64,000 nucleotides of DNA, from positions 439 to 64,438 of IMG/VR virus record IMGVR_UViG_3300013767_000112. The stretch is one strand, 5' to 3'. Below are positions 1 through 64,000 of this stretch, in pieces (position 1 is the stretch's first letter; every line of letters starts with the position of its first letter). Position numbers and translations under genes: made by a program. The notes under the pieces were generated by a model. It made no database searches. It saw nothing but the letters and a program-made list of their open reading frames with translations, and was not told the DNA's origin. The stretch comes from a virus.

Positions 1-439
1 AGATGGGTTTCGCTGGTTCGACCGGAAAATCTGACCCGCACCCGGTACAGCGATATTTTCCGCTGATGGTTCGGGTGTCCTGAAGGATGTGAAGCTTCTT
101 ACTACCGAAGCAACTTGGACAAGCATAGTGCTCCGGATCCCCCATGAATCGATAGACAACGGCCGAGCCCGATGTGCGAACCAGTTCGTAACGATCGGCC
201 GTCTCCTTCCACGAATCGGCATCTCTAAGCTGGTCCTGCAGAGCGCGATTCTTTTCCTGCAGTTGGAACATCTCCTCGCGCATGGAGAACAAGAGGTCCT
301 GGACACTCCCCAACTTGGCCTGCGCCTCGTAGACCTTTTCCTTCACCGCCGCATCCACCTTCGCATCCACGACCAGCCCGAAAATCTCCTTGGCCGACTT
401 GATGCCCTGCCAAGCAGTAGAAATTGACGCCAAATCCAT
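1..439 (-). CDS. Hypothetical coiled-coil plus zinc-ribbon protein (3' end off window; absent from ORF track)
   Basis: Manual translation: GGAGG RBS, ATG at 439, MDLASISTAWQGIKSAKE...YACPSCF...YRCTGCGS, frame open to position 1. Confidence 0.8.
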   Translation of the reverse strand, partial: MDLASISTAWQGIKSAKEIFGLVVDAKVDAAVKEKVYEAQAKLGSVQDLLFSMREEMFQLQEKNRALQDQLRDADSWKETADRYELVRTSGSAVVYRFMGDPEHYACPSCFGSKKLHILQDTRTISGKYRCTGCGSDFPVEPAKPI

Positions 440-563
440 TTAGACCTCCCTAGGCCTGTCGATCTTTGTGGATTCTACGACGTCCGTTAAATCCGATCAT
501 TGCGGTGCCTGGCGCTTGAGGAAGTACGGGTACTATGAGCCACCCTCCAGCGGAGACGCCTCT

Positions 564-1193
564 ATGTGCGTGAACTATGCCCCCGTCCAGCGCCAAGTCC
601 TGCGCGATGTGTTCGGCGTCGCCCCCCCTACTGGCGAGTGGAAGGCCGAGGCATGGCCGGATTACGCTGCCCCGATCATTCGAGCCGCCGACGATGGCGC
701 ACGTGAGGCAGTGCTCGGCACATTCAGCATGGTGCCCAAGCCAAAGATCCCGCCAGGAGTCCGGTACTACCCAACCGCTAACGCGCGGATGGAAACAATC
801 GGCAAGCTCAGTTCGTTCGCTAAGCATTGGAAGGCCGGGCAGCTCTGCCTGATTCCAGCCACTGCGTTTTACGAGCCAAACTGGGAGACGGGCAAAGCCG
901 TGCGATGGAAGATTGGCTTGCAGGGCGGCGAACCATTTGCGATTGCGGGCCTGTGGCGCACCTGGCCAGACGACGCGGTGTCGTTCACGATGCCGACACT
1001 CAACGCCGACCATCACCCGCTGATGCAGCGATTCCACAAGCCTGGAGATGAGAAGCGCGGTGTCGTCATCCTGCCGCGTGAAGAATGGGACAACTGGCTG
1101 GGATGCCGAGATCCTGAATTGGCGCGCAGCTTTATTCGGCTCATGCCGGCAGAAGCCATGCTGGCCGAGCCAGCACCAAGAACAAAGGACTAG
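564..1193 (+). CDS. SOS response-associated peptidase (SRAP/YedK/HMCES family), abasic-site protection
   Basis: Start MCVNY gives the N-terminal catalytic Cys; NARMET, FYEPNW, FAIAGLW and H...KR..VIL motifs. Confidence 0.9.
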   Translation: MCVNYAPVQRQVLRDVFGVAPPTGEWKAEAWPDYAAPIIRAADDGAREAVLGTFSMVPKPKIPPGVRYYPTANARMETIGKLSSFAKHWKAGQLCLIPATAFYEPNWETGKAVRWKIGLQGGEPFAIAGLWRTWPDDAVSFTMPTLNADHHPLMQRFHKPGDEKRGVVILPREEWDNWLGCRDPELARSFIRLMPAEAMLAEPAPRTKD

Positions 1194-1201
1194 GGGCGGA
1201 C

Positions 1202-1777
1202 ATGCTGGCAAACTTGGATGAGTCCGATATCGCGGTCTTCAGGGAAAGAATGGGCCTTTGGGTTAGCCCGTCGCATGCCGCACTCGCCGGCACCCCGGAG
1301 GTAGACGAAATCTCGAAACTGCATGGGTTGGCAGCAATCGACGCAGAACTTTTCCTCGAAGAGGCGCGTGGCCAGAGTGGGAAGGATCCATACGCCAATG
1401 ACCCAGTTCATTTAAATCGCCTGCTGACTCTGTCCGAACTCTGGGTTCTAGGTTCGTATGAATTCGTCCGCCGCTGGGCGGATGCGCTGCGCGCGCGGGA
1501 GGGAGAAAAGCTAAAGTCGGAGTACCGGATTGCAGTTGTCAGCCTGCGAACTCAGTTTGAACGCGTGCGTATCCCGCTTGCCAAAGCGAAGCCCGCAAAG
1601 CATGCGGCCCAGGCTGGAGACTTTGGCTACACATTGAGAGCAATCTACCCGGACAAATCGGTTGGGTGGGCAATTGCTGAAGACTCGTTCGTGAGTCGCC
1701 GCGAACTCGGGGATCGATTCATCGAATGCTTGCGGCAGCTATCTACGAAATCCAAGGATCCGCAGCCACGATCGTGA
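1202..1777 (+). CDS. Hypothetical helical protein (prophage-end cargo)
   Basis: 191-aa ORF directly after SRAP, protein-like composition, no family recognised with certainty. Confidence 0.7.
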   Translation: MLANLDESDIAVFRERMGLWVSPSHAALAGTPEVDEISKLHGLAAIDAELFLEEARGQSGKDPYANDPVHLNRLLTLSELWVLGSYEFVRRWADALRAREGEKLKSEYRIAVVSLRTQFERVRIPLAKAKPAKHAAQAGDFGYTLRAIYPDKSVGWAIAEDSFVSRRELGDRFIECLRQLSTKSKDPQPRS

Positions 1778-1827
1778 CGGTAGGCACACGTACGATATAA
1801 CCGAGAGCCCGGGGTAATCGAGCTAGA

Positions 1828-2337
1828 TCATTCTCGGATCAGCCGGGCCCGGCACGACGCATAGGCGGCATTCAGCGTTTCGATATCAACTATGGCGCCT
1901 GCAAGGCGTCGAGAATTCTCTGGCGCCAGTAACCCGTAGGCCGGGCCGGTGTCTTCTGTACCAGCTCCGGCGGCGGCGGCTCCGTCACTTGGGGCGCTTC
2001 CACCACCGCCCCCACCTGCGGCAACGAGTCGCACGCGCACAGGGCGGTTGCGCAGCTCGTTACCAAGGCGAGCAATTTCAGCTTCTGCTTCAGCATCTTT
2101 TTTCTCCTGAGCGGCAGCGGACTTTTCGAGCGCAGCCTGCTTTGAGTCCCGCTCCGCGGTCAGCTTGGCCAGCTTCTTGCCGGCCTCTTCGTTTTGCCGC
2201 TTCACCTGGGCCTGCAGCGCGGCGAGGGCTTTGTCGGCGTCGCGGTACAGGTGCCGGTATGTCAGCGTGCAGGCGGCCAGCACGAGAAGTGCCACCAGCA
2301 CAGCCACGTTCCACGAACTGGAAAGCCAGTCCTTCAT
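1828..2337 (-). CDS. Rz-like i-spanin
   Basis: N-terminal TM helix (VAVLVALLVLAACTL), coiled coil, ATGA overlap with the endolysin stop. Confidence 0.85.
   Translation of the reverse strand: MKDWLSSSWNVAVLVALLVLAACTLTYRHLYRDADKALAALQAQVKRQNEEAGKKLAKLTAERDSKQAALEKSAAAQEKKDAEAEAEIARLGNELRNRPVRVRLVAAGGGGGGSAPSDGAAAAGAGTEDTGPAYGLLAPENSRRLAGAIVDIETLNAAYASCRARLIRE
1890..2096 (-). CDS. Rz1-like o-spanin lipoprotein embedded in Rz
   Basis: Signal peptide with lipobox-like LCAC, Pro-rich mature part, nested in another frame of Rz. Confidence 0.8.
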   Translation of the reverse strand: MLKQKLKLLALVTSCATALCACDSLPQVGAVVEAPQVTEPPPPELVQKTPARPTGYWRQRILDALQAP

Positions 2338-2873
2338 GCCCCACCCCCTTGCGCCGCGATGCACTTGGCGTGCCGTTCCTGTTGTCGGGTCCAAACGCCC
2401 TTGCAGCCTTGCGGCCCCCAGTTCACTGGCAGCGAGCAGTCACGGCCGTCCTGCCTACGCCACTTCAGAAGGTCGTCGCAGGCTTGCCAGTAGTTGCCCG
2501 CCAGCAGGTCGCGGCGCATAGAGCTGGTGCGCCAGTTGCCGATACCGAACTGCCCGACGAAGTTCAGATAGATGTCGTATTCCTCCTGGAAGAGATTCAC
2601 GCCCGGGAGCGAGGCCCGGAACTGTTGCTCATCCTTCGACATCAGATTGCGCGCGATCTGTTCGGCGCGCTGCTTGGTGATCGGCGGATCCGTGAGTTTG
2701 ACGGGCTGGCCGTCCTCGTAGCGAGTGGAACCATACCCAATGGTCGGCACGTCGCCCTTGGTTGGGATCATTGGCGCGGGGGCGAACCCTTCCGAGTTCA
2801 TCCAGGTGCCAAGCCCGGCAACGCTCACCGACAGAGCGGCAGCAACGATGCGCTTACGGATGCTGTCCGACAT
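2334..2873 (-). CDS. SAR endolysin, GH24 phage lysozyme
   Basis: Weakly hydrophobic N-terminal segment, then SEG...DVPTIGYGST catalytic E/D/T pattern. Confidence 0.9.
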   Translation of the reverse strand: MSDSIRKRIVAAALSVSVAGLGTWMNSEGFAPAPMIPTKGDVPTIGYGSTRYEDGQPVKLTDPPITKQRAEQIARNLMSKDEQQFRASLPGVNLFQEEYDIYLNFVGQFGIGNWRTSSMRRDLLAGNYWQACDDLLKWRRQDGRDCSLPVNWGPQGCKGVWTRQQERHAKCIAAQGGGA

Positions 2874-3114
2874 CGCATTGCCCCTTGATTGCCGCGATAC
2901 GTGCTGCGCTCTCCGCGGCCTCTCGCCGATCGCGGCGAATCTGGAAATAGATGTTGGCGACCAGGCCGAGCACGGCAACCAGCACACCGATCAGGCCCAA
3001 CCAGTTGATTTGTGCCAGCCAGCCCGCAGCACCTGTCAGTGCTCCAGCCACCGTGGTCTTGTTCGCCATCGAGGCGCCAACCACTTCAATCGCAAGATCG
3101 GCTCTATCCGACAT
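2854..3114 (-). CDS. Holin
   Basis: 86 aa, two hydrophobic segments, charged C-terminus, immediately upstream of the endolysin. Confidence 0.8.
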   Translation of the reverse strand: MSDRADLAIEVVGASMANKTTVAGALTGAAGWLAQINWLGLIGVLVAVLGLVANIYFQIRRDRREAAESAARIAAIKGQCDVGQHP

Positions 3115-3169
3115 AGCTCCCCGTTCCGTCCAAAGTTGGGGGCTGGTGCGCCCCCGTCGATGGAACCGA

Positions 3170-3212
3170 AGTCTTGGCCATCCACTATGGACGGCCAAGC
3201 CTTACAGGGGTG
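3170..3212 (-). promoter_or_regulatory. Putative late promoter A (lysis cassette): palindrome 3198-3212, 22 nt, AAGACT
   Basis: Minus strand reads CACCCCTGTAAGGCT-N22-AAGACT, the same spacing as at three other late-gene starts. Confidence 0.7.
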
Positions 3213-3215
3213 GCG

Positions 3216-6200
3216 CTACAGATCGGCGCGCGCCCGCGCCACGTCCTCCCGCATCTGTTGGCGCATCGCCTTTGGCGCCGTGTCGGCAATGCGTTGATCC
3301 TTCGGCTTGGCCATCTCACGCACACGGCGAAGGACGTCTGGCATGCGCACCACCATCTGCTGATCCGGGTTCTTCGCGTTCCAGTCCGCAACGGCGTCGC
3401 GCGCCTGCTGCACCTTCGCCTGGTCCTTCTCGAAAATGCCTTGAGCCCACATGGAGCGGATCTCTTGTGCGCGCAGGTTGTAGAAGGCCTTGGCCTGCTG
3501 GTTCAGGCCATTGGCCTCCTGGATGGTGGCCACGCTGGAAGGCTGGAACCCGACCGCTTTCAACGCGGCTTCCATGGTGTTGGTGTCGAGCACCTTGTAG
3601 CCCTTCGCGTCGCGGTACATGCCCGTTGCCGCCATGTCCGCACCCTTGGCCAGGTTGCGCACCGCGGTCGGCGCCGTTTCGAGCAGCCCGCCGGCGATAT
3701 CGCCGCCAGCCACCTTGCGGGCACCGGACACGATGCGCGTCGCGAAGTCGCCGGCCGGGCCGACGATCTCCAGCACGTCACGAGTGTGGTTGTTGCTCTC
3801 CGTCAGCAGGCCGGTGCCAGGGATCAGGTTACCCATGCCCAGGCGGCCGGACACGTCCAGCGGCATACCCGGCAGTCCGGTGATGCCCTTGTCGATGAAG
3901 GATGCGATGTCGCGGCCGAACACGCTCTCCAGGAACTCCTGCTTTGCCCTCTTCGCCGAGAAGTTGTAGCCGGCAATCTGTGCCATGGCGTCGACCACGT
4001 CGTCCACGTCCTCTGCGAACGGCAGGCCGCCGGCGCCACCAAGCAGCATCAGCGTCGCCAGCATCAGCAGCGCGGCCTTGCGACCGTCCTTGCGTTCCTG
4101 CGACCCTTCTTCGCCCTGACTCCAGAGACGGCTCATCAGCTCGAGGTAGGCGATCGAGTACGTCTTGAACGTCAGCAGCGTGCCACCGACCGCGCCGCGG
4201 CCCCACTGCATCTTGGATGCCTTCGAGTAGACGAATTGGGTCTCCGTGACAGCGCGGCGCGCGAAAGTTGCCGGGTACGCCATGCCGCGGTCCTTCGCCA
4301 TGCGGTAGGCCGCAATAAACGTCACGCGACGGTTCACCTGCTCAGCGGCACCGAACAGCTTTCCCCAGGCAACGGACAGTCGCGCCAGCGAGTTGGCGCC
4401 CAGTGCTCGAGCATCCCCTACCCGGGTGCCGTCGCCAGCGCGCAGCGAACCGCTGCCGCGCGCTTGCGCCATGAGCTGGTGGACTTCCTGCGGGCTGACG
4501 GTACCGTCTTCCTCGGCGTCGTGCAGCGCGCGCGCCAGATCAGCCTCGTACTTGAACCCCTTCGTGGCCATCTGTCGGGCTGCCCGGCCAAGCTCGGTAG
4601 CCGCCTTGCGAGCGCCGCCGAACTGGCTGAGCCACGGGAAGGTAACCGCTGCCGGCTGGGTCATGTTGACCAGCGCCGATGCCACCGAGCCGCCAAGATA
4701 CTGAGCGAACAGCAGGCCGCGGACTGCTTGTGCTTCCTCCTGCGGGTTCTTGATGTAGTCGGCCAGCCGCACCGCGGCGTCCTTCAGTTCTCCCTGCTCT
4801 TTCGGAATTGCGTCGACGGCCTCAGACAGGTCACCCATGTGCAGGCCGGCCGCGGTCTGGCGGCTGTTGCTGTAGATGAAGGACGCCAGTACGCGGCCCA
4901 CGTCCTCGCTGTAGCCAGCAATGCCCTTGCGGTGGATCAGCCGGCGCATGGCGCTGCGGTTGGTCTTCGTCAGGCGCAGGTATTCCTGGAAGGCCTGGTC
5001 GCGCTCGCTATCGCCCTGGGAATCGAACCCCAGTGCGTTCCCAAATAGCTCCAGCGTCTCCGGCGTGATGCCGGCGAACAGCTTATAGCTTTCCTCGGAC
5101 AACGTGCCCTGGTTGACGGCAGCATCGGGGAAGGCGCCGCGCATCTGTTCGGCCATCTGGTTTGCCTCGCGCCGCGTTTCGAACAGACCGAAGTACTGGC
5201 GCTCGCCACCCTCTTCCACCACGTCAACCGTGTACTTGCCGAAGCGGGACAGCGGTGCATAGCCCTCAGCCTGCAGTTGGGTCACCTTCTCAGCCCGATC
5301 CATTACCCCGTGAGCCAGTTCCATCAGGTGGGTGGCTCTGTCGGGCCAGGCGTCAGCCATCTCAGCCAGATGATCACGCAGGATCATGGCGGCCGCGCGG
5401 ACGTCAGTCGCATCCATTACTCGGTCGCGCAACTCCTTCACGTCATCCCCGGCGTAGCGCAGCATGTCTGCTCGCGCCATGGTGTCAAGGCTGCGATCGG
5501 TCGCGGCGCGGAACTCGTGGTACAGCGCCACCTGCGCGTCGCTCAGATTGAAGAGGCCGCGCAACTCGGCATCGGTCCACACAACGCCAGGCTTTAGTAG
5601 CTGCGATTCGAAGCGGCTGTCGATCAGCTTCGCGAACTGGTCGTCCGAATGACCGCGCCAGGCGTGCAGCATGCCCTCAGGAATCTTGCCTTGCTCGAGC
5701 AGCATGGCGACTTTGTCTTCTGTGCTGAGGCGCGCGGCGGCCTCTGCCAGGTCGGCGACGCGTGCAGGCTTGCCGGCCGAGTCGCGCGCCCACAGCAAGG
5801 TTCCTTCGAAAATCGGCTTGGCCACGGCCTTGTTATCCGCGGCGCTGACCGGCGCCTTGGCAATGTCGCGCCATGTATCCAGCTTCGGCAGCAGTTTCGG
5901 CGCCATTTCGGCGGCGTCGTTCGCGTAGTGCGAAACATCGTCAATGAAGCCCTGCGCCGATTCGAACACCGGACGGAAGGCGGGCGAGCGCTGCGCCAGG
6001 TTGTACATCGTGCCGATGGTCTTGTGCCACCAGGACAGACCGCCCGGGGCGCTGAAGGTCTTGTTCAGCTCCTGAGTTGCCCGGCCCGCCATGTCGCGCA
6101 GGCCGGCACGGCTGAACTGCGGCCCCGTGTCCGATTCGTCACCCAGCCTTGCATTCAGCAGCCGGTGGAGTACACTGGCTACGTCTCCTGAATTGGACGA

Positions 6201-9200
6201 GCCGGAAGGCTGCTCTACCCCTGAGGTATCAGCACCGGATACTCGACTCTTCAGGAGATATTCTTTTGTGGCTACGGAATGCAGATACATGCGCTGCATG
6301 TTCGAGTCACGACGCACCAGGACGGTCACAATGTCGTCCTTCCCGTCGATCACCACCGGTGCCGACACGTAGAAGCTCTCCCCCTTGTGGTACTGCGCCT
6401 GATGCACCAGCGCGCCGCGTTCCAGCACGTCCTTGACTGCGGCGAACGCCGCGAACTTGTACGGGCTCGCCTTGCCGTGTGCCATGGAGTCGCGGACGGC
6501 GCGCCCGTCCAGCAGCACCTCACCCAGATCCGGATTCAGCGCCTGGCCACCCTGCTCCTTGAACAGGCTTGTGGCCCATTCGCGCACAGCGGCAAAGCCG
6601 ATCGGCGCCTCTTTCCCGGTCAGGACCGCCACCGGCGAACCCTGCAGCACTCGCGCCTTGCGGGCATCGTCTTGGCTCAGCGATACGCCCTTGCCGCGCA
6701 CGTCGCCACGAGCAGCGCGCTCCATGCCGGCCATCGCATAGCCGACCAGATCGTCCACGCTGATCGCGCCAAGACCTACGCCATTGCGCAGCATCCACTG
6801 GCGAACGGTAGCCAGGAAACTCCGCAGGAAATCACCAACGCGCTGACCGACGGTCTGGTCAACCCACGCCAGAAAACGGTTGTCAGCAGTGGTAAAGCCT
6901 TGGCTGCGCCCCTCGATAACAGCCTGCTCGACAATGTAGGCTGCTGCCTCGCGGCGATTCCCTTCCTCGCCGGCGGCAGCCATCCTGCCGGCCGCGCGAT
7001 CAAGAAACTCGCGCAAGGACCGATCTCGCACACTGGTACGCTTGCTCAGCATGTCGGCAGCATGCTGGTCCAGCTTCTGGCGCTGCTGGCCATGCGTCAT
7101 TTCGTGCAGCAGGACCGCCGGCGCCGTGATGGAGTCAAGGTTCGGCCCAACTAGGAACGTCAACCCGGACTTGGCATCGTAGAAGCCGTTGATCAGGCCA
7201 TCGTCCTCGAACAGTCGGATTGCACTGGACAGCGCGGTACCCGTCTTGGTGGCATAGGCATGTGCGATCAGAAGGGGATCGTTGCTATCGATCATCACGA
7301 CACCGCCGCGCATGCCGCGCCGACCGCGCTCCAGCATCATGCGCACCGCCTTGCCGAGCTTCGGAAACTGCAAATCGAAGGCGCGTACCAATTTCTGCGC
7401 ATCCATCATCGGCTGGCCGGTGATGTTTTGTGGCAGCTCGCCGTCGACAATGTCGCGGCCGTTGAACGTCACCAGCACCCGACTGCTGCGAACGTCTGCC
7501 GATTCCTCGGGGGAGATTTCGAGCCGCTGGCGGGGCGTCATGCGCATGCGCGCCTGGGTGTTTCTGGCCTCGACCTCACCCGCCAGGCGCCGGTATGTCA
7601 CCGCACCGGTCTTGTCGAAGTCGCTGCTGAAGCGGTCAGCGGAACCACCCTTGGCAAAGCCTTCCGTGTTCTGGATCTCGTGCTGCAGCTCGTGCACGAG
7701 CGCAGACGCGAGCGCTTCCCGGGGCATGTTCGGCTGGACTTCCACCACTGGGCCGGTGGCCAGATGGCGCAGACGGGCATCTGCCGCTGCGTTCGCCGGC
7801 ATCATGGCGATGGGGATGCGAGCCAATCGAGGGTACGCGGCAAACAGGCGCGGATGGACGAGAACGTCGGAAATCAACGGGCGGCTCCGGCCATCGTTCA
7901 GCGCGTTGACGCGCGCCATATCCACGACCGAGCGAGCCGTACTGCCCGGCACGGCGATGCTGGCCAGGTGGTCGCTGATCTCGAAGCGCCATTTTCCATC
8001 CGCGCCCAGGTGCCAACCAGTCTCCCGGCGCACCGTCTCCGCGGCCTCTCCAGCCATCAGCCGCTGCTGCGCCGAGACCAACGCATGCAAGTCAGCGCCG
8101 CGGGCCTTGCGGCCGGCAAACGAGAATTGGACAGCAGGCTCACCTGCTTCCGTCGGGGCCGTGGTATCCGGAGAGGCTTCATGCACGGTGGGCTTGTCGA
8201 TCACCACCATGCGCGCGCTCACGCCGGTATTGACCGGCAGCGCGGGGTCCAAGAACGATCCTTCCGGCAGCTTCTCGCTGGTGGCGCCCAGGTCGTCCAG
8301 CCAAGCGCGGAAGTTCTCCGCGGCACTGTTGCTGTGGAAGAACGCCCCTTCGCCCATGATCGCCACTAGGCGGCCACCCGGGCGCAGCAGCTCATAGGCG
8401 TGCATGACGTGCTGGATGTCCCGGCCCTTGCTGAATGGCGGGTTCATGATGATGCGGTCGTATCCGCTCCAGGAACCGCGCTGCCGGATCCCGGTCAACT
8501 CGTCGCGATCGAACCACCCAAGCATGCGGCCTTCGCTGCCGTCATCGTTGACAGCGTGCAGGCTGGCGCGTCCGCTCCATGCAGGCCCGCCGTGCATGAT
8601 GCCCACGATGCCGTCGGGCGCGCGGAAGACATCGCCGTAGGTGAAGAACTTGCGCGGCTCCATGGCCATGAAGTCATTGCCTGCCAGGTGGTAGCCCTTC
8701 GCCTCCAGCAGCTCGCGACGTTCACCAGACAGCTCCACCACGTCGGGCTCGGCGCCCGCCTTCTCACGGATCGCGTCGGCGATATGTCCCATGCCTGCGG
8801 ACGGCTCCAGCACCGACATCCCGGATTCAATCTCGGCCGCATCCAGCATGGTGTCCACGACGGCTTCGCTGGTTGGGAAGAAATCCAAACCATCGGCACG
8901 GCGGCCAATCATGGCCCGCTCCATCTCCTTGATCTTGTCGGGGGTGGCAATTGCTTCCTGGATGCCGGCGAACTCTCGCAGTGCGGACCGGTACTCGCTG
9001 CCGGTGAAAATGCCCATGCCCTCCAGGCGCTTGCGCTTGTCGTGCGCACTTTCCAGTGCCCACGGCACGGTGATCTTTCTGCCGCTCCGGCGGCTCAGCG
9101 CCTGCACCAGTTCGCATCCGAAGTCGCCGGACAGAGTGATGCGCTTATCGCCGTCGCCGGTCCACAGTCCCTGCTGCATGGCCTCGCTGGGCGCCATGAT

Positions 9201-12200
9201 GATGCGGTTCTGCCCGCGCTTGATCGGGAGCACGATCGCCTTACCGGTGAGGCCGGAACGGCGAATCGCGCGCTCAGCATCCTCACGGCCCTTGAAATCG
9301 GCGAGCTGATCACCACGAGTGAAACGGCTGACAGAAAGCAGATTCTGCTTTGCCCAATCGGTGTACGCCTCGGTCACGTCGTCTGCGACCTTCTCCAGGC
9401 GAGCGCCCAGCTTCTTCAGGCCGTCGGCATCCACCATTTGGCGAGCGAGGCTCGCCAGATCGGAGCGCATTGCCGTGTAGCTCGGGAATGTGGCGTAGTC
9501 CACGGTTTCCGCGTCCATCGGCTCGCCGCGGTGCCTCTCCTGCTCTCCATAGCTGGGGTACTTGGCACGAATCTGCGCATCTTTGGCGTTGCGCAGCTCT
9601 CGGCCCAGAAATTCCACCTGCACCTTTTGCCGCACTGCGTCCAGGAACTTGGCCTTGCCGCTCTCGATGGCGCTGGCCAAGTTATTCATGGTGCCGGCCA
9701 GCGCCTTGTCGGCGCGCGCGGCACCTTCCGCCGAGCTGGCCATGCGGGCGCGGCGCGCAGTGTTGGTCTTGCGATCGCGGTTCAGCGACTCGTCGGCGCG
9801 CTCGTCCAGTGCATCCGCCATGGTGCGCAGGCGCTCCACCGCCGACTGGCTGCGGTCGTCATCGAACGCGTCGCGGCGGGCTTCGGCAACGGCCTGCGCT
9901 TCGGCGGTATCGCCGGCTACCAGCTTGCGGAACGCTTCAGCCGCCTCACGGGTACGGAACTGGAAGCCAGGAACCGCGCCGTTGCCTCGATAGCTGCTGT
10001 AGCTACCGCCCAGCCGCTTCGCCGAGCTGTTGAGGGTGTCGTAGTCCTCGCGGCTCACGCGCTCAGCCAGTTGCAGCACGTACAGGTCGTGGCCGTGTTT
10101 CGTGTGCTTCGTCTCGATGATGTCGCCGGCTGTGGTCTGCCCGGCGCTGGCCACGCGGGTCTTCGCCTGGGACTTTGCCTGCTCGCGCTGGGCCTTGGTG
10201 CTTTCTGCCTCCAGCTCGTCGTAGCGAATGCGCTGATCCGGGGTCAGGCGCATGAACGCTTGCTGCCGTGTCTCGCCGTGGGCTTCCACGTTGTAGCTGA
10301 CGGCCTGACGGAAATCAGCAAGTGTCTGCGGATTGCTAACGGCCTTCTGCTGCGCATCGCGGCGCGCCTGCACTCCCTTGCGCGCCTCGACGATCTCGGC
10401 AGCATGTGCTTTGATGTCATCCGTGGTGGTATTGGCTACCAGATCGCGCAGTGCGGACGCCTTGGCTTGCCGGTGCGCCTCCAGCCCTGCGGCGGACATC
10501 ACGTAGCTGCTCGGGCCGTAGCTGCGGCCCAGCGCGTACTCGTCCAGGATGCGGCTGGCCAAGGCCTCCACGATCGCGCCCTTCTTCTCGTCGCGGAAAC
10601 GTTGGTAGAAGCTGAACCCGCCAGATTGCAGCAGGTCGCCCTTCTTCATGGTGGCCAATTCGGCGGCGATCGCCTCGCCACTGGCCTCGGCCAGATGAAA
10701 TGCCGCCTTGAACTCATCGGCCGTCGCGTCGCCAGCACGAACGCGCTTCATGAAGTCGACATGCGCATCCAGGCTCGGGGTTTTCGAACCGGCTGCCGGC
10801 GCCGCAGTGGCCACCTGCGGTGCTGCCGGCGAAGCCTGAGCTTGCGCGGCATCCTCGGCGCGCACGGCGTCCACCAGCTCACGCACCCGACGCTTCGATT
10901 CCGGCACGCTCATGCCGCGATCGCGGAACAGCGCCGCGAGGTCGAACTTGTCGTCGGTCAGCGTGCTGCCGTCCGTCGGAACCAGCTTGACGCTGGTCGG
11001 GTAGCCATCACGACCAAGGTTCACGCCGGCAAGGTTGGCGGTCTTGGTGATGGCCACCGGGTCGCCACCCTTCGTCCACGACAGGATCTTCCGCATCAGA
11101 CTGCGGTTGCCATCCTCCTTCCGCTGGGCCTTGTCGGCGCGCGCCACTTCGGCCGCTCGCTGGTCAGCGGCCTTCTCGTCATCAGTGCGTGCGTCGAGCG
11201 CTGCCTGACGCACGCGATCGGCGTTCGCCTTCTGCCAGGTGGTGAAGGTGTCAATGGCCCGGTCATACGCGCTGTTGCGATTGACCGCCTGCTTGCTGCT
11301 CAGACCGGAGCGGCCGGCGACATAGCCGCTGTAGGTTCCGGCGCGCACGCCCATCAGGCGGCGGTACTGCGCCAGGTAGTCGTCACGCAGTGCGGCAGCG
11401 GCCTGCTCGACGGCGGCCTTCTGTGCGTCGCTATGTGCGATGGCCATGCCGGAATCGCGGGCCGCGTCCTGGTAGGCCTGAAATTCCTCAGCATCAGCCT
11501 TGGCGCGCTGGTCGCCGCTATGGGAAATGCCCGAATAGCTGCTGGCCGCCTCCTTCATAGGGAATTCGGCCGCGCTTTCCCCTTCCGGCATTTCGACACG
11601 CCCCATGGGGCCGGCTTCGTGGGCGGCAGCATCGATGTGCTCCGAAGCGGCGGCTTGCGGCACAGTCCCAGCCGCGACCGGATCGCTCATCTCAACGGTC
11701 GAACTGGGGAACTCGTGCGCCATGCTCACCAGGTCGCGGATGGGCGCGTCCAGACGGATGGCCCTCACGTCTTCGCCCTTCTCGCGCGCGGCCATCCACT
11801 GATGGTGTCCGTCGAGGACGTGACCATCGCGGGAAATTAAAATCGAGCGATCACCGCCAGTGCGCTCCTTGGCCTTGGCCACCTTGTCGCGCGAGAATTC
11901 CGCTTGAGTCGGCTTGAGACTCGCTGCCGGCACCGTCTCTTCCTGGTGCTGCACGCCTCTGGCGTTCATGAAATTCACCATGGCGCCGCGGTGCTCTGCT
12001 CGGATCTGGGGCATTTCTGCGCGGGGGATTCCGATGGTTCCCGAATCCTTGTGGAACTCGGCCCAGCCCTCCCCGAGGTTCTTCCCTTCGATGTTTGCCG
12101 TGGTCAGTGGCACGCTCTTTGGCGTCTTGACCTGCTTCTGCGCGACCCTCCCCTCGCGCACCTTAGCGATGGCATCTTTCAGATTGGTCGGCTGTGATTC

Positions 12201-14084
12201 GTCCGCGGGAGCAACTGCGGGCGTGGCCGCGGCAGGTGTTGATTGCGGTTGCGCCGCAGCGGTTTCAACTTGCGGCGCTGCTTGCGGTTGCTGCTGGGGT
12301 TCGCCCGCATGTGCTGCCTCCGGTTTCGGCGCGTTTGGCGTTGCGTTGATGTCTGCCGCGGGCGCAGCCGAAGCCTGCCGGGCGTCTTCCGGCGTGGTGG
12401 TCGGCGCCTGTCGCGCGGCGGCCGGCGGCTGGGTCTGCTGCGGCTGGAGCTTTGCCAGTTCGGCCTGCACGCGGTCGCGCTCTGCGATCAGGCGCATGTC
12501 CCAGCCATTAGCGCGCGCAGTCTGTTGGATGAAGTGCAGGCGGCCCTGCAACTCGGTGGCCGGATCGTTGGCCAGCAGGCTGCCTTGTGCCCCAGTGATC
12601 TCGCCTGTTTCGGGATCTACCTGCTTGCCATTCGCGGGCTTGCCCTGTTGCTGGCCAGCGTCCGCAGCCTGCTGAAGCGCGGCCTGCTGCGCCATGTGCT
12701 GGCTCGCCCCGTTGTCGACGGCAAGCGCCGCCGCAGTGGACATCGGCCCGGCCGCGGGGTTCAGGCCCATCTGCTCGGATGCCGACGGCGCGCCCTCGAT
12801 CGGCGTCACGTCGAGAATATCGCCGCGGCGGATGCGGTCCAAACGATCGGCTCGGGCTTGCGCCGCGGCCTGGGTGGCATTGTTGAGATCGGCCGTCGTG
12901 CGCACTACGCCGTCGGCGCCCGCCTGGTAGACGGGTGCCGGCAGTTGCGGCGGCGGTTGTTCGGCAATCGTCGGCTCCGCCGGCGTCGCAGTCACGTCGG
13001 TGAATTCGCCACGGCGTGTCCGGTCGAGCGCGGTGTTTCGGTCATCCGTGGTCCGCACGACGCCGTCGGCCCCCACGTCATAGACAGGCGCCGGCAGCAA
13101 AGCAACCGGGCGCTGCTGCTCGTTCTGCGTGGGTGCCACGGCCGGCGCAGATTTCGCATCGGGGGCGCTGCCATGAATCGGCCCGGCGAGGCCGCCCATC
13201 AGGCCACCGGACAGCACGCCCATTACTGCCTGATCGCTGAGGCCTTCAGTCCATGGCTTGTCCAGCGCCAAGTTCTGCATGACCTGCTCGGACAGCGACT
13301 GCGGCAGCTCTTCAAGGAAGCCCTCGGAGATCGCGCCCTCGAGAGCCTTCCGCGGCAGGCTCTTCGAAGCCGTGCGCGCGGTCGCCGCAACTGCTGTCGG
13401 GCCGCCGGTGGCCAGTATGGTGTCGATATCGCCGATGCCCAGGCGCTGCGCCACCTTCCCGGCCACCGCGCCAAACAGCGCCGTGCCCGCACCGGATGCG
13501 GCCGCGAGACCGGCTTGCTTGCCCGTCAGCAGACCATCGTCGGTCTCCTGGCGGATCTGCTCTGCAGCGGAGCCCGCACCTGCGATGCCTTCTCCGATCG
13601 CGCCAGCCACCGCTCCGCCGATGCGCGGAACCATGGTCACCGCGCGGCCGGCGACACCACCCGCTCCCATGAGCGGCAGCGACTGCCCGACCGTGTTGGT
13701 GATGAGCGAAGGATTCGAAAGCGCGACCTTTGCCTTGTCGATCACTCCATCCGCATTCTGGAAGTCTTGCTGCTGTTGCTTGGAGGCGTCCGTCATCAGC
13801 GAGCCAAGGTATTCCCGGGCCTGCTTGGGCCGGAATCCAATGGCGCCGTCCTGGTTCTCCAGGAACTTGCCGACCTGGCCGCCGGCAGCGATATCGGCGA
13901 GACCGACCACCGCTTCGGGAACGCCAATAACGCCCTGAGCAACGGACAAGCCGAAGTCGCGAGCGTGGCCCAGCACGCCCTTTTCCTCTGGCTTGGTGGT
14001 GCCGCCGAATTCCTCCCAGGGCTTCGGTGCGGCGCTACCGGACGGCTGCTGAGCGAAGTCTTCCCACGGCTTTTGATCGGACAT
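3216..14084 (-). CDS. Giant polyvalent internal virion protein (3622 aa): ParB-like, N6-adenine MTase, LPD23/zincin, second zincin, LPD3/BECR-like and PLxRFG domains
   Basis: VLDGHH (ParB); VLEPSAG and NPPF (MTase); GADGKWRFEISD and HELQH; HEMTH; YAPLSRFG. TAATG overlap with the upstream gene. Confidence 0.85.
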   Translation of the reverse strand: MSDQKPWEDFAQQPSGSAAPKPWEEFGGTTKPEEKGVLGHARDFGLSVAQGVIGVPEAVVGLADIAAGGQVGKFLENQDGAIGFRPKQAREYLGSLMTDASKQQQQDFQNADGVIDKAKVALSNPSLITNTVGQSLPLMGAGGVAGRAVTMVPRIGGAVAGAIGEGIAGAGSAAEQIRQETDDGLLTGKQAGLAAASGAGTALFGAVAGKVAQRLGIGDIDTILATGGPTAVAATARTASKSLPRKALEGAISEGFLEELPQSLSEQVMQNLALDKPWTEGLSDQAVMGVLSGGLMGGLAGPIHGSAPDAKSAPAVAPTQNEQQRPVALLPAPVYDVGADGVVRTTDDRNTALDRTRRGEFTDVTATPAEPTIAEQPPPQLPAPVYQAGADGVVRTTADLNNATQAAAQARADRLDRIRRGDILDVTPIEGAPSASEQMGLNPAAGPMSTAAALAVDNGASQHMAQQAALQQAADAGQQQGKPANGKQVDPETGEITGAQGSLLANDPATELQGRLHFIQQTARANGWDMRLIAERDRVQAELAKLQPQQTQPPAAARQAPTTTPEDARQASAAPAADINATPNAPKPEAAHAGEPQQQPQAAPQVETAAAQPQSTPAAATPAVAPADESQPTNLKDAIAKVREGRVAQKQVKTPKSVPLTTANIEGKNLGEGWAEFHKDSGTIGIPRAEMPQIRAEHRGAMVNFMNARGVQHQEETVPAASLKPTQAEFSRDKVAKAKERTGGDRSILISRDGHVLDGHHQWMAAREKGEDVRAIRLDAPIRDLVSMAHEFPSSTVEMSDPVAAGTVPQAAASEHIDAAAHEAGPMGRVEMPEGESAAEFPMKEAASSYSGISHSGDQRAKADAEEFQAYQDAARDSGMAIAHSDAQKAAVEQAAAALRDDYLAQYRRLMGVRAGTYSGYVAGRSGLSSKQAVNRNSAYDRAIDTFTTWQKANADRVRQAALDARTDDEKAADQRAAEVARADKAQRKEDGNRSLMRKILSWTKGGDPVAITKTANLAGVNLGRDGYPTSVKLVPTDGSTLTDDKFDLAALFRDRGMSVPESKRRVRELVDAVRAEDAAQAQASPAAPQVATAAPAAGSKTPSLDAHVDFMKRVRAGDATADEFKAAFHLAEASGEAIAAELATMKKGDLLQSGGFSFYQRFRDEKKGAIVEALASRILDEYALGRSYGPSSYVMSAAGLEAHRQAKASALRDLVANTTTDDIKAHAAEIVEARKGVQARRDAQQKAVSNPQTLADFRQAVSYNVEAHGETRQQAFMRLTPDQRIRYDELEAESTKAQREQAKSQAKTRVASAGQTTAGDIIETKHTKHGHDLYVLQLAERVSREDYDTLNSSAKRLGGSYSSYRGNGAVPGFQFRTREAAEAFRKLVAGDTAEAQAVAEARRDAFDDDRSQSAVERLRTMADALDERADESLNRDRKTNTARRARMASSAEGAARADKALAGTMNNLASAIESGKAKFLDAVRQKVQVEFLGRELRNAKDAQIRAKYPSYGEQERHRGEPMDAETVDYATFPSYTAMRSDLASLARQMVDADGLKKLGARLEKVADDVTEAYTDWAKQNLLSVSRFTRGDQLADFKGREDAERAIRRSGLTGKAIVLPIKRGQNRIIMAPSEAMQQGLWTGDGDKRITLSGDFGCELVQALSRRSGRKITVPWALESAHDKRKRLEGMGIFTGSEYRSALREFAGIQEAIATPDKIKEMERAMIGRRADGLDFFPTSEAVVDTMLDAAEIESGMSVLEPSAGMGHIADAIREKAGAEPDVVELSGERRELLEAKGYHLAGNDFMAMEPRKFFTYGDVFRAPDGIVGIMHGGPAWSGRASLHAVNDDGSEGRMLGWFDRDELTGIRQRGSWSGYDRIIMNPPFSKGRDIQHVMHAYELLRPGGRLVAIMGEGAFFHSNSAAENFRAWLDDLGATSEKLPEGSFLDPALPVNTGVSARMVVIDKPTVHEASPDTTAPTEAGEPAVQFSFAGRKARGADLHALVSAQQRLMAGEAAETVRRETGWHLGADGKWRFEISDHLASIAVPGSTARSVVDMARVNALNDGRSRPLISDVLVHPRLFAAYPRLARIPIAMMPANAAADARLRHLATGPVVEVQPNMPREALASALVHELQHEIQNTEGFAKGGSADRFSSDFDKTGAVTYRRLAGEVEARNTQARMRMTPRQRLEISPEESADVRSSRVLVTFNGRDIVDGELPQNITGQPMMDAQKLVRAFDLQFPKLGKAVRMMLERGRRGMRGGVVMIDSNDPLLIAHAYATKTGTALSSAIRLFEDDGLINGFYDAKSGLTFLVGPNLDSITAPAVLLHEMTHGQQRQKLDQHAADMLSKRTSVRDRSLREFLDRAAGRMAAAGEEGNRREAAAYIVEQAVIEGRSQGFTTADNRFLAWVDQTVGQRVGDFLRSFLATVRQWMLRNGVGLGAISVDDLVGYAMAGMERAARGDVRGKGVSLSQDDARKARVLQGSPVAVLTGKEAPIGFAAVREWATSLFKEQGGQALNPDLGEVLLDGRAVRDSMAHGKASPYKFAAFAAVKDVLERGALVHQAQYHKGESFYVSAPVVIDGKDDIVTVLVRRDSNMQRMYLHSVATKEYLLKSRVSGADTSGVEQPSGSSNSGDVASVLHRLLNARLGDESDTGPQFSRAGLRDMAGRATQELNKTFSAPGGLSWWHKTIGTMYNLAQRSPAFRPVFESAQGFIDDVSHYANDAAEMAPKLLPKLDTWRDIAKAPVSAADNKAVAKPIFEGTLLWARDSAGKPARVADLAEAAARLSTEDKVAMLLEQGKIPEGMLHAWRGHSDDQFAKLIDSRFESQLLKPGVVWTDAELRGLFNLSDAQVALYHEFRAATDRSLDTMARADMLRYAGDDVKELRDRVMDATDVRAAAMILRDHLAEMADAWPDRATHLMELAHGVMDRAEKVTQLQAEGYAPLSRFGKYTVDVVEEGGERQYFGLFETRREANQMAEQMRGAFPDAAVNQGTLSEESYKLFAGITPETLELFGNALGFDSQGDSERDQAFQEYLRLTKTNRSAMRRLIHRKGIAGYSEDVGRVLASFIYSNSRQTAAGLHMGDLSEAVDAIPKEQGELKDAAVRLADYIKNPQEEAQAVRGLLFAQYLGGSVASALVNMTQPAAVTFPWLSQFGGARKAATELGRAARQMATKGFKYEADLARALHDAEEDGTVSPQEVHQLMAQARGSGSLRAGDGTRVGDARALGANSLARLSVAWGKLFGAAEQVNRRVTFIAAYRMAKDRGMAYPATFARRAVTETQFVYSKASKMQWGRGAVGGTLLTFKTYSIAYLELMSRLWSQGEEGSQERKDGRKAALLMLATLMLLGGAGGLPFAEDVDDVVDAMAQIAGYNFSAKRAKQEFLESVFGRDIASFIDKGITGLPGMPLDVSGRLGMGNLIPGTGLLTESNNHTRDVLEIVGPAGDFATRIVSGARKVAGGDIAGGLLETAPTAVRNLAKGADMAATGMYRDAKGYKVLDTNTMEAALKAVGFQPSSVATIQEANGLNQQAKAFYNLRAQEIRSMWAQGIFEKDQAKVQQARDAVADWNAKNPDQQMVVRMPDVLRRVREMAKPKDQRIADTAPKAMRQQMREDVARARADL

Positions 14085-15949
14085 TAAACCTTCTCCCAAT
14101 TCTTCTGATCGGCGGGATTACCGCCCTTGAACTTGTAGCCAGCGCGCACGCTGCCAATCTGAGGGGCGCTCGGCGTGGCCGAAGCGGTCGACTGGTCCAT
14201 GAACTGGCCGGTCTGATTGTTGAGAACCCGCGAAGGACGCGTGACCACCGACATGGCTTGCGGTTCGTATTCCTGGCCACCGGGCACAACGGTGAAACGA
14301 TTTGGGGCTTCTTTGCCGGTCAGCACGCGGATCTGCTCCGCAATGGCGCCGCGCTCTTCTGGCTTCGCTGCGTCGTACTGTTGGTACAGCTTCTCAATCC
14401 GCTGAGCACTGCGGGTCTGGAAGCCGCGCGCTTCGACATCGGCGGCGGTGCGTTGCTGATCCAGCGCGTTGCTGGCGGCAAAGCGTGCGTTCTGGCCAAT
14501 CTCCTGCACAGCGGCGCGCTGGTTGGCGCCCTGCTGTTGCATTTCCTCGCGCGCGATGCCCGAGGCGTTTTGCTCGCGGGCAAGCGCCGTCCTGTCGTCG
14601 TTCTCCTGCAGACCGGCCAGCACCCGCAGTTGGCTTGCGGTGAGCTGACCATTCGGGGAGCCGCGATAGGGAGTCGATGCGGCGGCCAGCGCCCTATTGC
14701 GCGCCTCGTCATTGCGGCCAACATCGATGTACGCGGGGACACCGTCCGGAGCAAAGCCGACGGACGGGCCGGTGGCACTCGCGGTCATTGCCGGAACGGT
14801 GCTGACCGTCCCGCCGCCTCCCTTGAATCCGAGGTTTTCGCCAGTCGCTCCGGCTACGGTGTTCGCGTCGTTGGTGAACGAGTAGGTGCCATTTGCCTCG
14901 CGCTTTCCGACGACACCAGCGATACCGGTGGGAGAGAACGCGTTTCCGGTCTGCGCCGGTGCCGTCGCCGGCGTTGGCGCGCTTGGCGAAGCGTTGGCAG
15001 GCTGGGCTGTCACCGGCGCCGTCGTGCCGGCGCGCGCCGCCGATGGCGCTACGCTGGCTGGGGCTGCCTTGGGCGCAGGTGCCTGCGCCGCGGCGGACTG
15101 CTGGTCAAAGCCGAGCAGCCCGCCGGCGAAGTTCATCAGCGGCCGACCGGCCACGTTGTACAGGTCGTCGCTGGCATCAGCGAGCGCCGCCGGCACCGCG
15201 GCCGCCGTCCCGCGAACCAGCGTGCCCAAGCCGCGCGCGTATTCGCCGTTGCCCCATTGGCTGGCCACGTCATCGCCGGTTCCGCGGAGCACCGAATCCG
15301 TGCGCCAGCCAGATCCTTCCGTCCGCATCTGAGGAACGAAGCCGACGGACGATTGCGAGGCCGCGGCCTGCGGCGATGGCGAAGGAGTGGAAGGCGCGCT
15401 GCGGGTAGCCACCTGCGGTGCGCTAGCGGCTGGAGCCGCAGTCGATGCGCGGGGATCCGTCGGGTAGGTCGTGACCGGCTGCGACAGCGCGGCGGCCACC
15501 GTCGGATTGACGGCAGGCGCAACGGGCACGCCAGTGAGACCGCGCACCTTCTTGGGATCTTCGACCACGCCGCCGTCAGCGAAAAACAGTTCAGGCTTAC
15601 CGCCCGTCTGGGGCTGCGGCGGATTGAAGCCAAGTCCCGTGGTGCCTGCCGGCATATGGGTGGCGCCCTTCATGGCGTCGAGCGCCTGGACGCCGATGGC
15701 ATGCACCTGCTCGGGCGGCAGGACGTTTTCCCCATTGCTGAGATTCACGTCGACCGGAGCGCCCTTCCCCATCGTGGCCAGCTTGTCACTACCGATCTGC
15801 TCGGTGGAGTCGGCCGGCATGACATAGCTGCCGTTGGGGACCGTGGCCTGTACATCATCAGACGTACTCGTGCCTGGCCCCTCGACCTCGCCGCCGCCGG
15901 CATAGTTCTGCGCCTTGGGCGGTTTGGCGCCCTTCTTGAATCCGTGCAT
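14084..15949 (-). CDS. Internal virion (ejection) protein, Ala/Pro-rich
   Basis: GAGGGG RBS, GGEVEGPGTSTSDDV N-terminal motif, coupled to the giant protein. Confidence 0.7.
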   Translation of the reverse strand: MHGFKKGAKPPKAQNYAGGGEVEGPGTSTSDDVQATVPNGSYVMPADSTEQIGSDKLATMGKGAPVDVNLSNGENVLPPEQVHAIGVQALDAMKGATHMPAGTTGLGFNPPQPQTGGKPELFFADGGVVEDPKKVRGLTGVPVAPAVNPTVAAALSQPVTTYPTDPRASTAAPAASAPQVATRSAPSTPSPSPQAAASQSSVGFVPQMRTEGSGWRTDSVLRGTGDDVASQWGNGEYARGLGTLVRGTAAAVPAALADASDDLYNVAGRPLMNFAGGLLGFDQQSAAAQAPAPKAAPASVAPSAARAGTTAPVTAQPANASPSAPTPATAPAQTGNAFSPTGIAGVVGKREANGTYSFTNDANTVAGATGENLGFKGGGGTVSTVPAMTASATGPSVGFAPDGVPAYIDVGRNDEARNRALAAASTPYRGSPNGQLTASQLRVLAGLQENDDRTALAREQNASGIAREEMQQQGANQRAAVQEIGQNARFAASNALDQQRTAADVEARGFQTRSAQRIEKLYQQYDAAKPEERGAIAEQIRVLTGKEAPNRFTVVPGGQEYEPQAMSVVTRPSRVLNNQTGQFMDQSTASATPSAPQIGSVRAGYKFKGGNPADQKNWEKV

Positions 15950-15987
15950 GGGATGCCCCTCGAAGAAGTGCAACTGAATATCTGGCG

Positions 15988-16030
15988 ATACTCCGAGGCT
16001 CAATTCCGAAGGGCCAGCCCTACAGGGGTG
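15988..16030 (-). promoter_or_regulatory. Putative late promoter B: palindrome 16016-16030, 22 nt, GAGTAT
   Basis: CACCCCTGTAGGGCT-N22-GAGTAT, about 32 nt before ATG 15949. Confidence 0.65.
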
Positions 16031-16045
16031 GCACCGTATAATCCG
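16013..16045 (+). repeat. 33-bp direct repeat copy 1 with TATAAT
   Basis: GCCAGCCCTACAGGGGTGGCACCGTATAATCCG; 30/33 identical to 17283-17315. Confidence 0.9.
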
Positions 16046-16082
16046 GCTTCTCTATTGGGATCCCTGCGCTTCAGGAGAGTTG

Positions 16083-17207
16083 ATGTCCACCAAGCTATCT
16101 CTACTCACATCGCGAGACGCTGTAAGTGCTGCAATGGCTGAATGTGACCAACTTGGTCGCGATAGCTTTCTCAAACACTACGGCTATAAATTTTCGCGCC
16201 TTTACCCCCTACACCATAACGGGAAGACTTACGACTCCAAAGCCATTGTCGGCGTTGCCTACGGTAAGCAGCATGGCACTGCCTTGAAGGCAAGGGACTT
16301 CTCCGGCGGAGCCGCAACCGTAGTTCCCACCCTCCACCGGCTGGGCTTTCCTGTCAAAGAGACTCCCCATCCGATCGCCAGTCTTGTTAAGGGGACGACG
16401 TACTTCAGGAAAAATTTGCTCGAGCGATACGGTGGCCAGCTTCAGAGGGGCATTTGGACACCGCGAGAATTCCCTGTCATCTTCATTTTCACCGGTGATA
16501 GCGGAAAGGCCTACGGATATAGTGATGGGTGGATTGACAACGGTATCTTTCGGTACACGGGTGAGGGCCAGTCCGACGATATGACGTTTACGGCTGGGAA
16601 TGAGGCCATCCGCAACCACAGGAAGAATGGCAAAGATCTACTGTTGTTTGAGGATCTTGGGAAAGGAAAGGGGGTCCGCTACACCGGTTTATTTGAATGC
16701 GCCTCATGGGATCAGATCAGTGGCATCGACAAGGCGAAGAAGTCGCGCAAGCTGATCGTTTTCAATTTGATCCCGGTGGAGACTGCAGCCACAGAATCTG
16801 AAGCTACCGTTGCGGTTCCTCGCTCTATCAAGGCTCTGTCACTCGAAGAGCTTAGGCGAGCGGCATACGATGCATCGCAAGATCACGGACCGATCTCGAA
16901 AGCGAGCGACGCCAAGCGGTCATGGTATGAACGAAGCGCCGCCGTACGTGACTATGTACTCGCGCGATCCGAAGGTGTTTGCGAGGCTTGCGATCAACCG
17001 GCCCCTTTCCTAAAGAAGGATGGCAATGCCTATTTGGAACCCCACCATACCACCCGACTAGCGGATGAAGGACCAGATCATCCAGCGTGGGTGGGAGCAA
17101 TCTGCCCTAACTGTCACAGGCGCATTCACTCTGGAATAGATGGGGCGGATTGGAACAAGCGCCTTCGAGAACGGCTGAAGGCAAAGGAAAATCATTCACA
17201 CTCTTGA
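16083..17207 (+). CDS. ScoMcrA-like type IV restriction nuclease: head domain, SRA domain, HNH
   Basis: YDSKAIVG...FSGG head; YGGQLQRGI, Y.DGW, YTGEGQ SRA-like; CEAC...LEPHH...AICPNCHRRIH HNH. AGGAG RBS and lower GC. Confidence 0.85.
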   Translation: MSTKLSLLTSRDAVSAAMAECDQLGRDSFLKHYGYKFSRLYPLHHNGKTYDSKAIVGVAYGKQHGTALKARDFSGGAATVVPTLHRLGFPVKETPHPIASLVKGTTYFRKNLLERYGGQLQRGIWTPREFPVIFIFTGDSGKAYGYSDGWIDNGIFRYTGEGQSDDMTFTAGNEAIRNHRKNGKDLLLFEDLGKGKGVRYTGLFECASWDQISGIDKAKKSRKLIVFNLIPVETAATESEATVAVPRSIKALSLEELRRAAYDASQDHGPISKASDAKRSWYERSAAVRDYVLARSEGVCEACDQPAPFLKKDGNAYLEPHHTTRLADEGPDHPAWVGAICPNCHRRIHSGIDGADWNKRLRERLKAKENHSHS

Positions 17208-17282
17208 CGCGACCCAGCAGCCTCGCCGAGTGCATGCTAATCTATTTTTCGACCGCGCGATTGCTTCCGTCCCTTTTTTTGT

Positions 17283-17315
17283 GCCAGCCCTACAGGGGTC
17301 GCATCATATAATCCG
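17283..17315 (+). repeat. 33-bp direct repeat copy 2 with TATAAT
   Basis: GCCAGCCCTACAGGGGTCGCATCATATAATCCG, 1270 bp after copy 1. Confidence 0.9.
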
Positions 17316-17478
17316 CCTATTGGCAAATGGTTCGACGGTCGATTATGGCCGTGTCCCAAACATCGCTATTTATGAGGTTCCTGCTCGGATGCGACAGACC
17401 ACAGCCTTCAGGCCATTCCGTTTTGGATAACTGCAGAACGCTCAAGTCATAGGCACCTTGAACAAATGGGATCATCAA

Positions 17479-18834
17479 ATGCAAGAAAAAAACCAGCTTC
17501 TAAAGACTGTTGCCCAAAATTTTGTAATTGCCGACCCTCCACCTGCTCCACTGAATGGATTCTCTGAAGTGGCCGCATGGTTTTCTAAGCACGAAATCAT
17601 CTATCCAAGGACATTTACGATAGATGGCAACGCACTAGGGTTCAAAAAACCCGGAGCAGACGCCGTAACGTCACTGGCAAATGATCTTCTCAAAGATAAC
17701 CGTCAATACCTAGAAGGCATCGAGCACGGAAAACTTAAAGAAGCTATCGCGCAAGAACTAATCAATGCTATTCGCAGTAATTCGCCGTACGAAAATTTCG
17801 AATATCTAGAATTACATATTGCAAATTGGTTCTCAGACCAGTCGGCCGGAAAAACTCACTTCACACCCTGCTTCATATCACCAAATTATTCACAGCCCTT
17901 TAGTGTTGGGCCGGTGAGATTCCTTTCGCTCGATCAATTCCAGGCTGCTCATGCCATTTCCTCGAAAAACGACTTCGAGAAGTTCCCATATGACAAACTC
18001 TTCGAGTTTGCAGAACGACAGAATGCGCGCTGGATCGCGGAAGTAAGTATTGATGGATACGACACCAAACGATCAACCGAGCACGCGGATATAGCAATCG
18101 ACATCGCACTCGTTGCTTTGCAACTATTCATTCCGTCCTCTGAATGCAAGAACGTCGCCAGAGCCACAGCCAGAACCATCCCCTCGAATATCAGTCACTT
18201 CCATAGAGTCGATGACCATCTACGGGCGAGTTTCAGTCGCATGGACCCTTGTTTGGCCTATTCTGCGGGGTATTTCGATTATTTGCTCAAGCAGAATAAG
18301 TCAGTTCTTGATTCGGTTGGAAATCGAGTCAAAGCCTTTGTTGAAGGAAAATCGACTCTACTCCAACTCGACCAGGCGTGGTGTGACGCAGCGTACTGGT
18401 TTCATGAAGGCATATCTGAAGAACTTGACTCCGTAGCGATCGCAAAAATAGAAACCTCGATTGAGGTATTGCTATTCGCCGAAAGCACTAAAGGGTGCAA
18501 GGACCGATTAATAAAGACCTTTCAATCGTTTTATGGTTTATCCATGAATGACCCACTGCGCGAAAATGATCCCCGCACCGTTTTTGCATTCATCGAATCG
18601 ATCGTAACAGCACGGTCTCGTGTTCTTCATGGAACATGGTCAACACTGAACTATCGAAAGCAGATGCAGATTGAGCGCCAGCATCGCGACGAGATCGAGA
18701 TGCTGGCGAGAGACCTCCTAGCCCGTGTTACCTTGGAACTCGATAACTACAAGCAATCAGAGCAGCCCGAAGACAATTTCACCAAATTTCTTGACTGGGT
18801 CTCGCGTCAGCGGGCCGCAGACTCTATCTCCTAG
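17479..18834 (+). CDS. HEPN-domain protein (ApeA/RiboL-like architecture), candidate anti-phage RNase
   Basis: C-terminal helical region with IETSIEVLL and RSRVLHG (RxxxxH); low GC; antisense to the late operon. Confidence 0.7.
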   Translation: MQEKNQLLKTVAQNFVIADPPPAPLNGFSEVAAWFSKHEIIYPRTFTIDGNALGFKKPGADAVTSLANDLLKDNRQYLEGIEHGKLKEAIAQELINAIRSNSPYENFEYLELHIANWFSDQSAGKTHFTPCFISPNYSQPFSVGPVRFLSLDQFQAAHAISSKNDFEKFPYDKLFEFAERQNARWIAEVSIDGYDTKRSTEHADIAIDIALVALQLFIPSSECKNVARATARTIPSNISHFHRVDDHLRASFSRMDPCLAYSAGYFDYLLKQNKSVLDSVGNRVKAFVEGKSTLLQLDQAWCDAAYWFHEGISEELDSVAIAKIETSIEVLLFAESTKGCKDRLIKTFQSFYGLSMNDPLRENDPRTVFAFIESIVTARSRVLHGTWSTLNYRKQMQIERQHRDEIEMLARDLLARVTLELDNYKQSEQPEDNFTKFLDWVSRQRAADSIS

Positions 18835-20723
18835 TACTGATAGTTGTAGCTGGTCGACGTGCTCTCGCTCCTACTGTCCGAAGAGCTGGCACTCCCCGAA
18901 CCGCTGATGTTGGCGGACACGTGCGCGGCAGACAATGCCCCGGCGGCGAGCTGGGCTGTGTATTGACCCAGTGCCTTGGCCGACTCCAGTGCAATCTGCG
19001 CCTGCTGGATCGCGTTCTGCATCTTCGCTGCGTACTCGCTGATCTGCATTTCCGAGTAAGCGATGTTGGTCCGGCTGTTCATGTCGGCGAAGCGGGACTG
19101 CATTTCGGCATCTGCCACCGCCGCGCTGGCCGCCGCGCGCCAGGCCTCGACCTTGGCCTGGAATACGGAAGTGCTGCACTGCACGTCGCTCAGATTCGCC
19201 TGCAGCGTTGCCTTGTATGCGTCCACGTCTGCGAGGAACTTTGACACCTTCGTGCGCGCGGCCTCCATCTTGATCTGCGCGCCCTTGACCTTGATGTCGG
19301 CTTTACTCGCCAGGCCCTGAATGGTCGACGCGTAGGCACGGGCCTGCGAATCAAGCACACCAGCCTTGGCCGCCTCCCCCTTCACCTGCGCCTCGTAGGC
19401 GTCGAACTTCACCTTCTCGGCGCCGATCTGCTCGGCGTAGGCCTGCACGTCGGCCCGGTAGGCGTCGAACTGGTTCTTGATCGTCTCGGCGCGGACGGAT
19501 GCTCCCTGCATCATGGCCTTGTAGACCTCGACATTGGACTGCACCGCCTGCAGCTTCGCCTTGAACACGTCGACCCGCTGCTGGTTGATCTGGCCGAGCG
19601 CCACCTGCCCCTCCACGGCAGTCTTGTAGGCCGTGAGCTTAGAGATTGCCGCGTCGAGCTTCGTCCGGTAGACCTGTGCCAGCGTCTCAAAGGCCGCGTT
19701 CTGCGCATTAAACAGGCTGACCTGCGCATTGAATACGTTTATCTGGCTTTCCGCGTGGAAGCGGGCGACCTCAAACAGGCGCTTCGCCGTGTTCTCGTGC
19801 AGATTCGTGGTCAGTTGCTCGAGCGCCAGACCCTGCTGGACAGCAAAGCGTAGGTTCTCAATCTCCCACGTCGCGGCCTGAACCAGAATATCGCGGTTCA
19901 GCTCGGCAGCCTTCAGCCGCCCTTGCTCACGGACGACGTTCACCTGCTTGGCGAGCATGCCAGGCGGCATGCTGAAGTCGCGCGCGGCCCACGTGTCGAC
20001 CGCCTCCTGCACAGCGCGCTCCGTCTCGGCACTGTCGCGCTCGCGGGAGCGGGCAAAAAGGGCGTCCTCCACGGCGGCCGGTAGACCCGTACCACCGGCC
20101 ATCAGCGCTTTCACCCGGATCTGCAGGTCGCCAAGCACTTCGGAGGCATACGCCGGCTCCGCCCAGTTAATGAACACGTTCGGCACCGTGATGCCGCGCG
20201 CATCCGGCGGCGTGGCGTCGAAGGTCGGCAACTCCGGGAAGACGAAGTCGGGCAGGCGGATCTGCTCCAGAGTCTCCATTTCCGGCATGACGATCAGCGG
20301 TGCGTCGGGAATCTGCACCGCCGTGTCGATGTCCGGCCGCGCCGGCGCCGGGATGGTGGCCATGCCCGGTGCGTCGGGGATGTTGATGGGGATGAGCGCC
20401 GGCGCCTCGGGCAGCGGATCCATGTCACCGACATCAAGGCCGCTCAGCAGGTCGTCAATGTTCAGCCCGTCCGGCGCTTCTGGCTTCACCAGCGGCGCGG
20501 CGTCGAACGTCGGCTGGTTGTCCAGCGACACAGGCGGCGGCAAGGCGACCGGCGCGGCCGGCCGGGTAGGCGCGGGTACGTCGACCACCTTGACGGAGCC
20601 GATGTTGGTAAGCGCCTGACTCAGTTGCGCGCTGTACGTGCGCGCCATGCCGTCGAGGGTGCTGATTTTCTGGGTGACGGTATCTACCGCCACGCCGAGG
20701 ATGCTGTCTGGTGCGATGCCCAT
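18831..20723 (-). CDS. Helical virion/ejection protein
   Basis: About 630 aa, long Ala/Gln-rich amphipathic helices, in the structural operon. Confidence 0.65.
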   Translation of the reverse strand: MGIAPDSILGVAVDTVTQKISTLDGMARTYSAQLSQALTNIGSVKVVDVPAPTRPAAPVALPPPVSLDNQPTFDAAPLVKPEAPDGLNIDDLLSGLDVGDMDPLPEAPALIPINIPDAPGMATIPAPARPDIDTAVQIPDAPLIVMPEMETLEQIRLPDFVFPELPTFDATPPDARGITVPNVFINWAEPAYASEVLGDLQIRVKALMAGGTGLPAAVEDALFARSRERDSAETERAVQEAVDTWAARDFSMPPGMLAKQVNVVREQGRLKAAELNRDILVQAATWEIENLRFAVQQGLALEQLTTNLHENTAKRLFEVARFHAESQINVFNAQVSLFNAQNAAFETLAQVYRTKLDAAISKLTAYKTAVEGQVALGQINQQRVDVFKAKLQAVQSNVEVYKAMMQGASVRAETIKNQFDAYRADVQAYAEQIGAEKVKFDAYEAQVKGEAAKAGVLDSQARAYASTIQGLASKADIKVKGAQIKMEAARTKVSKFLADVDAYKATLQANLSDVQCSTSVFQAKVEAWRAAASAAVADAEMQSRFADMNSRTNIAYSEMQISEYAAKMQNAIQQAQIALESAKALGQYTAQLAAGALSAAHVSANISGSGSASSSDSRSESTSTSYNYQY

Positions 20724-21883
20724 CACACTCTCCTTTTCGTCGGCGCCGACTCGACGCGCAGATCATTGATATAGGCGTGCCGCGCGGTCAAGCGCAGCGT
20801 GAAGCCGAAATGCCGACCGCGCAGGCCGCGGCCGAAGACAATACGATCGTTCGTCAGCTCGGCGGCTGGCTCAGACTCAAGCGCGTAGCTGTAGGTCTCG
20901 GTAGCGCCGCTCTGCGTGGTGCTCACGTCCATGGTGGCCGCGCCATCGGCGTCCAGCTCATACTCGAGGTAGGCCGCGACTGGATGCACCAGCACGCCCT
21001 TCCCCACGTCCACCTTTCCGGTCACCATCCGCGCCTCGATCGCCTCGCTGCCGGCCGAGAGCGCGTAGACGCCGTCGTCGGTCGTACCGTAGAGCACTCC
21101 GTCGATGACGGCGAGCCCGTTGAAGGTGAACGGCGCGTAGCGGCTCATGGCCCAGCGATCGGCATTCGCGGTCCAAGCCTGGCCGCTGCCATGTTCGGCC
21201 GGCATCGAGTCCTCGACCACGGCGCCATCCTGCACCAGGTCGCGGGCGTGTAGGCGGTCGAGCACCACAGCAAAGGCGCGGGCCCGCTCGGTAGGCACCT
21301 GCTCAACGGCGCGGTGTGCATCCAGCAGTTCATCGGTCGCGGTGGCACCGTCCAGTACCCGTTGACGGGTATGCACGCGCCCGCCGGCCCAGTCGCTCGC
21401 GGCCCCGGTTTCGCTGATCAGCACCCTGGAAAACTGGCCGGTGAAGTCGCGCGCACGGATGACTTCGCTTACCAGTGAATGAGCCCGGCGCTGCCCGAAT
21501 ACGGCATCAGCGATCGCTACACGCTCGGTGGTGATCGAACGTGTCTTGTCGAACACTCTATCGGCGGCCACGGCCGTGTCGGCGAGCAGCGCGCGCTGGC
21601 GGACGATCGCGCGATCGGAAGCCTTGACGTTGTCCGCCAGCAGCACAGCGGCGCGCAGGTGCCCCATCGCGGCGTCGCTCACGGTCGCTCGTTCCGCGAG
21701 CAGGGAGCGCGCATTGTCTTGCACCTGATCGGCCGCCACAGCGATCTCAGTGTGCGTCACCAGCAAGGCGAACAGCAGCTTGCTAGTGGCCTTCGCCGAG
21801 TCTTCTACCACTGCCGCAATCTTCACCCAGGTGGTGTCGCGGACAAAGGCAGTCTCCTGGGTGTCGTCCCGGTATCTACTCAT
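20723..21883 (-). CDS. Phage structural protein (repetitive N-terminal half)
   Basis: Translationally coupled ORF in the tail region. Confidence 0.65.
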   Translation of the reverse strand: MSRYRDDTQETAFVRDTTWVKIAAVVEDSAKATSKLLFALLVTHTEIAVAADQVQDNARSLLAERATVSDAAMGHLRAAVLLADNVKASDRAIVRQRALLADTAVAADRVFDKTRSITTERVAIADAVFGQRRAHSLVSEVIRARDFTGQFSRVLISETGAASDWAGGRVHTRQRVLDGATATDELLDAHRAVEQVPTERARAFAVVLDRLHARDLVQDGAVVEDSMPAEHGSGQAWTANADRWAMSRYAPFTFNGLAVIDGVLYGTTDDGVYALSAGSEAIEARMVTGKVDVGKGVLVHPVAAYLEYELDADGAATMDVSTTQSGATETYSYALESEPAAELTNDRIVFGRGLRGRHFGFTLRLTARHAYINDLRVESAPTKRRV

Positions 21884-24455
21884 TGATCGACCCTATGAAG
21901 TGGTGGGCGGACTGGTGGTCCACGAGGCTGGTATATCCCCAGCGCGCGCGCCTTCCGCCCACGAGTTCCGACACGTTTGCGTAAGTCACGCTTCCGAAGA
22001 CTGCCTTGCAGGCGTCGCGGTAGAAGACGCCAACATAAGGATCAGGCGAGCCCAGGAAATACATGATGTCTGGTACCTTGGAGTGAACAACTTCCACATC
22101 ATCGAGGATGCTGATGCGCAGGTTTCCCTTCTCTGTAGCGTCGCCAGTCTTGGTCGTGCTGTAGCCTTTGAATGGTGGCGGTCCACCGCCACCGGAAAGA
22201 TTCCATTCATTGGCCTTCGGGTGGACCAGCCACGTAAAGTCAGCGGGCAACGCCGGAATCCACGGCCCCTGATCGGCAAAGTCAGAGCATGGGCTAGGGT
22301 CGTAGTTCTCCATTTCCACCCAGACTGGTGAACTGTCCTTTGGAAATGGCTTGCCCTTCATGACCGGCAGGCCACCGGCCCAATGCATGACGAAATCGTA
22401 GGTCCAGTAACGATACGACCAAGGATCTTGGATGGAGTGCAACCCCAGTGATTCGGTGGTGTTGCTCCCCGATATGGTCTCCTTCAGGGCATGCAGCACG
22501 GCATTGCGACAGAGATACGGAATGCAGATGGCTACCACAAGGTTGTGGCCTTCCGTCCTATGCACTGTGGTCTTGGTGGAGAAATAGCGGTTCCTCCACA
22601 ACGTCCCAGGCCTCCAGAACGGCGCATCAAATCCAAAGAATGGCTTGCTGTCGTAGCCCAAGTCCTTCCCGACAATATTTGTCGTGACGACTGTTGGCGC
22701 GATGGCCTGCCGCTCATCAAAGTCCGTGGTGTAGAAGTTGCCCAGCAGTTGAGTGGAGCCCACGGTCTCTGTCTGGGACCACGACCCGACAATCATGCAG
22801 TCTTCGTAATCGTTCTCCACGTCGCGTTGGTAGCTTCGTTCCTCGCGGAAGTACTTCACCACCTTCAGCTCGTCTCCCACGTAGTAGCCGAACATGATGG
22901 TGTCGCAGTTCGGATAGTGGTCCTTGTACCGACCGTTCTCCAGCGGTAGGAAGTCGTGCGAGACACAGCCACCCGCGAATGGCTCGGGATACTTGATCTG
23001 CGGTTGATACATGAACTTGGCGCCGTGGTACAGATAGCCGCGACCGACCTCTTTGACCGAGCCAGAGTGCGGTGCGATCGGCGCCAATTCCAGCCTGTTC
23101 CAGTAGTCCACTTCAGCCTGCGTGACCTCGCCGCCGGTGGCGCGCTCGAGGATCTGCTTCGCGTCGACGCGGCGCAGCTTGTACTTGATGGCAAGGCTCT
23201 CTGCGGTGTTGCTGGAGATCAGTCGGTACAGGCTGGCCATGTACCGATCAACGCGCTGCGCGAGGACAGGGTCATCAGGCGCAGCAGGCGGAGCGAGCTT
23301 GCCACCAGCCGCGGCCGGCGCCAGATTCAGCGTCATCATGTACGCCAGCCCGTAGCCCAGGCCTTCCGCATCGTAGTAGTCGTAGCACGTGTTGAAGCCT
23401 GCCGCCCCGCTGCTGTTGAACGACCATCCGCAGGCCGATGTGTAGCTGATGTGGTCGTAGAAGTCCGCGACGTCGCACACCTTGATGATGGCCCCGGCCC
23501 GGCGCCACGCCCCAAAATCTCCCTCGTTCGCGGGAAACGATTCCCCCGACGGCATGCCGCCAAAGCGATCAAGAATGGCGGTGATCTCTTCATCGCCAAC
23601 CTTCTCCATATATTCCCGGAACGCCTTTGTCGTCGTAGCTGGGATCAGCGGCAGCGGCATGGCCCACACACCTGCCGTTCCAATGCGCAGCAGCCACGGC
23701 TTGTTGTCCGCGTCGAAACCCACGCCATTCGTCGCGTTGAACTTGTAGTCGTACTGGAACTGCCCCTCCTTGTTGGGCAGTCCGGTGTATCCCGGGAGCC
23801 GGACGTTACCCATCTGCTCGCGAATGGCCTTCATTACTTCGCCCGGGATGCCCAGCCGCGCACGCTCGACCTGGTTGTCTGGCAGGTCAGCCAGGTTCTG
23901 CCGACCGTATCCACCCACGACTTGCATGACTTCGGCCATCGCGCCGGAGTACCACGTAGGACGCTGCTGGGCGTACTGGCTATAGAAGGCCACAGTCTCG
24001 AACTGCGGCACGAACTCCTGAAACTGGCTGCCGTATGCGATGCGGAATCGCTGCAGTGCCGCTTCCTTCGGCGGCAGGTGATCAGACGCGTAGTTCGCGA
24101 TGCGTCTACGCGTCTGATCGGAGAACTTCACGCGCACGCCCTCACCCGGCATTACCACCGCGGCGGTGATGACACCGGAGAACAGCATCGGGATGTACTC
24201 CTTGGCCAGGCCGTCAAAGGGCGGAAGCGGCGGAGCTGGCTCAGGCTTGTGGGTGATGACGCGAAACGTCCCGCCCATGTCCTGGGCGATCGCATACCCG
24301 CCGTCTGGCAGCGCGCGCACCATGCGCAAGCTGTCCACCCCGGACAACTGTCGCAGATTGGTGAGGCGGCGCGCGAGCAGTTCGATGGCGGCCGAGTCGT
24401 CATCGGTCAACGCGCCGCCCACGGCCAGCAGGCCGTGGGGGCGTGGCTGCTGCAT
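21876..24455 (-). CDS. Large phage structural/tail protein (859 aa)
   Basis: Overlapping coupled ORF, aromatic- and beta-rich. Confidence 0.65.
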   Translation of the reverse strand: MQQPRPHGLLAVGGALTDDDSAAIELLARRLTNLRQLSGVDSLRMVRALPDGGYAIAQDMGGTFRVITHKPEPAPPLPPFDGLAKEYIPMLFSGVITAAVVMPGEGVRVKFSDQTRRRIANYASDHLPPKEAALQRFRIAYGSQFQEFVPQFETVAFYSQYAQQRPTWYSGAMAEVMQVVGGYGRQNLADLPDNQVERARLGIPGEVMKAIREQMGNVRLPGYTGLPNKEGQFQYDYKFNATNGVGFDADNKPWLLRIGTAGVWAMPLPLIPATTTKAFREYMEKVGDEEITAILDRFGGMPSGESFPANEGDFGAWRRAGAIIKVCDVADFYDHISYTSACGWSFNSSGAAGFNTCYDYYDAEGLGYGLAYMMTLNLAPAAAGGKLAPPAAPDDPVLAQRVDRYMASLYRLISSNTAESLAIKYKLRRVDAKQILERATGGEVTQAEVDYWNRLELAPIAPHSGSVKEVGRGYLYHGAKFMYQPQIKYPEPFAGGCVSHDFLPLENGRYKDHYPNCDTIMFGYYVGDELKVVKYFREERSYQRDVENDYEDCMIVGSWSQTETVGSTQLLGNFYTTDFDERQAIAPTVVTTNIVGKDLGYDSKPFFGFDAPFWRPGTLWRNRYFSTKTTVHRTEGHNLVVAICIPYLCRNAVLHALKETISGSNTTESLGLHSIQDPWSYRYWTYDFVMHWAGGLPVMKGKPFPKDSSPVWVEMENYDPSPCSDFADQGPWIPALPADFTWLVHPKANEWNLSGGGGPPPFKGYSTTKTGDATEKGNLRISILDDVEVVHSKVPDIMYFLGSPDPYVGVFYRDACKAVFGSVTYANVSELVGGRRARWGYTSLVDHQSAHHFIGSINE

Positions 24456-24458
24456 GGC

Positions 24459-25070
24459 TTAGACCGTCAGGCTGATGCGGTAGCCGATGTCGTACACATC
24501 GCCGTCTTGGAACGTGCGCGCGACCGGGTATTTCGTCGCTGACACGAGCTTGCCGGTGGTGCCGCCGCGCGTGCTGTCCGTCAGCAGGGCAGCACCGGTC
24601 ACGTTGAGCGAGCCTGCGGTGGCAATCGTGACAGTGGCGACCGAAGCCATGTTGTCGATCGAGCCAGTCGCAGTGCTGGCAGGCGGCGTCCACACGGGGC
24701 GCGTCGGGCTGGTGTAGCCCTCGGTCAGGCTGACGATCTCCGACGCGGCGGCCGCGAAAGTCGCAGCGGTCCAGTTTGCGGCAGGTGCGGCGGCGCCCGA
24801 AAACAGTGCCAGGTAGTAGCCCGCCGGCTTCGGCGTAGCACCCAACGCGACGCTGAGGATATGCGCCAAGCCCTCCAGCACGATCAGGTTGTCGCCTTCC
24901 TTCACCCAAGCGCCGCCATTGACGCGGCCGAAATACTCGCCACGGGCATAGACGGATTCGCCGAGCACGCGGGAGATAGCCCACAGCGAGAGCGCGCGGC
25001 AGACGGTTCTGACTTTCGGGAGCAGCGCCAGGATGACCAGCGCGATGGCGAGCAAGATAAGAGTTGTCAT
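24459..25070 (-). CDS. Phage tail protein with hydrophobic N-terminus
   Basis: AGAGGA RBS before ATG 25070; NLIVLEG...YYLALF...GDVYDIGYRISL resembles tail-fibre N-terminal domains. Confidence 0.6.
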   Translation of the reverse strand: MTTLILLAIALVILALLPKVRTVCRALSLWAISRVLGESVYARGEYFGRVNGGAWVKEGDNLIVLEGLAHILSVALGATPKPAGYYLALFSGAAAPAANWTAATFAAAASEIVSLTEGYTSPTRPVWTPPASTATGSIDNMASVATVTIATAGSLNVTGAALLTDSTRGGTTGKLVSATKYPVARTFQDGDVYDIGYRISLTV

Positions 25071-25135
25071 GAGTTGTCCTCTATGTCTTGCCGCACTCCT
25101 GCGCAGCGATTGAAAGCCCGGAAATCCGGGATGTC

Positions 25136-26326
25136 TCAGATTACTGCCGTCACCAGACGACGATCCAGCACTACAGAGGTGCCCGCCTGGCCGGTGATAC
25201 CCGACAAGACGCCGGCATGTACCTCGGCGAGCGAGCCGCCACTGGTGCCCATTACATAGCCGTTTTCCGCCAGCCACACCACCACCGGCGATCCATCCGG
25301 CGAGGCGTTCGTACCAACGATCTCGGCTGGCGCCAGAATGGCGCTGCCGGGCACCGGCGCGCGCGAGGCCTTGCGCGAGATGCGGAGACCGCCCGGATCG
25401 GTGCCCTCGAGGAAGGCGACGTGATCCACCTGCCCCACCCAGATTCCGCCCGCGACCGGCTGCACGAACGTGATCCGCTGAGGCATCTGCAAGAATCCAT
25501 GCCTCTCGTCGTGCAGGTGATAGGCCAGTGCCTCGGACCAGCGCAGCACATTGGCGCGCGCCGTGAGCAGACGGCCGCGCCAGTACTTCAGGTACTTGCC
25601 GGTCGGCATCGGCGACAGGTGGCGGAACTGCGCGGCCCTCCCCAGTTCGGGCAAGAGCGGCACGGGAATCGCCGTCGAGCCGACTGGGTAGTCGCCAGCC
25701 CGCAGCAGCTCGCCGCCGTTCTGCCGCGTCAGGTATAGGCGCGCACCCGTTACGCTGCCGTCCAGGCACAGCGGCAGGGAGACCGACAGACCGCCCGCCT
25801 CGCGCACCTCGGTGAACGCGATAGCGGAGGGAGCCGATTCCTGCTGGCCGCGCAGCCAGGCAACCGCAGCGCCGTAGGTGCCGGCGCTGAGCGAGCCGTC
25901 GCCGGCCAGCACCAGTGGCGGAGCTGGCGTGTCGATGGTCAAGCGCTGGGTGCTGCTGCCGTCGAACGTGAAGATACCGGCCGGCGTCGCGGCCGCCACC
26001 AGGTTGTTCAGCACCTCATGCGACACATCGCCCTCACCTACCCTGGCCAGCGGCTCGTGCGTCCATGCGGTTGGGTGTACCTTCACCCACTGGTCGCCCA
26101 GCGTGCCGAACGTGTCACGATGCAAGGGGCTCTGCCACAGGTTCCGGTATGGGATGCTCGTGACGCGCTCTCGGCCGCCCCGAAGTGAAGCCCTGCCCGC
26201 CGGCGAGATATCGACGTTCACGGCATCACGCAGGTACAGGCGCGGGTCGTCCCCGCCGATCATCAGCGCGGCGTCCTCCGCTACGGTATTCATGCCGGCG
26301 AGCGGCGTCAGTTTTGTGGTGGCCAT
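25136..26326 (-). CDS. Putative tail nozzle/tubular protein
   Basis: 396 aa, beta-propeller-like alternation, podophage tail position. Confidence 0.55.
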   Translation of the reverse strand: MATTKLTPLAGMNTVAEDAALMIGGDDPRLYLRDAVNVDISPAGRASLRGGRERVTSIPYRNLWQSPLHRDTFGTLGDQWVKVHPTAWTHEPLARVGEGDVSHEVLNNLVAAATPAGIFTFDGSSTQRLTIDTPAPPLVLAGDGSLSAGTYGAAVAWLRGQQESAPSAIAFTEVREAGGLSVSLPLCLDGSVTGARLYLTRQNGGELLRAGDYPVGSTAIPVPLLPELGRAAQFRHLSPMPTGKYLKYWRGRLLTARANVLRWSEALAYHLHDERHGFLQMPQRITFVQPVAGGIWVGQVDHVAFLEGTDPGGLRISRKASRAPVPGSAILAPAEIVGTNASPDGSPVVVWLAENGYVMGTSGGSLAEVHAGVLSGITGQAGTSVVLDRRLVTAVI

Positions 26327-29300
26327 CAGAAGGCGCCCTTTCGATACTGGTCCGCGTTGCCATCCGGACGGATGAAGCGAACGCCAGGTTTAACATCAGA
26401 AGCCGACGAGCTGAAACCGAGAATCCCTACAGGGGTAATCGAGCGTGACGCGCGTGGCGGGTCGACACGCTTGACGCGCAACCGCTTGTCGAAGGCCTCG
26501 AGCTGGTACTCGCACAGGAACGCATCGAAGCCGGATACTTTCGCCTCGCGCACCCGGAACGATACCCACGGCTGCGCCACCGCTTGGCTCGCTAAGCCAG
26601 TGGGGATAGTCGGCATCAGCGGGCCGACGCGCAGGCCCTGCCACATGTACGGGGTATCACCGCCCTTGCGTGTCCCCAGTGCAGCGGAATCGAAGCCGGA
26701 CGGCTTCACAGTGCGGTTGAAGAAATCGACTGCCTGCTTGTCTATCGCAGGAGGCACGATCCCCAACGGCTTTGCGGTCTGCGCGCCGACAGGCGGAGGC
26801 GGAGCGACCTTCGCCTGGCCGAAGACTGCGGAGTCCACACCATTGAACTGCTCCGCGTATTGATCGCCGGGCACCATGTGCCAGCCGCTTCGGAAGCTGG
26901 TGAATCCGGTCGGCCTGATGTAGTGCCTCCGAAGTTGGACCGTCGAAGCTCCGAAACTGGTGAAATAGGTTCCCGTGGCTTGCAGCCTTCGATTCTGGTT
27001 CGTCACAGTGACGTTGCCGAGGATTGCTCCTGGCGTGCGCCCGTAGCCATCAATTGGGTGCAACGGTAGTGTGGTCGGATGGTTCCTCTTGGCCTGTTCC
27101 GGTGCCTCTGTCATTGCCCAGATGGTGTGAGGCGTAACCCGCGGCTTGCCTTGATAGTCGGCATCCTGATAGTCGTATGGCGGCACGGTCAGCGTGCGGA
27201 TCTTGAGCGAGACCATGGGGTCGCCGATCAGCAGCTCCCAGTAACCAGGTTCCACGCGAACGGAATTTGCGGTAACGCTGTGTGAGCCAATGCGGGTGGC
27301 CACGTCGTCCTGCTTCACGTAGATGACCTGCTGATTCATGATCGGCAAGCCCATCTGGCTCCGTGGCGGATCATCGCCAGGAGGGATCCCGAAGCCGTCC
27401 TTGCCCGGCTCGCCATCCAGCGTAATGTACTGGGTGGAATACGGCGGCGCGCCGGTGCGCACGACGGTCAGCTTGTCGCCGAAAGCCCCCGCGCGCAGTC
27501 CCATGACGGTCACGCTGCGGTCGCGGAATGCGATGTCCGCTTTGCCAAATTCCTGGGTCAAAGCGCCATCCGGCTGCACCGGACGCCATTGCAGCCGCAC
27601 GAACGTGTCACCGAACTCGTCGGACGCACTGCCCCGTGTATGCAGCTCGGGAGTCACGTTCCACACCGTGGGCGAGCCGTACAGATTCTGGAGAGTCCAC
27701 CGCGGCGTGATGAGCGTCCAATGGATAGACAGAGACGCCCAGCCCAAGCCGGACAGATCATCGCCGCGCGGCTCCACATAGCGCGTGTAGAGCTTCACCT
27801 CCGGCAACTGGATCACCGGCGGCCCGATCGTATAGCGCGGCTCGAACGACAGCGTGCGGACGCGATCAGCGATCATCGGATAACCGAACACCGCCGAATC
27901 GAAGCCACCGATGCGCTCGAAGGTGCGGCGGGTGTTCTCGATCTTCGGCAGGCCGGCCGCCGGGCTGCTGATGCCGGCTGGAGCGGCCACAAACGCATCG
28001 TTGTAGACCGTGGCCCAGGACGGAATATATGGCGGCTCCAATCCATCCAAGCGCAGCCGTCGCACGCGATACGCCACCATGCCGGCCTTGTAGAAGGCCT
28101 CCGGATCTGGCGAGCGGATACCCTCCGGGAATAGCGGCGCGGCCTTGTTGTCAATCTGCGGGATCCCGGGCCGTGACAGGTCGTTGCCTGTGGCACGCAG
28201 ATTGTGGTTTCGGTTCTCGATCAGCGTCCACTGTGGCCAAGCTGGCGTATTCAGCCCACTGTCCGGGTCGTAGTACATGCTGATGTACTGCACCAGGTTG
28301 TAGGCGTTGGCCGTCCCCCAGCGGTCGGCAGGCTGCTTCCCCACGGTGAGGAAGCCAGGCGGCACCACGAGCTGGGTGTAGTTGCGGATGCTCGCTAGTC
28401 CATAGGTGCCAGAGAAGCCCAGCGGGTAGACCTGCTGTACCTCCGGGATGATGCGCGAGCCGAACTGCGCAGCGTCGTAACCCACCGGCCGCAGGAAGCG
28501 CAGGCCGCCGACCATATGATTGGCCGCGAAGAATTCGAAAATGCTGGCCGGCGCGATAGTCCGGTCGGAGTTGTCCACCGTCGGCGTGCCGTAGGCCGAC
28601 ATGGCCGTGCCCGTGGCGATCAGTTCACGCCACGAGTGGTCGATCCTTCCCGAGCCGTACTTGTCGCTAGCGAACCCTTGCGCCGGCAAGTAGCGATAGC
28701 GGAACCAGACCGTGGCGCTGCCGAGCGCCTGGCTGTCTGCGCCCTTCGCAGCCACGTTACGCACGCGCGGCCACACGGTCGGCAAGCCAATGGCACCGGT
28801 GAAGCCGGACGGCGAGATTTCCGGCGTCTTTGTCAGCGTCGGGGCGCCAATGCCCGGAGATGCTATGCCCGACAGGTACAGCGAGCGCACCGCGAAGCCG
28901 ACACCAGTTTCCGTGCTCGACGGCTTGCCCAGCGCGTCGAAGCCCTGCGGCGCCACCGATGGCGTCTTGTTGGCGATGGCGCCGCCGCCAGCGGCGAGGG
29001 AATCCCAGCCAGCCAGGAGCAGGTAACGGCGGGTGTTCTCCACCAGCGCCCAGGGCGACAGCTCGAGCGCGTCGAGGCCCGCGAGTTTGACGACAACGGA
29101 CTTGTTGGTGACGCGAGAGTCGCCGAACGGCCCCACGTCGACCGGCGAAGACGGGAACACCCACTGCGTCGGGTCGAAGACAATCGGATAACCCAAGTCA
29201 ACTGCAGCTATTCCCCGCGGCAACAGGTACTTGGTCTTGTACTCGATGCTCGCCTGCCCGAACAACGCGGCATCCCAGCCAGTCGGAGTCGGGTTGCGCT

Positions 29301-30309
29301 GCACGAAGACGGCACCCAGCCCCGGCGCGGCAATGCCGTTTGGGTAAAGCATGCGCGGCGACACGGTGGGGCCAATGATCACAGGCGATGCGATCCCGGC
29401 GGGCGCCGCCGTCTGCGAGGCCTTGGAGTTGACTACGGTAACCGCACCCAGCGGCGGCGGCGCAATGCCGCTGACGCTGACAGCCTTTATGCCACCACTG
29501 ACATACGAAACGCCGACAACCAGTGAACTGATGCCACTGGCAACGAGATACTGCCGCAGGTTGTAGACCAGCGCCGTTCCATAGCCGCTGGCGGCTATAC
29601 CTCCTGGCAGGAGTGCGGTGGCCGATTTCGTGAGCGCCGCGGTGCCGAATGCCTGCCCATCGAACCCACTGACGCGCAGGTTGTTGAGCGTGCTCTGCAC
29701 GGTGGCCAAACCGAAGGAGCCGGGAGCGATGCCCGCTGGCCGCATACCGGTAGGTTGCACCAGGCCCGGCAGACCAAATAGCGCCTGATCGCCCATGCCG
29801 GGCCACACGTAGCCGTAGCCAACCGCGCCAAACTCCACCAGCACGCTGCTGCCGGGTGGCGGCGCGTAGGGGTCGGCGAACCAGTTGACAACGACGCTTC
29901 CGCCGGGCGGCGAATTGTAGCCACCAGGCAGACGCACGCGCTCCACCGAGTAGAAGGAGGCGAGCGGTTCGATGGAAGACGGCGACAGGAAGCGCCGCCA
30001 GCGCACATATTCTGGCGTTCCCGCTACTGCGGTAGCGTCGATGCCGACCGGACGAATGCGCGGAATATCCAGCGCCACCGCGGGGCGCGGAATGAGTGCA
30101 GTATCGCTTCCCTTGGTGACCAACGGGCGCGACTTCAGGCGGACACCAGGTACCGGCAGTGCGGAGGCGTCGAAGCCGCCCGCCGCACGCACCCGCCCCC
30201 GCAGGAAGCCGGCATCGAATTCGAGATTGGTGCTCTGTCCTGTTGGCGGGGCGTAGCCATCGGCAAAGCTGAGCCCGACGCTGCCCCCAGCCGGAGGGGT
30301 ATATGCCAT
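26326..30309 (-). CDS. Large tail protein (1327 aa) with repeated GI/GF...G...V motifs
   Basis: Repetitive beta-rich ORF coupled to its neighbours. Confidence 0.7.
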   Translation of the reverse strand: MAYTPPAGGSVGLSFADGYAPPTGQSTNLEFDAGFLRGRVRAAGGFDASALPVPGVRLKSRPLVTKGSDTALIPRPAVALDIPRIRPVGIDATAVAGTPEYVRWRRFLSPSSIEPLASFYSVERVRLPGGYNSPPGGSVVVNWFADPYAPPPGSSVLVEFGAVGYGYVWPGMGDQALFGLPGLVQPTGMRPAGIAPGSFGLATVQSTLNNLRVSGFDGQAFGTAALTKSATALLPGGIAASGYGTALVYNLRQYLVASGISSLVVGVSYVSGGIKAVSVSGIAPPPLGAVTVVNSKASQTAAPAGIASPVIIGPTVSPRMLYPNGIAAPGLGAVFVQRNPTPTGWDAALFGQASIEYKTKYLLPRGIAAVDLGYPIVFDPTQWVFPSSPVDVGPFGDSRVTNKSVVVKLAGLDALELSPWALVENTRRYLLLAGWDSLAAGGGAIANKTPSVAPQGFDALGKPSSTETGVGFAVRSLYLSGIASPGIGAPTLTKTPEISPSGFTGAIGLPTVWPRVRNVAAKGADSQALGSATVWFRYRYLPAQGFASDKYGSGRIDHSWRELIATGTAMSAYGTPTVDNSDRTIAPASIFEFFAANHMVGGLRFLRPVGYDAAQFGSRIIPEVQQVYPLGFSGTYGLASIRNYTQLVVPPGFLTVGKQPADRWGTANAYNLVQYISMYYDPDSGLNTPAWPQWTLIENRNHNLRATGNDLSRPGIPQIDNKAAPLFPEGIRSPDPEAFYKAGMVAYRVRRLRLDGLEPPYIPSWATVYNDAFVAAPAGISSPAAGLPKIENTRRTFERIGGFDSAVFGYPMIADRVRTLSFEPRYTIGPPVIQLPEVKLYTRYVEPRGDDLSGLGWASLSIHWTLITPRWTLQNLYGSPTVWNVTPELHTRGSASDEFGDTFVRLQWRPVQPDGALTQEFGKADIAFRDRSVTVMGLRAGAFGDKLTVVRTGAPPYSTQYITLDGEPGKDGFGIPPGDDPPRSQMGLPIMNQQVIYVKQDDVATRIGSHSVTANSVRVEPGYWELLIGDPMVSLKIRTLTVPPYDYQDADYQGKPRVTPHTIWAMTEAPEQAKRNHPTTLPLHPIDGYGRTPGAILGNVTVTNQNRRLQATGTYFTSFGASTVQLRRHYIRPTGFTSFRSGWHMVPGDQYAEQFNGVDSAVFGQAKVAPPPPVGAQTAKPLGIVPPAIDKQAVDFFNRTVKPSGFDSAALGTRKGGDTPYMWQGLRVGPLMPTIPTGLASQAVAQPWVSFRVREAKVSGFDAFLCEYQLEAFDKRLRVKRVDPPRASRSITPVGILGFSSSASDVKPGVRFIRPDGNADQYRKGAF
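26423..26437 (-). promoter_or_regulatory. Copy D of the late-promoter palindrome (within the CDS end)
   Basis: TACCCCTGTAGGGAT about 100 nt upstream of ATG 26326; hexamer at 22 nt (TCTGAT) is a poor match. Confidence 0.4.
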
Positions 30310-30318
30310 AGCCCCTCC

Positions 30319-31176
30319 TTAATCGACTGCGGTTACATGGGCGTAGACGACACTGTTCTGCACGCCACTGGGGTCGACGCCCATGACGGTATAGGTGCCA
30401 GGAGCCAGCTCAGTGAACTGGAACTGCCCGTCCGCCTTGGTCATGGCGGTCGCAATGATCTGCCCGCGTTTCTGGTCGAACAGGTGAACCATCCGCGCTG
30501 CAGGGAGGCCCAGCACGGTCGTAGAGCCGGCAATGCGCTTGCGCCCGCTGTACGGAGTATTGCGACACGGCGTCAGGAAGTTGCTGCCAGAGAAGATGCC
30601 ACGGAATCGCCTAGCATTGAAATTGATATCGGATTGCGGTCTGGCGCTGTCGTTGTTGCGGTAGCGCTTATCGAGCACCAGGCGGTTGTATATCGAAGCA
30701 TCCGGCAGCGGCGTGGCATCAAATGTCTTGGTTTCCCCTGCCGCAAAGACCTGGTTGGACCACGCCCGTTGCATCCTCCAAGTCTTGCCGTCATCGCTGT
30801 ACATCAGCATGAACTGCGCAGGCGCCATGGAAATGCTGACGAAGCCGGCTGCCGGAAAGTAGATTCGAAGTTCCGCGATGTCCTTGGCATTTCCCGCGCC
30901 AAGGTCGTACTGAACCCACTCGCAGCCCTGTCGAAAACCATCGGCACTGAGCTGCGAGTACGTGCCAGTGCTTTGCCAGTAATCAGAGGACGACTGAGTG
31001 CCATTGAATGCCTTGTCTGCCGTATTGGCTCCGGAGACAACACTTGCCGAAGGTGTTCCGCCCGTGGCCACCGATGCACCGCCAGGAGTGGTTGCGAGGA
31101 ACAGCTCGCCAATGGCAACCTGAGTGGCGCCGTTGGTGGTAGCGATGAACAGACGCCAGTAGCGGTGCGCCGCCAT
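30319..31176 (-). CDS. Tail-associated protein: discoidin/F5-8-like domain plus C-terminal prealbumin-like domain
   Basis: YWRLFI, AFNG...W, WVQYDLG, APAQFML; C-terminal ADGQFQF...PGTYTV. Confidence 0.65.
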   Translation of the reverse strand: MAAHRYWRLFIATTNGATQVAIGELFLATTPGGASVATGGTPSASVVSGANTADKAFNGTQSSSDYWQSTGTYSQLSADGFRQGCEWVQYDLGAGNAKDIAELRIYFPAAGFVSISMAPAQFMLMYSDDGKTWRMQRAWSNQVFAAGETKTFDATPLPDASIYNRLVLDKRYRNNDSARPQSDINFNARRFRGIFSGSNFLTPCRNTPYSGRKRIAGSTTVLGLPAARMVHLFDQKRGQIIATAMTKADGQFQFTELAPGTYTVMGVDPSGVQNSVVYAHVTAVD

Positions 31177-31177
31177 A

Positions 31178-32365
31178 TCAGCTATCCCATGGGCCAGTGA
31201 TGTCGATCATCATCGCGCCCTGCGAACTGCCCGCAGTGCCGTAGAGCATCATAAAGGTCTTCCCCGGCATGCCCTGGACATTACTGACGGTGTCACCGTT
31301 GTTGAAGCAACGACCATGCATGGGCTCGTAGGCGCCCGGCAGGCGCCCGCGAATCAGGGCCGGGCTGCTCTGCGTGACAAGGATCGGTGCCAGATAGAAC
31401 CCGCTGTCGATCAGGTGGGGGTAGCTAATGGCGGCCGTTGCGCCGATGCAACCGGTACTCAGGCCAGTGCCATATAGGCCGACATAACGCGATCCGGCCA
31501 CGGCTGTGTAGTCCCGCGCGATGCACATGCTCGAAGCGAAGGAGGTCGGCGATGCAATCGCCGTCTGCGGGTTAAACAGACCACTGGACACCGAGGTGGT
31601 TTGGTTTGTCGCGCTGTTGCCAGTTATGATCGACGCATAAGCATCGCCCGGCTTGTACGACATGACATCGCCGAAGGCGCCGGTGTGAAGGTAGCCATTG
31701 CCCATGCCGTTGACGGCGGTGCCGGCGTAATCGTTGAAGTAGTAAATCAGCTTGCCATCGGTGACGATCAGCCAGGGGCGTGCCGTAGAGTCGGTAGTCG
31801 ATGACTTGCGCCAGAAGTAGCCGTTGTTTGAACTCTGCGCATTGGTCGGGTAAAGCCCGGTACCAGTATCCACATCCGTCATGGTCTCGTAGCCGAACAC
31901 CCTCGCTTCACCACCACCACCGGAAGTGCCACCGTCATCCAGCACGCGCAGGCAATGGCGCAGACCGGAAACGTCATTGGCGCGATATACCGCCTTGTTG
32001 GTGCCGCTGAAGGCTTTGGTGAAACCAGCGCTCGAGCGCTTTGCAGTGATCGTGCCGGTTGCCGGACTCGCCGGCGCGTTGGCTACCGCAAAGGTAAAGG
32101 TGGTTGCATCGACCACCGTCACCAAGGCGTCAATGTTGTAGTCCGCCTGCGTGGCGCCTGAAATCGTCGCTGAGTCGCCCGTGCTCAAGCCGTGCGGGGT
32201 GGCGCAGACGACCGTGGCCGTGCTGCTGCTGCGGGTGATACTGGTCACGTTGACCGTGTTGTAGCCGTTGACCAGCACCGCATCTAGGACGGTAACAAGG
32301 GAGCCGGCAAAGCCAGTCAGAACTGGGGCGCCGGCGTCCGTGTTGCGATAGACCTTGATCGCCAT
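31178..32365 (-). CDS. Tail fibre-like protein with FCCH-like insert
   Basis: GAPVLTG.AGSL..VLDAVLVNGY start; VTSITR...PHGLSTGD...TTFTF domain. Confidence 0.65.
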   Translation of the reverse strand: MAIKVYRNTDAGAPVLTGFAGSLVTVLDAVLVNGYNTVNVTSITRSSSTATVVCATPHGLSTGDSATISGATQADYNIDALVTVVDATTFTFAVANAPASPATGTITAKRSSAGFTKAFSGTNKAVYRANDVSGLRHCLRVLDDGGTSGGGGEARVFGYETMTDVDTGTGLYPTNAQSSNNGYFWRKSSTTDSTARPWLIVTDGKLIYYFNDYAGTAVNGMGNGYLHTGAFGDVMSYKPGDAYASIITGNSATNQTTSVSSGLFNPQTAIASPTSFASSMCIARDYTAVAGSRYVGLYGTGLSTGCIGATAAISYPHLIDSGFYLAPILVTQSSPALIRGRLPGAYEPMHGRCFNNGDTVSNVQGMPGKTFMMLYGTAGSSQGAMMIDITGPWDS

Positions 32366-32661
32366 TAGATCAGTCTCCCTAAGGGATCTTCATTCGGCCA
32401 GTAGCCCTTGTCCGCATGCCACTGGCAATACTCGTCGTACAGCGCCTGCGATGGCTGCTCTTCGTCATTCGCATGGCACTCGGCCATGAACATCTGGAAG
32501 ACGGGCAGGCATCCGAGGTGTGCCCAGTCAATGACCGGCGTGGGCGCGTTAGGTTTCGACTCGAAGGCCACAAAGCCCTCGACGCCCACCCGAAGCGGCG
32601 GCGGCTTCGCGCCGTCGTCGCCCAGGCTTGCGTTAATGCTGTCAGGGATAGTGGTGTTCAT
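32365..32661 (-). CDS. Hypothetical protein
   Basis: 98-aa ORF coupled to the downstream gene. Confidence 0.6.
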   Translation of the reverse strand: MNTTIPDSINASLGDDGAKPPPLRVGVEGFVAFESKPNAPTPVIDWAHLGCLPVFQMFMAECHANDEEQPSQALYDEYCQWHADKGYWPNEDPLGRLI

Positions 32662-32688
32662 GCAGTAGCACTCCTGCGCAGTCGGCCG

Positions 32689-33096
32689 TCAGACCTTGAA
32701 AATCTTGTTGGTGCCGTTATCCCAGGTAACGATGATGTCGCCGCCGTTCGGGGTAATGGGCAGGCCTGTGGCCGTATCGATGTAGGCGATCAGCGGGCTG
32801 GTGGCCTCGGTGCCGGTGTCCCTGAAAATGACGATGGCCTGGATGCTCTGGCCGGTCACGCTGGTGAACGTTACATCGGCCGCATCTGCCGCACCGCCTG
32901 TGGTCGTCTTGCTGGTCAGCGTGACGGGGCCGGCGATACGCGCGGAGATGGGGATGTCGGCCAGATACTGGTGCACAGACGTCTGCGGCGTATAGGCGCC
33001 GGTGCTGACCAGCAGTACCTTGATGGTGTCGGTCATCCAGTTGATCTGCGCCTCGAGGAAACGCTGGCGTGCGTAGTCGTAGAGTGTGTTAGCCAC
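32689..33096 (-). CDS. Conserved phage structural protein
   Basis: GTG start 33096, MANTLYDYARQRFLEAQINW...PNGGDIIVTWDNG. Confidence 0.7.
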   Translation of the reverse strand: MANTLYDYARQRFLEAQINWMTDTIKVLLVSTGAYTPQTSVHQYLADIPISARIAGPVTLTSKTTTGGAADAADVTFTSVTGQSIQAIVIFRDTGTEATSPLIAYIDTATGLPITPNGGDIIVTWDNGTNKIFKV

Positions 33097-33277
33097 GTGT
33101 GTTCTCCGTCTTTTCGGTTGGAGACGCACTCATGCGCGCCGGTGTCTTGATCTTGATGCCCTGCTCTGCCTCGATCACGAGGCGTGCAAGCTGGCCGGAC
33201 TTCTTCTCCAGCCGCACGGCCGTGCCGCCGATCAGCAGCGACTCGCCGACCTTGAGGTCAACAATCATCTTGCTCAT
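33089..33277 (-). CDS. CsrA/RsmA-like small beta protein
   Basis: KVGESLLIGG.AVRLEKKSGQLARLVIEA aligns by eye with CsrA [30 protein letters not shown]; the Arg44 equivalent is Thr. Confidence 0.55.
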   Translation of the reverse strand: MSKMIVDLKVGESLLIGGTAVRLEKKSGQLARLVIEAEQGIKIKTPARMSASPTEKTENTRG

Positions 33278-33951
33278 GGCCAGAAGGCCTCCACGTGCTG
33301 GGGGACGTCTTCACGGGTGATGCGCCGCATGTCAGAATCCGGCCGGATCCCGAAGTAGCGGGTGAACTCGTCTTCGGCGGCCGCAGCGCGGTTGGGGTCG
33401 AAGCTCTCCATGTCGGGAATACTGAAGCCCCGATGCAGCGCCCAATGCACCAGATGCGGGTGGTGAGCGGCCGCAATCTCCGGTTCAGCCGTGTCCTTGT
33501 CGGCCAGCTTCATCGCCGCCAGCGGTAGGCGGTAGCCCTCGAGGACCAGCTTGCCGGGCTCCGACGGCCGCGGCACCAAGCGCAGGCCTTTGTCCGACTG
33601 GATGGCGTACTGCGGATAGCCGCGCGACGTGCGCCATTCGCGGATACTCGCGTCCAGCCACTCGGTGGATACGAGGCGGATAGTGCGCGGCCGGTAGGTG
33701 CCTGCGTCGAGGAAACCGACATAGGTCAGCTCGAACAGCGCTTCATGCAAGGGGTAGGCCGAGCGCTCCGCCTCCACCGCGATCTGGCAAACGGCGGCAT
33801 CGTCGCTCTCGTGCATGAGGCGACCGCGCAGCGCGGCTTCCGCCACGGCGTCGTTCAGCCAGGCGGTGATGTCCGCGTCTGCCCAGAAGTACGGGGCGAC
33901 CTTGTCATTCCCGTCAACCCGTACCCGGCGGATCAGCTCGGCCAGCGTCAT
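33274..33951 (-). CDS. Head-tail adaptor-like protein
   Basis: MTLAELI.RVR...F.AD..I..WLNDA pattern; position after the capsid genes. Confidence 0.6.
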   Translation of the reverse strand: MTLAELIRRVRVDGNDKVAPYFWADADITAWLNDAVAEAALRGRLMHESDDAAVCQIAVEAERSAYPLHEALFELTYVGFLDAGTYRPRTIRLVSTEWLDASIREWRTSRGYPQYAIQSDKGLRLVPRPSEPGKLVLEGYRLPLAAMKLADKDTAEPEIAAAHHPHLVHWALHRGFSIPDMESFDPNRAAAAEDEFTRYFGIRPDSDMRRITREDVPQHVEAFWP

Positions 33952-34814
33952 ACGACCCCGAACTGGTCAACGAAGCCCTTCACCTGCGTGCGCAGGACTT
34001 CCTTGGTGGCGCTCTTGTTCAAGTCCTGCCGGTAGTTCACCTTGGCGAACTCGACCAGGCCGGCCTTGTCCATTCGGTCGATCTGGTCGTACATGTCCTG
34101 GATCTGATTCAGATCGCGCTCTTGCCGTTGCTGCTGCTGCTTGCCCTGCTCCAGCAACTCCGCAGTGTCCGTGTCCGTGCCGATGGCGTCGGTGCCCGTG
34201 GCCCGAACAGCCGCGACATCGGCGCGCTCGAACAGGTCGGCATGCCGGAGCAGCTTGCGCGCGATCGCTTCCGGGAGCGCTCGAACCTGGTCCGTGGCGA
34301 AGACCAGACCGGTGTTGTACATGCGGTCGCTCCAGTCGGGGCGGCGGCCGATGTATTTCACGCCCACGCCGATGCCCAGGGCCATGGCAGCAAGTTCGCC
34401 GGTCGGTATGGCATGCTCCACCGGCGGCGGCAGGTTGGCGCGGAATGCCTCGACGGCTTCATCGGCGTCGGGGATGTCCTTCAGCGCATGCACCACGGAT
34501 CGGAACAGGTAGTCCTTGGACTTCTGCTCCTGCGGCAGCTCGGCATAAGGGCGGATGCACGGGTGCGTCTTCTTCTCGGCGTCCTTCACCTCGCCGTACA
34601 CCCAGCCCTGCTCCTGCTTTTCCTTCAGCCAGGCTTCGTGCGCCTGCTCGGGGGTGGTGTCAGGGTTGGCGATGTGCATCTCGACGCCGCGCAGCAGACC
34701 CTGCTGATGCGACTCGGGGCACTCTTCCCAAGGCGGCATGACTTGGTCACCGATGGATGCGCAGTAAGCCGCGTTGATGGCGTGCGCGATGGATGCAATG
34801 AGGATGGCTTTCAT
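33948..34814 (-). CDS. RyR-domain-containing phage protein
   Basis: HEAWLKEKQEQGWVYGEVKDAEKKTHPCIRPYAELPQEQKSKD matches the RyR repeat signature. Confidence 0.8.
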   Translation of the reverse strand: MKAILIASIAHAINAAYCASIGDQVMPPWEECPESHQQGLLRGVEMHIANPDTTPEQAHEAWLKEKQEQGWVYGEVKDAEKKTHPCIRPYAELPQEQKSKDYLFRSVVHALKDIPDADEAVEAFRANLPPPVEHAIPTGELAAMALGIGVGVKYIGRRPDWSDRMYNTGLVFATDQVRALPEAIARKLLRHADLFERADVAAVRATGTDAIGTDTDTAELLEQGKQQQQRQERDLNQIQDMYDQIDRMDKAGLVEFAKVNYRQDLNKSATKEVLRTQVKGFVDQFGVV

Positions 34815-34883
34815 TGGGGTGTCCTACTTCCTGCGTGACAGGGCAGGCAGCACAGTGGCCGCCTGCCCGGATGGCGCCCGCTA

Positions 34884-35360
34884 TTAGCGGTTACCGCACA
34901 GTTCGCCGGTGACCAGCACCTTGATGTCGCTGGCCTTGGCGTTCGCTGCCACCGCGGTGGTCAGGATCAGCCGAGCCGGCTTCGGAAGCGTCACCAGCTT
35001 GGAGCCGGTGGCACGCTTGCGGCCGGTTGCAGCCAGGTCGATCCCCGAACCGAAGTAGGCAGCGTCCTGCGGGACGGCCGCGCTATCCACACCGTCCTCG
35101 TACTTGAAGCCGAGCGAGCCGGTGATGGTGGCGGTCATGCCAGTGGTCACGAAGACCGATGCGTCTTCCAGGCGCATACCTTCGGGGAGCGGGCCGAGAT
35201 CGACCACGTCGCCCGAAGCGAGAGCGCCGGCAGCATCGGAGTTCTGCACAGCACCAGCGGCGTTGGTCAGCAACGCAAACGCCAGCGAGGTGACGTTGCC
35301 GAAGGGAGAGAAGCCGCCGAACTGGCGCTTCTGGAACTGATTGAGGGTCACGATAGCCAT
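34884..35360 (-). CDS. Putative capsid accessory/decoration protein
   Basis: 158-aa beta-rich ORF directly after the major capsid gene, with GGAGG RBS. Confidence 0.55.
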   Translation of the reverse strand: MAIVTLNQFQKRQFGGFSPFGNVTSLAFALLTNAAGAVQNSDAAGALASGDVVDLGPLPEGMRLEDASVFVTTGMTATITGSLGFKYEDGVDSAAVPQDAAYFGSGIDLAATGRKRATGSKLVTLPKPARLILTTAVAANAKASDIKVLVTGELCGNR

Positions 35361-35427
35361 ATGGCCTCCTGTGAATCGGGTATCGGAATGAGACGAGCCG
35401 GAGCCGGCGTTAGCCGGCTCCTTGCCA

Positions 35428-36720
35428 TCAGTTGCGGGCGCCGATGATGGGCACGGCCGTATCGACCACGGTCACGCCGTAGTCGGTGATTTCCTTGCCC
35501 ATGCCGGTGTCGACTTCGAAGCGAACCTTCGATACGCCGCGAATCGCGCCGATCAGCAGTTCCACCTTGTCGCCGTGGTCCAGTTCCTTTTCCGACCAGA
35601 AAAACGGGATGCCCGACTTGTCGGAACTGGCCAGTGCTTCGGCGATCGCCTGGCCACCGAGAATCACCGAGCGGTCGACGGCGAACTGCGTGCCGAAGCT
35701 GGCCGGCACCGTCGCGGTCGATTCGGTCTCGCTGCCCGCGCTACCGCAGTAGCGGATGACGTCGCCCGCGTAGAAGCGGATCGCCCGCGGCATCTTGATC
35801 AGCAGGAATCCGTTCCACAGACCGGCCTCGCCCAGGAACAGCGGGTGCTGCCCGGCTTGGCTCGCACGTGCCATTGCCGACGCCTGGAGTTGGCGGAAGC
35901 TCGGGTCCGACGCGAACTTGTTGTACTGCGCAGGCGACATCATCCAAACGCGCAGCGGCGAGTCGGTGGCAGCCTTATCACCCTCGAATTGCACGATCGG
36001 GGGCGGCAGCGGGATCTGATCGAGCACCGTGCGCATCGAGTCCACCGTGTCCATCTTGAAGATGTCGGTGGACTGGATGTCGACTTCGCCGCCGTTCACC
36101 TTGAAGCCGGTCACCGCATCGCCGTCGGCGATGAAGTGGCGGTTCTTCGACGGAGCCAGCACCGGGTTGACCATGATTTCGCCAAAGTCGGCATCTGCCT
36201 CGGTCGGCACCACCCATTCGATGTTGTTGTGGAAGCCGCGGGCGCCGGCCATATGCACGAGCAGCGACTGATCGACGTAGCGATCCATCAGGTTCTGCGC
36301 GGCGGGGCGGCCAAGCTGGCGGAATTCCACGGGCGTGCGGATCGACGTCATGGCGTCGCCCAGATCCAGCGGGAAGCGGGCCTGGTTCACGCGCAGCTTG
36401 TCTTCCGTAATGCTCAGACCCGTACCGCGGCCTTCCGCATAGCGGCTGCCCATGATCGGCTTGGCGCCGATCGGGTTCAGCAGGTGAAAGGTCACCTCGT
36501 CGCCCTTGCCCTTCGACAGATCCTGGCAGCGCACGATGGGCATGTGCTGCGTGGTCTGTTTGCGCAGCGTTGCTTCTGCACCGGCGATACCAGCCGGCAT
36601 CTTGCCGGTCAGCCGGTTCAGCGTGCTGTTACGCTGCATGTGGGTGGCGAACAGGCCAACGGCCTGTTGCACCATGTTTGTCTTATCGCCGTAGCTGGCG
36701 TGCGTCTTGGTCGCAGTCAT
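35428..36720 (-). CDS. Major capsid protein, N4-gp56 family
   Basis: DLSKGKGDEVTF..L, EG.G..L, W.E...DHG motifs; 430 aa. Confidence 0.85.
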   Translation of the reverse strand: MTATKTHASYGDKTNMVQQAVGLFATHMQRNSTLNRLTGKMPAGIAGAEATLRKQTTQHMPIVRCQDLSKGKGDEVTFHLLNPIGAKPIMGSRYAEGRGTGLSITEDKLRVNQARFPLDLGDAMTSIRTPVEFRQLGRPAAQNLMDRYVDQSLLVHMAGARGFHNNIEWVVPTEADADFGEIMVNPVLAPSKNRHFIADGDAVTGFKVNGGEVDIQSTDIFKMDTVDSMRTVLDQIPLPPPIVQFEGDKAATDSPLRVWMMSPAQYNKFASDPSFRQLQASAMARASQAGQHPLFLGEAGLWNGFLLIKMPRAIRFYAGDVIRYCGSAGSETESTATVPASFGTQFAVDRSVILGGQAIAEALASSDKSGIPFFWSEKELDHGDKVELLIGAIRGVSKVRFEVDTGMGKEITDYGVTVVDTAVPIIGARN

Positions 36721-36737
36721 AGAGCCCTCTTATCGGA

Positions 36738-37844
36738 TCACAGCGTGTTGAGGAACCGGTCGATCTGCTCGGGGGACATGTTCCCGCCTTGCATGGCATC
36801 GAGCAGTTCGCGTCCGTTCATGTCGGCCATTTGTTCGTCCCGCGAAAGACCGGCCGGGCGCCCACCAGGGAGATCGGTGAGGCTCGCCGGAACCCGCGTC
36901 GGGGCGTTGGCAATAGCCGCTTGGGCCGCCGCCTTCACGGCCGCGGGGTCCACCTGTTCGGTGCCGCCCGTGGCCGCGCCAGCGCCGGCGCTTTGAGTCG
37001 TTCCAGTTGCCTGCTTGAACGCGCTGAACAGTTCGATGACCTGTTGCGTGGAGCCCTTCTGGAGCACCGTGCTGTAGCCATCGCGGACGAAAGACGGTTG
37101 CGTGTTGATCCAGTCCGCCAGCTCCTTGCTTTCCGCAAGGGAGTCGGCATCCGGGTGCGCTTCGTAGATGGCCGCGTAGTGGGTCTGGGTCGCATCCGTC
37201 GCGTGCTTCTGCTGGATGGGTGCCAGCTTCTGCGCCACGATGGCATCGACCTGTTGGGCCACCTTCGCATTGACAAGCGTCTGAATGCCCTTGGCCAGAT
37301 CCTCTTCGCTGAAGTCGCCGAAGATGCCCGGATCGATGCCCTGGTCGATGGCTGCTTGCGCGGCCGCCACCTGGGCGTCGGTCTGAGTGGGCGTCTGACC
37401 AGCATCCGCGCGCGCCTTGGCCTGTGCCTGCAACTCGGCAAGCTGGGTCTGCGCGGCTTCAGCCTGGGCCTTCCAGTGCTTCTCGCCTTCTCGCGCCTCC
37501 ACCAGCTTGTCGTAGCTGATGGTGTGCTTTCCGTCCTTCGCCAGAATCACGGCGTTGCCGGCGTTCAACTCGTTCGCGGCGGCGGCCGGCGTTGCTGCCG
37601 GTGCTGCTGCGGGAGTGGCGGCCGTTGCTGCCGTGGCACTGTCATTCGCGCCGGTCGTGCCGGCATCGCCTTGGGCCGAACCTGCCGCCGGCACAGGGGC
37701 GGCGCCGGGCTGCGCTGCCAGTTCCGACGACGTAGCGCCGGTATCGCCCTGCCCGCTCATCTCCAAGAGTTGAGCGGCCTGCGTGGGGGAAAGGTCGCCG
37801 TTCAGCGACTGGATAAACTCGTTTTGTTGGTCGGTAGTGGTCAT
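36738..37844 (-). CDS. Scaffolding protein
   Basis: Acidic/Ala-rich, ILAKDGKHTISYDKL, helical; between portal and capsid. Confidence 0.7.
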   Translation of the reverse strand: MTTTDQQNEFIQSLNGDLSPTQAAQLLEMSGQGDTGATSSELAAQPGAAPVPAAGSAQGDAGTTGANDSATAATAATPAAAPAATPAAAANELNAGNAVILAKDGKHTISYDKLVEAREGEKHWKAQAEAAQTQLAELQAQAKARADAGQTPTQTDAQVAAAQAAIDQGIDPGIFGDFSEEDLAKGIQTLVNAKVAQQVDAIVAQKLAPIQQKHATDATQTHYAAIYEAHPDADSLAESKELADWINTQPSFVRDGYSTVLQKGSTQQVIELFSAFKQATGTTQSAGAGAATGGTEQVDPAAVKAAAQAAIANAPTRVPASLTDLPGGRPAGLSRDEQMADMNGRELLDAMQGGNMSPEQIDRFLNTL

Positions 37845-37943
37845 GCCTGTGTCCCGCCACATATCGCCGTGGCCGCAGGGGTCGTCAGCAATGCGGATTT
37901 CTCCGCCCATCGCCTGCGCACGAGTGCGCATTGGCTTGGCCGG

Positions 37944-37986
37944 AGTGTGCGAATGGCACGCACAAACAGAAAGCCCTACAGGGGTG
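37944..37986 (-). promoter_or_regulatory. Putative late promoter E (scaffold/capsid): palindrome 37972-37986, 22 nt, CACACT
   Basis: CACCCCTGTAGGGCT-N22-CACACT in the portal-scaffold gap. Confidence 0.7.
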
Positions 37987-38039
37987 ACCTGCAGGGCTGA
38001 GGGACAATGCGGTGTGTAGGCCCTGGCGTCAGCGGGCGC

Positions 38040-40373
38040 TCAATGCTCACCCGGAAGGTTGTCGTCCGTGCGCGGCGTCTCGATGCCGCGTTGGGCGGTC
38101 GGCGCGTCGGTAGGCACCGGCGGGAATGTCGGACTGGTGTTCCGATGCACGGGCGTGGCCTCGCCTGCCTCTTCCGCGGCGTTGGCATCCTCCGGGGCGC
38201 CGGCACCGGCCGGGCCCTGGCCCTGGATGTACGGCGACTTGATGTTCATGGCCGCCGTCTGCGTCGCCACCGGGAAGTTCGGGTCGTCGCCCATGGGGTT
38301 GGGCCGCTGGTATCCGGCGCCCTGCATGACGGCATCAGCGATCGGGGCAATCATCGGCATCTGTGCGATCTGCGCACCTGCCTGCATCGCGCTGAATGCC
38401 GCCTGCACCCCGATCTGCACGGACGTCGCATCGATCTGCTTGATTTCGCTGTTGGCCTTGCGCTCCTTCAGCTCGAGTTCGCGTATCTTGATGTCATTGC
38501 CGGCCTTGGCCAGGGCATCGGCCACAGCCTTCTTGATGGCCTCCGCCTGCTGCTCCGGCGTGGCCTGCGTCTGCACGCTGCGGATGGCTTCCACCACGTC
38601 GCGCTTGAATGGCACGTCCATGAGGCTGACCAGGAACGGCAGCACGGCGGCCTGATATTCCGGCGGCATGCTCTTGACGGCCTCCGACATGGCGTTGAGC
38701 TGCTGGCCGCGGTAGCTGTTGGTACTCGGGACGTCGTCCACGGCCACCTTCAGGCGGGTGCGCTGCAGGTCGTTCGACAGGTAGGCAATGCCGGTAGCCG
38801 GGTCGACCTCCGGCGCGTTGATCACCACCGTGCGATCTGCCTTGACCGCATCGCCCTCGATGATGACCTCGTGCCGCGCCGTGCCCATGTCGGCGATAAT
38901 CAGCGACAGCAGCAGTTCGCCGACCAGCGTACGGCCACCGCGGAAGTTGTCCATGGGGATCGACAGGCTCTGGTTCGACTGCTCGACCTGGGTCTGCTCC
39001 TGGACGCCGGACTTCGCTGTGCCCTGTCGCCCCACAAAGCCGCTGGTGATGCTCGAAACCCGCTCGATGGTCTGGCGGTTGTCGTTCAGCATCTGAAAGT
39101 GCTGCTCGGTGAGCTGGTAGTCGCGCTTCACCTCGAACTTGGCGCCCTGCTGGGCCATGTGTGCGGCGTCCAGCACGATATCGGCATCCGGCCGCGCCAC
39201 CTGCCGGCGCAGTTGTGCGTCGGTCATGGCCACGGCGCCCTTGGTGCGCTCAATGCGGGTGACGCTCATACCCCAGCGCAGCTTGCTGTTGCCGCTGTTC
39301 AGGCTGTCCTGCGCGTACTTCATGCCGCGGACAAAGCCGTACGGCACGCCGGTGTTGTCCTCGCGGAACCCGAAGAATGGGACGTATGGGAAATGGCGGT
39401 GGCTATATGGCGACGGGCCGTCGTGCAGTTGATGCGGGCCCAGCCAGTAGGCGCGACGCACCCGGGTGACTGTTGCGTACTCCACCTGCGCCAGACCGCG
39501 CGCCACGGCGACGTTATGCGACAGGTTGTCGTGGTCAAACTCCACCACTCGGCCATCTGGCGTGCGGATGATGGGCACGCGCGCCCAGCGCCGGTACCAG
39601 ATTTCCGACACGCACAGTTCCTTGCTGGTCGGGTTGAACCAGCGGTCTTCCTGCATGGTCCACGCGCGCCCCTCGTTCCATGCGTTGGCCAGGCCGGTGC
39701 TGGTGCCACCGTCCATGCTCAGCGTGCGGTCTGCCCACCACAGCGGGCCATGAGTGCCGCATGACATGATCATTTCGGCGTTGTCCGGGAACACCAGCGC
39801 GATACGCTCCTTGGTCAGCCAGCGCTGCCGACGCAGCCACCTGGCCGCCGACCAGTCGTCGCCGCACTTCATGTCCCAGTGGATCTCGTTGCGGTGGATC
39901 GGCGTGCAGCGGTACGGATACTTGAACGGGTCCGACTCCTTGGCCACCTCCACCCAGCCGACACCGCATCCGATCTGTGGGCGGAACGCCTTACTGCACG
40001 CGCTATCAGCCTTGGACTCGCGCTCGGCCTGGTTCAACTTGAAGTTCAGGGCATCGGCCACGTCCTGCCCGCCGGGCTGGCCGTTCGGCGAGACGCGCCA
40101 GTCGCTGCGAATGGTCGCCTCGTAGCCCTGGATCGACAGAAGGGCCGGCCCGATCAGGTCTTCCACGGCAGGGGGAATGCCAAGCTCGGCCATCTTGCGC
40201 AGCAGCTCGCCGTCAAGCTGGTTGCCGTCGGCATAGTCCATTTCCTTGTCGGCAGTGCCGCGCCACCGCGGCTGCTCATCGATCTCGCGGTAGATTTCCT
40301 GGTATTCGAGCTGCGACAGGGGCTCGGTGCCGGCCGGAATGCGGTTGATGTCTTGCATGGTGGATGTCCTCAT
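38040..40373 (-). CDS. Portal protein (P22-like)
   Basis: 777 aa after TerL; YADGNQL, HFPYVPF, Q...N...SK, SGVQ motifs. Confidence 0.85.
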   Translation of the reverse strand: MRTSTMQDINRIPAGTEPLSQLEYQEIYREIDEQPRWRGTADKEMDYADGNQLDGELLRKMAELGIPPAVEDLIGPALLSIQGYEATIRSDWRVSPNGQPGGQDVADALNFKLNQAERESKADSACSKAFRPQIGCGVGWVEVAKESDPFKYPYRCTPIHRNEIHWDMKCGDDWSAARWLRRQRWLTKERIALVFPDNAEMIMSCGTHGPLWWADRTLSMDGGTSTGLANAWNEGRAWTMQEDRWFNPTSKELCVSEIWYRRWARVPIIRTPDGRVVEFDHDNLSHNVAVARGLAQVEYATVTRVRRAYWLGPHQLHDGPSPYSHRHFPYVPFFGFREDNTGVPYGFVRGMKYAQDSLNSGNSKLRWGMSVTRIERTKGAVAMTDAQLRRQVARPDADIVLDAAHMAQQGAKFEVKRDYQLTEQHFQMLNDNRQTIERVSSITSGFVGRQGTAKSGVQEQTQVEQSNQSLSIPMDNFRGGRTLVGELLLSLIIADMGTARHEVIIEGDAVKADRTVVINAPEVDPATGIAYLSNDLQRTRLKVAVDDVPSTNSYRGQQLNAMSEAVKSMPPEYQAAVLPFLVSLMDVPFKRDVVEAIRSVQTQATPEQQAEAIKKAVADALAKAGNDIKIRELELKERKANSEIKQIDATSVQIGVQAAFSAMQAGAQIAQMPMIAPIADAVMQGAGYQRPNPMGDDPNFPVATQTAAMNIKSPYIQGQGPAGAGAPEDANAAEEAGEATPVHRNTSPTFPPVPTDAPTAQRGIETPRTDDNLPGEH

Positions 40374-42001
40374 AGGCGCCAGTCAGGCGTATCCGCTTCT
40401 ACGTAGGTGTTAGATTTCGTGGTGGATTCGAGCAAGCCCAGTTCCTTGGCCTGTGCCCATTGCCGGAGCGCGTCGGCGCCTTCGCTGCAGCCGTTGCTCT
40501 TGTCCGGCTGGTCGATGAAGCGGTTATCCGCGCGGCTAAATTTCTTCCGGTAGCCCTCGATGCGGGTGATGCCCTTGGCGCAGCCGGTCTCATCGAAGTA
40601 CGCGCCCTTCAGGTGCTTCCGTGTCTGCTGTACGCCGGTGATCAGTTCGGTGATCCGCGGCACGATGATGAAAGTCTCGCCGGGCAGCAGGTCTTCCAGC
40701 ATCTCCTTCGTCGTGCGGTTGTAGTCGCTCAGGCGCTGGTGATTGGCGTCATGCGGCAGGTAGTGCCGGCCAAACACGTAGCCGCGGTCGCGCAGCTCCT
40801 TGACGTAGTGCCGCAGATCCTCGTTGTGCGCTTCGTAGTAGTCGATGAACCGGTCTTCGCTGCGCATCTCCTGATGGAACCAGACCGCGCAGCCGTCGCT
40901 GCGGCCAATGTCCCAGAAGGTGTTGACTGGCAGGTCCAGCCGCGGCACGCGCGTGATGCCACCGCGCTTGCGCAGCGCGATCATGTCCTTGGCGTAGTAG
41001 TTGCCCTCGGTGCTGATCTGGAACGCCTCAGCCGGGAAGCTGGGGTATTCCTGCCACATGCGCTCTTCCTTGCCCTTGAAGTCGGCGCGCTTCGTGGCCA
41101 CGTACCAGGCTCGCTGGTCCGGATCGATGGTGATGGCCTGGCCCATGTCGGCCAATACCTTGGCCTCGACCATGTCGAAGTACTCGTGCTCTTCGCGGGT
41201 GATCGCGACGGTGCGGGCGTCCAGGCGGTACTTTGGCTCCTGCCACCAAGCATAGAAGTGGAAGCGGTAGTCCTTCGGCGTCAGCAGCTTGCGGCTGGCG
41301 TGGTTCCTCTCGGCCGTCTCGACCATGTCGAAGAACTCGCCCTCCCGGCCCTCTGCCGTCGACTCGATCACCAGGATGCCGTTCGTCGGCACGGACGGGA
41401 TGGAGCCCGTCATGACCTCCTGCGCCTTGTCCGGGTACTTGGCGCAAATCTTCCCGAACTCGGAGACATGCAGGCGGTGGATCGTGCCGGACCGCATGGA
41501 CACGGCCACGCGGATGCTGCTGTTGTTGTGGGCAAACAGCAGTTCGGACTGGGAGTCGCGCGCAAGGGGGAAGCGCTCGCGAATCTCTTCGGGCAGGTTG
41601 CGGTAGGCAAACTGCACCTTGTCGCGGAAGATCGCCACCGCGGCCTGCAAGTCCTGCGCGATGATGCCGCACCGCTGGTCGGCATTGAACAGGGCGTGAT
41701 CCAGCCACAGGATGCAGATCAGGGTGGTGAAGCCAAGCTGCCGTGCCTTCAGGATCAGGTTGCGGTGCCACAGGCGCTTGATAAAGCGCCGCTGCGCGCG
41801 GTTGGGCTTGAACGGCAGGACGAACGACTCGCCCTCGATCACCTGACCATCCGGGCCGACCTCGTCGTCGCCCTTGATCATGATCTTGTACAGGCAGCCG
41901 GAGAACAGGCGCCATTCCGGGTCCGCGAGGCAGCGCGCCAGTTCCGCCGCGTCCGTAGGGAGCGGCAGAAGCGGCGTATCGTGCGTCACAGTGCCGGACA
42001 C
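40370..42001 (-). CDS. Terminase large subunit
   Basis: ILKARQLGFTT Walker A, LHVSEFG Walker B, ESTAEG, WDIGRSD nuclease motif. Confidence 0.95.
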   Translation of the reverse strand: MSGTVTHDTPLLPLPTDAAELARCLADPEWRLFSGCLYKIMIKGDDEVGPDGQVIEGESFVLPFKPNRAQRRFIKRLWHRNLILKARQLGFTTLICILWLDHALFNADQRCGIIAQDLQAAVAIFRDKVQFAYRNLPEEIRERFPLARDSQSELLFAHNNSSIRVAVSMRSGTIHRLHVSEFGKICAKYPDKAQEVMTGSIPSVPTNGILVIESTAEGREGEFFDMVETAERNHASRKLLTPKDYRFHFYAWWQEPKYRLDARTVAITREEHEYFDMVEAKVLADMGQAITIDPDQRAWYVATKRADFKGKEERMWQEYPSFPAEAFQISTEGNYYAKDMIALRKRGGITRVPRLDLPVNTFWDIGRSDGCAVWFHQEMRSEDRFIDYYEAHNEDLRHYVKELRDRGYVFGRHYLPHDANHQRLSDYNRTTKEMLEDLLPGETFIIVPRITELITGVQQTRKHLKGAYFDETGCAKGITRIEGYRKKFSRADNRFIDQPDKSNGCSEGADALRQWAQAKELGLLESTTKSNTYVEADTPDWRL

Positions 42002-42004
42002 TGA

Positions 42005-42910
42005 TCAGTCCTCGCCGTCGGCGGGCACGTTGGGCACCGGTCCAAACGCGCTCGGCGGGGTACCGGCGTGCTCCGGATCGTTCGCCACCGGCATGATGGC
42101 GTTGCCGTTGCCCTTGGCAATGGTGTGCAGAAGCGACGTGAGCGGGTCGGTCTTCTGCTCGTTGTCCTTCTCGTAGAGACCCAGGTGCTTGAACAGTTTC
42201 TCCATGGCCGCGTCCTTGGAGTGCATCTGGATCTCGATGCCGAACTTGGTCTGCTTGACGCCAGCGAACAGGGATTGCGCGGCGGCGGACAGGTGGCGGG
42301 TGTCCATCAGCACGACACGGGCAATGCCGCGGCCAGCGCATTCCGGGCATTCCGGATGGGGCTGGCTATTCGGGCTGAAGCCAATGCCGCCCGCTTCATC
42401 GAAGTGCTCCGACTTGTCCCGAGCTTCGGCCGCCAGCCATTCGTCATAGGCGCGGTCGCGCTCTGCCCTGGTGCGCTGGAACTGGTGTCCCTCGCCATGG
42501 CAGTAGCGGCAGCAGCCAATATGAAGCTGGGTCAGTTCCCGGGCGTCGGCCGTGACTTGGTTCCAGGCTTCACGCAGCACGCGGTCGGCGGTGATCTCGG
42601 TGCGTTCCTGCTGGCGCTTCCGGGCTTCTGCGATTTCTGCCTGAATGACAGGTTTTGACAGGTTCTCGGCGCCCTGCTGTCTCGCGGTCTTGGCGCTGTA
42701 GCCGGCACGGATCGCTGCCTGGGTGGCGTTGTTGTCCACCAGGTATTCGTCAACGAACCGCTGCTGCTTCGGGGTAAGGGTTTCCACTGCCGACTCATGA
42801 GCGTGGTCAGTGGCCGGGCGAGCAGAAGCCTTGGCAGCGCGCTTCTTGGCTGCCTGGGGCTTCTTCGCATTGGGTGTGGCGCGCTTGGGCGCCTTGGGTA
42901 CGCTGGCCAT
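42005..42910 (-). CDS. Terminase small subunit with Zn-binding insert
   Basis: LTPKQQRFVDEYLVDNNATQAAIRAGYSAKTA; CCRYC...CPEC. Confidence 0.92.
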   Translation of the reverse strand: MASVPKAPKRATPNAKKPQAAKKRAAKASARPATDHAHESAVETLTPKQQRFVDEYLVDNNATQAAIRAGYSAKTARQQGAENLSKPVIQAEIAEARKRQQERTEITADRVLREAWNQVTADARELTQLHIGCCRYCHGEGHQFQRTRAERDRAYDEWLAAEARDKSEHFDEAGGIGFSPNSQPHPECPECAGRGIARVVLMDTRHLSAAAQSLFAGVKQTKFGIEIQMHSKDAAMEKLFKHLGLYEKDNEQKTDPLTSLLHTIAKGNGNAIMPVANDPEHAGTPPSAFGPVPNVPADGED

Positions 42911-42918
42911 AGGCGGCC

Positions 42919-42961
42919 AGTCTTGGGATACAGGGCGGGAGCGTCCAGCCCTATAGGGGTA
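42919..42961 (-). promoter_or_regulatory. Putative late promoter F (terminase): palindrome 42947-42961, 22 nt, AAGACT
   Basis: TACCCCTATAGGGCT-N22-AAGACT, 8 nt before ATG 42910. Confidence 0.7.
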
Positions 42962-43203
42962 TGGGAAAAGCCGGGCTCGGTTGTAGTATTCTGAGCCGTC
43001 TGGGAGTCGTGCCTAATTGGTAGGCTTCCCGCGGGCCGGATGCCAGCACTGCACTGTGGTCACCGGCAGCTACCGGCCATAACGAGACACTCGCATCGCT
43101 TCGGCGAATGGCTGCTCGATGATTCATGACCAGACATCAGGCCACCCCCGAAAGTAGCGAGCGTTGCGGGCAGATCGAGCATAGCCGGCCATCCGAAATC
43201 TCA

Positions 43204-44406
43204 TTACCAGGCGTATCCCATCTTGAAGAGCAGAGCCTTGTTGCCTTCCTTGCCCACCGCAAACTCCATGTTGGCGACAATGCCCTGAGCCGGCTTGAGG
43301 ATGTACTGGATACCGGCCCCCACGTCTGGAAACCGGTTTGCCGAATCCGTGCAGCCGCCCCGGTTCGCTCCATACAGGCAAGCTACTCCGGCAAAAAGGG
43401 TGGCCGTCCAGCGTTCAGCCAGTTTATGGCGCTCCTCGATTTCCACAGAAGACATGTACTTGCCCAGGTATTCGCCCATCGTGTATCCGCGTAACACCAC
43501 AGGCGCATAGGCGCCAGAAGGGGCGTCGGCGGTCCACTGGTTGCTTTGCCGCACTGCGAGGACGTTGCCGTCTCCGTGGCTCCAGAACTGTCTGTAGTCA
43601 GCACGGTACACGCTGAAATTGCTGCTTCCCTCCAGTGCCTGGCGATAGGCGATATTGTTGACGTTGAGATACCATCCGCGCTTCGGTGCGTCGATCACGT
43701 CTCGTGAATCGTGGTTGACAATCAGGCCCACTCCGCCAGCCTTGAAACCGGTCAAACCAAGAAAGTTGATGAGGTCATCGTCGAGAGCCGTCTGCCCGAC
43801 GATCTGGTAGTTGGTGAAAACCGCCTGCGCGCCGATAAACCAATCGCCTTTGATGCGATACAGGTAGCGTCCCCCAAAAGCCCGTAAGATGTCGTCAGAC
43901 TTCAAGGGAGTACCAGTCCCAAGGAAGTTGTCATAGTCGTTCTTGATACGCCCGCCAACCGCAATTACGTTAAGCCGATGTTGATCGCGATCGAATGATG
44001 TGCGCGCGAAAATGGCCGCCGTTAGGGAGTTCGTGGAAGTGTATTGCGCACTCACGCCAAAGATGGACACCTGCGACTCCGCATCGAACTTTCGTACATA
44101 ACCGGCGAGGCCACCGAAAGCGGTACCGAGTTTGGGGTTGTTCGAGAACGTCGGCAACACAATCCAGGGTGATTGCGCTTTTGTCGGCTTTTGAGGTTTC
44201 GCCGACGGTTTCGCTTCCGCGGGCTCCTGAGCTGGTTGCGCGGAGTCCTTCGCTTCTGTTGACTCCTCCTCTTTGAGCAGATCTTCCTCGGCGTGTACCG
44301 TGGTGCAGGCTACGGCAAGCACGAAGCAGACTTGCAAAAGGCCGAGGACAGGACACACCCGGAGGCGCGGCTTGGCGATCACAATTGGCCTTTGCTGACT
44401 GTGCAT
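43204..44406 (-). CDS. Omp85/BamA-TamA superfamily outer-membrane beta-barrel without evident POTRA domains (start uncertain)
   Basis: Signal-peptide-like segment, amphipathic strands, LRGY loop-6-like motif, C-terminal FKMGYAW. Confidence 0.75.
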   Translation of the reverse strand: MHSQQRPIVIAKPRLRVCPVLGLLQVCFVLAVACTTVHAEEDLLKEEESTEAKDSAQPAQEPAEAKPSAKPQKPTKAQSPWIVLPTFSNNPKLGTAFGGLAGYVRKFDAESQVSIFGVSAQYTSTNSLTAAIFARTSFDRDQHRLNVIAVGGRIKNDYDNFLGTGTPLKSDDILRAFGGRYLYRIKGDWFIGAQAVFTNYQIVGQTALDDDLINFLGLTGFKAGGVGLIVNHDSRDVIDAPKRGWYLNVNNIAYRQALEGSSNFSVYRADYRQFWSHGDGNVLAVRQSNQWTADAPSGAYAPVVLRGYTMGEYLGKYMSSVEIEERHKLAERWTATLFAGVACLYGANRGGCTDSANRFPDVGAGIQYILKPAQGIVANMEFAVGKEGNKALLFKMGYAW

Positions 44407-44536
44407 GGCAGAGCACCCCTGCTCGTAAGCCGTACAGCGAAAACGGCGCCAGTCAATTTGGCCGACCCTGCATGCCGGTTGACGCCATCTGCCGTGCGGT
44501 GCTTGTGAGGACCTACGCGCACCTTCTCATGTTGCC

Positions 44537-44590
44537 AGCGGCAGTATATCTGATGCGGCAAGCGGCAGTATATCTGATGCGGCAAGCGGC
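44537..44590 (+). repeat. 24-bp tandem repeat, 2.25 copies
   Basis: AGCGGCAGTATATCTGATGCGGCA twice plus AGCGGC. Confidence 0.9.
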
Positions 44591-44783
44591 TTGGACTGCT
44601 CCAGAGTGGCCCGTACCGCAGGATGACGTACCGGCACGCCTGATGCCGACAGCAGACAGCAGACACCTAAGTACTATCCAGACGAATCGCCGAGGTGACT
44701 GGCGGCGAAATTTCGGCGCAAAATTGATCCCTAAAAGCAAATTGGGCACGGATGAAACCAGACAAAAGGAGGGTCTTTCAGAA

Positions 44784-45143
44784 ATGATACAGATCGATTC
44801 AATGCGGTTTCGCATCGCCAAGGCAGATCATGCGAAGGCACTGAAACTGTTCAAGGAGATACTGGGATATCAGCGTGCTCATCCTGAGCTGTATCACTAT
44901 TTCTTGACGCGCTCCTATTTTATGGATGCGCCCGACAATCCGGATCATGAGATATGGATGTTCCTGGACGAGTATGACGACCGCGAGGACTACATGAATT
45001 CACTTCAGAAAGCCCGCGCAACAGACCAGGCGAGTGCAGAAAACAATCGTCGATGGATGGAAATTGTCGTGCCGGGGTACGTGCCAAAGGACCATGAAGT
45101 GTGGACAGAAATGGAAGAACTAAGGGTTGATTTCAGGAAGTAA
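44784..45143 (+). CDS. Small alpha/beta-barrel-like protein (ABM/NIPSNAP-like)
   Basis: AAGGAGG RBS; 119 aa; F.I......A...F and W..L.EYDDRE.Y pattern. Confidence 0.6.
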   Translation: MIQIDSMRFRIAKADHAKALKLFKEILGYQRAHPELYHYFLTRSYFMDAPDNPDHEIWMFLDEYDDREDYMNSLQKARATDQASAENNRRWMEIVVPGYVPKDHEVWTEMEELRVDFRK

Positions 45144-45300
45144 TCGCGGCCGACTGCACCGGCCGATAGTTGGCGGGTGACAGTCATTCAGCAGAGTCAG
45201 GTCGAGTGGCGGAGAAGGGTCGGGAAGCGCCGATGAGGGACCGACGGGGCGGCCCCCTCGGGCACCACCCGCTTCCTCTCTAGCCAAGCCTAGACGCTAT

Positions 45301-45840
45301 TCACACGTTGTCAGCGGCTTCAGTACCCAGGCGAGGTAAGCCCGTCTGTGCCGGCTGCTGGCTGGGCGGGTTGCCGATCATCCCGAATACGCGGCCCAGT
45401 TGCCGTCGCATCTCCCGCATCTGCATGGACATCTCGTGGTTAGCGTACACCGCCTCGTGTCCCTGCTGGATGGCGACGAACTGCTGCGCAGCGCCAGCCA
45501 TGGCCTGGCCGACCATGCGTGCCTCCCGGGGCGACAGAATTAGCTTCTGTTCCCCCACCTCGAGCACGGTCGTTCCGTCAGGCAGGATGGATGTGTAGAC
45601 GCTACGGGCCGGCCGGTGCTGCTCGGCGGGCACGAATACCCCGCGCTGCACCCGGACGATGCGGCCATTGTTCTCCAGGTAGGCCAGCCGGTCGTCAATC
45701 TGCGTCTTCGTCAGATTCGTCAGCCCCTTTTGGGAAGACAGCGTCTCCCGGGTCACGATCTGCTCCTGAGCGTGCATGTCCTGGATGATCTCCAGCAGGA
45801 TGTCAGCGCTGGACTTTTCAGTATTGGCGATCTTTCTCAC
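45301..45840 (-). CDS. Winged-helix DNA-binding protein; candidate late-gene activator
   Basis: VTRETL...LTKTQIDDRLAYLENNGRIVRVQRGVF wHTH; last gene of the early-middle operon. Confidence 0.6.
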   Translation of the reverse strand: MRKIANTEKSSADILLEIIQDMHAQEQIVTRETLSSQKGLTNLTKTQIDDRLAYLENNGRIVRVQRGVFVPAEQHRPARSVYTSILPDGTTVLEVGEQKLILSPREARMVGQAMAGAAQQFVAIQQGHEAVYANHEMSMQMREMRRQLGRVFGMIGNPPSQQPAQTGLPRLGTEAADNV

Positions 45841-45887
45841 GGTCTTCCCTCAGTCTGCGGCGTTGATTCCGCTGTTTCGCGGACCCG

Positions 45888-46295
45888 TCATTCAAAAATT
45901 ACCCCGTAGGCCGTGGCGGCGTGTGCCTCGACCTCATTGATGTACTGCGCCATCGCGCCGACGGTGATTTCCCCGCGGGCAATGGATGGCTCGGCCAGGA
46001 TCACCCGGCCATCCGTCAGCCGCACTTCCTTCGGCGGCAGGAACTGTTCCTTCATGTGCTTGTGCCAGGTACGTCGGTTGAATCGCTGCCCGTCGACCAC
46101 GGCCTGAACGGCGATCGGCTCGATGACCGCCTTCCAGTAGAACTTCACCTGCTCTTCCAGTCGGTCTTCCCCGTCATCGGCCAGAATGACCCGCAGGGGG
46201 CGGCCGTCGCGCGCCATGGATGGGGCTGCCGCGCGCACTGTGGCCACCACCTCAGCCCAGTCCGCACGCCCGCGGAGCGAGAACTGGCGGCTCAC
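45888..46295 (-). CDS. NinB/YbcN-like protein
   Basis: EQ.KFYW, WHKHMKEQFL, M..YI..VEA.A pattern. Confidence 0.7.
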   Translation of the reverse strand: MSRQFSLRGRADWAEVVATVRAAAPSMARDGRPLRVILADDGEDRLEEQVKFYWKAVIEPIAVQAVVDGQRFNRRTWHKHMKEQFLPPKEVRLTDGRVILAEPSIARGEITVGAMAQYINEVEAHAATAYGVIFE

Positions 46296-46405
46296 TGCAG
46301 GTACACGTCGATCGGGCCCAGCTCGAGCACGGCGCGACCACGGGGCGCGCGCCAGTAGCCGAATCCCCAGCGGAGCGGGTTGAAACCGCGGAACTTGAAT
46401 CGCAT
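46292..46405 (-). CDS. Small hypothetical protein (37 aa)
   Basis: MRFKFRGFNPLRWG...; GTGA overlap with ninB, GGAGA RBS. Confidence 0.55.
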   Translation of the reverse strand: MRFKFRGFNPLRWGFGYWRAPRGRAVLELGPIDVYLQ

Positions 46406-46414
46406 GTCGTCTCC

Positions 46415-46933
46415 CTACGCCGCCAGCTCAAAGCGCGGCGTGCCGTCCCGCTGAACCTTCACCACGGCCCCGGCGGCGAGGCGGCGCAATGCCTCCTGAA
46501 TCGCGTGGGTGTATTGGCGCTTGGTGATCGTCTCGAGCAGTTGCTCGTACAGCGCGGCGCCATCGTTGACCGCAGGCAGCTCGCCGACCCCGAATCCCAG
46601 CCGGCCGAATCCCGGGCTATCGGGGTTCTTGCAGCGTTCGGCCACACCGATCATGGCGTTCTGAGCGGCATAGACCACCTCCATCCCCACTTCCTTGTTG
46701 CCGGCGCCCTCGCAGATCAACTGCGCCGTGTTTAGCGCGTTGACGATGGTGTGCCAGTCGTCGTGGATGGCGGTGCCCGTGGCCACGGAGCGGATGGCGC
46801 TATGCAGAGCAATCAGGATGCTGGCGCGGGTGGACTCCGGCAGTGGCCGGTCGCCGTCGAACAGCAGAACCGCGATATCGCGGCGGACCTCGCGCGGGCG
46901 GTATGCCTTGCTGCGCTTCTTTCTCGTGGCCAT
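46415..46933 (-). CDS. Hypothetical phage protein
   Basis: 172-aa ORF in the coupled operon. Confidence 0.7.
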   Translation of the reverse strand: MATRKKRSKAYRPREVRRDIAVLLFDGDRPLPESTRASILIALHSAIRSVATGTAIHDDWHTIVNALNTAQLICEGAGNKEVGMEVVYAAQNAMIGVAERCKNPDSPGFGRLGFGVGELPAVNDGAALYEQLLETITKRQYTHAIQEALRRLAAGAVVKVQRDGTPRFELAA

Positions 46934-46935
46934 GC

Positions 46936-47376
46936 TCAGAAATCCTCGCGTTTCCAGCCGCCGCCCTGCTTCTGCGACAGCTTCGTTGCCTTGATCATGC
47001 GGAAGTACGGCAGCACCTCAGCGCACAACTTGATCTTCATCTGCCCGTGCTGGGTCACGAATCCGCCCTTCGTCTCGTGGATGGCCAGACGCATGTCGGC
47101 ATGCAGCACCAGGAAGTCGACCTCGTAGAAGGTGTTGTCGGCCAGGCGCACCCGCATGGGGTGAAACTTCCAGTCGATAACCAGGCCTTGACGCTTCTCT
47201 TCGTCCAGCAGGACGGAATAGGCGCGCTCGGTCTTGTTCATCTGGTCCTTGGCCAGGCGGCCCAGCGCGTGGAAGCGCGCCATCGGGTCGGCCTTGGGCG
47301 CACGTGCTGCAGGTTTCGGCACACGCGCCTGGTGCGCGGCAAGCTGCTCGGGTGACCATCGGAGCATCTTGCTCAT
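46936..47376 (-). CDS. PD-(D/E)xK endonuclease (DUF1064-like)
   Basis: NKTE..Y, FYEVDF, IHETKGG motif. Confidence 0.7.
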   Translation of the reverse strand: MSKMLRWSPEQLAAHQARVPKPAARAPKADPMARFHALGRLAKDQMNKTERAYSVLLDEEKRQGLVIDWKFHPMRVRLADNTFYEVDFLVLHADMRLAIHETKGGFVTQHGQMKIKLCAEVLPYFRMIKATKLSQKQGGGWKREDF

Positions 47377-47406
47377 GCTAGGATCCTCCGAAAAGGGAGA
47401 GTGACC

Positions 47407-47709
47407 ATGGCGGACTGGGATGAAGCCACGAAGCGGCAATTCGCGCGATTCGAAGCCATGGGCGAGGCCCAAGTGCGCGCCGCGCTCGAAAACAATACGC
47501 TTGGAGTTCGTCGGCCGTATGCCAAACGATGGTTGGCACATCTCGATGCAGAGCGCCAAGGCGTTGATGAGGATCTGGCGGAACGCGCTGTGATCGCGGC
47601 GGAGGTGTCAGCCGCAGCAGCGGAGAAATCAGCGCGCTGGGCCGGCTTGGCTGTGTTCATTGCACTCGCGGCCTTGGTGGTTGCGGCGTGGCCATACCTA
47701 CCCAAATAG
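47407..47709 (+). CDS. Antisense moron, C-terminally membrane-anchored protein
   Basis: GGGAGA RBS; C-terminal WAGLAVFIALAALVVAAW TM helix. Confidence 0.7.
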   Translation: MADWDEATKRQFARFEAMGEAQVRAALENNTLGVRRPYAKRWLAHLDAERQGVDEDLAERAVIAAEVSAAAAEKSARWAGLAVFIALAALVVAAWPYLPK

Positions 47710-47746
47710 GGCGCGCGACAGTTGCTTGGAAGGCGGCGATCCAGCA

Positions 47747-47983
47747 TCATGCCCTCTTCCCCTTGATCCACTCGCGGCGCTGCGCCGCCTTCTCGTCGCC
47801 GATCGGCTCGTACTTCTGGCATGCCAGCGCCTCGGCACTGATCCAGCGCATGGCCAGGGCCTCATTCAGGCACCGGCCCATGCCAACGCGCGCATGGGCG
47901 CGATCGCTAGCAGTCAGGTGCGCCTCCCCTTCCCCGGTGCGCGGCTTCATGGTGAAGCGGTCACAGGTGATGCACTGGCTCAT
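47747..47983 (-). CDS. Small Cys-rich (Zn-binding) phage protein
   Basis: MSQCITCDRF...GRC...C; ATGA overlaps on both sides. Confidence 0.65.
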   Translation of the reverse strand: MSQCITCDRFTMKPRTGEGEAHLTASDRAHARVGMGRCLNEALAMRWISAEALACQKYEPIGDEKAAQRREWIKGKRA

Positions 47984-48942
47984 GCTTCGTTCCCTCCGTT
48001 GGGATAGAAAGCGGTCATCAGGCGCTCGGTCATGGCCTCGTCCCGCGCGAACTCGTTCAGCAGTGCCTGGCGCCACGGACCCTCCCCGGCCTTGCGGCAC
48101 ACGCGGATCTTGAGCGTCAGGAAAATCTCGCCCTCCTGCTGCTTCAGGCCCAGCTCGGCGGCCTTGGCCTCGATACCTGCGGTGGTCAGCCACCACTCGG
48201 CTGCCGTGGAGGACTTGCCAGCGGCCGCTGCGCTGCCACCGGCATTGGCCCGTTCGCGCTCAACCCACGATGCTTTGAACCCAGCCCAGTTCGAGTCGAC
48301 CGAGTACTTGACGGCCTCGGCGGCAGTCATGCCCACCTTCGCGGCCTCGGCCTTGACGGTGTCCCACGCGGTCGGCGTCAGCGGCAGGCGCTTGGCCTTG
48401 CGCAGCGTCAGCCAATCACGCGCCACCTTTTTGTCGACGCCATCGGCAACCAGGTGCTTGGCCGTCAATGCAGCCGGATCGGCGTCGTCGCCCTTGGGCG
48501 ACCCTTTACGGTTACCTGATGGTTCACATGGTGGTTCTTTACGGTTTGGGTGCACCTCCTGCGGGGGTTGGTGCATCTGCTGCGGGGGTTGTGGTGCATC
48601 TGCTGCGGGGGTGGGTGCATTTGCTGCGGGGTGCATCTCGTGCGGGGTGCATTTGCTGCGGGGTGCATCTCCTGCGGGGGTGTCGGTGTAATTTCCCGGC
48701 GTGAGAACGTAATTGGTGCTGCGGCCATTCACACGCTCGGCACGCAGCAGGCCGTTCTGCTCCAGCCACTTGATTGCGTTCTGCACGGCACGCTCGGAAA
48801 AGCACGTCCGCATGGCGATCGTGTCGATGGACGGCCAGCACACGCCTTGGTCGTTCGCGTTGTCCGCAAGGGACATCAGCACCGACTTTGGCGTGGGCGG
48901 CATTTGCAGCGACCAGCACTGGGACATGATCAGCGTGCTCAA
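47980..48942 (-). CDS. Phage replication initiator with N-terminal HTH
   Basis: KSVLMSLAD.ANDQGVCWPSIDTIA.RT..SERAVQNAIKWLE; TTG start with RBS; internal iterons. Confidence 0.85.
   Translation of the reverse strand: MSTLIMSQCWSLQMPPTPKSVLMSLADNANDQGVCWPSIDTIAMRTCFSERAVQNAIKWLEQNGLLRAERVNGRSTNYVLTPGNYTDTPAGDAPRSKCTPHEMHPAANAPTPAADAPQPPQQMHQPPQEVHPNRKEPPCEPSGNRKGSPKGDDADPAALTAKHLVADGVDKKVARDWLTLRKAKRLPLTPTAWDTVKAEAAKVGMTAAEAVKYSVDSNWAGFKASWVERERANAGGSAAAAGKSSTAAEWWLTTAGIEAKAAELGLKQQEGEIFLTLKIRVCRKAGEGPWRQALLNEFARDEAMTERLMTAFYPNGGNEA
48549..48679. repeat. Iteron-like array (7 copies of GGTGCAYYTSCTGCGG[GG]); probable phage origin
   Basis: Direct repeats starting at 48549, 48570, 48593, 48614, 48630, 48646 and 48662 inside the initiator gene. 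Confidence 0.8.
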
Positions 48943-49418
48943 ACGCTCCCTCCACGCTTCCCCCGGCCGGCCAGCTTCACGGCGCGCACCGGCACCCAGC
49001 GGGCGTAGGCATCGTCCCAATAGTCGCGGCGCTCTTCCTTCGTCAGCCAGTTGCCTTGATCGATCGCGTGATGGCACCAGCCACAGCCCGGTACCGTCTT
49101 CTCGTCGTCTGCCTTGATCAGCATGCCCTTGCCGTGCTTCTGCTGGTTGCTGTGGCAGTCGACAACACTGTCAAGGTCGTGCGACGGCGCGCCAGGGATC
49201 AGCAAATAGCAGGGCTCGCCTCGGCAGGCCAACGCATAGCGGCGCTGGGCCATCGGCCGGCGTTTCGGGCGGCTCTTCTTCATCGGCGTGCGTGCGAGCT
49301 GGCTGTCACCAGGCTTCAACCCGCATGTCCGCTGCATGGGCGCTTTCTGTCGCAGCGGCGTGCTGCGCGTCAGCAAACCGCCGGACTCGAGTGGCGCACG
49401 ACGGCTAAGCATCCGCAA
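48939..49418 (-). CDS. DUF1364-like His-Me finger nuclease-domain protein
   Basis: ACRGEPCYL.IPG...VV.CHSN...HGKGM.IKA.D...GC..CH..ID. Confidence 0.75.
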   Translation of the reverse strand: MRMLSRRAPLESGGLLTRSTPLRQKAPMQRTCGLKPGDSQLARTPMKKSRPKRRPMAQRRYALACRGEPCYLLIPGAPSHDLDSVVDCHSNQQKHGKGMLIKADDEKTVPGCGWCHHAIDQGNWLTKEERRDYWDDAYARWVPVRAVKLAGRGKRGGSV

Positions 49419-49549
49419 CTCCCATCTGCAGACCTGCGGCTAGCGCCATGGCGCGCAGGAGTTCTTCCCACGTTCCGCGACCCGAAATGCCGGTCTTCCG
49501 GTTGGTGTATGCTCCGTCTTCCGCCTTTAATTCAAAGTAGGGAAAATCA

Positions 49550-49813
49550 ATGACGGTCAAAATCAAAGACTTTAAAGTCGACATGGAAGTCAAGAACGCG
49601 GGTATGGAACTTGAGATCCGCGGCTCTGGGGACGAATTCCTCGGCGATCTCATCGTGACGAAATCCGGCCTGACGTGGTGCAAGGGCAAGACGCAAAAGG
49701 CAAACGGGCAGAAAATCTCCTGGAAGGAATTTACGGCGTTCGTGGAAGCTAAGGCCGAACAGAAAGCCGCCAAGAAGACGACTGCAAAGAAGGCCCCGAG
49801 TAAATCGGCCTGA
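49550..49813 (+). CDS. Antisense moron, small beta protein with Lys/Ala-rich tail
   Basis: Clear RBS, protein-like composition, KAAKKTTAKKAP tail. Confidence 0.75.
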   Translation: MTVKIKDFKVDMEVKNAGMELEIRGSGDEFLGDLIVTKSGLTWCKGKTQKANGQKISWKEFTAFVEAKAEQKAAKKTTAKKAPSKSA

Positions 49814-49862
49814 TCTGTCGGCGGCATGAGGCCTATCTCTGATGGGCCGCACTGAAAGCTGG

Positions 49863-50117
49863 TCATGCCGCTCCCCTCCGCTTCTGCGTTGCGCGTGCCG
49901 ACGTGCTAGGCAACTCAAGCTCGTTGGCGCGCGTCACAGCATCTCTCCCCTTGCCTACCCAACCCAGTCTGCCTGCCCCACGGCGCGCAACGATATAGGC
50001 TTGGCTCCATTCCCGACCCGCATCGGTGTCAGCCGGATACGGATTTCGATTCATCCCCTCGCGGGCCGCGTGGGCGGCCTCTTCGCGGATCGACTGACGC
50101 GACTTGATCTGGTCCAT
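49863..50117 (-). CDS. Hypothetical phage protein
   Basis: AGGAGA RBS, NPYP...W motif. Confidence 0.65.
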   Translation of the reverse strand: MDQIKSRQSIREEAAHAAREGMNRNPYPADTDAGREWSQAYIVARRGAGRLGWVGKGRDAVTRANELELPSTSARATQKRRGAA

Positions 50118-50135
50118 AGTCGTCTCCTGGCCTGA

Positions 50136-50402
50136 TCAGTCGGAAGGCTGCTGATTGGGTTCGAATCTCGCACCATTTCCGCGCGCGACATTCCGCCGTT
50201 GTTCGGCTAACTTTTCCATATCGTCCGGATACGCCCAATGGCAGATGATTTCGCGCACGAGTTCGGCACGTGTCATGCCGGCTTCGCGAGCCTTCTGTGT
50301 CAGGTGCTCCCCGACGATCTCAGGCAGATCGGTTTTCACCGGGTCGGTCAGCTTGCCCAACGGATGGTTGTAGGCAGAGCGGGACATGTCGATGCTTTCC
50401 AT
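50136..50402 (-). CDS. Ribbon-helix-helix-like regulator at the cII position
   Basis: VKTDLPE...LTQKAREAGMTRAELVREII. Confidence 0.6.
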   Translation of the reverse strand: MESIDMSRSAYNHPLGKLTDPVKTDLPEIVGEHLTQKAREAGMTRAELVREIICHWAYPDDMEKLAEQRRNVARGNGARFEPNQQPSD

Positions 50403-50546
50403 GTTCACTTTCATGCGCGACGTCTGTTGCTGGTTATATGGAGCCCCGCGCGGTTAAGCGCGTCGGGGAAAGCCGCCAAGGGGGTGCGGGCGGCCGGGGT
50501 ACTCGAAAGAATGGAAATACCGGTCTGTAGAGAGGGAGGCGGAACA

Positions 50547-50843
50547 ATGGCGACAGGCGAAGCGGCAACCATCACAGCGAATCCGCTGACCGAACACGAT
50601 CTGGAGCACCGCAGCGTGCGGCTGCAACTGTTCGTCCTGCGACAGCTCGTGCTCCGGCTGTACGCCGACGTGCACGGCGAAGCAGCCCGCGGCATCGTCA
50701 GGACCAACCTGGCGCTGATTCAGGAGGCCAGCACTGATGTCACGCGCCACCCTGCGGAGCAGGCCATGCTTCTCGAAGAGACCGCGGAAGTTCTGGCGGA
50801 CTTTCAGGAGCATGTGGACTTGATCCACGCGGGCGCGCTGTGA
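50547..50843 (+). CDS. Antisense moron, helical hypothetical protein
   Basis: GGAGG RBS before ATG 50547; amphipathic helices. Confidence 0.6.
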   Translation: MATGEAATITANPLTEHDLEHRSVRLQLFVLRQLVLRLYADVHGEAARGIVRTNLALIQEASTDVTRHPAEQAMLLEETAEVLADFQEHVDLIHAGAL

Positions 50844-51048
50844 AGGCGGATCGCTCAAAGCTCCCTGCCCTGCTCGGCGCTGGCCATAGCTGGCGCACGG
50901 CGCTGGATAAGGCGACAGCCCGGCAACCGACTCGGCCGCCGACGGCGCTGCGTTCTGTTGCGTTTGACGTTGGGTCATTCGGTGGTCGGGCGCCTGGAAT
51001 AGAAAGCCCATGCGCGGGGACGCATGGGGAAAACCGCCTGCGGGTCAT

Positions 51049-51315
51049 TCAAGCGGCCGGGTAATCAGTGAGAGCGCCTTGCCCCATCGCTGCCAACTCA
51101 GGCCAGACCTCGGCCCAATCCTCTCGGAGGTCCTGGCGCTTCACGGCGCCGTTCGACGCGCGCTCAATTGCCACGCACAGTTCGCACCGGAACTTTTGCT
51201 TGGTGCTGCTCGCCTTGCGCATGTAGCCCTCCGACGTGCCACACCTGCCGACGAAGTCAGCGCGAGCGTGCTTGTTGAGGGAGTTGATGTACGCGATGAG
51301 TTTGTCCATGCGCAT
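51049..51315 (-). CDS. cro: Cro-like (YdaS family) repressor
   Basis: HTH plus AIERASNGAVKRQDLREDWAEVWPEL; divergent from cI. Confidence 0.8.
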   Translation of the reverse strand: MRMDKLIAYINSLNKHARADFVGRCGTSEGYMRKASSTKQKFRCELCVAIERASNGAVKRQDLREDWAEVWPELAAMGQGALTDYPAA

Positions 51316-51317
51316 AT

Positions 51318-51372
51318 ATTACAAAAACGTAATGGCGTGTCAATACATTTTTGTGATTTACCAAAAGGTAAT
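51318..51372. promoter_or_regulatory. OR-like operators (3 sites, consensus ATTACA-N4-TGTAAT)
   Basis: ATTACAaaaaCGTAAT 51318, AATACAttttTGTGAT 51342, TTTACCaaaaGGTAAT 51357. Confidence 0.75.
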
Positions 51373-51392
51373 GCGCCTCGATAATTCCCACC

Positions 51393-51947
51393 ATGACAAC
51401 CGCAGACAACCGCCGCCGTCGCCTTGACGTGCTCATCCGGGAGAAGTACCGCTCCCAGGCGGAGTTCATCCGGCAGACGGGCGAGAACCAAGGCGCCATC
51501 TCGGCAATATTGAAGGGGGTGCGGCCCTTCGGAGAGAAGAAGGCGCGCGAAATTGAGCGGAAGGCGGGGATTGATGGCGGGTGGCTGGATCGCGCCGACG
51601 ACTCACCCGCCACGCGCTCTGGCGACGAGAGCCGAGCGCCTACCGTCTATGACCCGACTGCAGGTACTGGGGAAATGCTTCGCCAAGCGGAGGAATTTGC
51701 AGCACGTGCGGGAAAGCTCCGGGAGATGCAGATCGCCCAAGCGTCAGCCGTGCTGGCCGCGCTATCCGACGGTGCACTATCTAAGGCGCTTGGCCTGCTT
51801 CTGGATTTGAAAAGTGCCGAGACAGCCCAGACGACCACGGCGCAGGCTGAGCCATCGGAGTTGCCGAAGCTCCCCCGAAAGAAGAAGGTGATTGAGTTCA
51901 CCGGCCACCATCCGAGCGAGACCACAAAGAAGCGTGGAACCAAATAG
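51393..51947 (+). CDS. CI-like repressor, XRE HTH, no S24 peptidase domain
   Basis: SQAEFIRQTGENQGAISAILKG..FGEKKAREIE...GWLD; C-terminus lacks the Ser/Lys peptidase motifs. Confidence 0.8.
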   Translation: MTTADNRRRRLDVLIREKYRSQAEFIRQTGENQGAISAILKGVRPFGEKKAREIERKAGIDGGWLDRADDSPATRSGDESRAPTVYDPTAGTGEMLRQAEEFAARAGKLREMQIAQASAVLAALSDGALSKALGLLLDLKSAETAQTTTAQAEPSELPKLPRKKKVIEFTGHHPSETTKKRGTK

Positions 51948-51972
51948 GAATCCGCTTTGATATGCACCCCTG

Positions 51973-52000
51973 AAACCCGCCACCAGGCGGGTTTTTTATT
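51973..52000 (+). terminator. Rho-independent terminator after cI
   Basis: AAACCCGCC-acca-GGCGGGTTT followed by a T tract. Confidence 0.85.
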
Positions 52001-52155
52001 GCCTAGTGCACTCACGTTGGCGACATCCAGCATTAATGCCAGGTACGAAAAAGTGAACAAAGCCCAACTTGCGTAGGGTTTTCCACTACGCCCAGCACCC
52101 CCTCGTAATGCTTTTGAAAGGTTCGGATCGTCCGCGCCACGACTAGAAGAAAAGC

Positions 52156-52452
52156 ATGAAATCGGTAATTGACCTGGCCGCCTTTCGGGAACGGCGCGCG
52201 CAGGCTGAAGGGTGTCATAAACTGTGGCCGCCGGACGATCTCCGCGACGATCAAATCCAAATCCAACTTCAGCCGGACGGCTCCTATAGAGCCACCATCA
52301 CAGGCATCTACGCCGACGACTCCACCATTGCGATTGAGGTCATGGTAGATGCCATCAGGCATCTCGCCGCCGAATCCCCTCTCTTCGCTATCAGGCAGAT
52401 GGCATCAGCCATCAAGCAGCTATCTGGCGACGCCAAGCATCGGACAGGCTGA
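52156..52452 (+). CDS. Hypothetical protein (immunity region)
   Basis: 98-aa ORF with VIDLAAFRERR start. Confidence 0.6.
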   Translation: MKSVIDLAAFRERRAQAEGCHKLWPPDDLRDDQIQIQLQPDGSYRATITGIYADDSTIAIEVMVDAIRHLAAESPLFAIRQMASAIKQLSGDAKHRTG

Positions 52453-52467
52453 TACGCCGCCCGAAAA

Positions 52468-52510
52468 ATTACATTTGTGTATTGACGAAGGAATTACACT
52501 TTTGTAATCT
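52468..52510 (+). promoter_or_regulatory. PL-like early promoter with two operators
   Basis: TTGACG (52482)-17 nt-TAATCT (52505), overlapped by ATTACAtttgTGTATT (52468) and ATTACActttTGTAAT (52493). Confidence 0.8.
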
Positions 52511-52556
52511 ACATCCATCAGCACGCCGCCAGCACGAAAAGAGCAGCGGTCAACCG

Positions 52557-52937
52557 ATGGAGAGAAGCATGTCACCGCAAGAGATCGTCAGCAGGATCGC
52601 GCCGGAAGCGCGCACCCAAGCCCTGATCACCTTTCTGAGCATCTGCGACGGTCAGCCGATCGGCCAGCCGCAGCAGCTCGCGCTCTACAACTCGCTGCGC
52701 GCAGAACTGCTGGCGCAGGCTGGCGTTCGCCCGTCCGCACCGATCCGCGAGAGCCACCGCCCGAGTGGCACCGGTGGCGTACATACCCTGCGCTGCACTG
52801 ATCTGGAGGTTCTGAACGAGCGCGCCCACGTTCTAGTGGCCAAGATTGACACGCATCGCAGCCCGACGATCGGCCAGTTGCGCTTCAATCCGGCGCGGGG
52901 TGAGCACGTCCTCGAAGTTCGCTACTACGGGGTGTGA
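52557..52937 (+). CDS. Early hypothetical protein
   Basis: First ORF after PL; start may be 52557 or 52569. Confidence 0.6.
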   Translation: MERSMSPQEIVSRIAPEARTQALITFLSICDGQPIGQPQQLALYNSLRAELLAQAGVRPSAPIRESHRPSGTGGVHTLRCTDLEVLNERAHVLVAKIDTHRSPTIGQLRFNPARGEHVLEVRYYGV

Positions 52938-52942
52938 GCGCC

Positions 52943-53383
52943 ATGGCGAAGCAACTCACACACCAACAAGTCTCGGCCCTGCCGCTCCGCCAACAGGCCT
53001 TGGCCACAGAAGCGCGCCGCAACAGTGCGCGCCTGCGGGAAATCAATCAGATGGCCGCGTCGCTGGCGCTGCTCGAAGCGCTGCAGCCCAAGATCAAGGC
53101 GGCCGGCCACACCCTCTACGCAGACTGCATCTCGCCGGCGTACGGCAAGAGGCAGACGCTCCGAATTACCACGCACTTCACGTCTGCCGAGGTGACTCTC
53201 GCCAAGGCGCTGCTGACAGTCGGTTTCGCGATCGTGGAGCGCGACGACGGCGCTCTCCGCACGGTCCTGTTCAAGAAGGGGCGACTGGGCATTCAGGTGT
53301 TCATGTCGGAAGAAAACCTGGCGCGCGCCGAACAGGCATTCTCGGATGCATCCACGCCCGCCACCACCGGGGCGCCGGCATGA
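52943..53383 (+). CDS. Early hypothetical protein
   Basis: ORF in coupled early operon. Confidence 0.65.
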   Translation: MAKQLTHQQVSALPLRQQALATEARRNSARLREINQMAASLALLEALQPKIKAAGHTLYADCISPAYGKRQTLRITTHFTSAEVTLAKALLTVGFAIVERDDGALRTVLFKKGRLGIQVFMSEENLARAEQAFSDASTPATTGAPA

Positions 53384-53661
53384 CCACCACCGTAACCATC
53401 CACCTCAACGGCACCGAGCTGAAGGTAACCGGCACGTACCACCGCGCCTATGCCGCCACGCTCGAGCAGCCAGGTGAAGAAGAGTCGTTCAGCGTCCACA
53501 CCATCACTGACAGCGGCATCGACGTCACGGATCTGCACGACGTCGAAGACGACGAGATCACCGGCTTGGCGCTCGAGGCCTACCACAGCCTGCAGGCCTA
53601 CTACGAAGAAGAAGCCGCCGACGCCGCCCGCGACGACCGCCTCATGGAGAAGTGGGCATGA
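53380..53661 (+). CDS. Small acidic early protein
   Basis: ATGA overlaps at both ends; very Asp/Glu-rich. Confidence 0.7.
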   Translation: MTTTVTIHLNGTELKVTGTYHRAYAATLEQPGEEESFSVHTITDSGIDVTDLHDVEDDEITGLALEAYHSLQAYYEEEAADAARDDRLMEKWA

Positions 53662-53789
53662 ACGTCTGGGAATTCATCTACGAATTCGAGCGCCGCCATC
53701 CGTGGTGGTTCGGTGTCCTGATCACGCTGGCCATCGTCCTGCTCTACGCCGCTGTCGATGACAGCGCCTCGCTGTTCATCCATCCGTAG
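53658..53789 (+). CDS. Small membrane protein (43 aa)
   Basis: Manual translation; TM WWFGVLITLAIVLLYAAV; coupled start. Confidence 0.6.
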   Translation: MNVWEFIYEFERRHPWWFGVLITLAIVLLYAAVDDSASLFIHP

Positions 53790-53798
53790 GAGCCCGCC

Positions 53799-53933
53799 AT
53801 GCCGTCGCTTCGCAAGTTCCGAGTGGTCATCGACAACAAGACCGAATACATCGCCGTCGCTCAGTGCAGCGTCGACGTCGTCATCCAGGCGCTGGAGAGA
53901 GGCGCCACCAAGATCAAAGTCACTTCCATCTGA
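53799..53933 (+). CDS. Small hypothetical protein (44 aa)
   Basis: AGGAG RBS, MPSLRKFRVVIDNK... Confidence 0.6.
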   Translation: MPSLRKFRVVIDNKTEYIAVAQCSVDVVIQALERGATKIKVTSI

Positions 53934-53941
53934 GGGGCACC

Positions 53942-55189
53942 ATGGAATCAACCGAAATCGAAGTACTGGACGCCGCGCAGGCCGAGCCCAACGCCATCGC
54001 CGTCCTGCAGTTCGACGCATTCGACGCACGCGTCCAAGAGTTGCGCGGAGCAGCCAAAGAAGCCTTCGACGTCACCACAAAGGACGGCAACAAGGCCGCA
54101 CGCGAATTCGTGCAGCGCTGCGTCGGCACGCGAACGGAGGTTCAAGAGGCCTATGACCTTTGGAATCGCCCTGTGATGAAGATCCAGAAGCAGGCGCGCG
54201 AGAAACGCGACTTTGTCATCGCCGAGGTCGAGAAGGTGGAAGGTCCAATCAAGGACCAGATCAAGGCCGACGAGCGCCGCAAGGAAGAAGAGCGCCTTGC
54301 GAAGGCTAAGGCCGAAGCCGCGCGCGTCAGCGCCCACCAGGCTTGCCTGAATGCGATCGCCATGCTGCCGCGCGACTACCTGTCGGCATCGTCCGCAGAC
54401 GTGGCGGCCGCCATTCATGACTTGGCATCCCCCGAGTACCTGGGCCAGCGCAACTGGGAGGAATACGCCGACCAGGCCCAAGAAGCCGTCGACACCGCCC
54501 TGACAACCCTGCGCGCCCACCTGGAAAACGCCAAGGCGCGCGAGGAACTGGCCACGATGAAGGCGCAGCAGGAGGCCGAAGCCGCTGCCCGCCGCGCCGA
54601 AGAGGAAGCGGCCGCCGCCGAGCGCCAGCGCGTCGACGCCATCAAGGACCATATCCGCGCGATCGAGATGGCCCCTAACACCTGCATCGGCCTGGGCGTG
54701 ACGCAGATTCAGCAGCGTATCGACGCTATGGCCCGTGAGGCTGCCGACGACTTCGCCGAGTTTCAGGCCGATGCCGGCGCTGCGATCGAAGCCGCGTTGG
54801 GCAACCTGAACACCATGCTGGCCGCCGCGCGCGATGCCGAAGAGCTGGAGCAGTTTCGCGCCGACAAGGCCCGCCGCGAGCAGGAAGCCGCTGCGGAGGC
54901 CGCCCGCAAGGAGCGCGAAGAGCGAGAAGCCCAAGAAGCCGCGGAGCGCGCCGAACGCGAGGCCGAGGAACGCCGCCAGGCTGAAGCCCGCGCCGCGGAG
55001 GAAAAGCGCCAGCACGATGAAGCCGAGGCCCGCCGCCGCGAACAGGCTGCCGCCGAAGCTGCCGCCGCGCGCGTGCGCGCACAGGCCGGCACCCTGCTCG
55101 CCCTGCTCACCGAAGCCCGCGCCCACGTGCCGGCCGGCGATCTCGCCGACCGCATCGACGCCGCCATCGCAACTGCTCGCGGGGAATAA
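53942..55189 (+). CDS. Long coiled-coil phage protein
   Basis: GAGGGG RBS; Glu/Ala/Arg-rich helices. Confidence 0.75.
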   Translation: MESTEIEVLDAAQAEPNAIAVLQFDAFDARVQELRGAAKEAFDVTTKDGNKAAREFVQRCVGTRTEVQEAYDLWNRPVMKIQKQAREKRDFVIAEVEKVEGPIKDQIKADERRKEEERLAKAKAEAARVSAHQACLNAIAMLPRDYLSASSADVAAAIHDLASPEYLGQRNWEEYADQAQEAVDTALTTLRAHLENAKAREELATMKAQQEAEAAARRAEEEAAAAERQRVDAIKDHIRAIEMAPNTCIGLGVTQIQQRIDAMAREAADDFAEFQADAGAAIEAALGNLNTMLAAARDAEELEQFRADKARREQEAAAEAARKEREEREAQEAAERAEREAEERRQAEARAAEEKRQHDEAEARRREQAAAEAAAARVRAQAGTLLALLTEARAHVPAGDLADRIDAAIATARGE

Positions 55190-55194
55190 ACACC

Positions 55195-55836
55195 ATGGAA
55201 ATCTCAAAAGAAGCCCTCGATGCCATCCGCACCACTGCGGCCGCACTGGACACGAATCTCCACCCCGGCCCGATCGGCCACATGGGAGTGTTCTTTGCCG
55301 CCCTAGCCAAGGCACAAGGCGCCTTCGAGCCGGTCATCACGAACAAGACCGCATACGTGAAGAGTGACAAAGGTAACTACCAGTTTGGCTACGCCAGCCT
55401 GGCGGAAATGCGCTCGAAGACGACACCGCACCTGTCCGCAAACTCCATCTGCCTGACTCAACTGGTTACCGAGACCGAGAACGTGACCGGCATTCGAACG
55501 ATCCTCGGCCACGAATCGGGATCGATGATGGAAGGCACGCTGCGCATCCACCGCGCCGACTACAAGAACGTGAAGGACTTCGGCGCAGCGATCACCTACC
55601 TGCGCCGCTACGTTGTTGGGGCAATGCTTGGCATCGCGGCCGATGAGGACATCGAGAACGACGAAAGCGAGGACGATCGTCCCGGCCCGATCAATGCGGA
55701 GGTGCACCCTGACATGCGCGACGCCACCAGCATCGGCGCACTGAGCAAGGTCATGAACGGCCTGAGCAAAGAGGACCGCGTCAAGTACAACGACTACTAC
55801 AACCAGCGGACCCAAGAACTGCGGGAGGCATCGTGA
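55195..55836 (+). CDS. erf: ERF-family single-strand annealing protein
   Basis: ALAKAQ, YQFGYASL, TIL.HESG, GAAITYLRRY...LGIA. Confidence 0.9.
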   Translation: MEISKEALDAIRTTAAALDTNLHPGPIGHMGVFFAALAKAQGAFEPVITNKTAYVKSDKGNYQFGYASLAEMRSKTTPHLSANSICLTQLVTETENVTGIRTILGHESGSMMEGTLRIHRADYKNVKDFGAAITYLRRYVVGAMLGIAADEDIENDESEDDRPGPINAEVHPDMRDATSIGALSKVMNGLSKEDRVKYNDYYNQRTQELREAS

Positions 55837-56069
55837 TCACGCCAGCCCAATGTGGTGAAAAGGCCGAAGCCATCCTTGGCACGTATGTGACCGATGTCGG
55901 CGCCTATGGCGATGCCGACGCGGTGGCGAAAGTCCTCGAGCTACTGATCAGCAAGGCAGCGCTTGGCATCGCCATGACGAGCGGCGAGGACCGCGCGCAC
56001 AAGGTTCTGATGCGCACGTCGATGAACGTCCAACGCGTGATCGAGGGGAGCCGAGCATGCGCATCGTGA
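55833..56069 (+). CDS. Hypothetical protein
   Basis: Coupled ORF between erf and the exonuclease. Confidence 0.6.
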   Translation: MITPAQCGEKAEAILGTYVTDVGAYGDADAVAKVLELLISKAALGIAMTSGEDRAHKVLMRTSMNVQRVIEGSRACAS

Positions 56070-56689
56070 CATGCCAGCAAGGCGATGCCACTTGGCACGC
56101 GAGCCGCGCTGGGGTGATCACCGCCAGCATGTTCCGTGTCGCTCGGTCTCGTAAAAAGAACGGCGAGCGCACCGACGAAGCTCTCAACTACGCCTTCCGC
56201 CTGGCTATCGAGCGTATCAGCGGCTCGCCGCTGGATAGCGGCTACGAGACGTGGCAGATGCGTCGCGGCCAAGAACTGGAGGCTGACGCCCGCATCGCAC
56301 ACCAGGCCGATATCGGCGAGTTCGTGCAACCGGTCGGAATGGTGCTGTCCGACGACGGCAACTTTGGCGCGAGCGCCGACGGCTGGATCCGCGATGACGG
56401 CGGCGCCGAGTACAAGTGCCTCATTGCGCCGGACGAGCTGCGCACCGTGCTGATCGACCACGACCTGAAGAAGTTCGATGACCAGGTGTACGGAAACCTG
56501 TGGCTGTCGGGCCGCGCCTGGTGGGATTTCGGTTTGTACTGCCCCGCCCTCAAGGCGATCGGCAAGGACTTCTTCCGCTGGCGCATCAAACGGGACGACG
56601 ACTACATCGACGCGATGGTCGAAGACCTCCTGGCATTTGACCGGCTCGTAGAGAGCAACGTAGCCGAGCTGCGCAAGCTGGTCGCCTGA
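56057..56689 (+). CDS. YqaJ/lambda-exonuclease-family recombinase
   Basis: QQG..W...R.G.ITAS, M.RG.ELE, GASADG, EYKC, QV...LW.SGR.WWDF. Confidence 0.9.

Positions 56690-64000: not shown

Follow-up and report, generated by a model that had tools for sequence, protein, structure and literature searches.

A repeated 15-base box as the probable upstream half of activator-dependent late promoters in an F116-related temperate podophage

How does an F116-like phage switch on its late genes if its late region holds no canonical sigma-70 promoter, and what is the role of a near-palindrome that recurs along the gene strand? The window analyzed here, i.e., the whole stretch of 64,000 nucleotides at positions 439 to 64,438 of the 66.6-kb IMG/VR record IMGVR_UViG_3300013767_000112, belongs to a temperate podophage related to Pseudomonas phage F116, the classical generalized transducing phage of P. 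aeruginosa. F116 relatives are common prophages, and we found no account of their late-gene timing. Our reading, to which we assign a probability of roughly 0.7 on the basis of sequence comparison, is that each full copy of the repeat forms the upstream half of a late promoter for the host sigma-70 RNA polymerase, most likely run by a winged-helix protein of the phage.

An earlier note on this DNA had proposed a probable activator-dependent late promoter from six minus-strand copies of a palindrome, of which four are followed after exactly 22 nt by an nAnnnT hexamer. A pattern search of the window allowing up to two mismatches found six strong copies of the 15-base near-palindrome YACCCCTRTAGGGCT (the box), every one on the minus strand, which is the gene strand:

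42947-42961, minus strand, box of promoter D, TACCCCTATAGGGCT, with a perfect 10-bp palindrome core (32 bits)
37972-37986, minus strand, box of promoter C
26423-26437, minus strand, box copy within the 3' end of a 1327-aa gene (18.4 bits), with TCTGAT at the -10 place
17286-17300, minus strand, box copy (15.3 bits), with CAATCG and no usable -10
16016-16030, minus strand, box of promoter B, CACCCCTGTAGGGCT (26.8 bits), found by pattern search and matrix
3198-3212, minus strand, box of promoter A, CACCCCTGTAAGGCT (27.7 bits)

Further matches at this threshold were a weak one at 25167-25181 and a palindromic echo of the 42947 site. Shuffled sequence contained 0.10 matches on average, and the total of eight was reached in no shuffle. 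When at most one mismatch was allowed in the entire virus record, just the six sites remained, with zero on the opposite strand. A position matrix built from relatives marked seven minus-strand places in the window, identical to the six copies and the weak match at 25167-25181; the four sites with a hexamer scored 25-32 bits and the remaining three 18, 15, and 10 bits. The match at 25167-25181 was rejected as a probable chance hit (two mismatches, 9.7 bits, no hexamer).

All four hexamers lie 22 nt after the box, as claimed. With a chance of about 0.035 for the second-position A and sixth-position T at a fixed place at 62% GC, finding both at four of six sites has a probability of approximately 2e-5 by our own arithmetic. 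The boxes at 17286 and 26423 have no nAnnnT hexamer, which leaves four complete promoter sites among the six copies. The gene assignments place the four ahead of the terminase, scaffold/capsid, ejection, and lysis genes, in agreement with the earlier note:

42919-42947, minus strand, core of promoter D: -35-like TGGACG (42942-42947), 17-bp spacer, -10-like AAGACT (42919-42924)
42005-42910, minus strand, small terminase gene, with its ATG 8 nt past the -10-like hexamer and no Shine-Dalgarno sequence
37972-37998, minus strand, terminator-like hairpin after the portal gene, 11 pairs and a T-rich tail
37944-37949, minus strand, -10-like CACACT of promoter C
36738-37931, minus strand, scaffold gene downstream of promoter C, start codon uncertain
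35428-36720, minus strand, major capsid gene, after the scaffold gene
15988-15993, minus strand, -10-like GAGTAT of promoter B
14084-15949, minus strand, 621-aa protein gene, ATG at 15949, with a GAGGGG ribosome-binding site
3216-14099, minus strand, gene for a 3627-aa polyvalent protein with LPD domains, after the 621-aa gene
3170-3199, minus strand, core of promoter A: -35-like TTGGCC, hairpin spacer, -10-like AAGACT (3170-3175)
2854-3114, minus strand, holin gene, ATG at 3114, the first lysis gene after promoter A
2334-2987, minus strand, endolysin gene, after the holin gene and followed by the spanin

Promoter D, with a predicted start at about 42911-42912, would serve the small terminase, large terminase, and portal genes. 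A box at its position is also present in F116, LKA5, USP_25, and four further relatives (G001-G004), and its hexamer is identical in diverged relatives. As the small terminase ATG lies 8 nt past the hexamer without a Shine-Dalgarno sequence, a leaderless mRNA is predicted, whose 5' end would lie at the ATG or 1-2 nt before it; relatives have this ATG at the corresponding position. The box of promoter C (predicted start about 37937) doubles as the 3' arm of the terminator-like hairpin, whereas in USP_25, F116, and Shewanella phage Y11 the terminator is separate from the box and lies upstream of it. The hexamer CACACT or GACACT follows at 22-23 nt in all relatives examined. At promoter B (predicted start about 15981), relatives carry GAATAT, GAAGAT, GAACAT, or CAAGAT at equal spacing, and the PHROG match of the 621-aa gene starts at residue 19 of its longer open reading frame. 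The box of promoter A (predicted start about 3163) begins 4 nt past the stop codon of the giant 3627-aa gene, and the spacer is filled by a 12-bp hairpin at 3173-3199 (-25.4 kcal/mol, z -4.4), which is kept in G001-G003 with a changed upper stem.

The box at 26423 lies 97 nt ahead of the head-closure gene (25136-26326) and codes for P-V-G by the rare codons CCT, GTA, and GGG (9%, 8%, and 13% usage); LKA5 retains CCTGTAGGG at the matching position. Since it has no good -10, it would be a weak internal promoter at most. At 17286, the box belongs to a partial copy of the promoter B region and faces antisense of a plus-strand cargo gene; given also the missing -10, this copy is probably a remnant. 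Its counterpart in G004 heads a second paralog of the 621-aa gene.

The comparison was extended to 118 non-redundant box sites from approximately 70 related phages, where the spacing and the hexamer were kept. The sequence between box and hexamer drifts, while its length is held at 22-23 nt. Information in the hexamer peaks at an A (91 of the 118 sites) and a T (87 sites) four bases apart; both together were found 22 nt after the box in 85 sites and 23 nt after it in 31, with 5.4 expected. A -35-like consensus, TnGACc, lies 17 bp upstream of the hexamer, and at least three of six matches to TTGACA were found there in 80 of the 118 sites, compared to 2-20 in shifted windows. In the window itself these elements are weak (TGGACG at D, TTGGCC at A, plus TTTCTG and TGGCCC at the other two complete sites). 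If the box core is counted as x = 1-10, the A of the hexamer falls on x = 36; taking this as -11, the box is centered at -41.5. The -35-like TnGAC 17 bp upstream of the hexamer thus places the box at about -48 to -35, close to the -49 to -35 given by the earlier note. Such a layout corresponds to that of a sigma-70 promoter that depends on an activator in the class II position, provided that the hexamer is the -10. Counting against a promoter are the hexamer, which does not have the usual T at -12, and the poor -35 at sites B and C. Even so, we consider it highly likely that the sites function as promoters.

An ATG lies at x = 47-49 in 39 of the 118 sites (x = 48 in 29), without a ribosome-binding site. 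Such ATGs cluster 7-8 nt past the hexamer at about one third of the sites, from which leaderless mRNAs are predicted. The positions of the four complete sites are occupied in G001-G004, LKA5, F116, 8P, USP_25, and Y11, and the window has four complete box-plus-promoter units where relatives have three to seven. The box, whose right half (TAGGGYT) is better conserved than its left half, is retained among phages of Pseudomonas, Shewanella, Acidovorax, and others. Several relatives have a separate terminator upstream of the box, and no canonical sigma-70 promoter was detected in the late region. Many of the relatives' small terminase promoters show striking inverted repeats around the -10 hexamer, but the enrichment over all 118 sites is modest (16 sites with stems of 5 bp or more, 0-11 in shifted windows). 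Among RNA runs with raw reads, none contained this phage. Contigs from one root metatranscriptome covered 7% of the sampled words and, on 35400-43100, consisted only of short pieces from relatives that are uninformative on transcript starts and ends.

With regards to the protein that would read the box, no phage RNA polymerase or sigma factor is encoded, the giant protein being the polyvalent LPD-domain protein; both were dropped as readers. The best candidate closes the early rightward operon:

51049-51315, cro-like gene, early rightward operon
47980-49077, O-like gene, early rightward operon
45888-46295, NinB-like gene, early rightward operon
45301-45840, minus strand, candidate late activator of 179 aa, final gene of this operon, modeled as N-terminal winged helix, small beta domain, and long C-terminal helix

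Its structural model (pLDDT 80-92 for residues 11-100) has the three-helix bundle and beta wing of a winged helix. The N-terminal 70 residues superimpose on many winged helices, including DNA complexes, with Z scores of 9-10 and an rmsd of about 2 A over 65-70 residues, and Foldseek gave a probability of 1.0 to the N-terminal domains of DtxR and IdeR. These matches are generic to the winged helix; among solved structures, no sequence relative and no structural match to the whole protein was found, and the matches in the protein atlas were unnamed or AbiEi_4-tagged clusters only. Hundreds of homologs occur in phages and prophages of Pseudomonas, Thauera, Aeromonas, Shewanella, Acidovorax, and others.

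The presence of this protein and that of the box go together. The 80 loci retrieved by the protein alone contain 165 gene-strand copies of the box, whereas the 28 copies on the opposite strand are mostly palindromic echoes. Nearly all copies lie downstream of the protein's gene. Conversely, 26 of the 27 contigs retrieved by the box alone encode the protein, as do all 21 that are at least 90% complete. Protein and box are both present in the mosaic genomes G030 and G022, although neither genome has a detectable homolog of the window's capsid or scaffold protein and G030 additionally has no detectable portal and large terminase homologs. Of the early-region proteins, the winged-helix protein alone was detected in each of the three distant genomes (G005, G022, and G030). 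Bcep22, NK-7, PEp14, SopranoGao, and Skulduggery have the large terminase gene in common with the window and carry neither protein nor box. Vibrio and Stx phages that have the capsid protein in common with the window were not among the protein's tblastn hits, and scanning one of each revealed no box above chance level. The co-occurrence is partly due to common descent.

Several observations count against the protein as the reader: its putative recognition helix carries an unusual invariant acidic pair (IDDRL), the palindrome, at 10 bp, offers little room for two winged helices spaced by one helical turn, its two halves are unequally conserved, and in 8P, USP_25, and Y11 its gene lies 6-12 kb away from the small terminase gene. 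A suggestive but not clean covariation, in which DDNL proteins go with TATAAGG boxes and proteins with an RVERG wing go with CCCGTGTAGGG, was dropped as evidence, because TAAGG boxes occur with DDRL proteins too and all of it tracks phylogeny. On balance, the winged-helix protein probably reads the box.

Should the late promoters be real and the box be read by another small early phage protein or a host factor, the acidic recognition helix and the partly phylogenetic co-occurrence would find an easy place, and early open reading frames with no assigned function are at hand (e.g., 46415-46933, 49405-49866, and 50454-51011). However, none of their products is found in G005, G022, and G030 together as the winged-helix protein is, relatives without that protein are also without the box, and conservation of the box in phages of such different hosts argues against a host-specific factor; we therefore regard another reader as unlikely. 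Considerably less likely still is that the box loads a processive antiterminator (Q-like or AlpA-like) that reads through downstream terminators. The candidate's gene does occupy the position of lambda Q, the late region has terminator-like hairpins, and Q-binding elements are sited at promoters too, but several box-plus-promoter units per genome instead of one, terminators directly upstream of the boxes rather than downstream of the start sites, core elements as weak as recruitment would predict, and the missing Q homolog (PF06530) all speak for activation.

The hairpin at promoter C raises the question of whether the box acts as RNA, i.e., as a terminator arm, processing site, or stability hairpin, and not as a DNA site. 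Every copy is oriented along transcription, and at 42947 the 3' half of the box pairs with the spacer. The box nevertheless has no pairing partner at sites A and B or in USP_25, F116, and Y11, and the terminator there is separate; the -35-like element, the A and T of the hexamer at a fixed distance, and the ATG at x = 48 are promoter features with no part in a hairpin, which makes a purely structural role very improbable. Hardly credible is a view of the repeats as recombination scars or module boundaries with no regulatory role. The copies at 16016 and 17286 flank cargo insertions, and mosaic relatives show module replacement adjoining boxes; still, strict orientation, fixed hexamer spacing, and homologous positions in distant genomes would be unexpected for scars, and recombination at shared promoters follows from the repeats and does not compete with a regulatory function.

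For the preferred reading, an activator-dependent promoter, the following mechanism is proposed. The box CCCCTRTAGGGYT would occupy about -48 to -35, its end overlapped by a weak -35 (TnGACc), then a spacer of 17 bp, and last a weak -10 (nAnAmT), in which the two critical bases A-11 and T-7 are retained. Given these poor core elements, the promoters should stay silent until a box-bound phage protein, most likely the winged-helix protein of 45301-45840, recruits or stabilizes RNA polymerase, probably through contact with the alpha subunit or sigma region 4, in the manner of class II activators. The four promoters would split the late region into terminase and portal (D), scaffold, capsid, and tail (C), injected proteins (B), and lysis (A). 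As the winged-helix protein would be made last in the early operon, late genes would follow early genes and be off in the lysogen. Beyond this phage, we lean towards a widespread family of late activators (winged helix, beta domain, long helix) with its own promoter class, defined by a CCCCTGTAGGGYT box centered at -41.5, often leaderless mRNAs, and often hairpins within the promoter that end or silence read-through RNA coming from the unit before.

If true, this regulator and promoter pair would explain the cascade from lysogeny to lysis in the F116-like group, provide a compact, orthogonal, and probably tight activator-promoter module for Pseudomonas and related hosts, and offer a set of naturally leaderless late mRNAs from Gram-negative phages. 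For annotation, the box marks the heads of late operons and corrects start codons, namely of the F116 small terminase and of the 621-aa gene of the window, and the AbiEi antitoxin label that the winged-helix protein bears in databases would be a mislabel. Full-text literature searches returned no description of the box or its regulator; the F116 genome paper (Gene 2005) might mention a repeated intergenic sequence. The annotated promoters of the LKA5 record are ab initio predictions, and the box is not named there. Hence the type of switch is familiar, while for the box and the protein family no published description was found.

How the candidate compares with known regulators can be stated from domain searches and promoter layout. 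Over the whole record, no match at E <= 0.1 was obtained for the Mor domain (PF08765, six-frame search), the Ogr_Delta zinc finger (PF04606), the Q protein PF06530, which was the sole Q family searched, or sigma-70 region 4 (PF04545), in keeping with the earlier note's remark that the regulon is not recognizable from the P2 Ogr, Mu C/Mor, or lambda Q systems. The model of the candidate is also not all-helical like sigma domains. Its only resemblance to a sequence family is to AbiEi_4 (PF13338; residues 24-71, 19.2 bits, below the 25-bit cut-off). For some homologs a PF13338 hit is precomputed and supplies their database name, so the winged helix is related to that domain. Unlike AbiEi, the candidate sits in a phage early operon and probably not in a toxin-antitoxin pair: the flanking minus-strand open reading frames encode a NinB-like protein and an outer-membrane-barrel-like protein with no Pfam hit, and no AbiEii toxin was among the flanking minus-strand genes scanned; a further small open reading frame nearby, at about 44785-45143, is on the plus strand.

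RinA/ArpU-type late activators of Gram-positive phages have their gene directly ahead of the small terminase gene and activate the promoter of the packaging/morphogenesis operon (RinA: PMC3152322). Unlike the system proposed here, they serve that one promoter, which precedes the small terminase gene, and the sequences are unrelated. The gene order resembles that of lambda Q, with the regulator gene closing the early rightward operon directly ahead of the late genes; lambda, however, has one late promoter and terminator read-through, where this phage has several box-plus-promoter units with terminators upstream of them. P2 Ogr and P4 Delta are zinc-finger proteins that bind a TGT-N12-ACA dyad centered near -55, and they are similar in that a phage activator switches on four late operons whose weak promoters are preceded by a conserved dyad. 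CRP-type class II promoters share a site centered at about -41.5 (here relative to a predicted start) that replaces or overlaps the -35 and the use of sigma-70 RNA polymerase; protein family and box are different, and no effector domain is evident in the candidate.

The closest layout is that of Mu, whose late promoters Plys, PI, PP, and Pmom are activated by C and whose middle promoter is activated by Mor. These have a recognizable -10, a poor -35, and an imperfect dyad overlapping the -35 (center near -43) that is bound by a small phage protein, the product of the preceding temporal class. Several late promoters per genome, a weak -35, and a dyad just upstream of or overlapping it are common to both systems. 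The phage studied here would differ from Mu in the unrelated sequence of its box, in a candidate activator whose winged helix, beta domain, and long helix are not the Mor/C fold, and in the leaderless transcripts predicted for some of its late promoters.

The window covers 64 kb of a 66.6-kb virus record of a subsurface metagenome, and its packaging and head genes share 73-77% DNA identity with those of the Pseudomonas phages F116, LKA5, phiC725A, 8P and USP_25, temperate podophages that belong to the genus Hollowayvirus or are close to it. The genes of the window are arranged as follows.

Gene order of the window
51393-51947, plus strand: CI-like repressor gene
51049-51315, minus strand: cro-like gene, facing the CI-like repressor gene
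47980-49077, minus strand: O-like replication gene
46936-47559, minus strand: resolvase-like gene
45888-46295, minus strand: NinB-like gene
45301-45840, minus strand: winged-helix gene (179 aa), final gene of the early operon
between the winged-helix gene and terS: cargo region of 2.3 kb, including an outer-membrane-barrel-like gene
42910-38040, minus strand: terS, terL and portal
following the portal, minus strand: scaffold and major capsid, then about 19 kb of head and tail genes
between the head/tail genes and the 621-aa gene, plus strand: cargo gene block of 2.8 kb
15949-3216, minus strand: 621-aa gene and gene of the 3627-aa polyvalent protein
following the polyvalent protein gene, minus strand: holin, endolysin and spanin

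The cargo ORF at 43204-44406 (minus strand) encodes an outer-membrane-barrel-like protein of 400 aa with a signal-like N-terminus and a C-terminal aromatic residue, for which no Pfam or PHROG match was found. A small plus-strand ORF lies at about 44785-45143 in the same block, which separates the winged-helix gene from the terS promoter; in relatives, terS directly follows the winged-helix gene without a cargo block.

An earlier note had described six copies of a 15-base near-palindrome (the box, YACCCCTRTAGGGCT) on the minus strand, four of them followed after exactly 22 nt by a -10-like nAnnnT hexamer. All six were recovered, all on the gene strand, with 0.1 expected by chance, and the whole 66.6-kb record contained no further copy. 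The hexamer coordinates matched at site A (box at 3198, hexamer 3170-3175; lysis), site B (16016, 15988-15993; injected proteins), site C (37972, 37944-37949; scaffold/capsid) and site D (42947, 42919-42924; terminase and portal). The 3627-aa protein (3216-14099) contains LPD23 and LPD3 domains (large polyvalent protein-associated domains) and is homologous to the giant proteins found in F116-like phages; promoter B would drive transcription of its gene.

Copies 17286 and 26423 have no hexamer at the corresponding place. The latter lies within a coding region ahead of the head-closure gene and encodes Pro-Val-Gly with the codons CCT, GTA and GGG, whose shares of synonymous codon use in the late genes are 9%, 8% and 13%; CCTGTAGGG is retained at the equivalent position of LKA5. 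Because of these rare codons and the retention in LKA5, selection on this copy at the DNA level is suggested, and since its -10 is poor, it would be a weak internal promoter at best. Copy 17286 duplicates part of site B, with the opening codons of the 621-aa gene included, and its equivalent in the related genome G004 heads a second paralog of that gene. This closest relative carries two tandem paralogs, each with its own box promoter (L040, L044; G004:C1:44845, 46771); in the window, one paralog was kept and the second was replaced by plus-strand cargo genes. The box of site B and copy 17286 lie in a direct repeat of about 33 bp (16016-16048 and 17286-17318), which also contains a perfect TATAAT on the opposite strand, 6 nt past the box (16037-16042, 17307-17312). 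Each TATAAT faces a plus-strand cargo gene of low GC3, at 16080-17207 (with a weak HNH match) and 17458-18834. In each of these divergent promoters, the region from about -33 to -19 would be covered by a box-bound protein, which could act as a repressor in the lytic phase.

The arrangement is retained well beyond the window. In four related IMG/VR genomes of 64 kb (G001-G004) and in LKA5, the box occupies the same four places, each time on the gene strand: it follows the giant gene, precedes the 621-aa gene and terS, and sits in the gap between portal and scaffold. At the positions examined in F116, 8P, USP_25 and Shewanella phage Y11 (lower GC), it was found before terS and between portal and scaffold. 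The fixed spacing proposed earlier was borne out, as the 22-23 nt after the box vary freely in sequence among relatives while their length is constant. Across genomes, the hexamers read AAGACT or AAAACT at site A, GAGTAT, GAATAT, GAAGAT or GAACAT at site B, CACACT or GACACT at site C, and AAGACT or ACAATT at site D.

For a broader sample, 80 loci were retrieved via the winged-helix protein alone and searched with the 11-mer core, allowing one mismatch. This core matched 165 times on the strand of the winged-helix gene versus 28 times on the opposite strand, the latter being mostly echoes of the palindrome, and nearly all box copies were located downstream of the winged-helix gene. After removal of sites with flanks more than 75% identical, 118 sites from about 70 related phages remained, numbered from x=0 at the first C of CCCCTRTAGGG. 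By information content the box extends from x=-1 to 12; its right half TAGGGYT, on the -35 side, is conserved more than the left half, its centre accepts GT, AT or CT, and some genomes use CCCCAGTAGGG or CCCGTGTAGGG instead. At x=12, 14, 15, 16 and 17 the favoured bases are T, G, A, C and C, no sequence information was found from x=18 to 34, and A at x=36 (91 of 118) and T at x=40 (87 of 118) follow. Both hexamer bases, A2 and T6, occur together in 85 sites whose hexamer starts at x=35 and in 31 whose hexamer starts at x=36, where 5.4 are expected per position. The block x=12-17, which is spaced exactly 17 bp away from the hexamer, agrees with TTGACA at three or more of the six bases in 80 of the 118 sites versus 2-20 in shifted windows. 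Judged from these base preferences, the box-associated sites are putative sigma-70 promoters with weak core elements. Taking the A at x=36 as -11, the centre of the palindrome is at -41.5, in agreement with the class II activator geometry that the earlier note had assigned to it.

The position of start codons points the same way. An ATG is present at x=48 in 29 of the 118 sites and at x=47-49 in 39, whereas other positions have about one each. The terS ATG of the window (42910) follows AAGACT by 8 nt without a Shine-Dalgarno sequence, and this placement recurs in F116, G022, G030 and AP1 despite diverged sequences. Such an ATG is usable only if the mRNA begins there, which independently supports a start site 7-8 nt after the hexamer. 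For promoters A, B and C of the window, the predicted leaders measure about 30-50 nt and contain good ribosome-binding sites. The box-promoter feature is real and functionally coherent, and we put the probability that the complete box sites of the window are late promoters at roughly 85%.

In F116 (L055, NC_006552.1; about locus position 10254), the same geometry places the terS start at an ATG 75 nt upstream of the annotated F116p38 start, and the 25 added codons are Lys/Pro-rich, like the N-terminus of the window terS. The scaffold start codon of the window is uncertain (37931, 37910 or 37892). At about 37850-37881, the scaffold leader or 5' end encodes the peptide PCGHGDMWR, which is also conserved in Dartukuta, there apparently in a short ORF that precedes the annotated start of the scaffold gene.

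At site C, the box serves as the 3' arm of a hairpin of 11 pairs that ends in a T-rich tail, a terminator-like structure behind the portal gene. The doubling of the box as a terminator arm is not general: USP_25, F116 and Y11 have a separate terminator 20-30 nt ahead of the box, and the box is followed in turn by spacer, hexamer and gene. A stable 12-pair hairpin (3173-3199) occupies the promoter spacer at site A and is retained in G001-G003 with an altered upper stem, and at site D (42929-42955) another stable hairpin forms by pairing between the spacer and the 3' half of the box. Since all these structures are upstream of the predicted start sites, they could exist only in RNA reading in from the preceding unit; most simply, they would end, stabilise and 3'-protect, or silence this read-through RNA. 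In many relatives, the -10-like hexamer itself lies in the loop of a GC-rich inverted repeat of 5-7 bp whose 3' arm ends just before the leaderless ATG (L194, L199, L201, L203 and L209 in G030, G022 and G018; also L097, L104, L106, L110 and L119). The stem sequences differ from promoter to promoter, and the enrichment over all 118 sites is modest.

With regard to the regulator, no protein of the Mor/C, Ogr/Delta, Q (PF06530) or sigma region-4 type and no RNA polymerase is encoded in the record. The candidate is the winged-helix protein, which has 429 homologs and is 40% identical to LKA5_037, a homolog of F116 gp37. In its predicted structure, a winged helix (residues about 8-75), which can be superposed on many winged helices that bind DNA, is accompanied by a small beta domain and a helix of 50 residues. 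Among families, it resembles only the winged helix of AbiEi_4, with a match under the Pfam threshold, and the database names taken from AbiEi_4 are misleading. In about one third of the loci, going by the positions of gene and box, no more than about 150 nt separate the stop of this gene from the first box.

All five named box-bearing phages encode the protein. When contigs of at least 45 kb were retrieved only via an exact 17-mer of the box (n=27), it was encoded in 26, among them all 21 with a completeness of 90% or more. The distant mosaics G005, G022 and G030 retain the protein together with three to five same-strand boxes, and it is the only early-region protein found in all three; no capsid, portal, scaffold or large terminase in common with the window was detectable in G030, and no capsid or scaffold homolog in G022. 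In Dartukuta and Acidovorax phage AP1, the homologs have diverged and the boxes are variants, with spacing and ATG unchanged. Conversely, Bcep22, Ralstonia NK-7, Erwinia PEp14, Klebsiella SopranoGao and Pseudomonas Skulduggery have a large terminase gene in common with the window (65-72% DNA identity) and contain neither the winged-helix protein nor a box above the reversed-pattern control. Vibrio and Stx phages with the shared capsid protein are absent from the tblastn matches of the winged-helix protein, and the box was not above chance level in the one Vibrio and one Stx phage scanned. Taken as a pattern of co-occurrence, this is good circumstantial evidence that box and protein belong together, and the winged-helix protein probably acts as the activator of the late promoters. 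The 10-bp palindrome of the box is short for a symmetric dimer.

A literature search whose coverage stopped short of the F116 genome paper returned no published description of the box or its regulator. In logic and geometry, the closest systems are the late and middle promoters of Mu with C and Mor, and likewise class II promoters of the CRP type. The system of the window is not in the Mor/C, Ogr, Q or sigma-like families. The box switch is a known type of switch in a new, non-homologous version that is widespread in temperate phages of Pseudomonadota.

What the first reader, a model, noticed from the sequence alone, without database searches (positions are those of the whole stretch)
16013..17315. 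Defence cassettes stacked behind 33-bp direct repeats built on the late-promoter palindrome
Seen: two 33-bp repeats (30/33 identical, 1270 bp apart), each the late palindrome plus TATAATCCG. Each sits directly in front of one low-GC, antisense, defence-like gene (SRA-HNH, then HEPN), giving repeat-gene-repeat-gene. Inference: a cassette hotspot where each new moron arrives with, or duplicates, this element. Recombination between the repeats would delete the HNH cassette cleanly and leave a hybrid promoter on the HEPN gene. This resembles an integron-like array, but no dedicated recombinase is adjacent; ERF/YqaJ could use such short homology.
Basis: partly seen in the sequence, partly recalled or inferred. 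Interest (0 to 1): 0.85.

Follow-up and report, generated by a model that had tools for sequence, protein, structure and literature searches.

The report
Duplicated promoter fronting two phage defence genes
In an F116-like temperate phage, two unrelated anti-phage genes sit at a gene-insertion hotspot between two virion genes, each behind a copy of the same short regulatory element; the second copy looks like a by-product of ordinary recombination, not a dedicated gene-capture system.

Summary
Two direct repeats (16013-16048 and 17283-17318; 32/36 identical, 30/33 as reported; 1270 bp apart) each precede one low-GC gene antisense to the virion genes. The first gene is a ScoMcrA-type type IV restriction nuclease. 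The second is an ApeA-like HEPN protein.

The window is an F116-like (Hollowayvirus-related) phage from a subsurface metagenome. The repeat core (late-sense CCCCTGTAGGG) is a directional motif found 5-6 times per genome in this lineage. In 21 of 26 instances a -10-like hexamer follows it at a fixed 24-25 nt, so it is probably an activator-dependent late promoter. Copy 2 lacks that hexamer. It duplicates only the motif plus the outward TATAAT.

The junction between the two flanking virion genes is a real cargo hotspot, with about 13 junction types from 62 bp to 4.6 kb. One repeat per cassette is not the rule: only the window and one relative (L009) have a second copy. In L009 the second copy includes a diverged fragment of the neighbouring virion gene, which points to unequal recombination between related phages.

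No integron features were found, and the source-sample contigs show no 1270-bp deletion. The nearest precedents are phage morons, prophage defence hotspots and T4 PeSL cassettes. Other notes from this scan on the same window cover the motif itself.

The parts
14084..15949 (-). Virion gene 'A' (621 aa). It is the conserved left flank of the hotspot and the first gene downstream of the native late-promoter motif.
   Evidence: ORF list. Homologues flank the variable site in LKA5, Epa33, 8P and in viral, metagenome and genome contigs.
15988..15993 (-). -10-like hexamer GAGTAT of the late promoter for gene A, 24 nt downstream (late-sense) of the core motif.
   Evidence: An nAnnnT hexamer at this fixed offset is present in 21 of 26 motif instances across five genomes.
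16013..16048 (+). Repeat copy 1, the native hotspot boundary: 20-nt near-palindrome 16013-16032 (core 16018-16028), then 4 nt, then TATAAT at 16037-16042 facing the cargo.
   Evidence: The same motif lies roughly 68-80 nt upstream of gene A in most Pseudomonas-type relatives that carry it.
16083..17207 (+). Cargo 1: ScoMcrA-family type IV (modification-dependent) restriction nuclease, 374 aa, with head, SRA and HNH domains.
   Evidence: PADLOC mREase_IV 3e-25 and 2e-16. Pfam HNH. Precomputed PF26345 and PF26348 plus 'McrA' names. PDB 5ZMM, 6GHC and 5ZMN.
17283..17318 (+). Repeat copy 2: palindrome plus TATAAT (17307-17312). It lacks the late-sense -10-like hexamer, so it is a partial duplicate of copy 1's region.
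   Evidence: One search shows CAATCG at the position where the other intergenic copies have nAnnnT.
17479..18834 (+). Cargo 2: ApeA-like HEPN protein, 451 aa from the ATG. Its stop codon overlaps the stop codon of gene B, which converges on it.
   Evidence: Atlas feature and structure hits. Homologues at 57-64% identity in Paraburkholderia, Burkholderia and Ralstonia. R379-x4-H384 is invariant in 46 sequences. The model has pLDDT 92 and matches AFDB 'Apea-like HEPN' clusters.
18831..20726 (-). Virion gene 'B' (631 aa). It is the conserved right flank; cargo begins at its stop codon.
   Evidence: Homology between relatives resumes within the last ~50 nt of B.
3200..3210 (+). Core motif copy just after the stop of the 3627-aa virion gene, upstream of the lysis genes (lysozyme 2334-2987, minus strand).
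26425..26435 (+). Core motif copy inside the 3' end of a 1327-aa gene, about 100 nt upstream of the next gene's start at 26326.
   Evidence: Conserved at the orthologous place in relatives.
37974..37984 (+). Core motif copy between the portal gene and the next virion gene.
42949..42959 (+). Core motif copy (CCCTATAGGGG) 39 nt upstream of the small-terminase gene, which is the start of the late operon.
55195..55836 (+). ERF-family single-strand annealing protein gene.
   Evidence: PF04404 2e-14 at G000 55804-56148, which is window 55366-55710.
56057..56689 (+). YqaJ-type exonuclease gene.
   Evidence: PF09588 5e-10 at G000 56531-56890, which is window 56093-56452.

Best explanation
The locus is a two-gene defence 'moron' array at a conserved insertion hotspot of F116-like phages. 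The hotspot lies between the stop codon of virion gene B and the late promoter of virion gene A. Repeat copy 1 is the native hotspot boundary. It consists of the lineage's late-promoter motif (probably a late-activator binding site) with an outward-facing TATAAT 4 nt beyond it that serves the first cargo gene. Repeat copy 2 is a partial duplicate of that boundary: the motif, the outward -10 and the first bases of the McrA leader, but not the late -10. It now stands in front of the HEPN gene. The duplicate most likely arose through unequal or illegitimate recombination between related phages carrying different cargo at the same site, or through a local duplication of the junction. It was probably kept because it gives the second gene the same promoter and operator as the first. 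Inferred, not shown: both cargo genes are transcribed from these promoters in the lysogen; binding of the late activator to the motif, which covers about -36 to -17 of each cargo promoter, shuts them off during the phage's own lytic cycle. The repeats could support occasional loss of the nuclease cassette by homologous recombination, but they are not sites of a dedicated cassette-capture system.
For: Hotspot: the B-A gap ranges from 62-132 bp (L069, 8P, L028, L063) to 4.6 kb, in about 13 junction types. In the relatives compared, cargo lies between B's stop and the motif, and homology between them breaks within about 15-25 nt after the core. In 8P the motif sits 5 nt from B's stop. The motif is a lineage feature: 5-6 copies per genome, all on one strand, in the window, L009's genome, LKA5, 8P and a Moraxellaceae prophage. 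In 21 of 26 instances an nAnnnT hexamer follows at 24-25 nt, with 16 hits at offset 24 against 0-6 (mostly 0-2) at other offsets. The sites precede the small-terminase gene, the gene after portal, gene A and the lysis genes. Copy 2 is partial: it is the only intergenic copy without the late hexamer, and it shares TATAATCCG..CTATTGG with copy 1. CTATTG is part of the McrA-type leader, which is conserved upstream of McrA homologues in unrelated contexts. Copy 2 therefore derives from a junction between the motif and an McrA cassette. Recombination footprint: L009 has 96-97% aa identity in A and B. Its second motif copy lies within a duplicated segment of at least 153 bp that contains residues 3-76 of a diverged A gene. 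The two cargo genes are independent: homologues of each occur alone in other contexts and without the motif. An outward -10-like hexamer at the same offset occurs in the closest relatives (TATAAT, TATCAT, TAGAGT). A more abundant co-occurring relative in the source sample diverges exactly at the cargo/B boundary.
Against: There are no transcription data, so promoter activity in either direction is inferred. The outward promoters have a perfect -10 but no -35 and no extended -10, and the sigma-70 scan does not call them. No terminator was detected after either cargo gene. In the window itself no fragment of gene A accompanies copy 2, so the recombination route is argued by analogy with L009. 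The 7-nt CTATTGG match could be chance. The sample of close relatives with large cargo is small (five arrays).
Confidence: 0.6

Rival explanations
1. PeSL-like or integron-like shuffling module. The composite of palindrome plus -10 would be a portable recombination and expression cassette. New cargo would be gained, stacked and lost by recombination between copies, possibly through the phage's Erf/YqaJ system, producing deletions and mini-circles.
For: Two independent arrays (the window and L009) carry a second copy in front of a distal cargo gene. The anatomy, a stem-loop-capable palindrome overlapping a promoter, resembles T4-type PeSLs, where the stem-loop commonly lies between -35 and -10 (PMC2839356). 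ERF and YqaJ genes are present. The cargo boundary coincides with the palindrome edge in the relatives compared.
Against: Three multi-gene arrays have only one copy. L009's second copy carries a gene-A fragment, so its breakpoint was not at the element. The composite element was found only twice in this genome. In IMG/VR the only related instance was L009's contig; the other two pattern matches appear unrelated. Cargo homologues elsewhere lack it. No joint was seen in the source contigs. The longest uninterrupted identity between the copies is 17 nt. No adjacent recombinase and no attC-like ends were found.
Confidence: 0.2
2. Neutral leftover. Copy 2 would be a functionless scar of a one-off duplication or of a decayed late promoter, and the HEPN gene would be expressed from something else in its 163-nt leader.
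For: Copy 2 lacks the late -10. It lies 163 nt from the HEPN start, against 37 nt for copy 1. The copies differ at 4 of 36 positions and by a 5-nt indel.
Against: The TATAAT hexamer and its 4-nt spacing from the palindrome are preserved exactly in both copies and in L009's second copy, while surrounding bases differ. This suggests selection on the outward promoter. No alternative sigma-70-like site is called in the leader.
Confidence: 0.15

Closest known systems
Phage morons (extra genes between late-operon genes of temperate phages; established concept from lambdoid phage genomics, cited from my own knowledge)
   Same: The genes are inserted between two conserved virion genes. Their GC is lower than the backbone's. 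They are independent of virion function and are presumably expressed from the prophage. They are absent or different in relatives.
   Different: Here the cargo is antisense to the late operon, and no terminator was detected. The cargo promoter overlaps the binding motif of the adjacent late promoter and has been duplicated for the second gene.
Prophage defence hotspots of P2-like phages and P4-like satellites (Rousset et al. 2022, PMC9122126; abstract seen)
   Same: A fixed position between conserved phage genes holds interchangeable anti-phage systems. Here these include type IV nucleases, an ApeA-like HEPN protein and DUF3427-NOV_C (PADLOC PDC-S36).
   Different: The phage lineage is different (F116-like podophages of Pseudomonas-type hosts and relatives). 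The hotspot lies inside the virion gene block, is bounded by a late promoter, and also carries non-defence cargo (antirepressor, SRAP, IF-1-like).
PeSL cassettes of T4-type phages (Arbiol et al. 2010, PMC2839356, read; Comeau et al. 2014, PMC4122927, abstract only)
   Same: A short repeated composite of a stem-loop-capable sequence and a promoter stands immediately upstream of accessory genes in a variable region. Recombination between copies would delete or circularise the intervening gene.
   Different: PeSLs are full sigma-70 early promoters with -35 and -10, number about 50 per genome and have demonstrated promoter, terminator and mini-circle activity. Here there are two composite copies and no -35. 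The palindrome belongs to a late promoter on the other strand, and no recombination product was observed.
Integron (intI, attI, Pc, attC-flanked cassettes; established knowledge)
   Same: A resident boundary promoter faces an array of promoter-poor cargo genes at a fixed site.
   Different: There is no integrase at the site and no attC-like recombination sites. The cassettes are not uniformly bounded, and the second promoter copy is itself duplicated, whereas integron cassettes are read from a single Pc.

Membership tests
Integron | Tyrosine recombinase IntI adjacent to the array | tested here: not met
   The neighbours on both sides are conserved virion genes with no recombinase domain.
Integron | Each cassette ends in an attC site | tested here: not met
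   Only a 36-bp repeat precedes each gene. The HEPN gene ends directly against gene B's stop with no repeat. Multi-gene arrays in relatives have a single motif. No formal attC model was run.
PeSL (T4-type promoter-stem-loop cassette) | Complete sigma-70 promoter with -35 and -10 | tested here: not met
   There is a perfect TATAAT, but no -35 or TG extension can be read in the sequence, and the consensus scan does not call either site.
PeSL (T4-type promoter-stem-loop cassette) | Stable stem-loop within or beside the promoter | tested here: inconclusive
   A 9-bp inverted repeat with one mismatch is present. Folding energies are not unusual compared with shuffles (z from +0.2 to -1.1 on either strand).
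PeSL (T4-type promoter-stem-loop cassette) | Many copies bracketing accessory genes, and recombination products (indels between relatives, mini-circles) | tested here: not met
   There are two composite copies in the genome. No joint appears in the source contigs, but contigs cannot show rare forms, so circles remain untested.
Phage moron | Insertion between adjacent conserved late genes, absent from relatives | tested here: met
   In 8P the B-A gap is 80 bp and contains only the motif; in the window it is 2.9 kb.
Phage moron | Deviant base composition | tested here: met
   GC is 0.48-0.54 against 0.65-0.69 in the flanks.
Phage moron | Own promoter and terminator, with expression from the prophage | tested here: inconclusive
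   Only the -10 boxes are present and no terminator-like site follows either gene. No RNA runs hold the sequence.
ScoMcrA-type type IV restriction endonuclease (cargo 1) | N-terminal head domain, SRA domain and C-terminal HNH nuclease | tested here: met
   Precomputed PF26345 and PF26348. Pfam HNH at residues 301-351. PDB 5ZMM head 11-97, 5ZMN SRA 101-191 and 6GHC HNH 279-352. PADLOC mREase_IV. There is no room for ScoMcrA's sulfur-binding domain between residues 97 and 101.
HEPN, ApeA-like (cargo 2) | Conserved R-x4-6-H motif in a C-terminal helical domain | tested here: met
   R379 and H384 are invariant in 46 homologues. The model places them in the C-terminal helical domain, at the end of helix 368-383 and just after it.
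HEPN, ApeA-like (cargo 2) | Sequence or fold membership in the ApeA HEPN family | tested here: inconclusive
   No Pfam hit even at E of 10 or less, and no PDB fold match. AFDB clusters named 'Apea-like HEPN' match at E 1e-6 to 1e-3 with TM 0.3-0.56. The Atlas gives a structure match of TM 0.81 to such a cluster.

The most novel reading that the evidence does not exclude
The late-activator motif plus outward -10 would be a reusable switch module in F116-like phages. Any gene placed behind it is on in the lysogen and is silenced by the phage's own late activator. The module would be copied with each added defence gene, and Erf-mediated recombination between copies would add or drop cassettes. 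This would be a temperate-phage counterpart of T4 PeSL shuffling with built-in lysogeny-specific regulation.
Probability: 0.15. Interest if true: 0.6.

Novelty: new member of a known kind. Interest (0 to 1): 0.35.

Why it matters
The locus defines a previously undescribed accessory-gene and defence hotspot in F116-like phages, a group that includes generalised transducing phages of Pseudomonas aeruginosa. It also gives a concrete picture of how stacked cargo can arise there, namely by recombination between relatives that duplicates the hotspot boundary. The overlap of the cargo promoters with the late-promoter motif offers a simple, testable way for a prophage to switch off its own defence genes when it turns lytic. 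None of this changes current concepts. It extends known moron and defence-hotspot biology to another lineage.

Tried and rejected
- **Cargo homologues in viral contigs.** The HEPN query matched no pattern, and the McrA query gave no confirmed relative. First attempts failed on frame errors.
- **Composite pattern in IMG/VR.** The scan for core + N8 + TATAAT gave 3 hits. Only one, the contig of L009, is a related phage.
- **HEPN family assignment.** Pfam, NCBIfam and PADLOC gave nothing for the HEPN protein, and the PDB fold search gave nothing significant.
- **T7-like RNA polymerase.** I looked for PF00940 because the late-sense motif resembles a single-subunit polymerase promoter core. There was no hit, but the control genomes also gave none, so the result is uninformative.
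- **Palindrome as a terminator.** Rejected. No T-run follows it on either strand, folding is not unusually stable, and the scan does not call it.
- **Test for the 1270-bp deletion or a circle.** Only assembled contigs of the source run were available. No joint was seen, which cannot exclude rare variants.
- **Wider sampling of relatives.** In one genome-per-species genus sample, 2 of 401 genomes held gene B. The genome contigs and metagenome scans added 8 and 22 loci, many of them redundant or truncated at the site.
- **Upstream leaders of HEPN homologues.** There is no conservation with the window's 163-nt leader.
- **Integron reading.** Rejected; see the membership test.

Full report
**1. 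Observation**

The region was read directly. The repeat finder reports one direct-repeat family at 16013-16048 and 17283-17318: 36 nt, 89% identical, 1270 bp apart. If a 5-nt indel is allowed, the similarity continues through CTATTGG.

The first 20 nt form a near-palindrome, a 9-bp inverted repeat with one mismatch around a central AC. With up to 3 mismatches it occurs four times in the window against 0.00 expected in shuffles. Its 11-nt core with up to 1 mismatch occurs six times, all on the + strand, against 0.66 expected. The core copies are at 3200, 16018, 17288, 26425, 37974 and 42949. Only the two copies in question are followed, after 4 nt, by TATAATCCG.

Each copy precedes one + strand gene, and the surrounding virion genes are all on the minus strand. 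GC falls to 0.48-0.54 over 16-19 kb, from 0.65-0.69 in the flanks.

**2. The genome**

The window is 64 kb of a 66.6-kb IMG/VR virus record assembled from a subsurface metagenome. The flanks of the locus are about 77% identical at nucleotide level to Pseudomonas phages LKA5, Epa33, phiC725A and 8P, which are F116-like Hollowayvirus phages or close relatives.

The minus strand carries:
- small terminase (42005-42910);
- a P22-type portal (38040-40373);
- further virion genes, including a 3627-aa giant protein (3216-14099);
- a lysozyme (2334-2987).

**3. The cargo genes**

Gene 1 (16083-17207, 374 aa) is a ScoMcrA-family type IV restriction nuclease.
- PADLOC gives mREase_IV at 3e-25 and 2e-16.
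- Pfam finds HNH.
- The precomputed domains are ScoMcrA_N and SRA_ScoMcrA, and homologues are named 5-methylcytosine-specific restriction protein A.
- PDB 5ZMM matches the head domain, 5ZMN the SRA domain and 6GHC the HNH domain.
- Head and SRA abut at residues 97 and 101, so ScoMcrA's sulfur-binding domain is absent.

Gene 2 (17479-18834, 451 aa) has no Pfam, NCBIfam or PADLOC hit.
- It has homologues at 57-64% identity in Paraburkholderia, Burkholderia and Ralstonia. One of these is named Apea-like HEPN.
- An R-x4-H motif (R379, H384) is invariant across 46 homologues.
- A confident model (pLDDT 92) matches several AlphaFold clusters named Apea-like HEPN at E 1e-6 to 1e-3.
- The ESM Atlas gives a structure match of TM 0.81 to such a cluster.
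- No solved structure matches.

Homologues of each gene occur separately in unrelated contexts: a Mu-like prophage for McrA, and a prophage immunity region or chromosomal sites for HEPN. None of these carries the motif. The two genes are therefore independent cassettes, and 'defence-like' is justified for both.

**4. The palindrome**

In LKA5, 8P, the genome of the closest relative (L009's contig) and a Moraxellaceae prophage, the core occurs 5-6 times per genome and always on one strand, that of the virion genes when read as CCCCTGTAGGG.

I fetched 20 instances from those genomes and aligned them with the window's six. In 21 of 26 instances an nAnnnT hexamer (AAGACT, CACACT, GAGTAT and similar) follows at 24-25 nt. 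There are 16 hits at offset 24 against 0-6 (mostly 0-2) at other offsets.

The sites lie upstream of the small-terminase gene, the gene after portal, gene A and the lysis genes. They often sit a few bases after the preceding stop codon.

This pattern fits an activator-dependent late promoter in which the motif replaces the -35. Another note of this scan on the same window (e1-5353856) proposed this reading, and I tested it here on relatives. The activator itself is unidentified. RNA folding of the motif is unremarkable and no T-run follows it, so it is not a terminator.

**5. The site in relatives**

I call the two flanking virion genes A (14084-15949) and B (18831-20726). Using them as anchors, I collected the junction from annotated phages, IMG/VR contigs, genomes and metagenome contigs. 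The B-A gap takes about 13 forms.

| Relative(s) | Gap |
|---|---|
| L069, 8P, L028, L063 | 62-132 bp |
| L059-type, L064 | 203, 279 bp |
| Epa33-type | ~356 bp |
| LKA5-type | 534 bp |
| L020/L021, L027, L025 | 766-948 bp |
| window | 2.9 kb |
| L029, L026, L009 | 3.1-3.2 kb |
| L011/L060 | 4.2 kb |
| L012/L058 | 4.6 kb |

In most Pseudomonas-type relatives and in the Moraxellaceae relative, one motif copy sits upstream of gene A. In the relatives compared, homology breaks within about 15-25 nt beyond the core on one side and at B's stop codon on the other. In 8P the motif lies 5 nt from B's stop.

The cargo is diverse:
- L012 carries an HNH type IV nuclease and a DUF3427-NOV_C protein (PADLOC PDC-S36).
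- L009 carries the same DUF3427-NOV_C gene, split in two, plus a 317-aa protein.
- L026 carries an ANT/Rha antirepressor.
- L029 carries DUF4124 and SRAP proteins.
- L011/L060 carries an IF-1-like protein.
- LKA5 and Epa33 carry small proteins.

The hotspot is therefore real, and it is enriched for defence genes without being limited to them.

In the source sample, a co-occurring relative at about four to five times higher depth diverges from the window exactly at 18841, the cargo/B boundary.

**6. One repeat per cassette?**

This is not a general rule. Among the multi-gene arrays that use this motif, only the window and L009 have a second copy. L011/L060, L012/L058 and L026 have one.

L009 shows how a second copy can arise. 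Its second motif lies in a duplicated segment of at least 153 bp, 78% identical to the first copy. That segment contains the leader and residues 3-76 of a diverged copy of gene A (66% aa identity). It is the left boundary of another phage's hotspot, joined in by unequal or illegitimate recombination together with that phage's cargo.

In the window the second copy is shorter, but it is also derived from a boundary:
- It has the motif and the outward TATAAT.
- It has CCG..CTATTGG. CTATTG begins the McrA-type leader (CTATTGAGAA, then 8 nt, then CTTCAGGAG), which is conserved upstream of McrA homologues elsewhere.
- It lacks the late-sense hexamer, and it is the only intergenic copy to do so.

Copy 2 therefore descends from a junction between the motif and an McrA cassette and is not a complete late promoter.

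**7. Likely mechanism**

What the sequence shows:
- The arrangement is B stop, antisense cargo, motif, late -10, gene A.
- The outward TATAAT keeps an identical 4-nt spacing from the palindrome in both window copies and in L009's second copy. TATCAT and TAGAGT stand at the same offset in L009's first copy and in L011.

What I infer:
- The site tolerates insertions because gene A has its own late promoter, so cargo placed upstream of it has no polar effect.
- The cargo genes are read from the outward -10 in the lysogen.
- The motif spans about -36 to -17 of that promoter, so late-activator binding would silence the cargo during lytic growth. This would also avoid head-on transcription. HEPN and B converge with overlapping stop codons, and no terminator was detected between them.
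- The duplicated element was kept because it gives the second gene the same control.

The promoters lack a -35 and are not called by the consensus scan, so their activity is unproven.

**8. The recombination idea**

ERF and YqaJ genes are present, and recombination between the repeats would delete the nuclease gene. However, the longest uninterrupted identity is 17 nt, and no deletion joint appears in the contigs of the source run. That is weak evidence, because contigs drop rare forms. Nothing indicates a dedicated system.

**9. Comparison with known systems and verdict**

The locus is a moron-type defence hotspot, comparable in concept to the P2/P4 hotspots (PMC9122126). Its duplicated promoter element recalls T4-type PeSLs (PMC2839356), but it fails their defining features: a full sigma-70 promoter, high copy number and demonstrated recombination products. 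It is not integron-like beyond having a boundary promoter.

I rate it a new member of a known kind and of moderate-to-low interest. The more interesting aspect is the shared late-activator site and cargo operator, which is the subject of separate notes on this window (e1-5353856, e1-5353859).

Noticed in passing
window 43081-45240: A second variable, lower-GC block (0.56-0.57) lies just upstream, in late-sense, of the terS late-promoter motif. It is non-homologous to the 96%-related phage L009 (2160 bp here against 1842 bp there), and homology resumes 121 nt before the motif. The ORFs there have no Pfam hit. The adjacent ORF 45301-45840 has a weak AbiEi_4 match.
   Followed up: partly
window 3200, 16018, 37974, 42949 and orthologous sites in LKA5, 8P, L009's genome and a Moraxellaceae prophage: Late-sense CCCCTGTAGGG is followed by an nAnnnT hexamer at 24-25 nt in 21 of 26 instances. 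This is a conserved candidate late promoter whose activator is unknown. The core also superficially resembles single-subunit RNA-polymerase promoter cores (CTATAGGG).
   Followed up: partly
L009:5323-6722 (minus strand) versus L012:3201-4592: The DUF3427-NOV_C (PADLOC PDC-S36-like) gene is one 463-aa ORF in L012 but is split into overlapping 260- and 206-aa ORFs in L009. This is probably a frameshifted copy.
   Followed up: no
window 18841-18951 (3' end of gene B): Contigs of the source run branch here. A relative at roughly 91-120x depth, against 21x for the window, shares 18841-18872 and then differs on the cargo side, so several hotspot variants coexist in one subsurface sample.
   Followed up: partly
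window 16055-16085; L032:4080-4128; L033:1020-1066: McrA-type genes in unrelated contexts share a conserved leader: CTATTG(A/G)GA, about 8 nt, CTTCAGGAG, 5-6 nt, ATG. This suggests a conserved translational or regulatory element that travels with the gene.
   Followed up: no
L001 (LKA5) 3900-4250, + strand of the locus: The published LKA5 record annotates no gene in its 534-bp B-A gap, but an antisense low-GC ORF of about 116 aa with a signal-peptide-like N-terminus lies there, directly after the motif.
   Followed up: no
window 17327-17452: A 41-codon ORF lies in the 163-nt leader between repeat copy 2 and the HEPN start. It is not conserved upstream of HEPN homologues elsewhere.
   Followed up: partly
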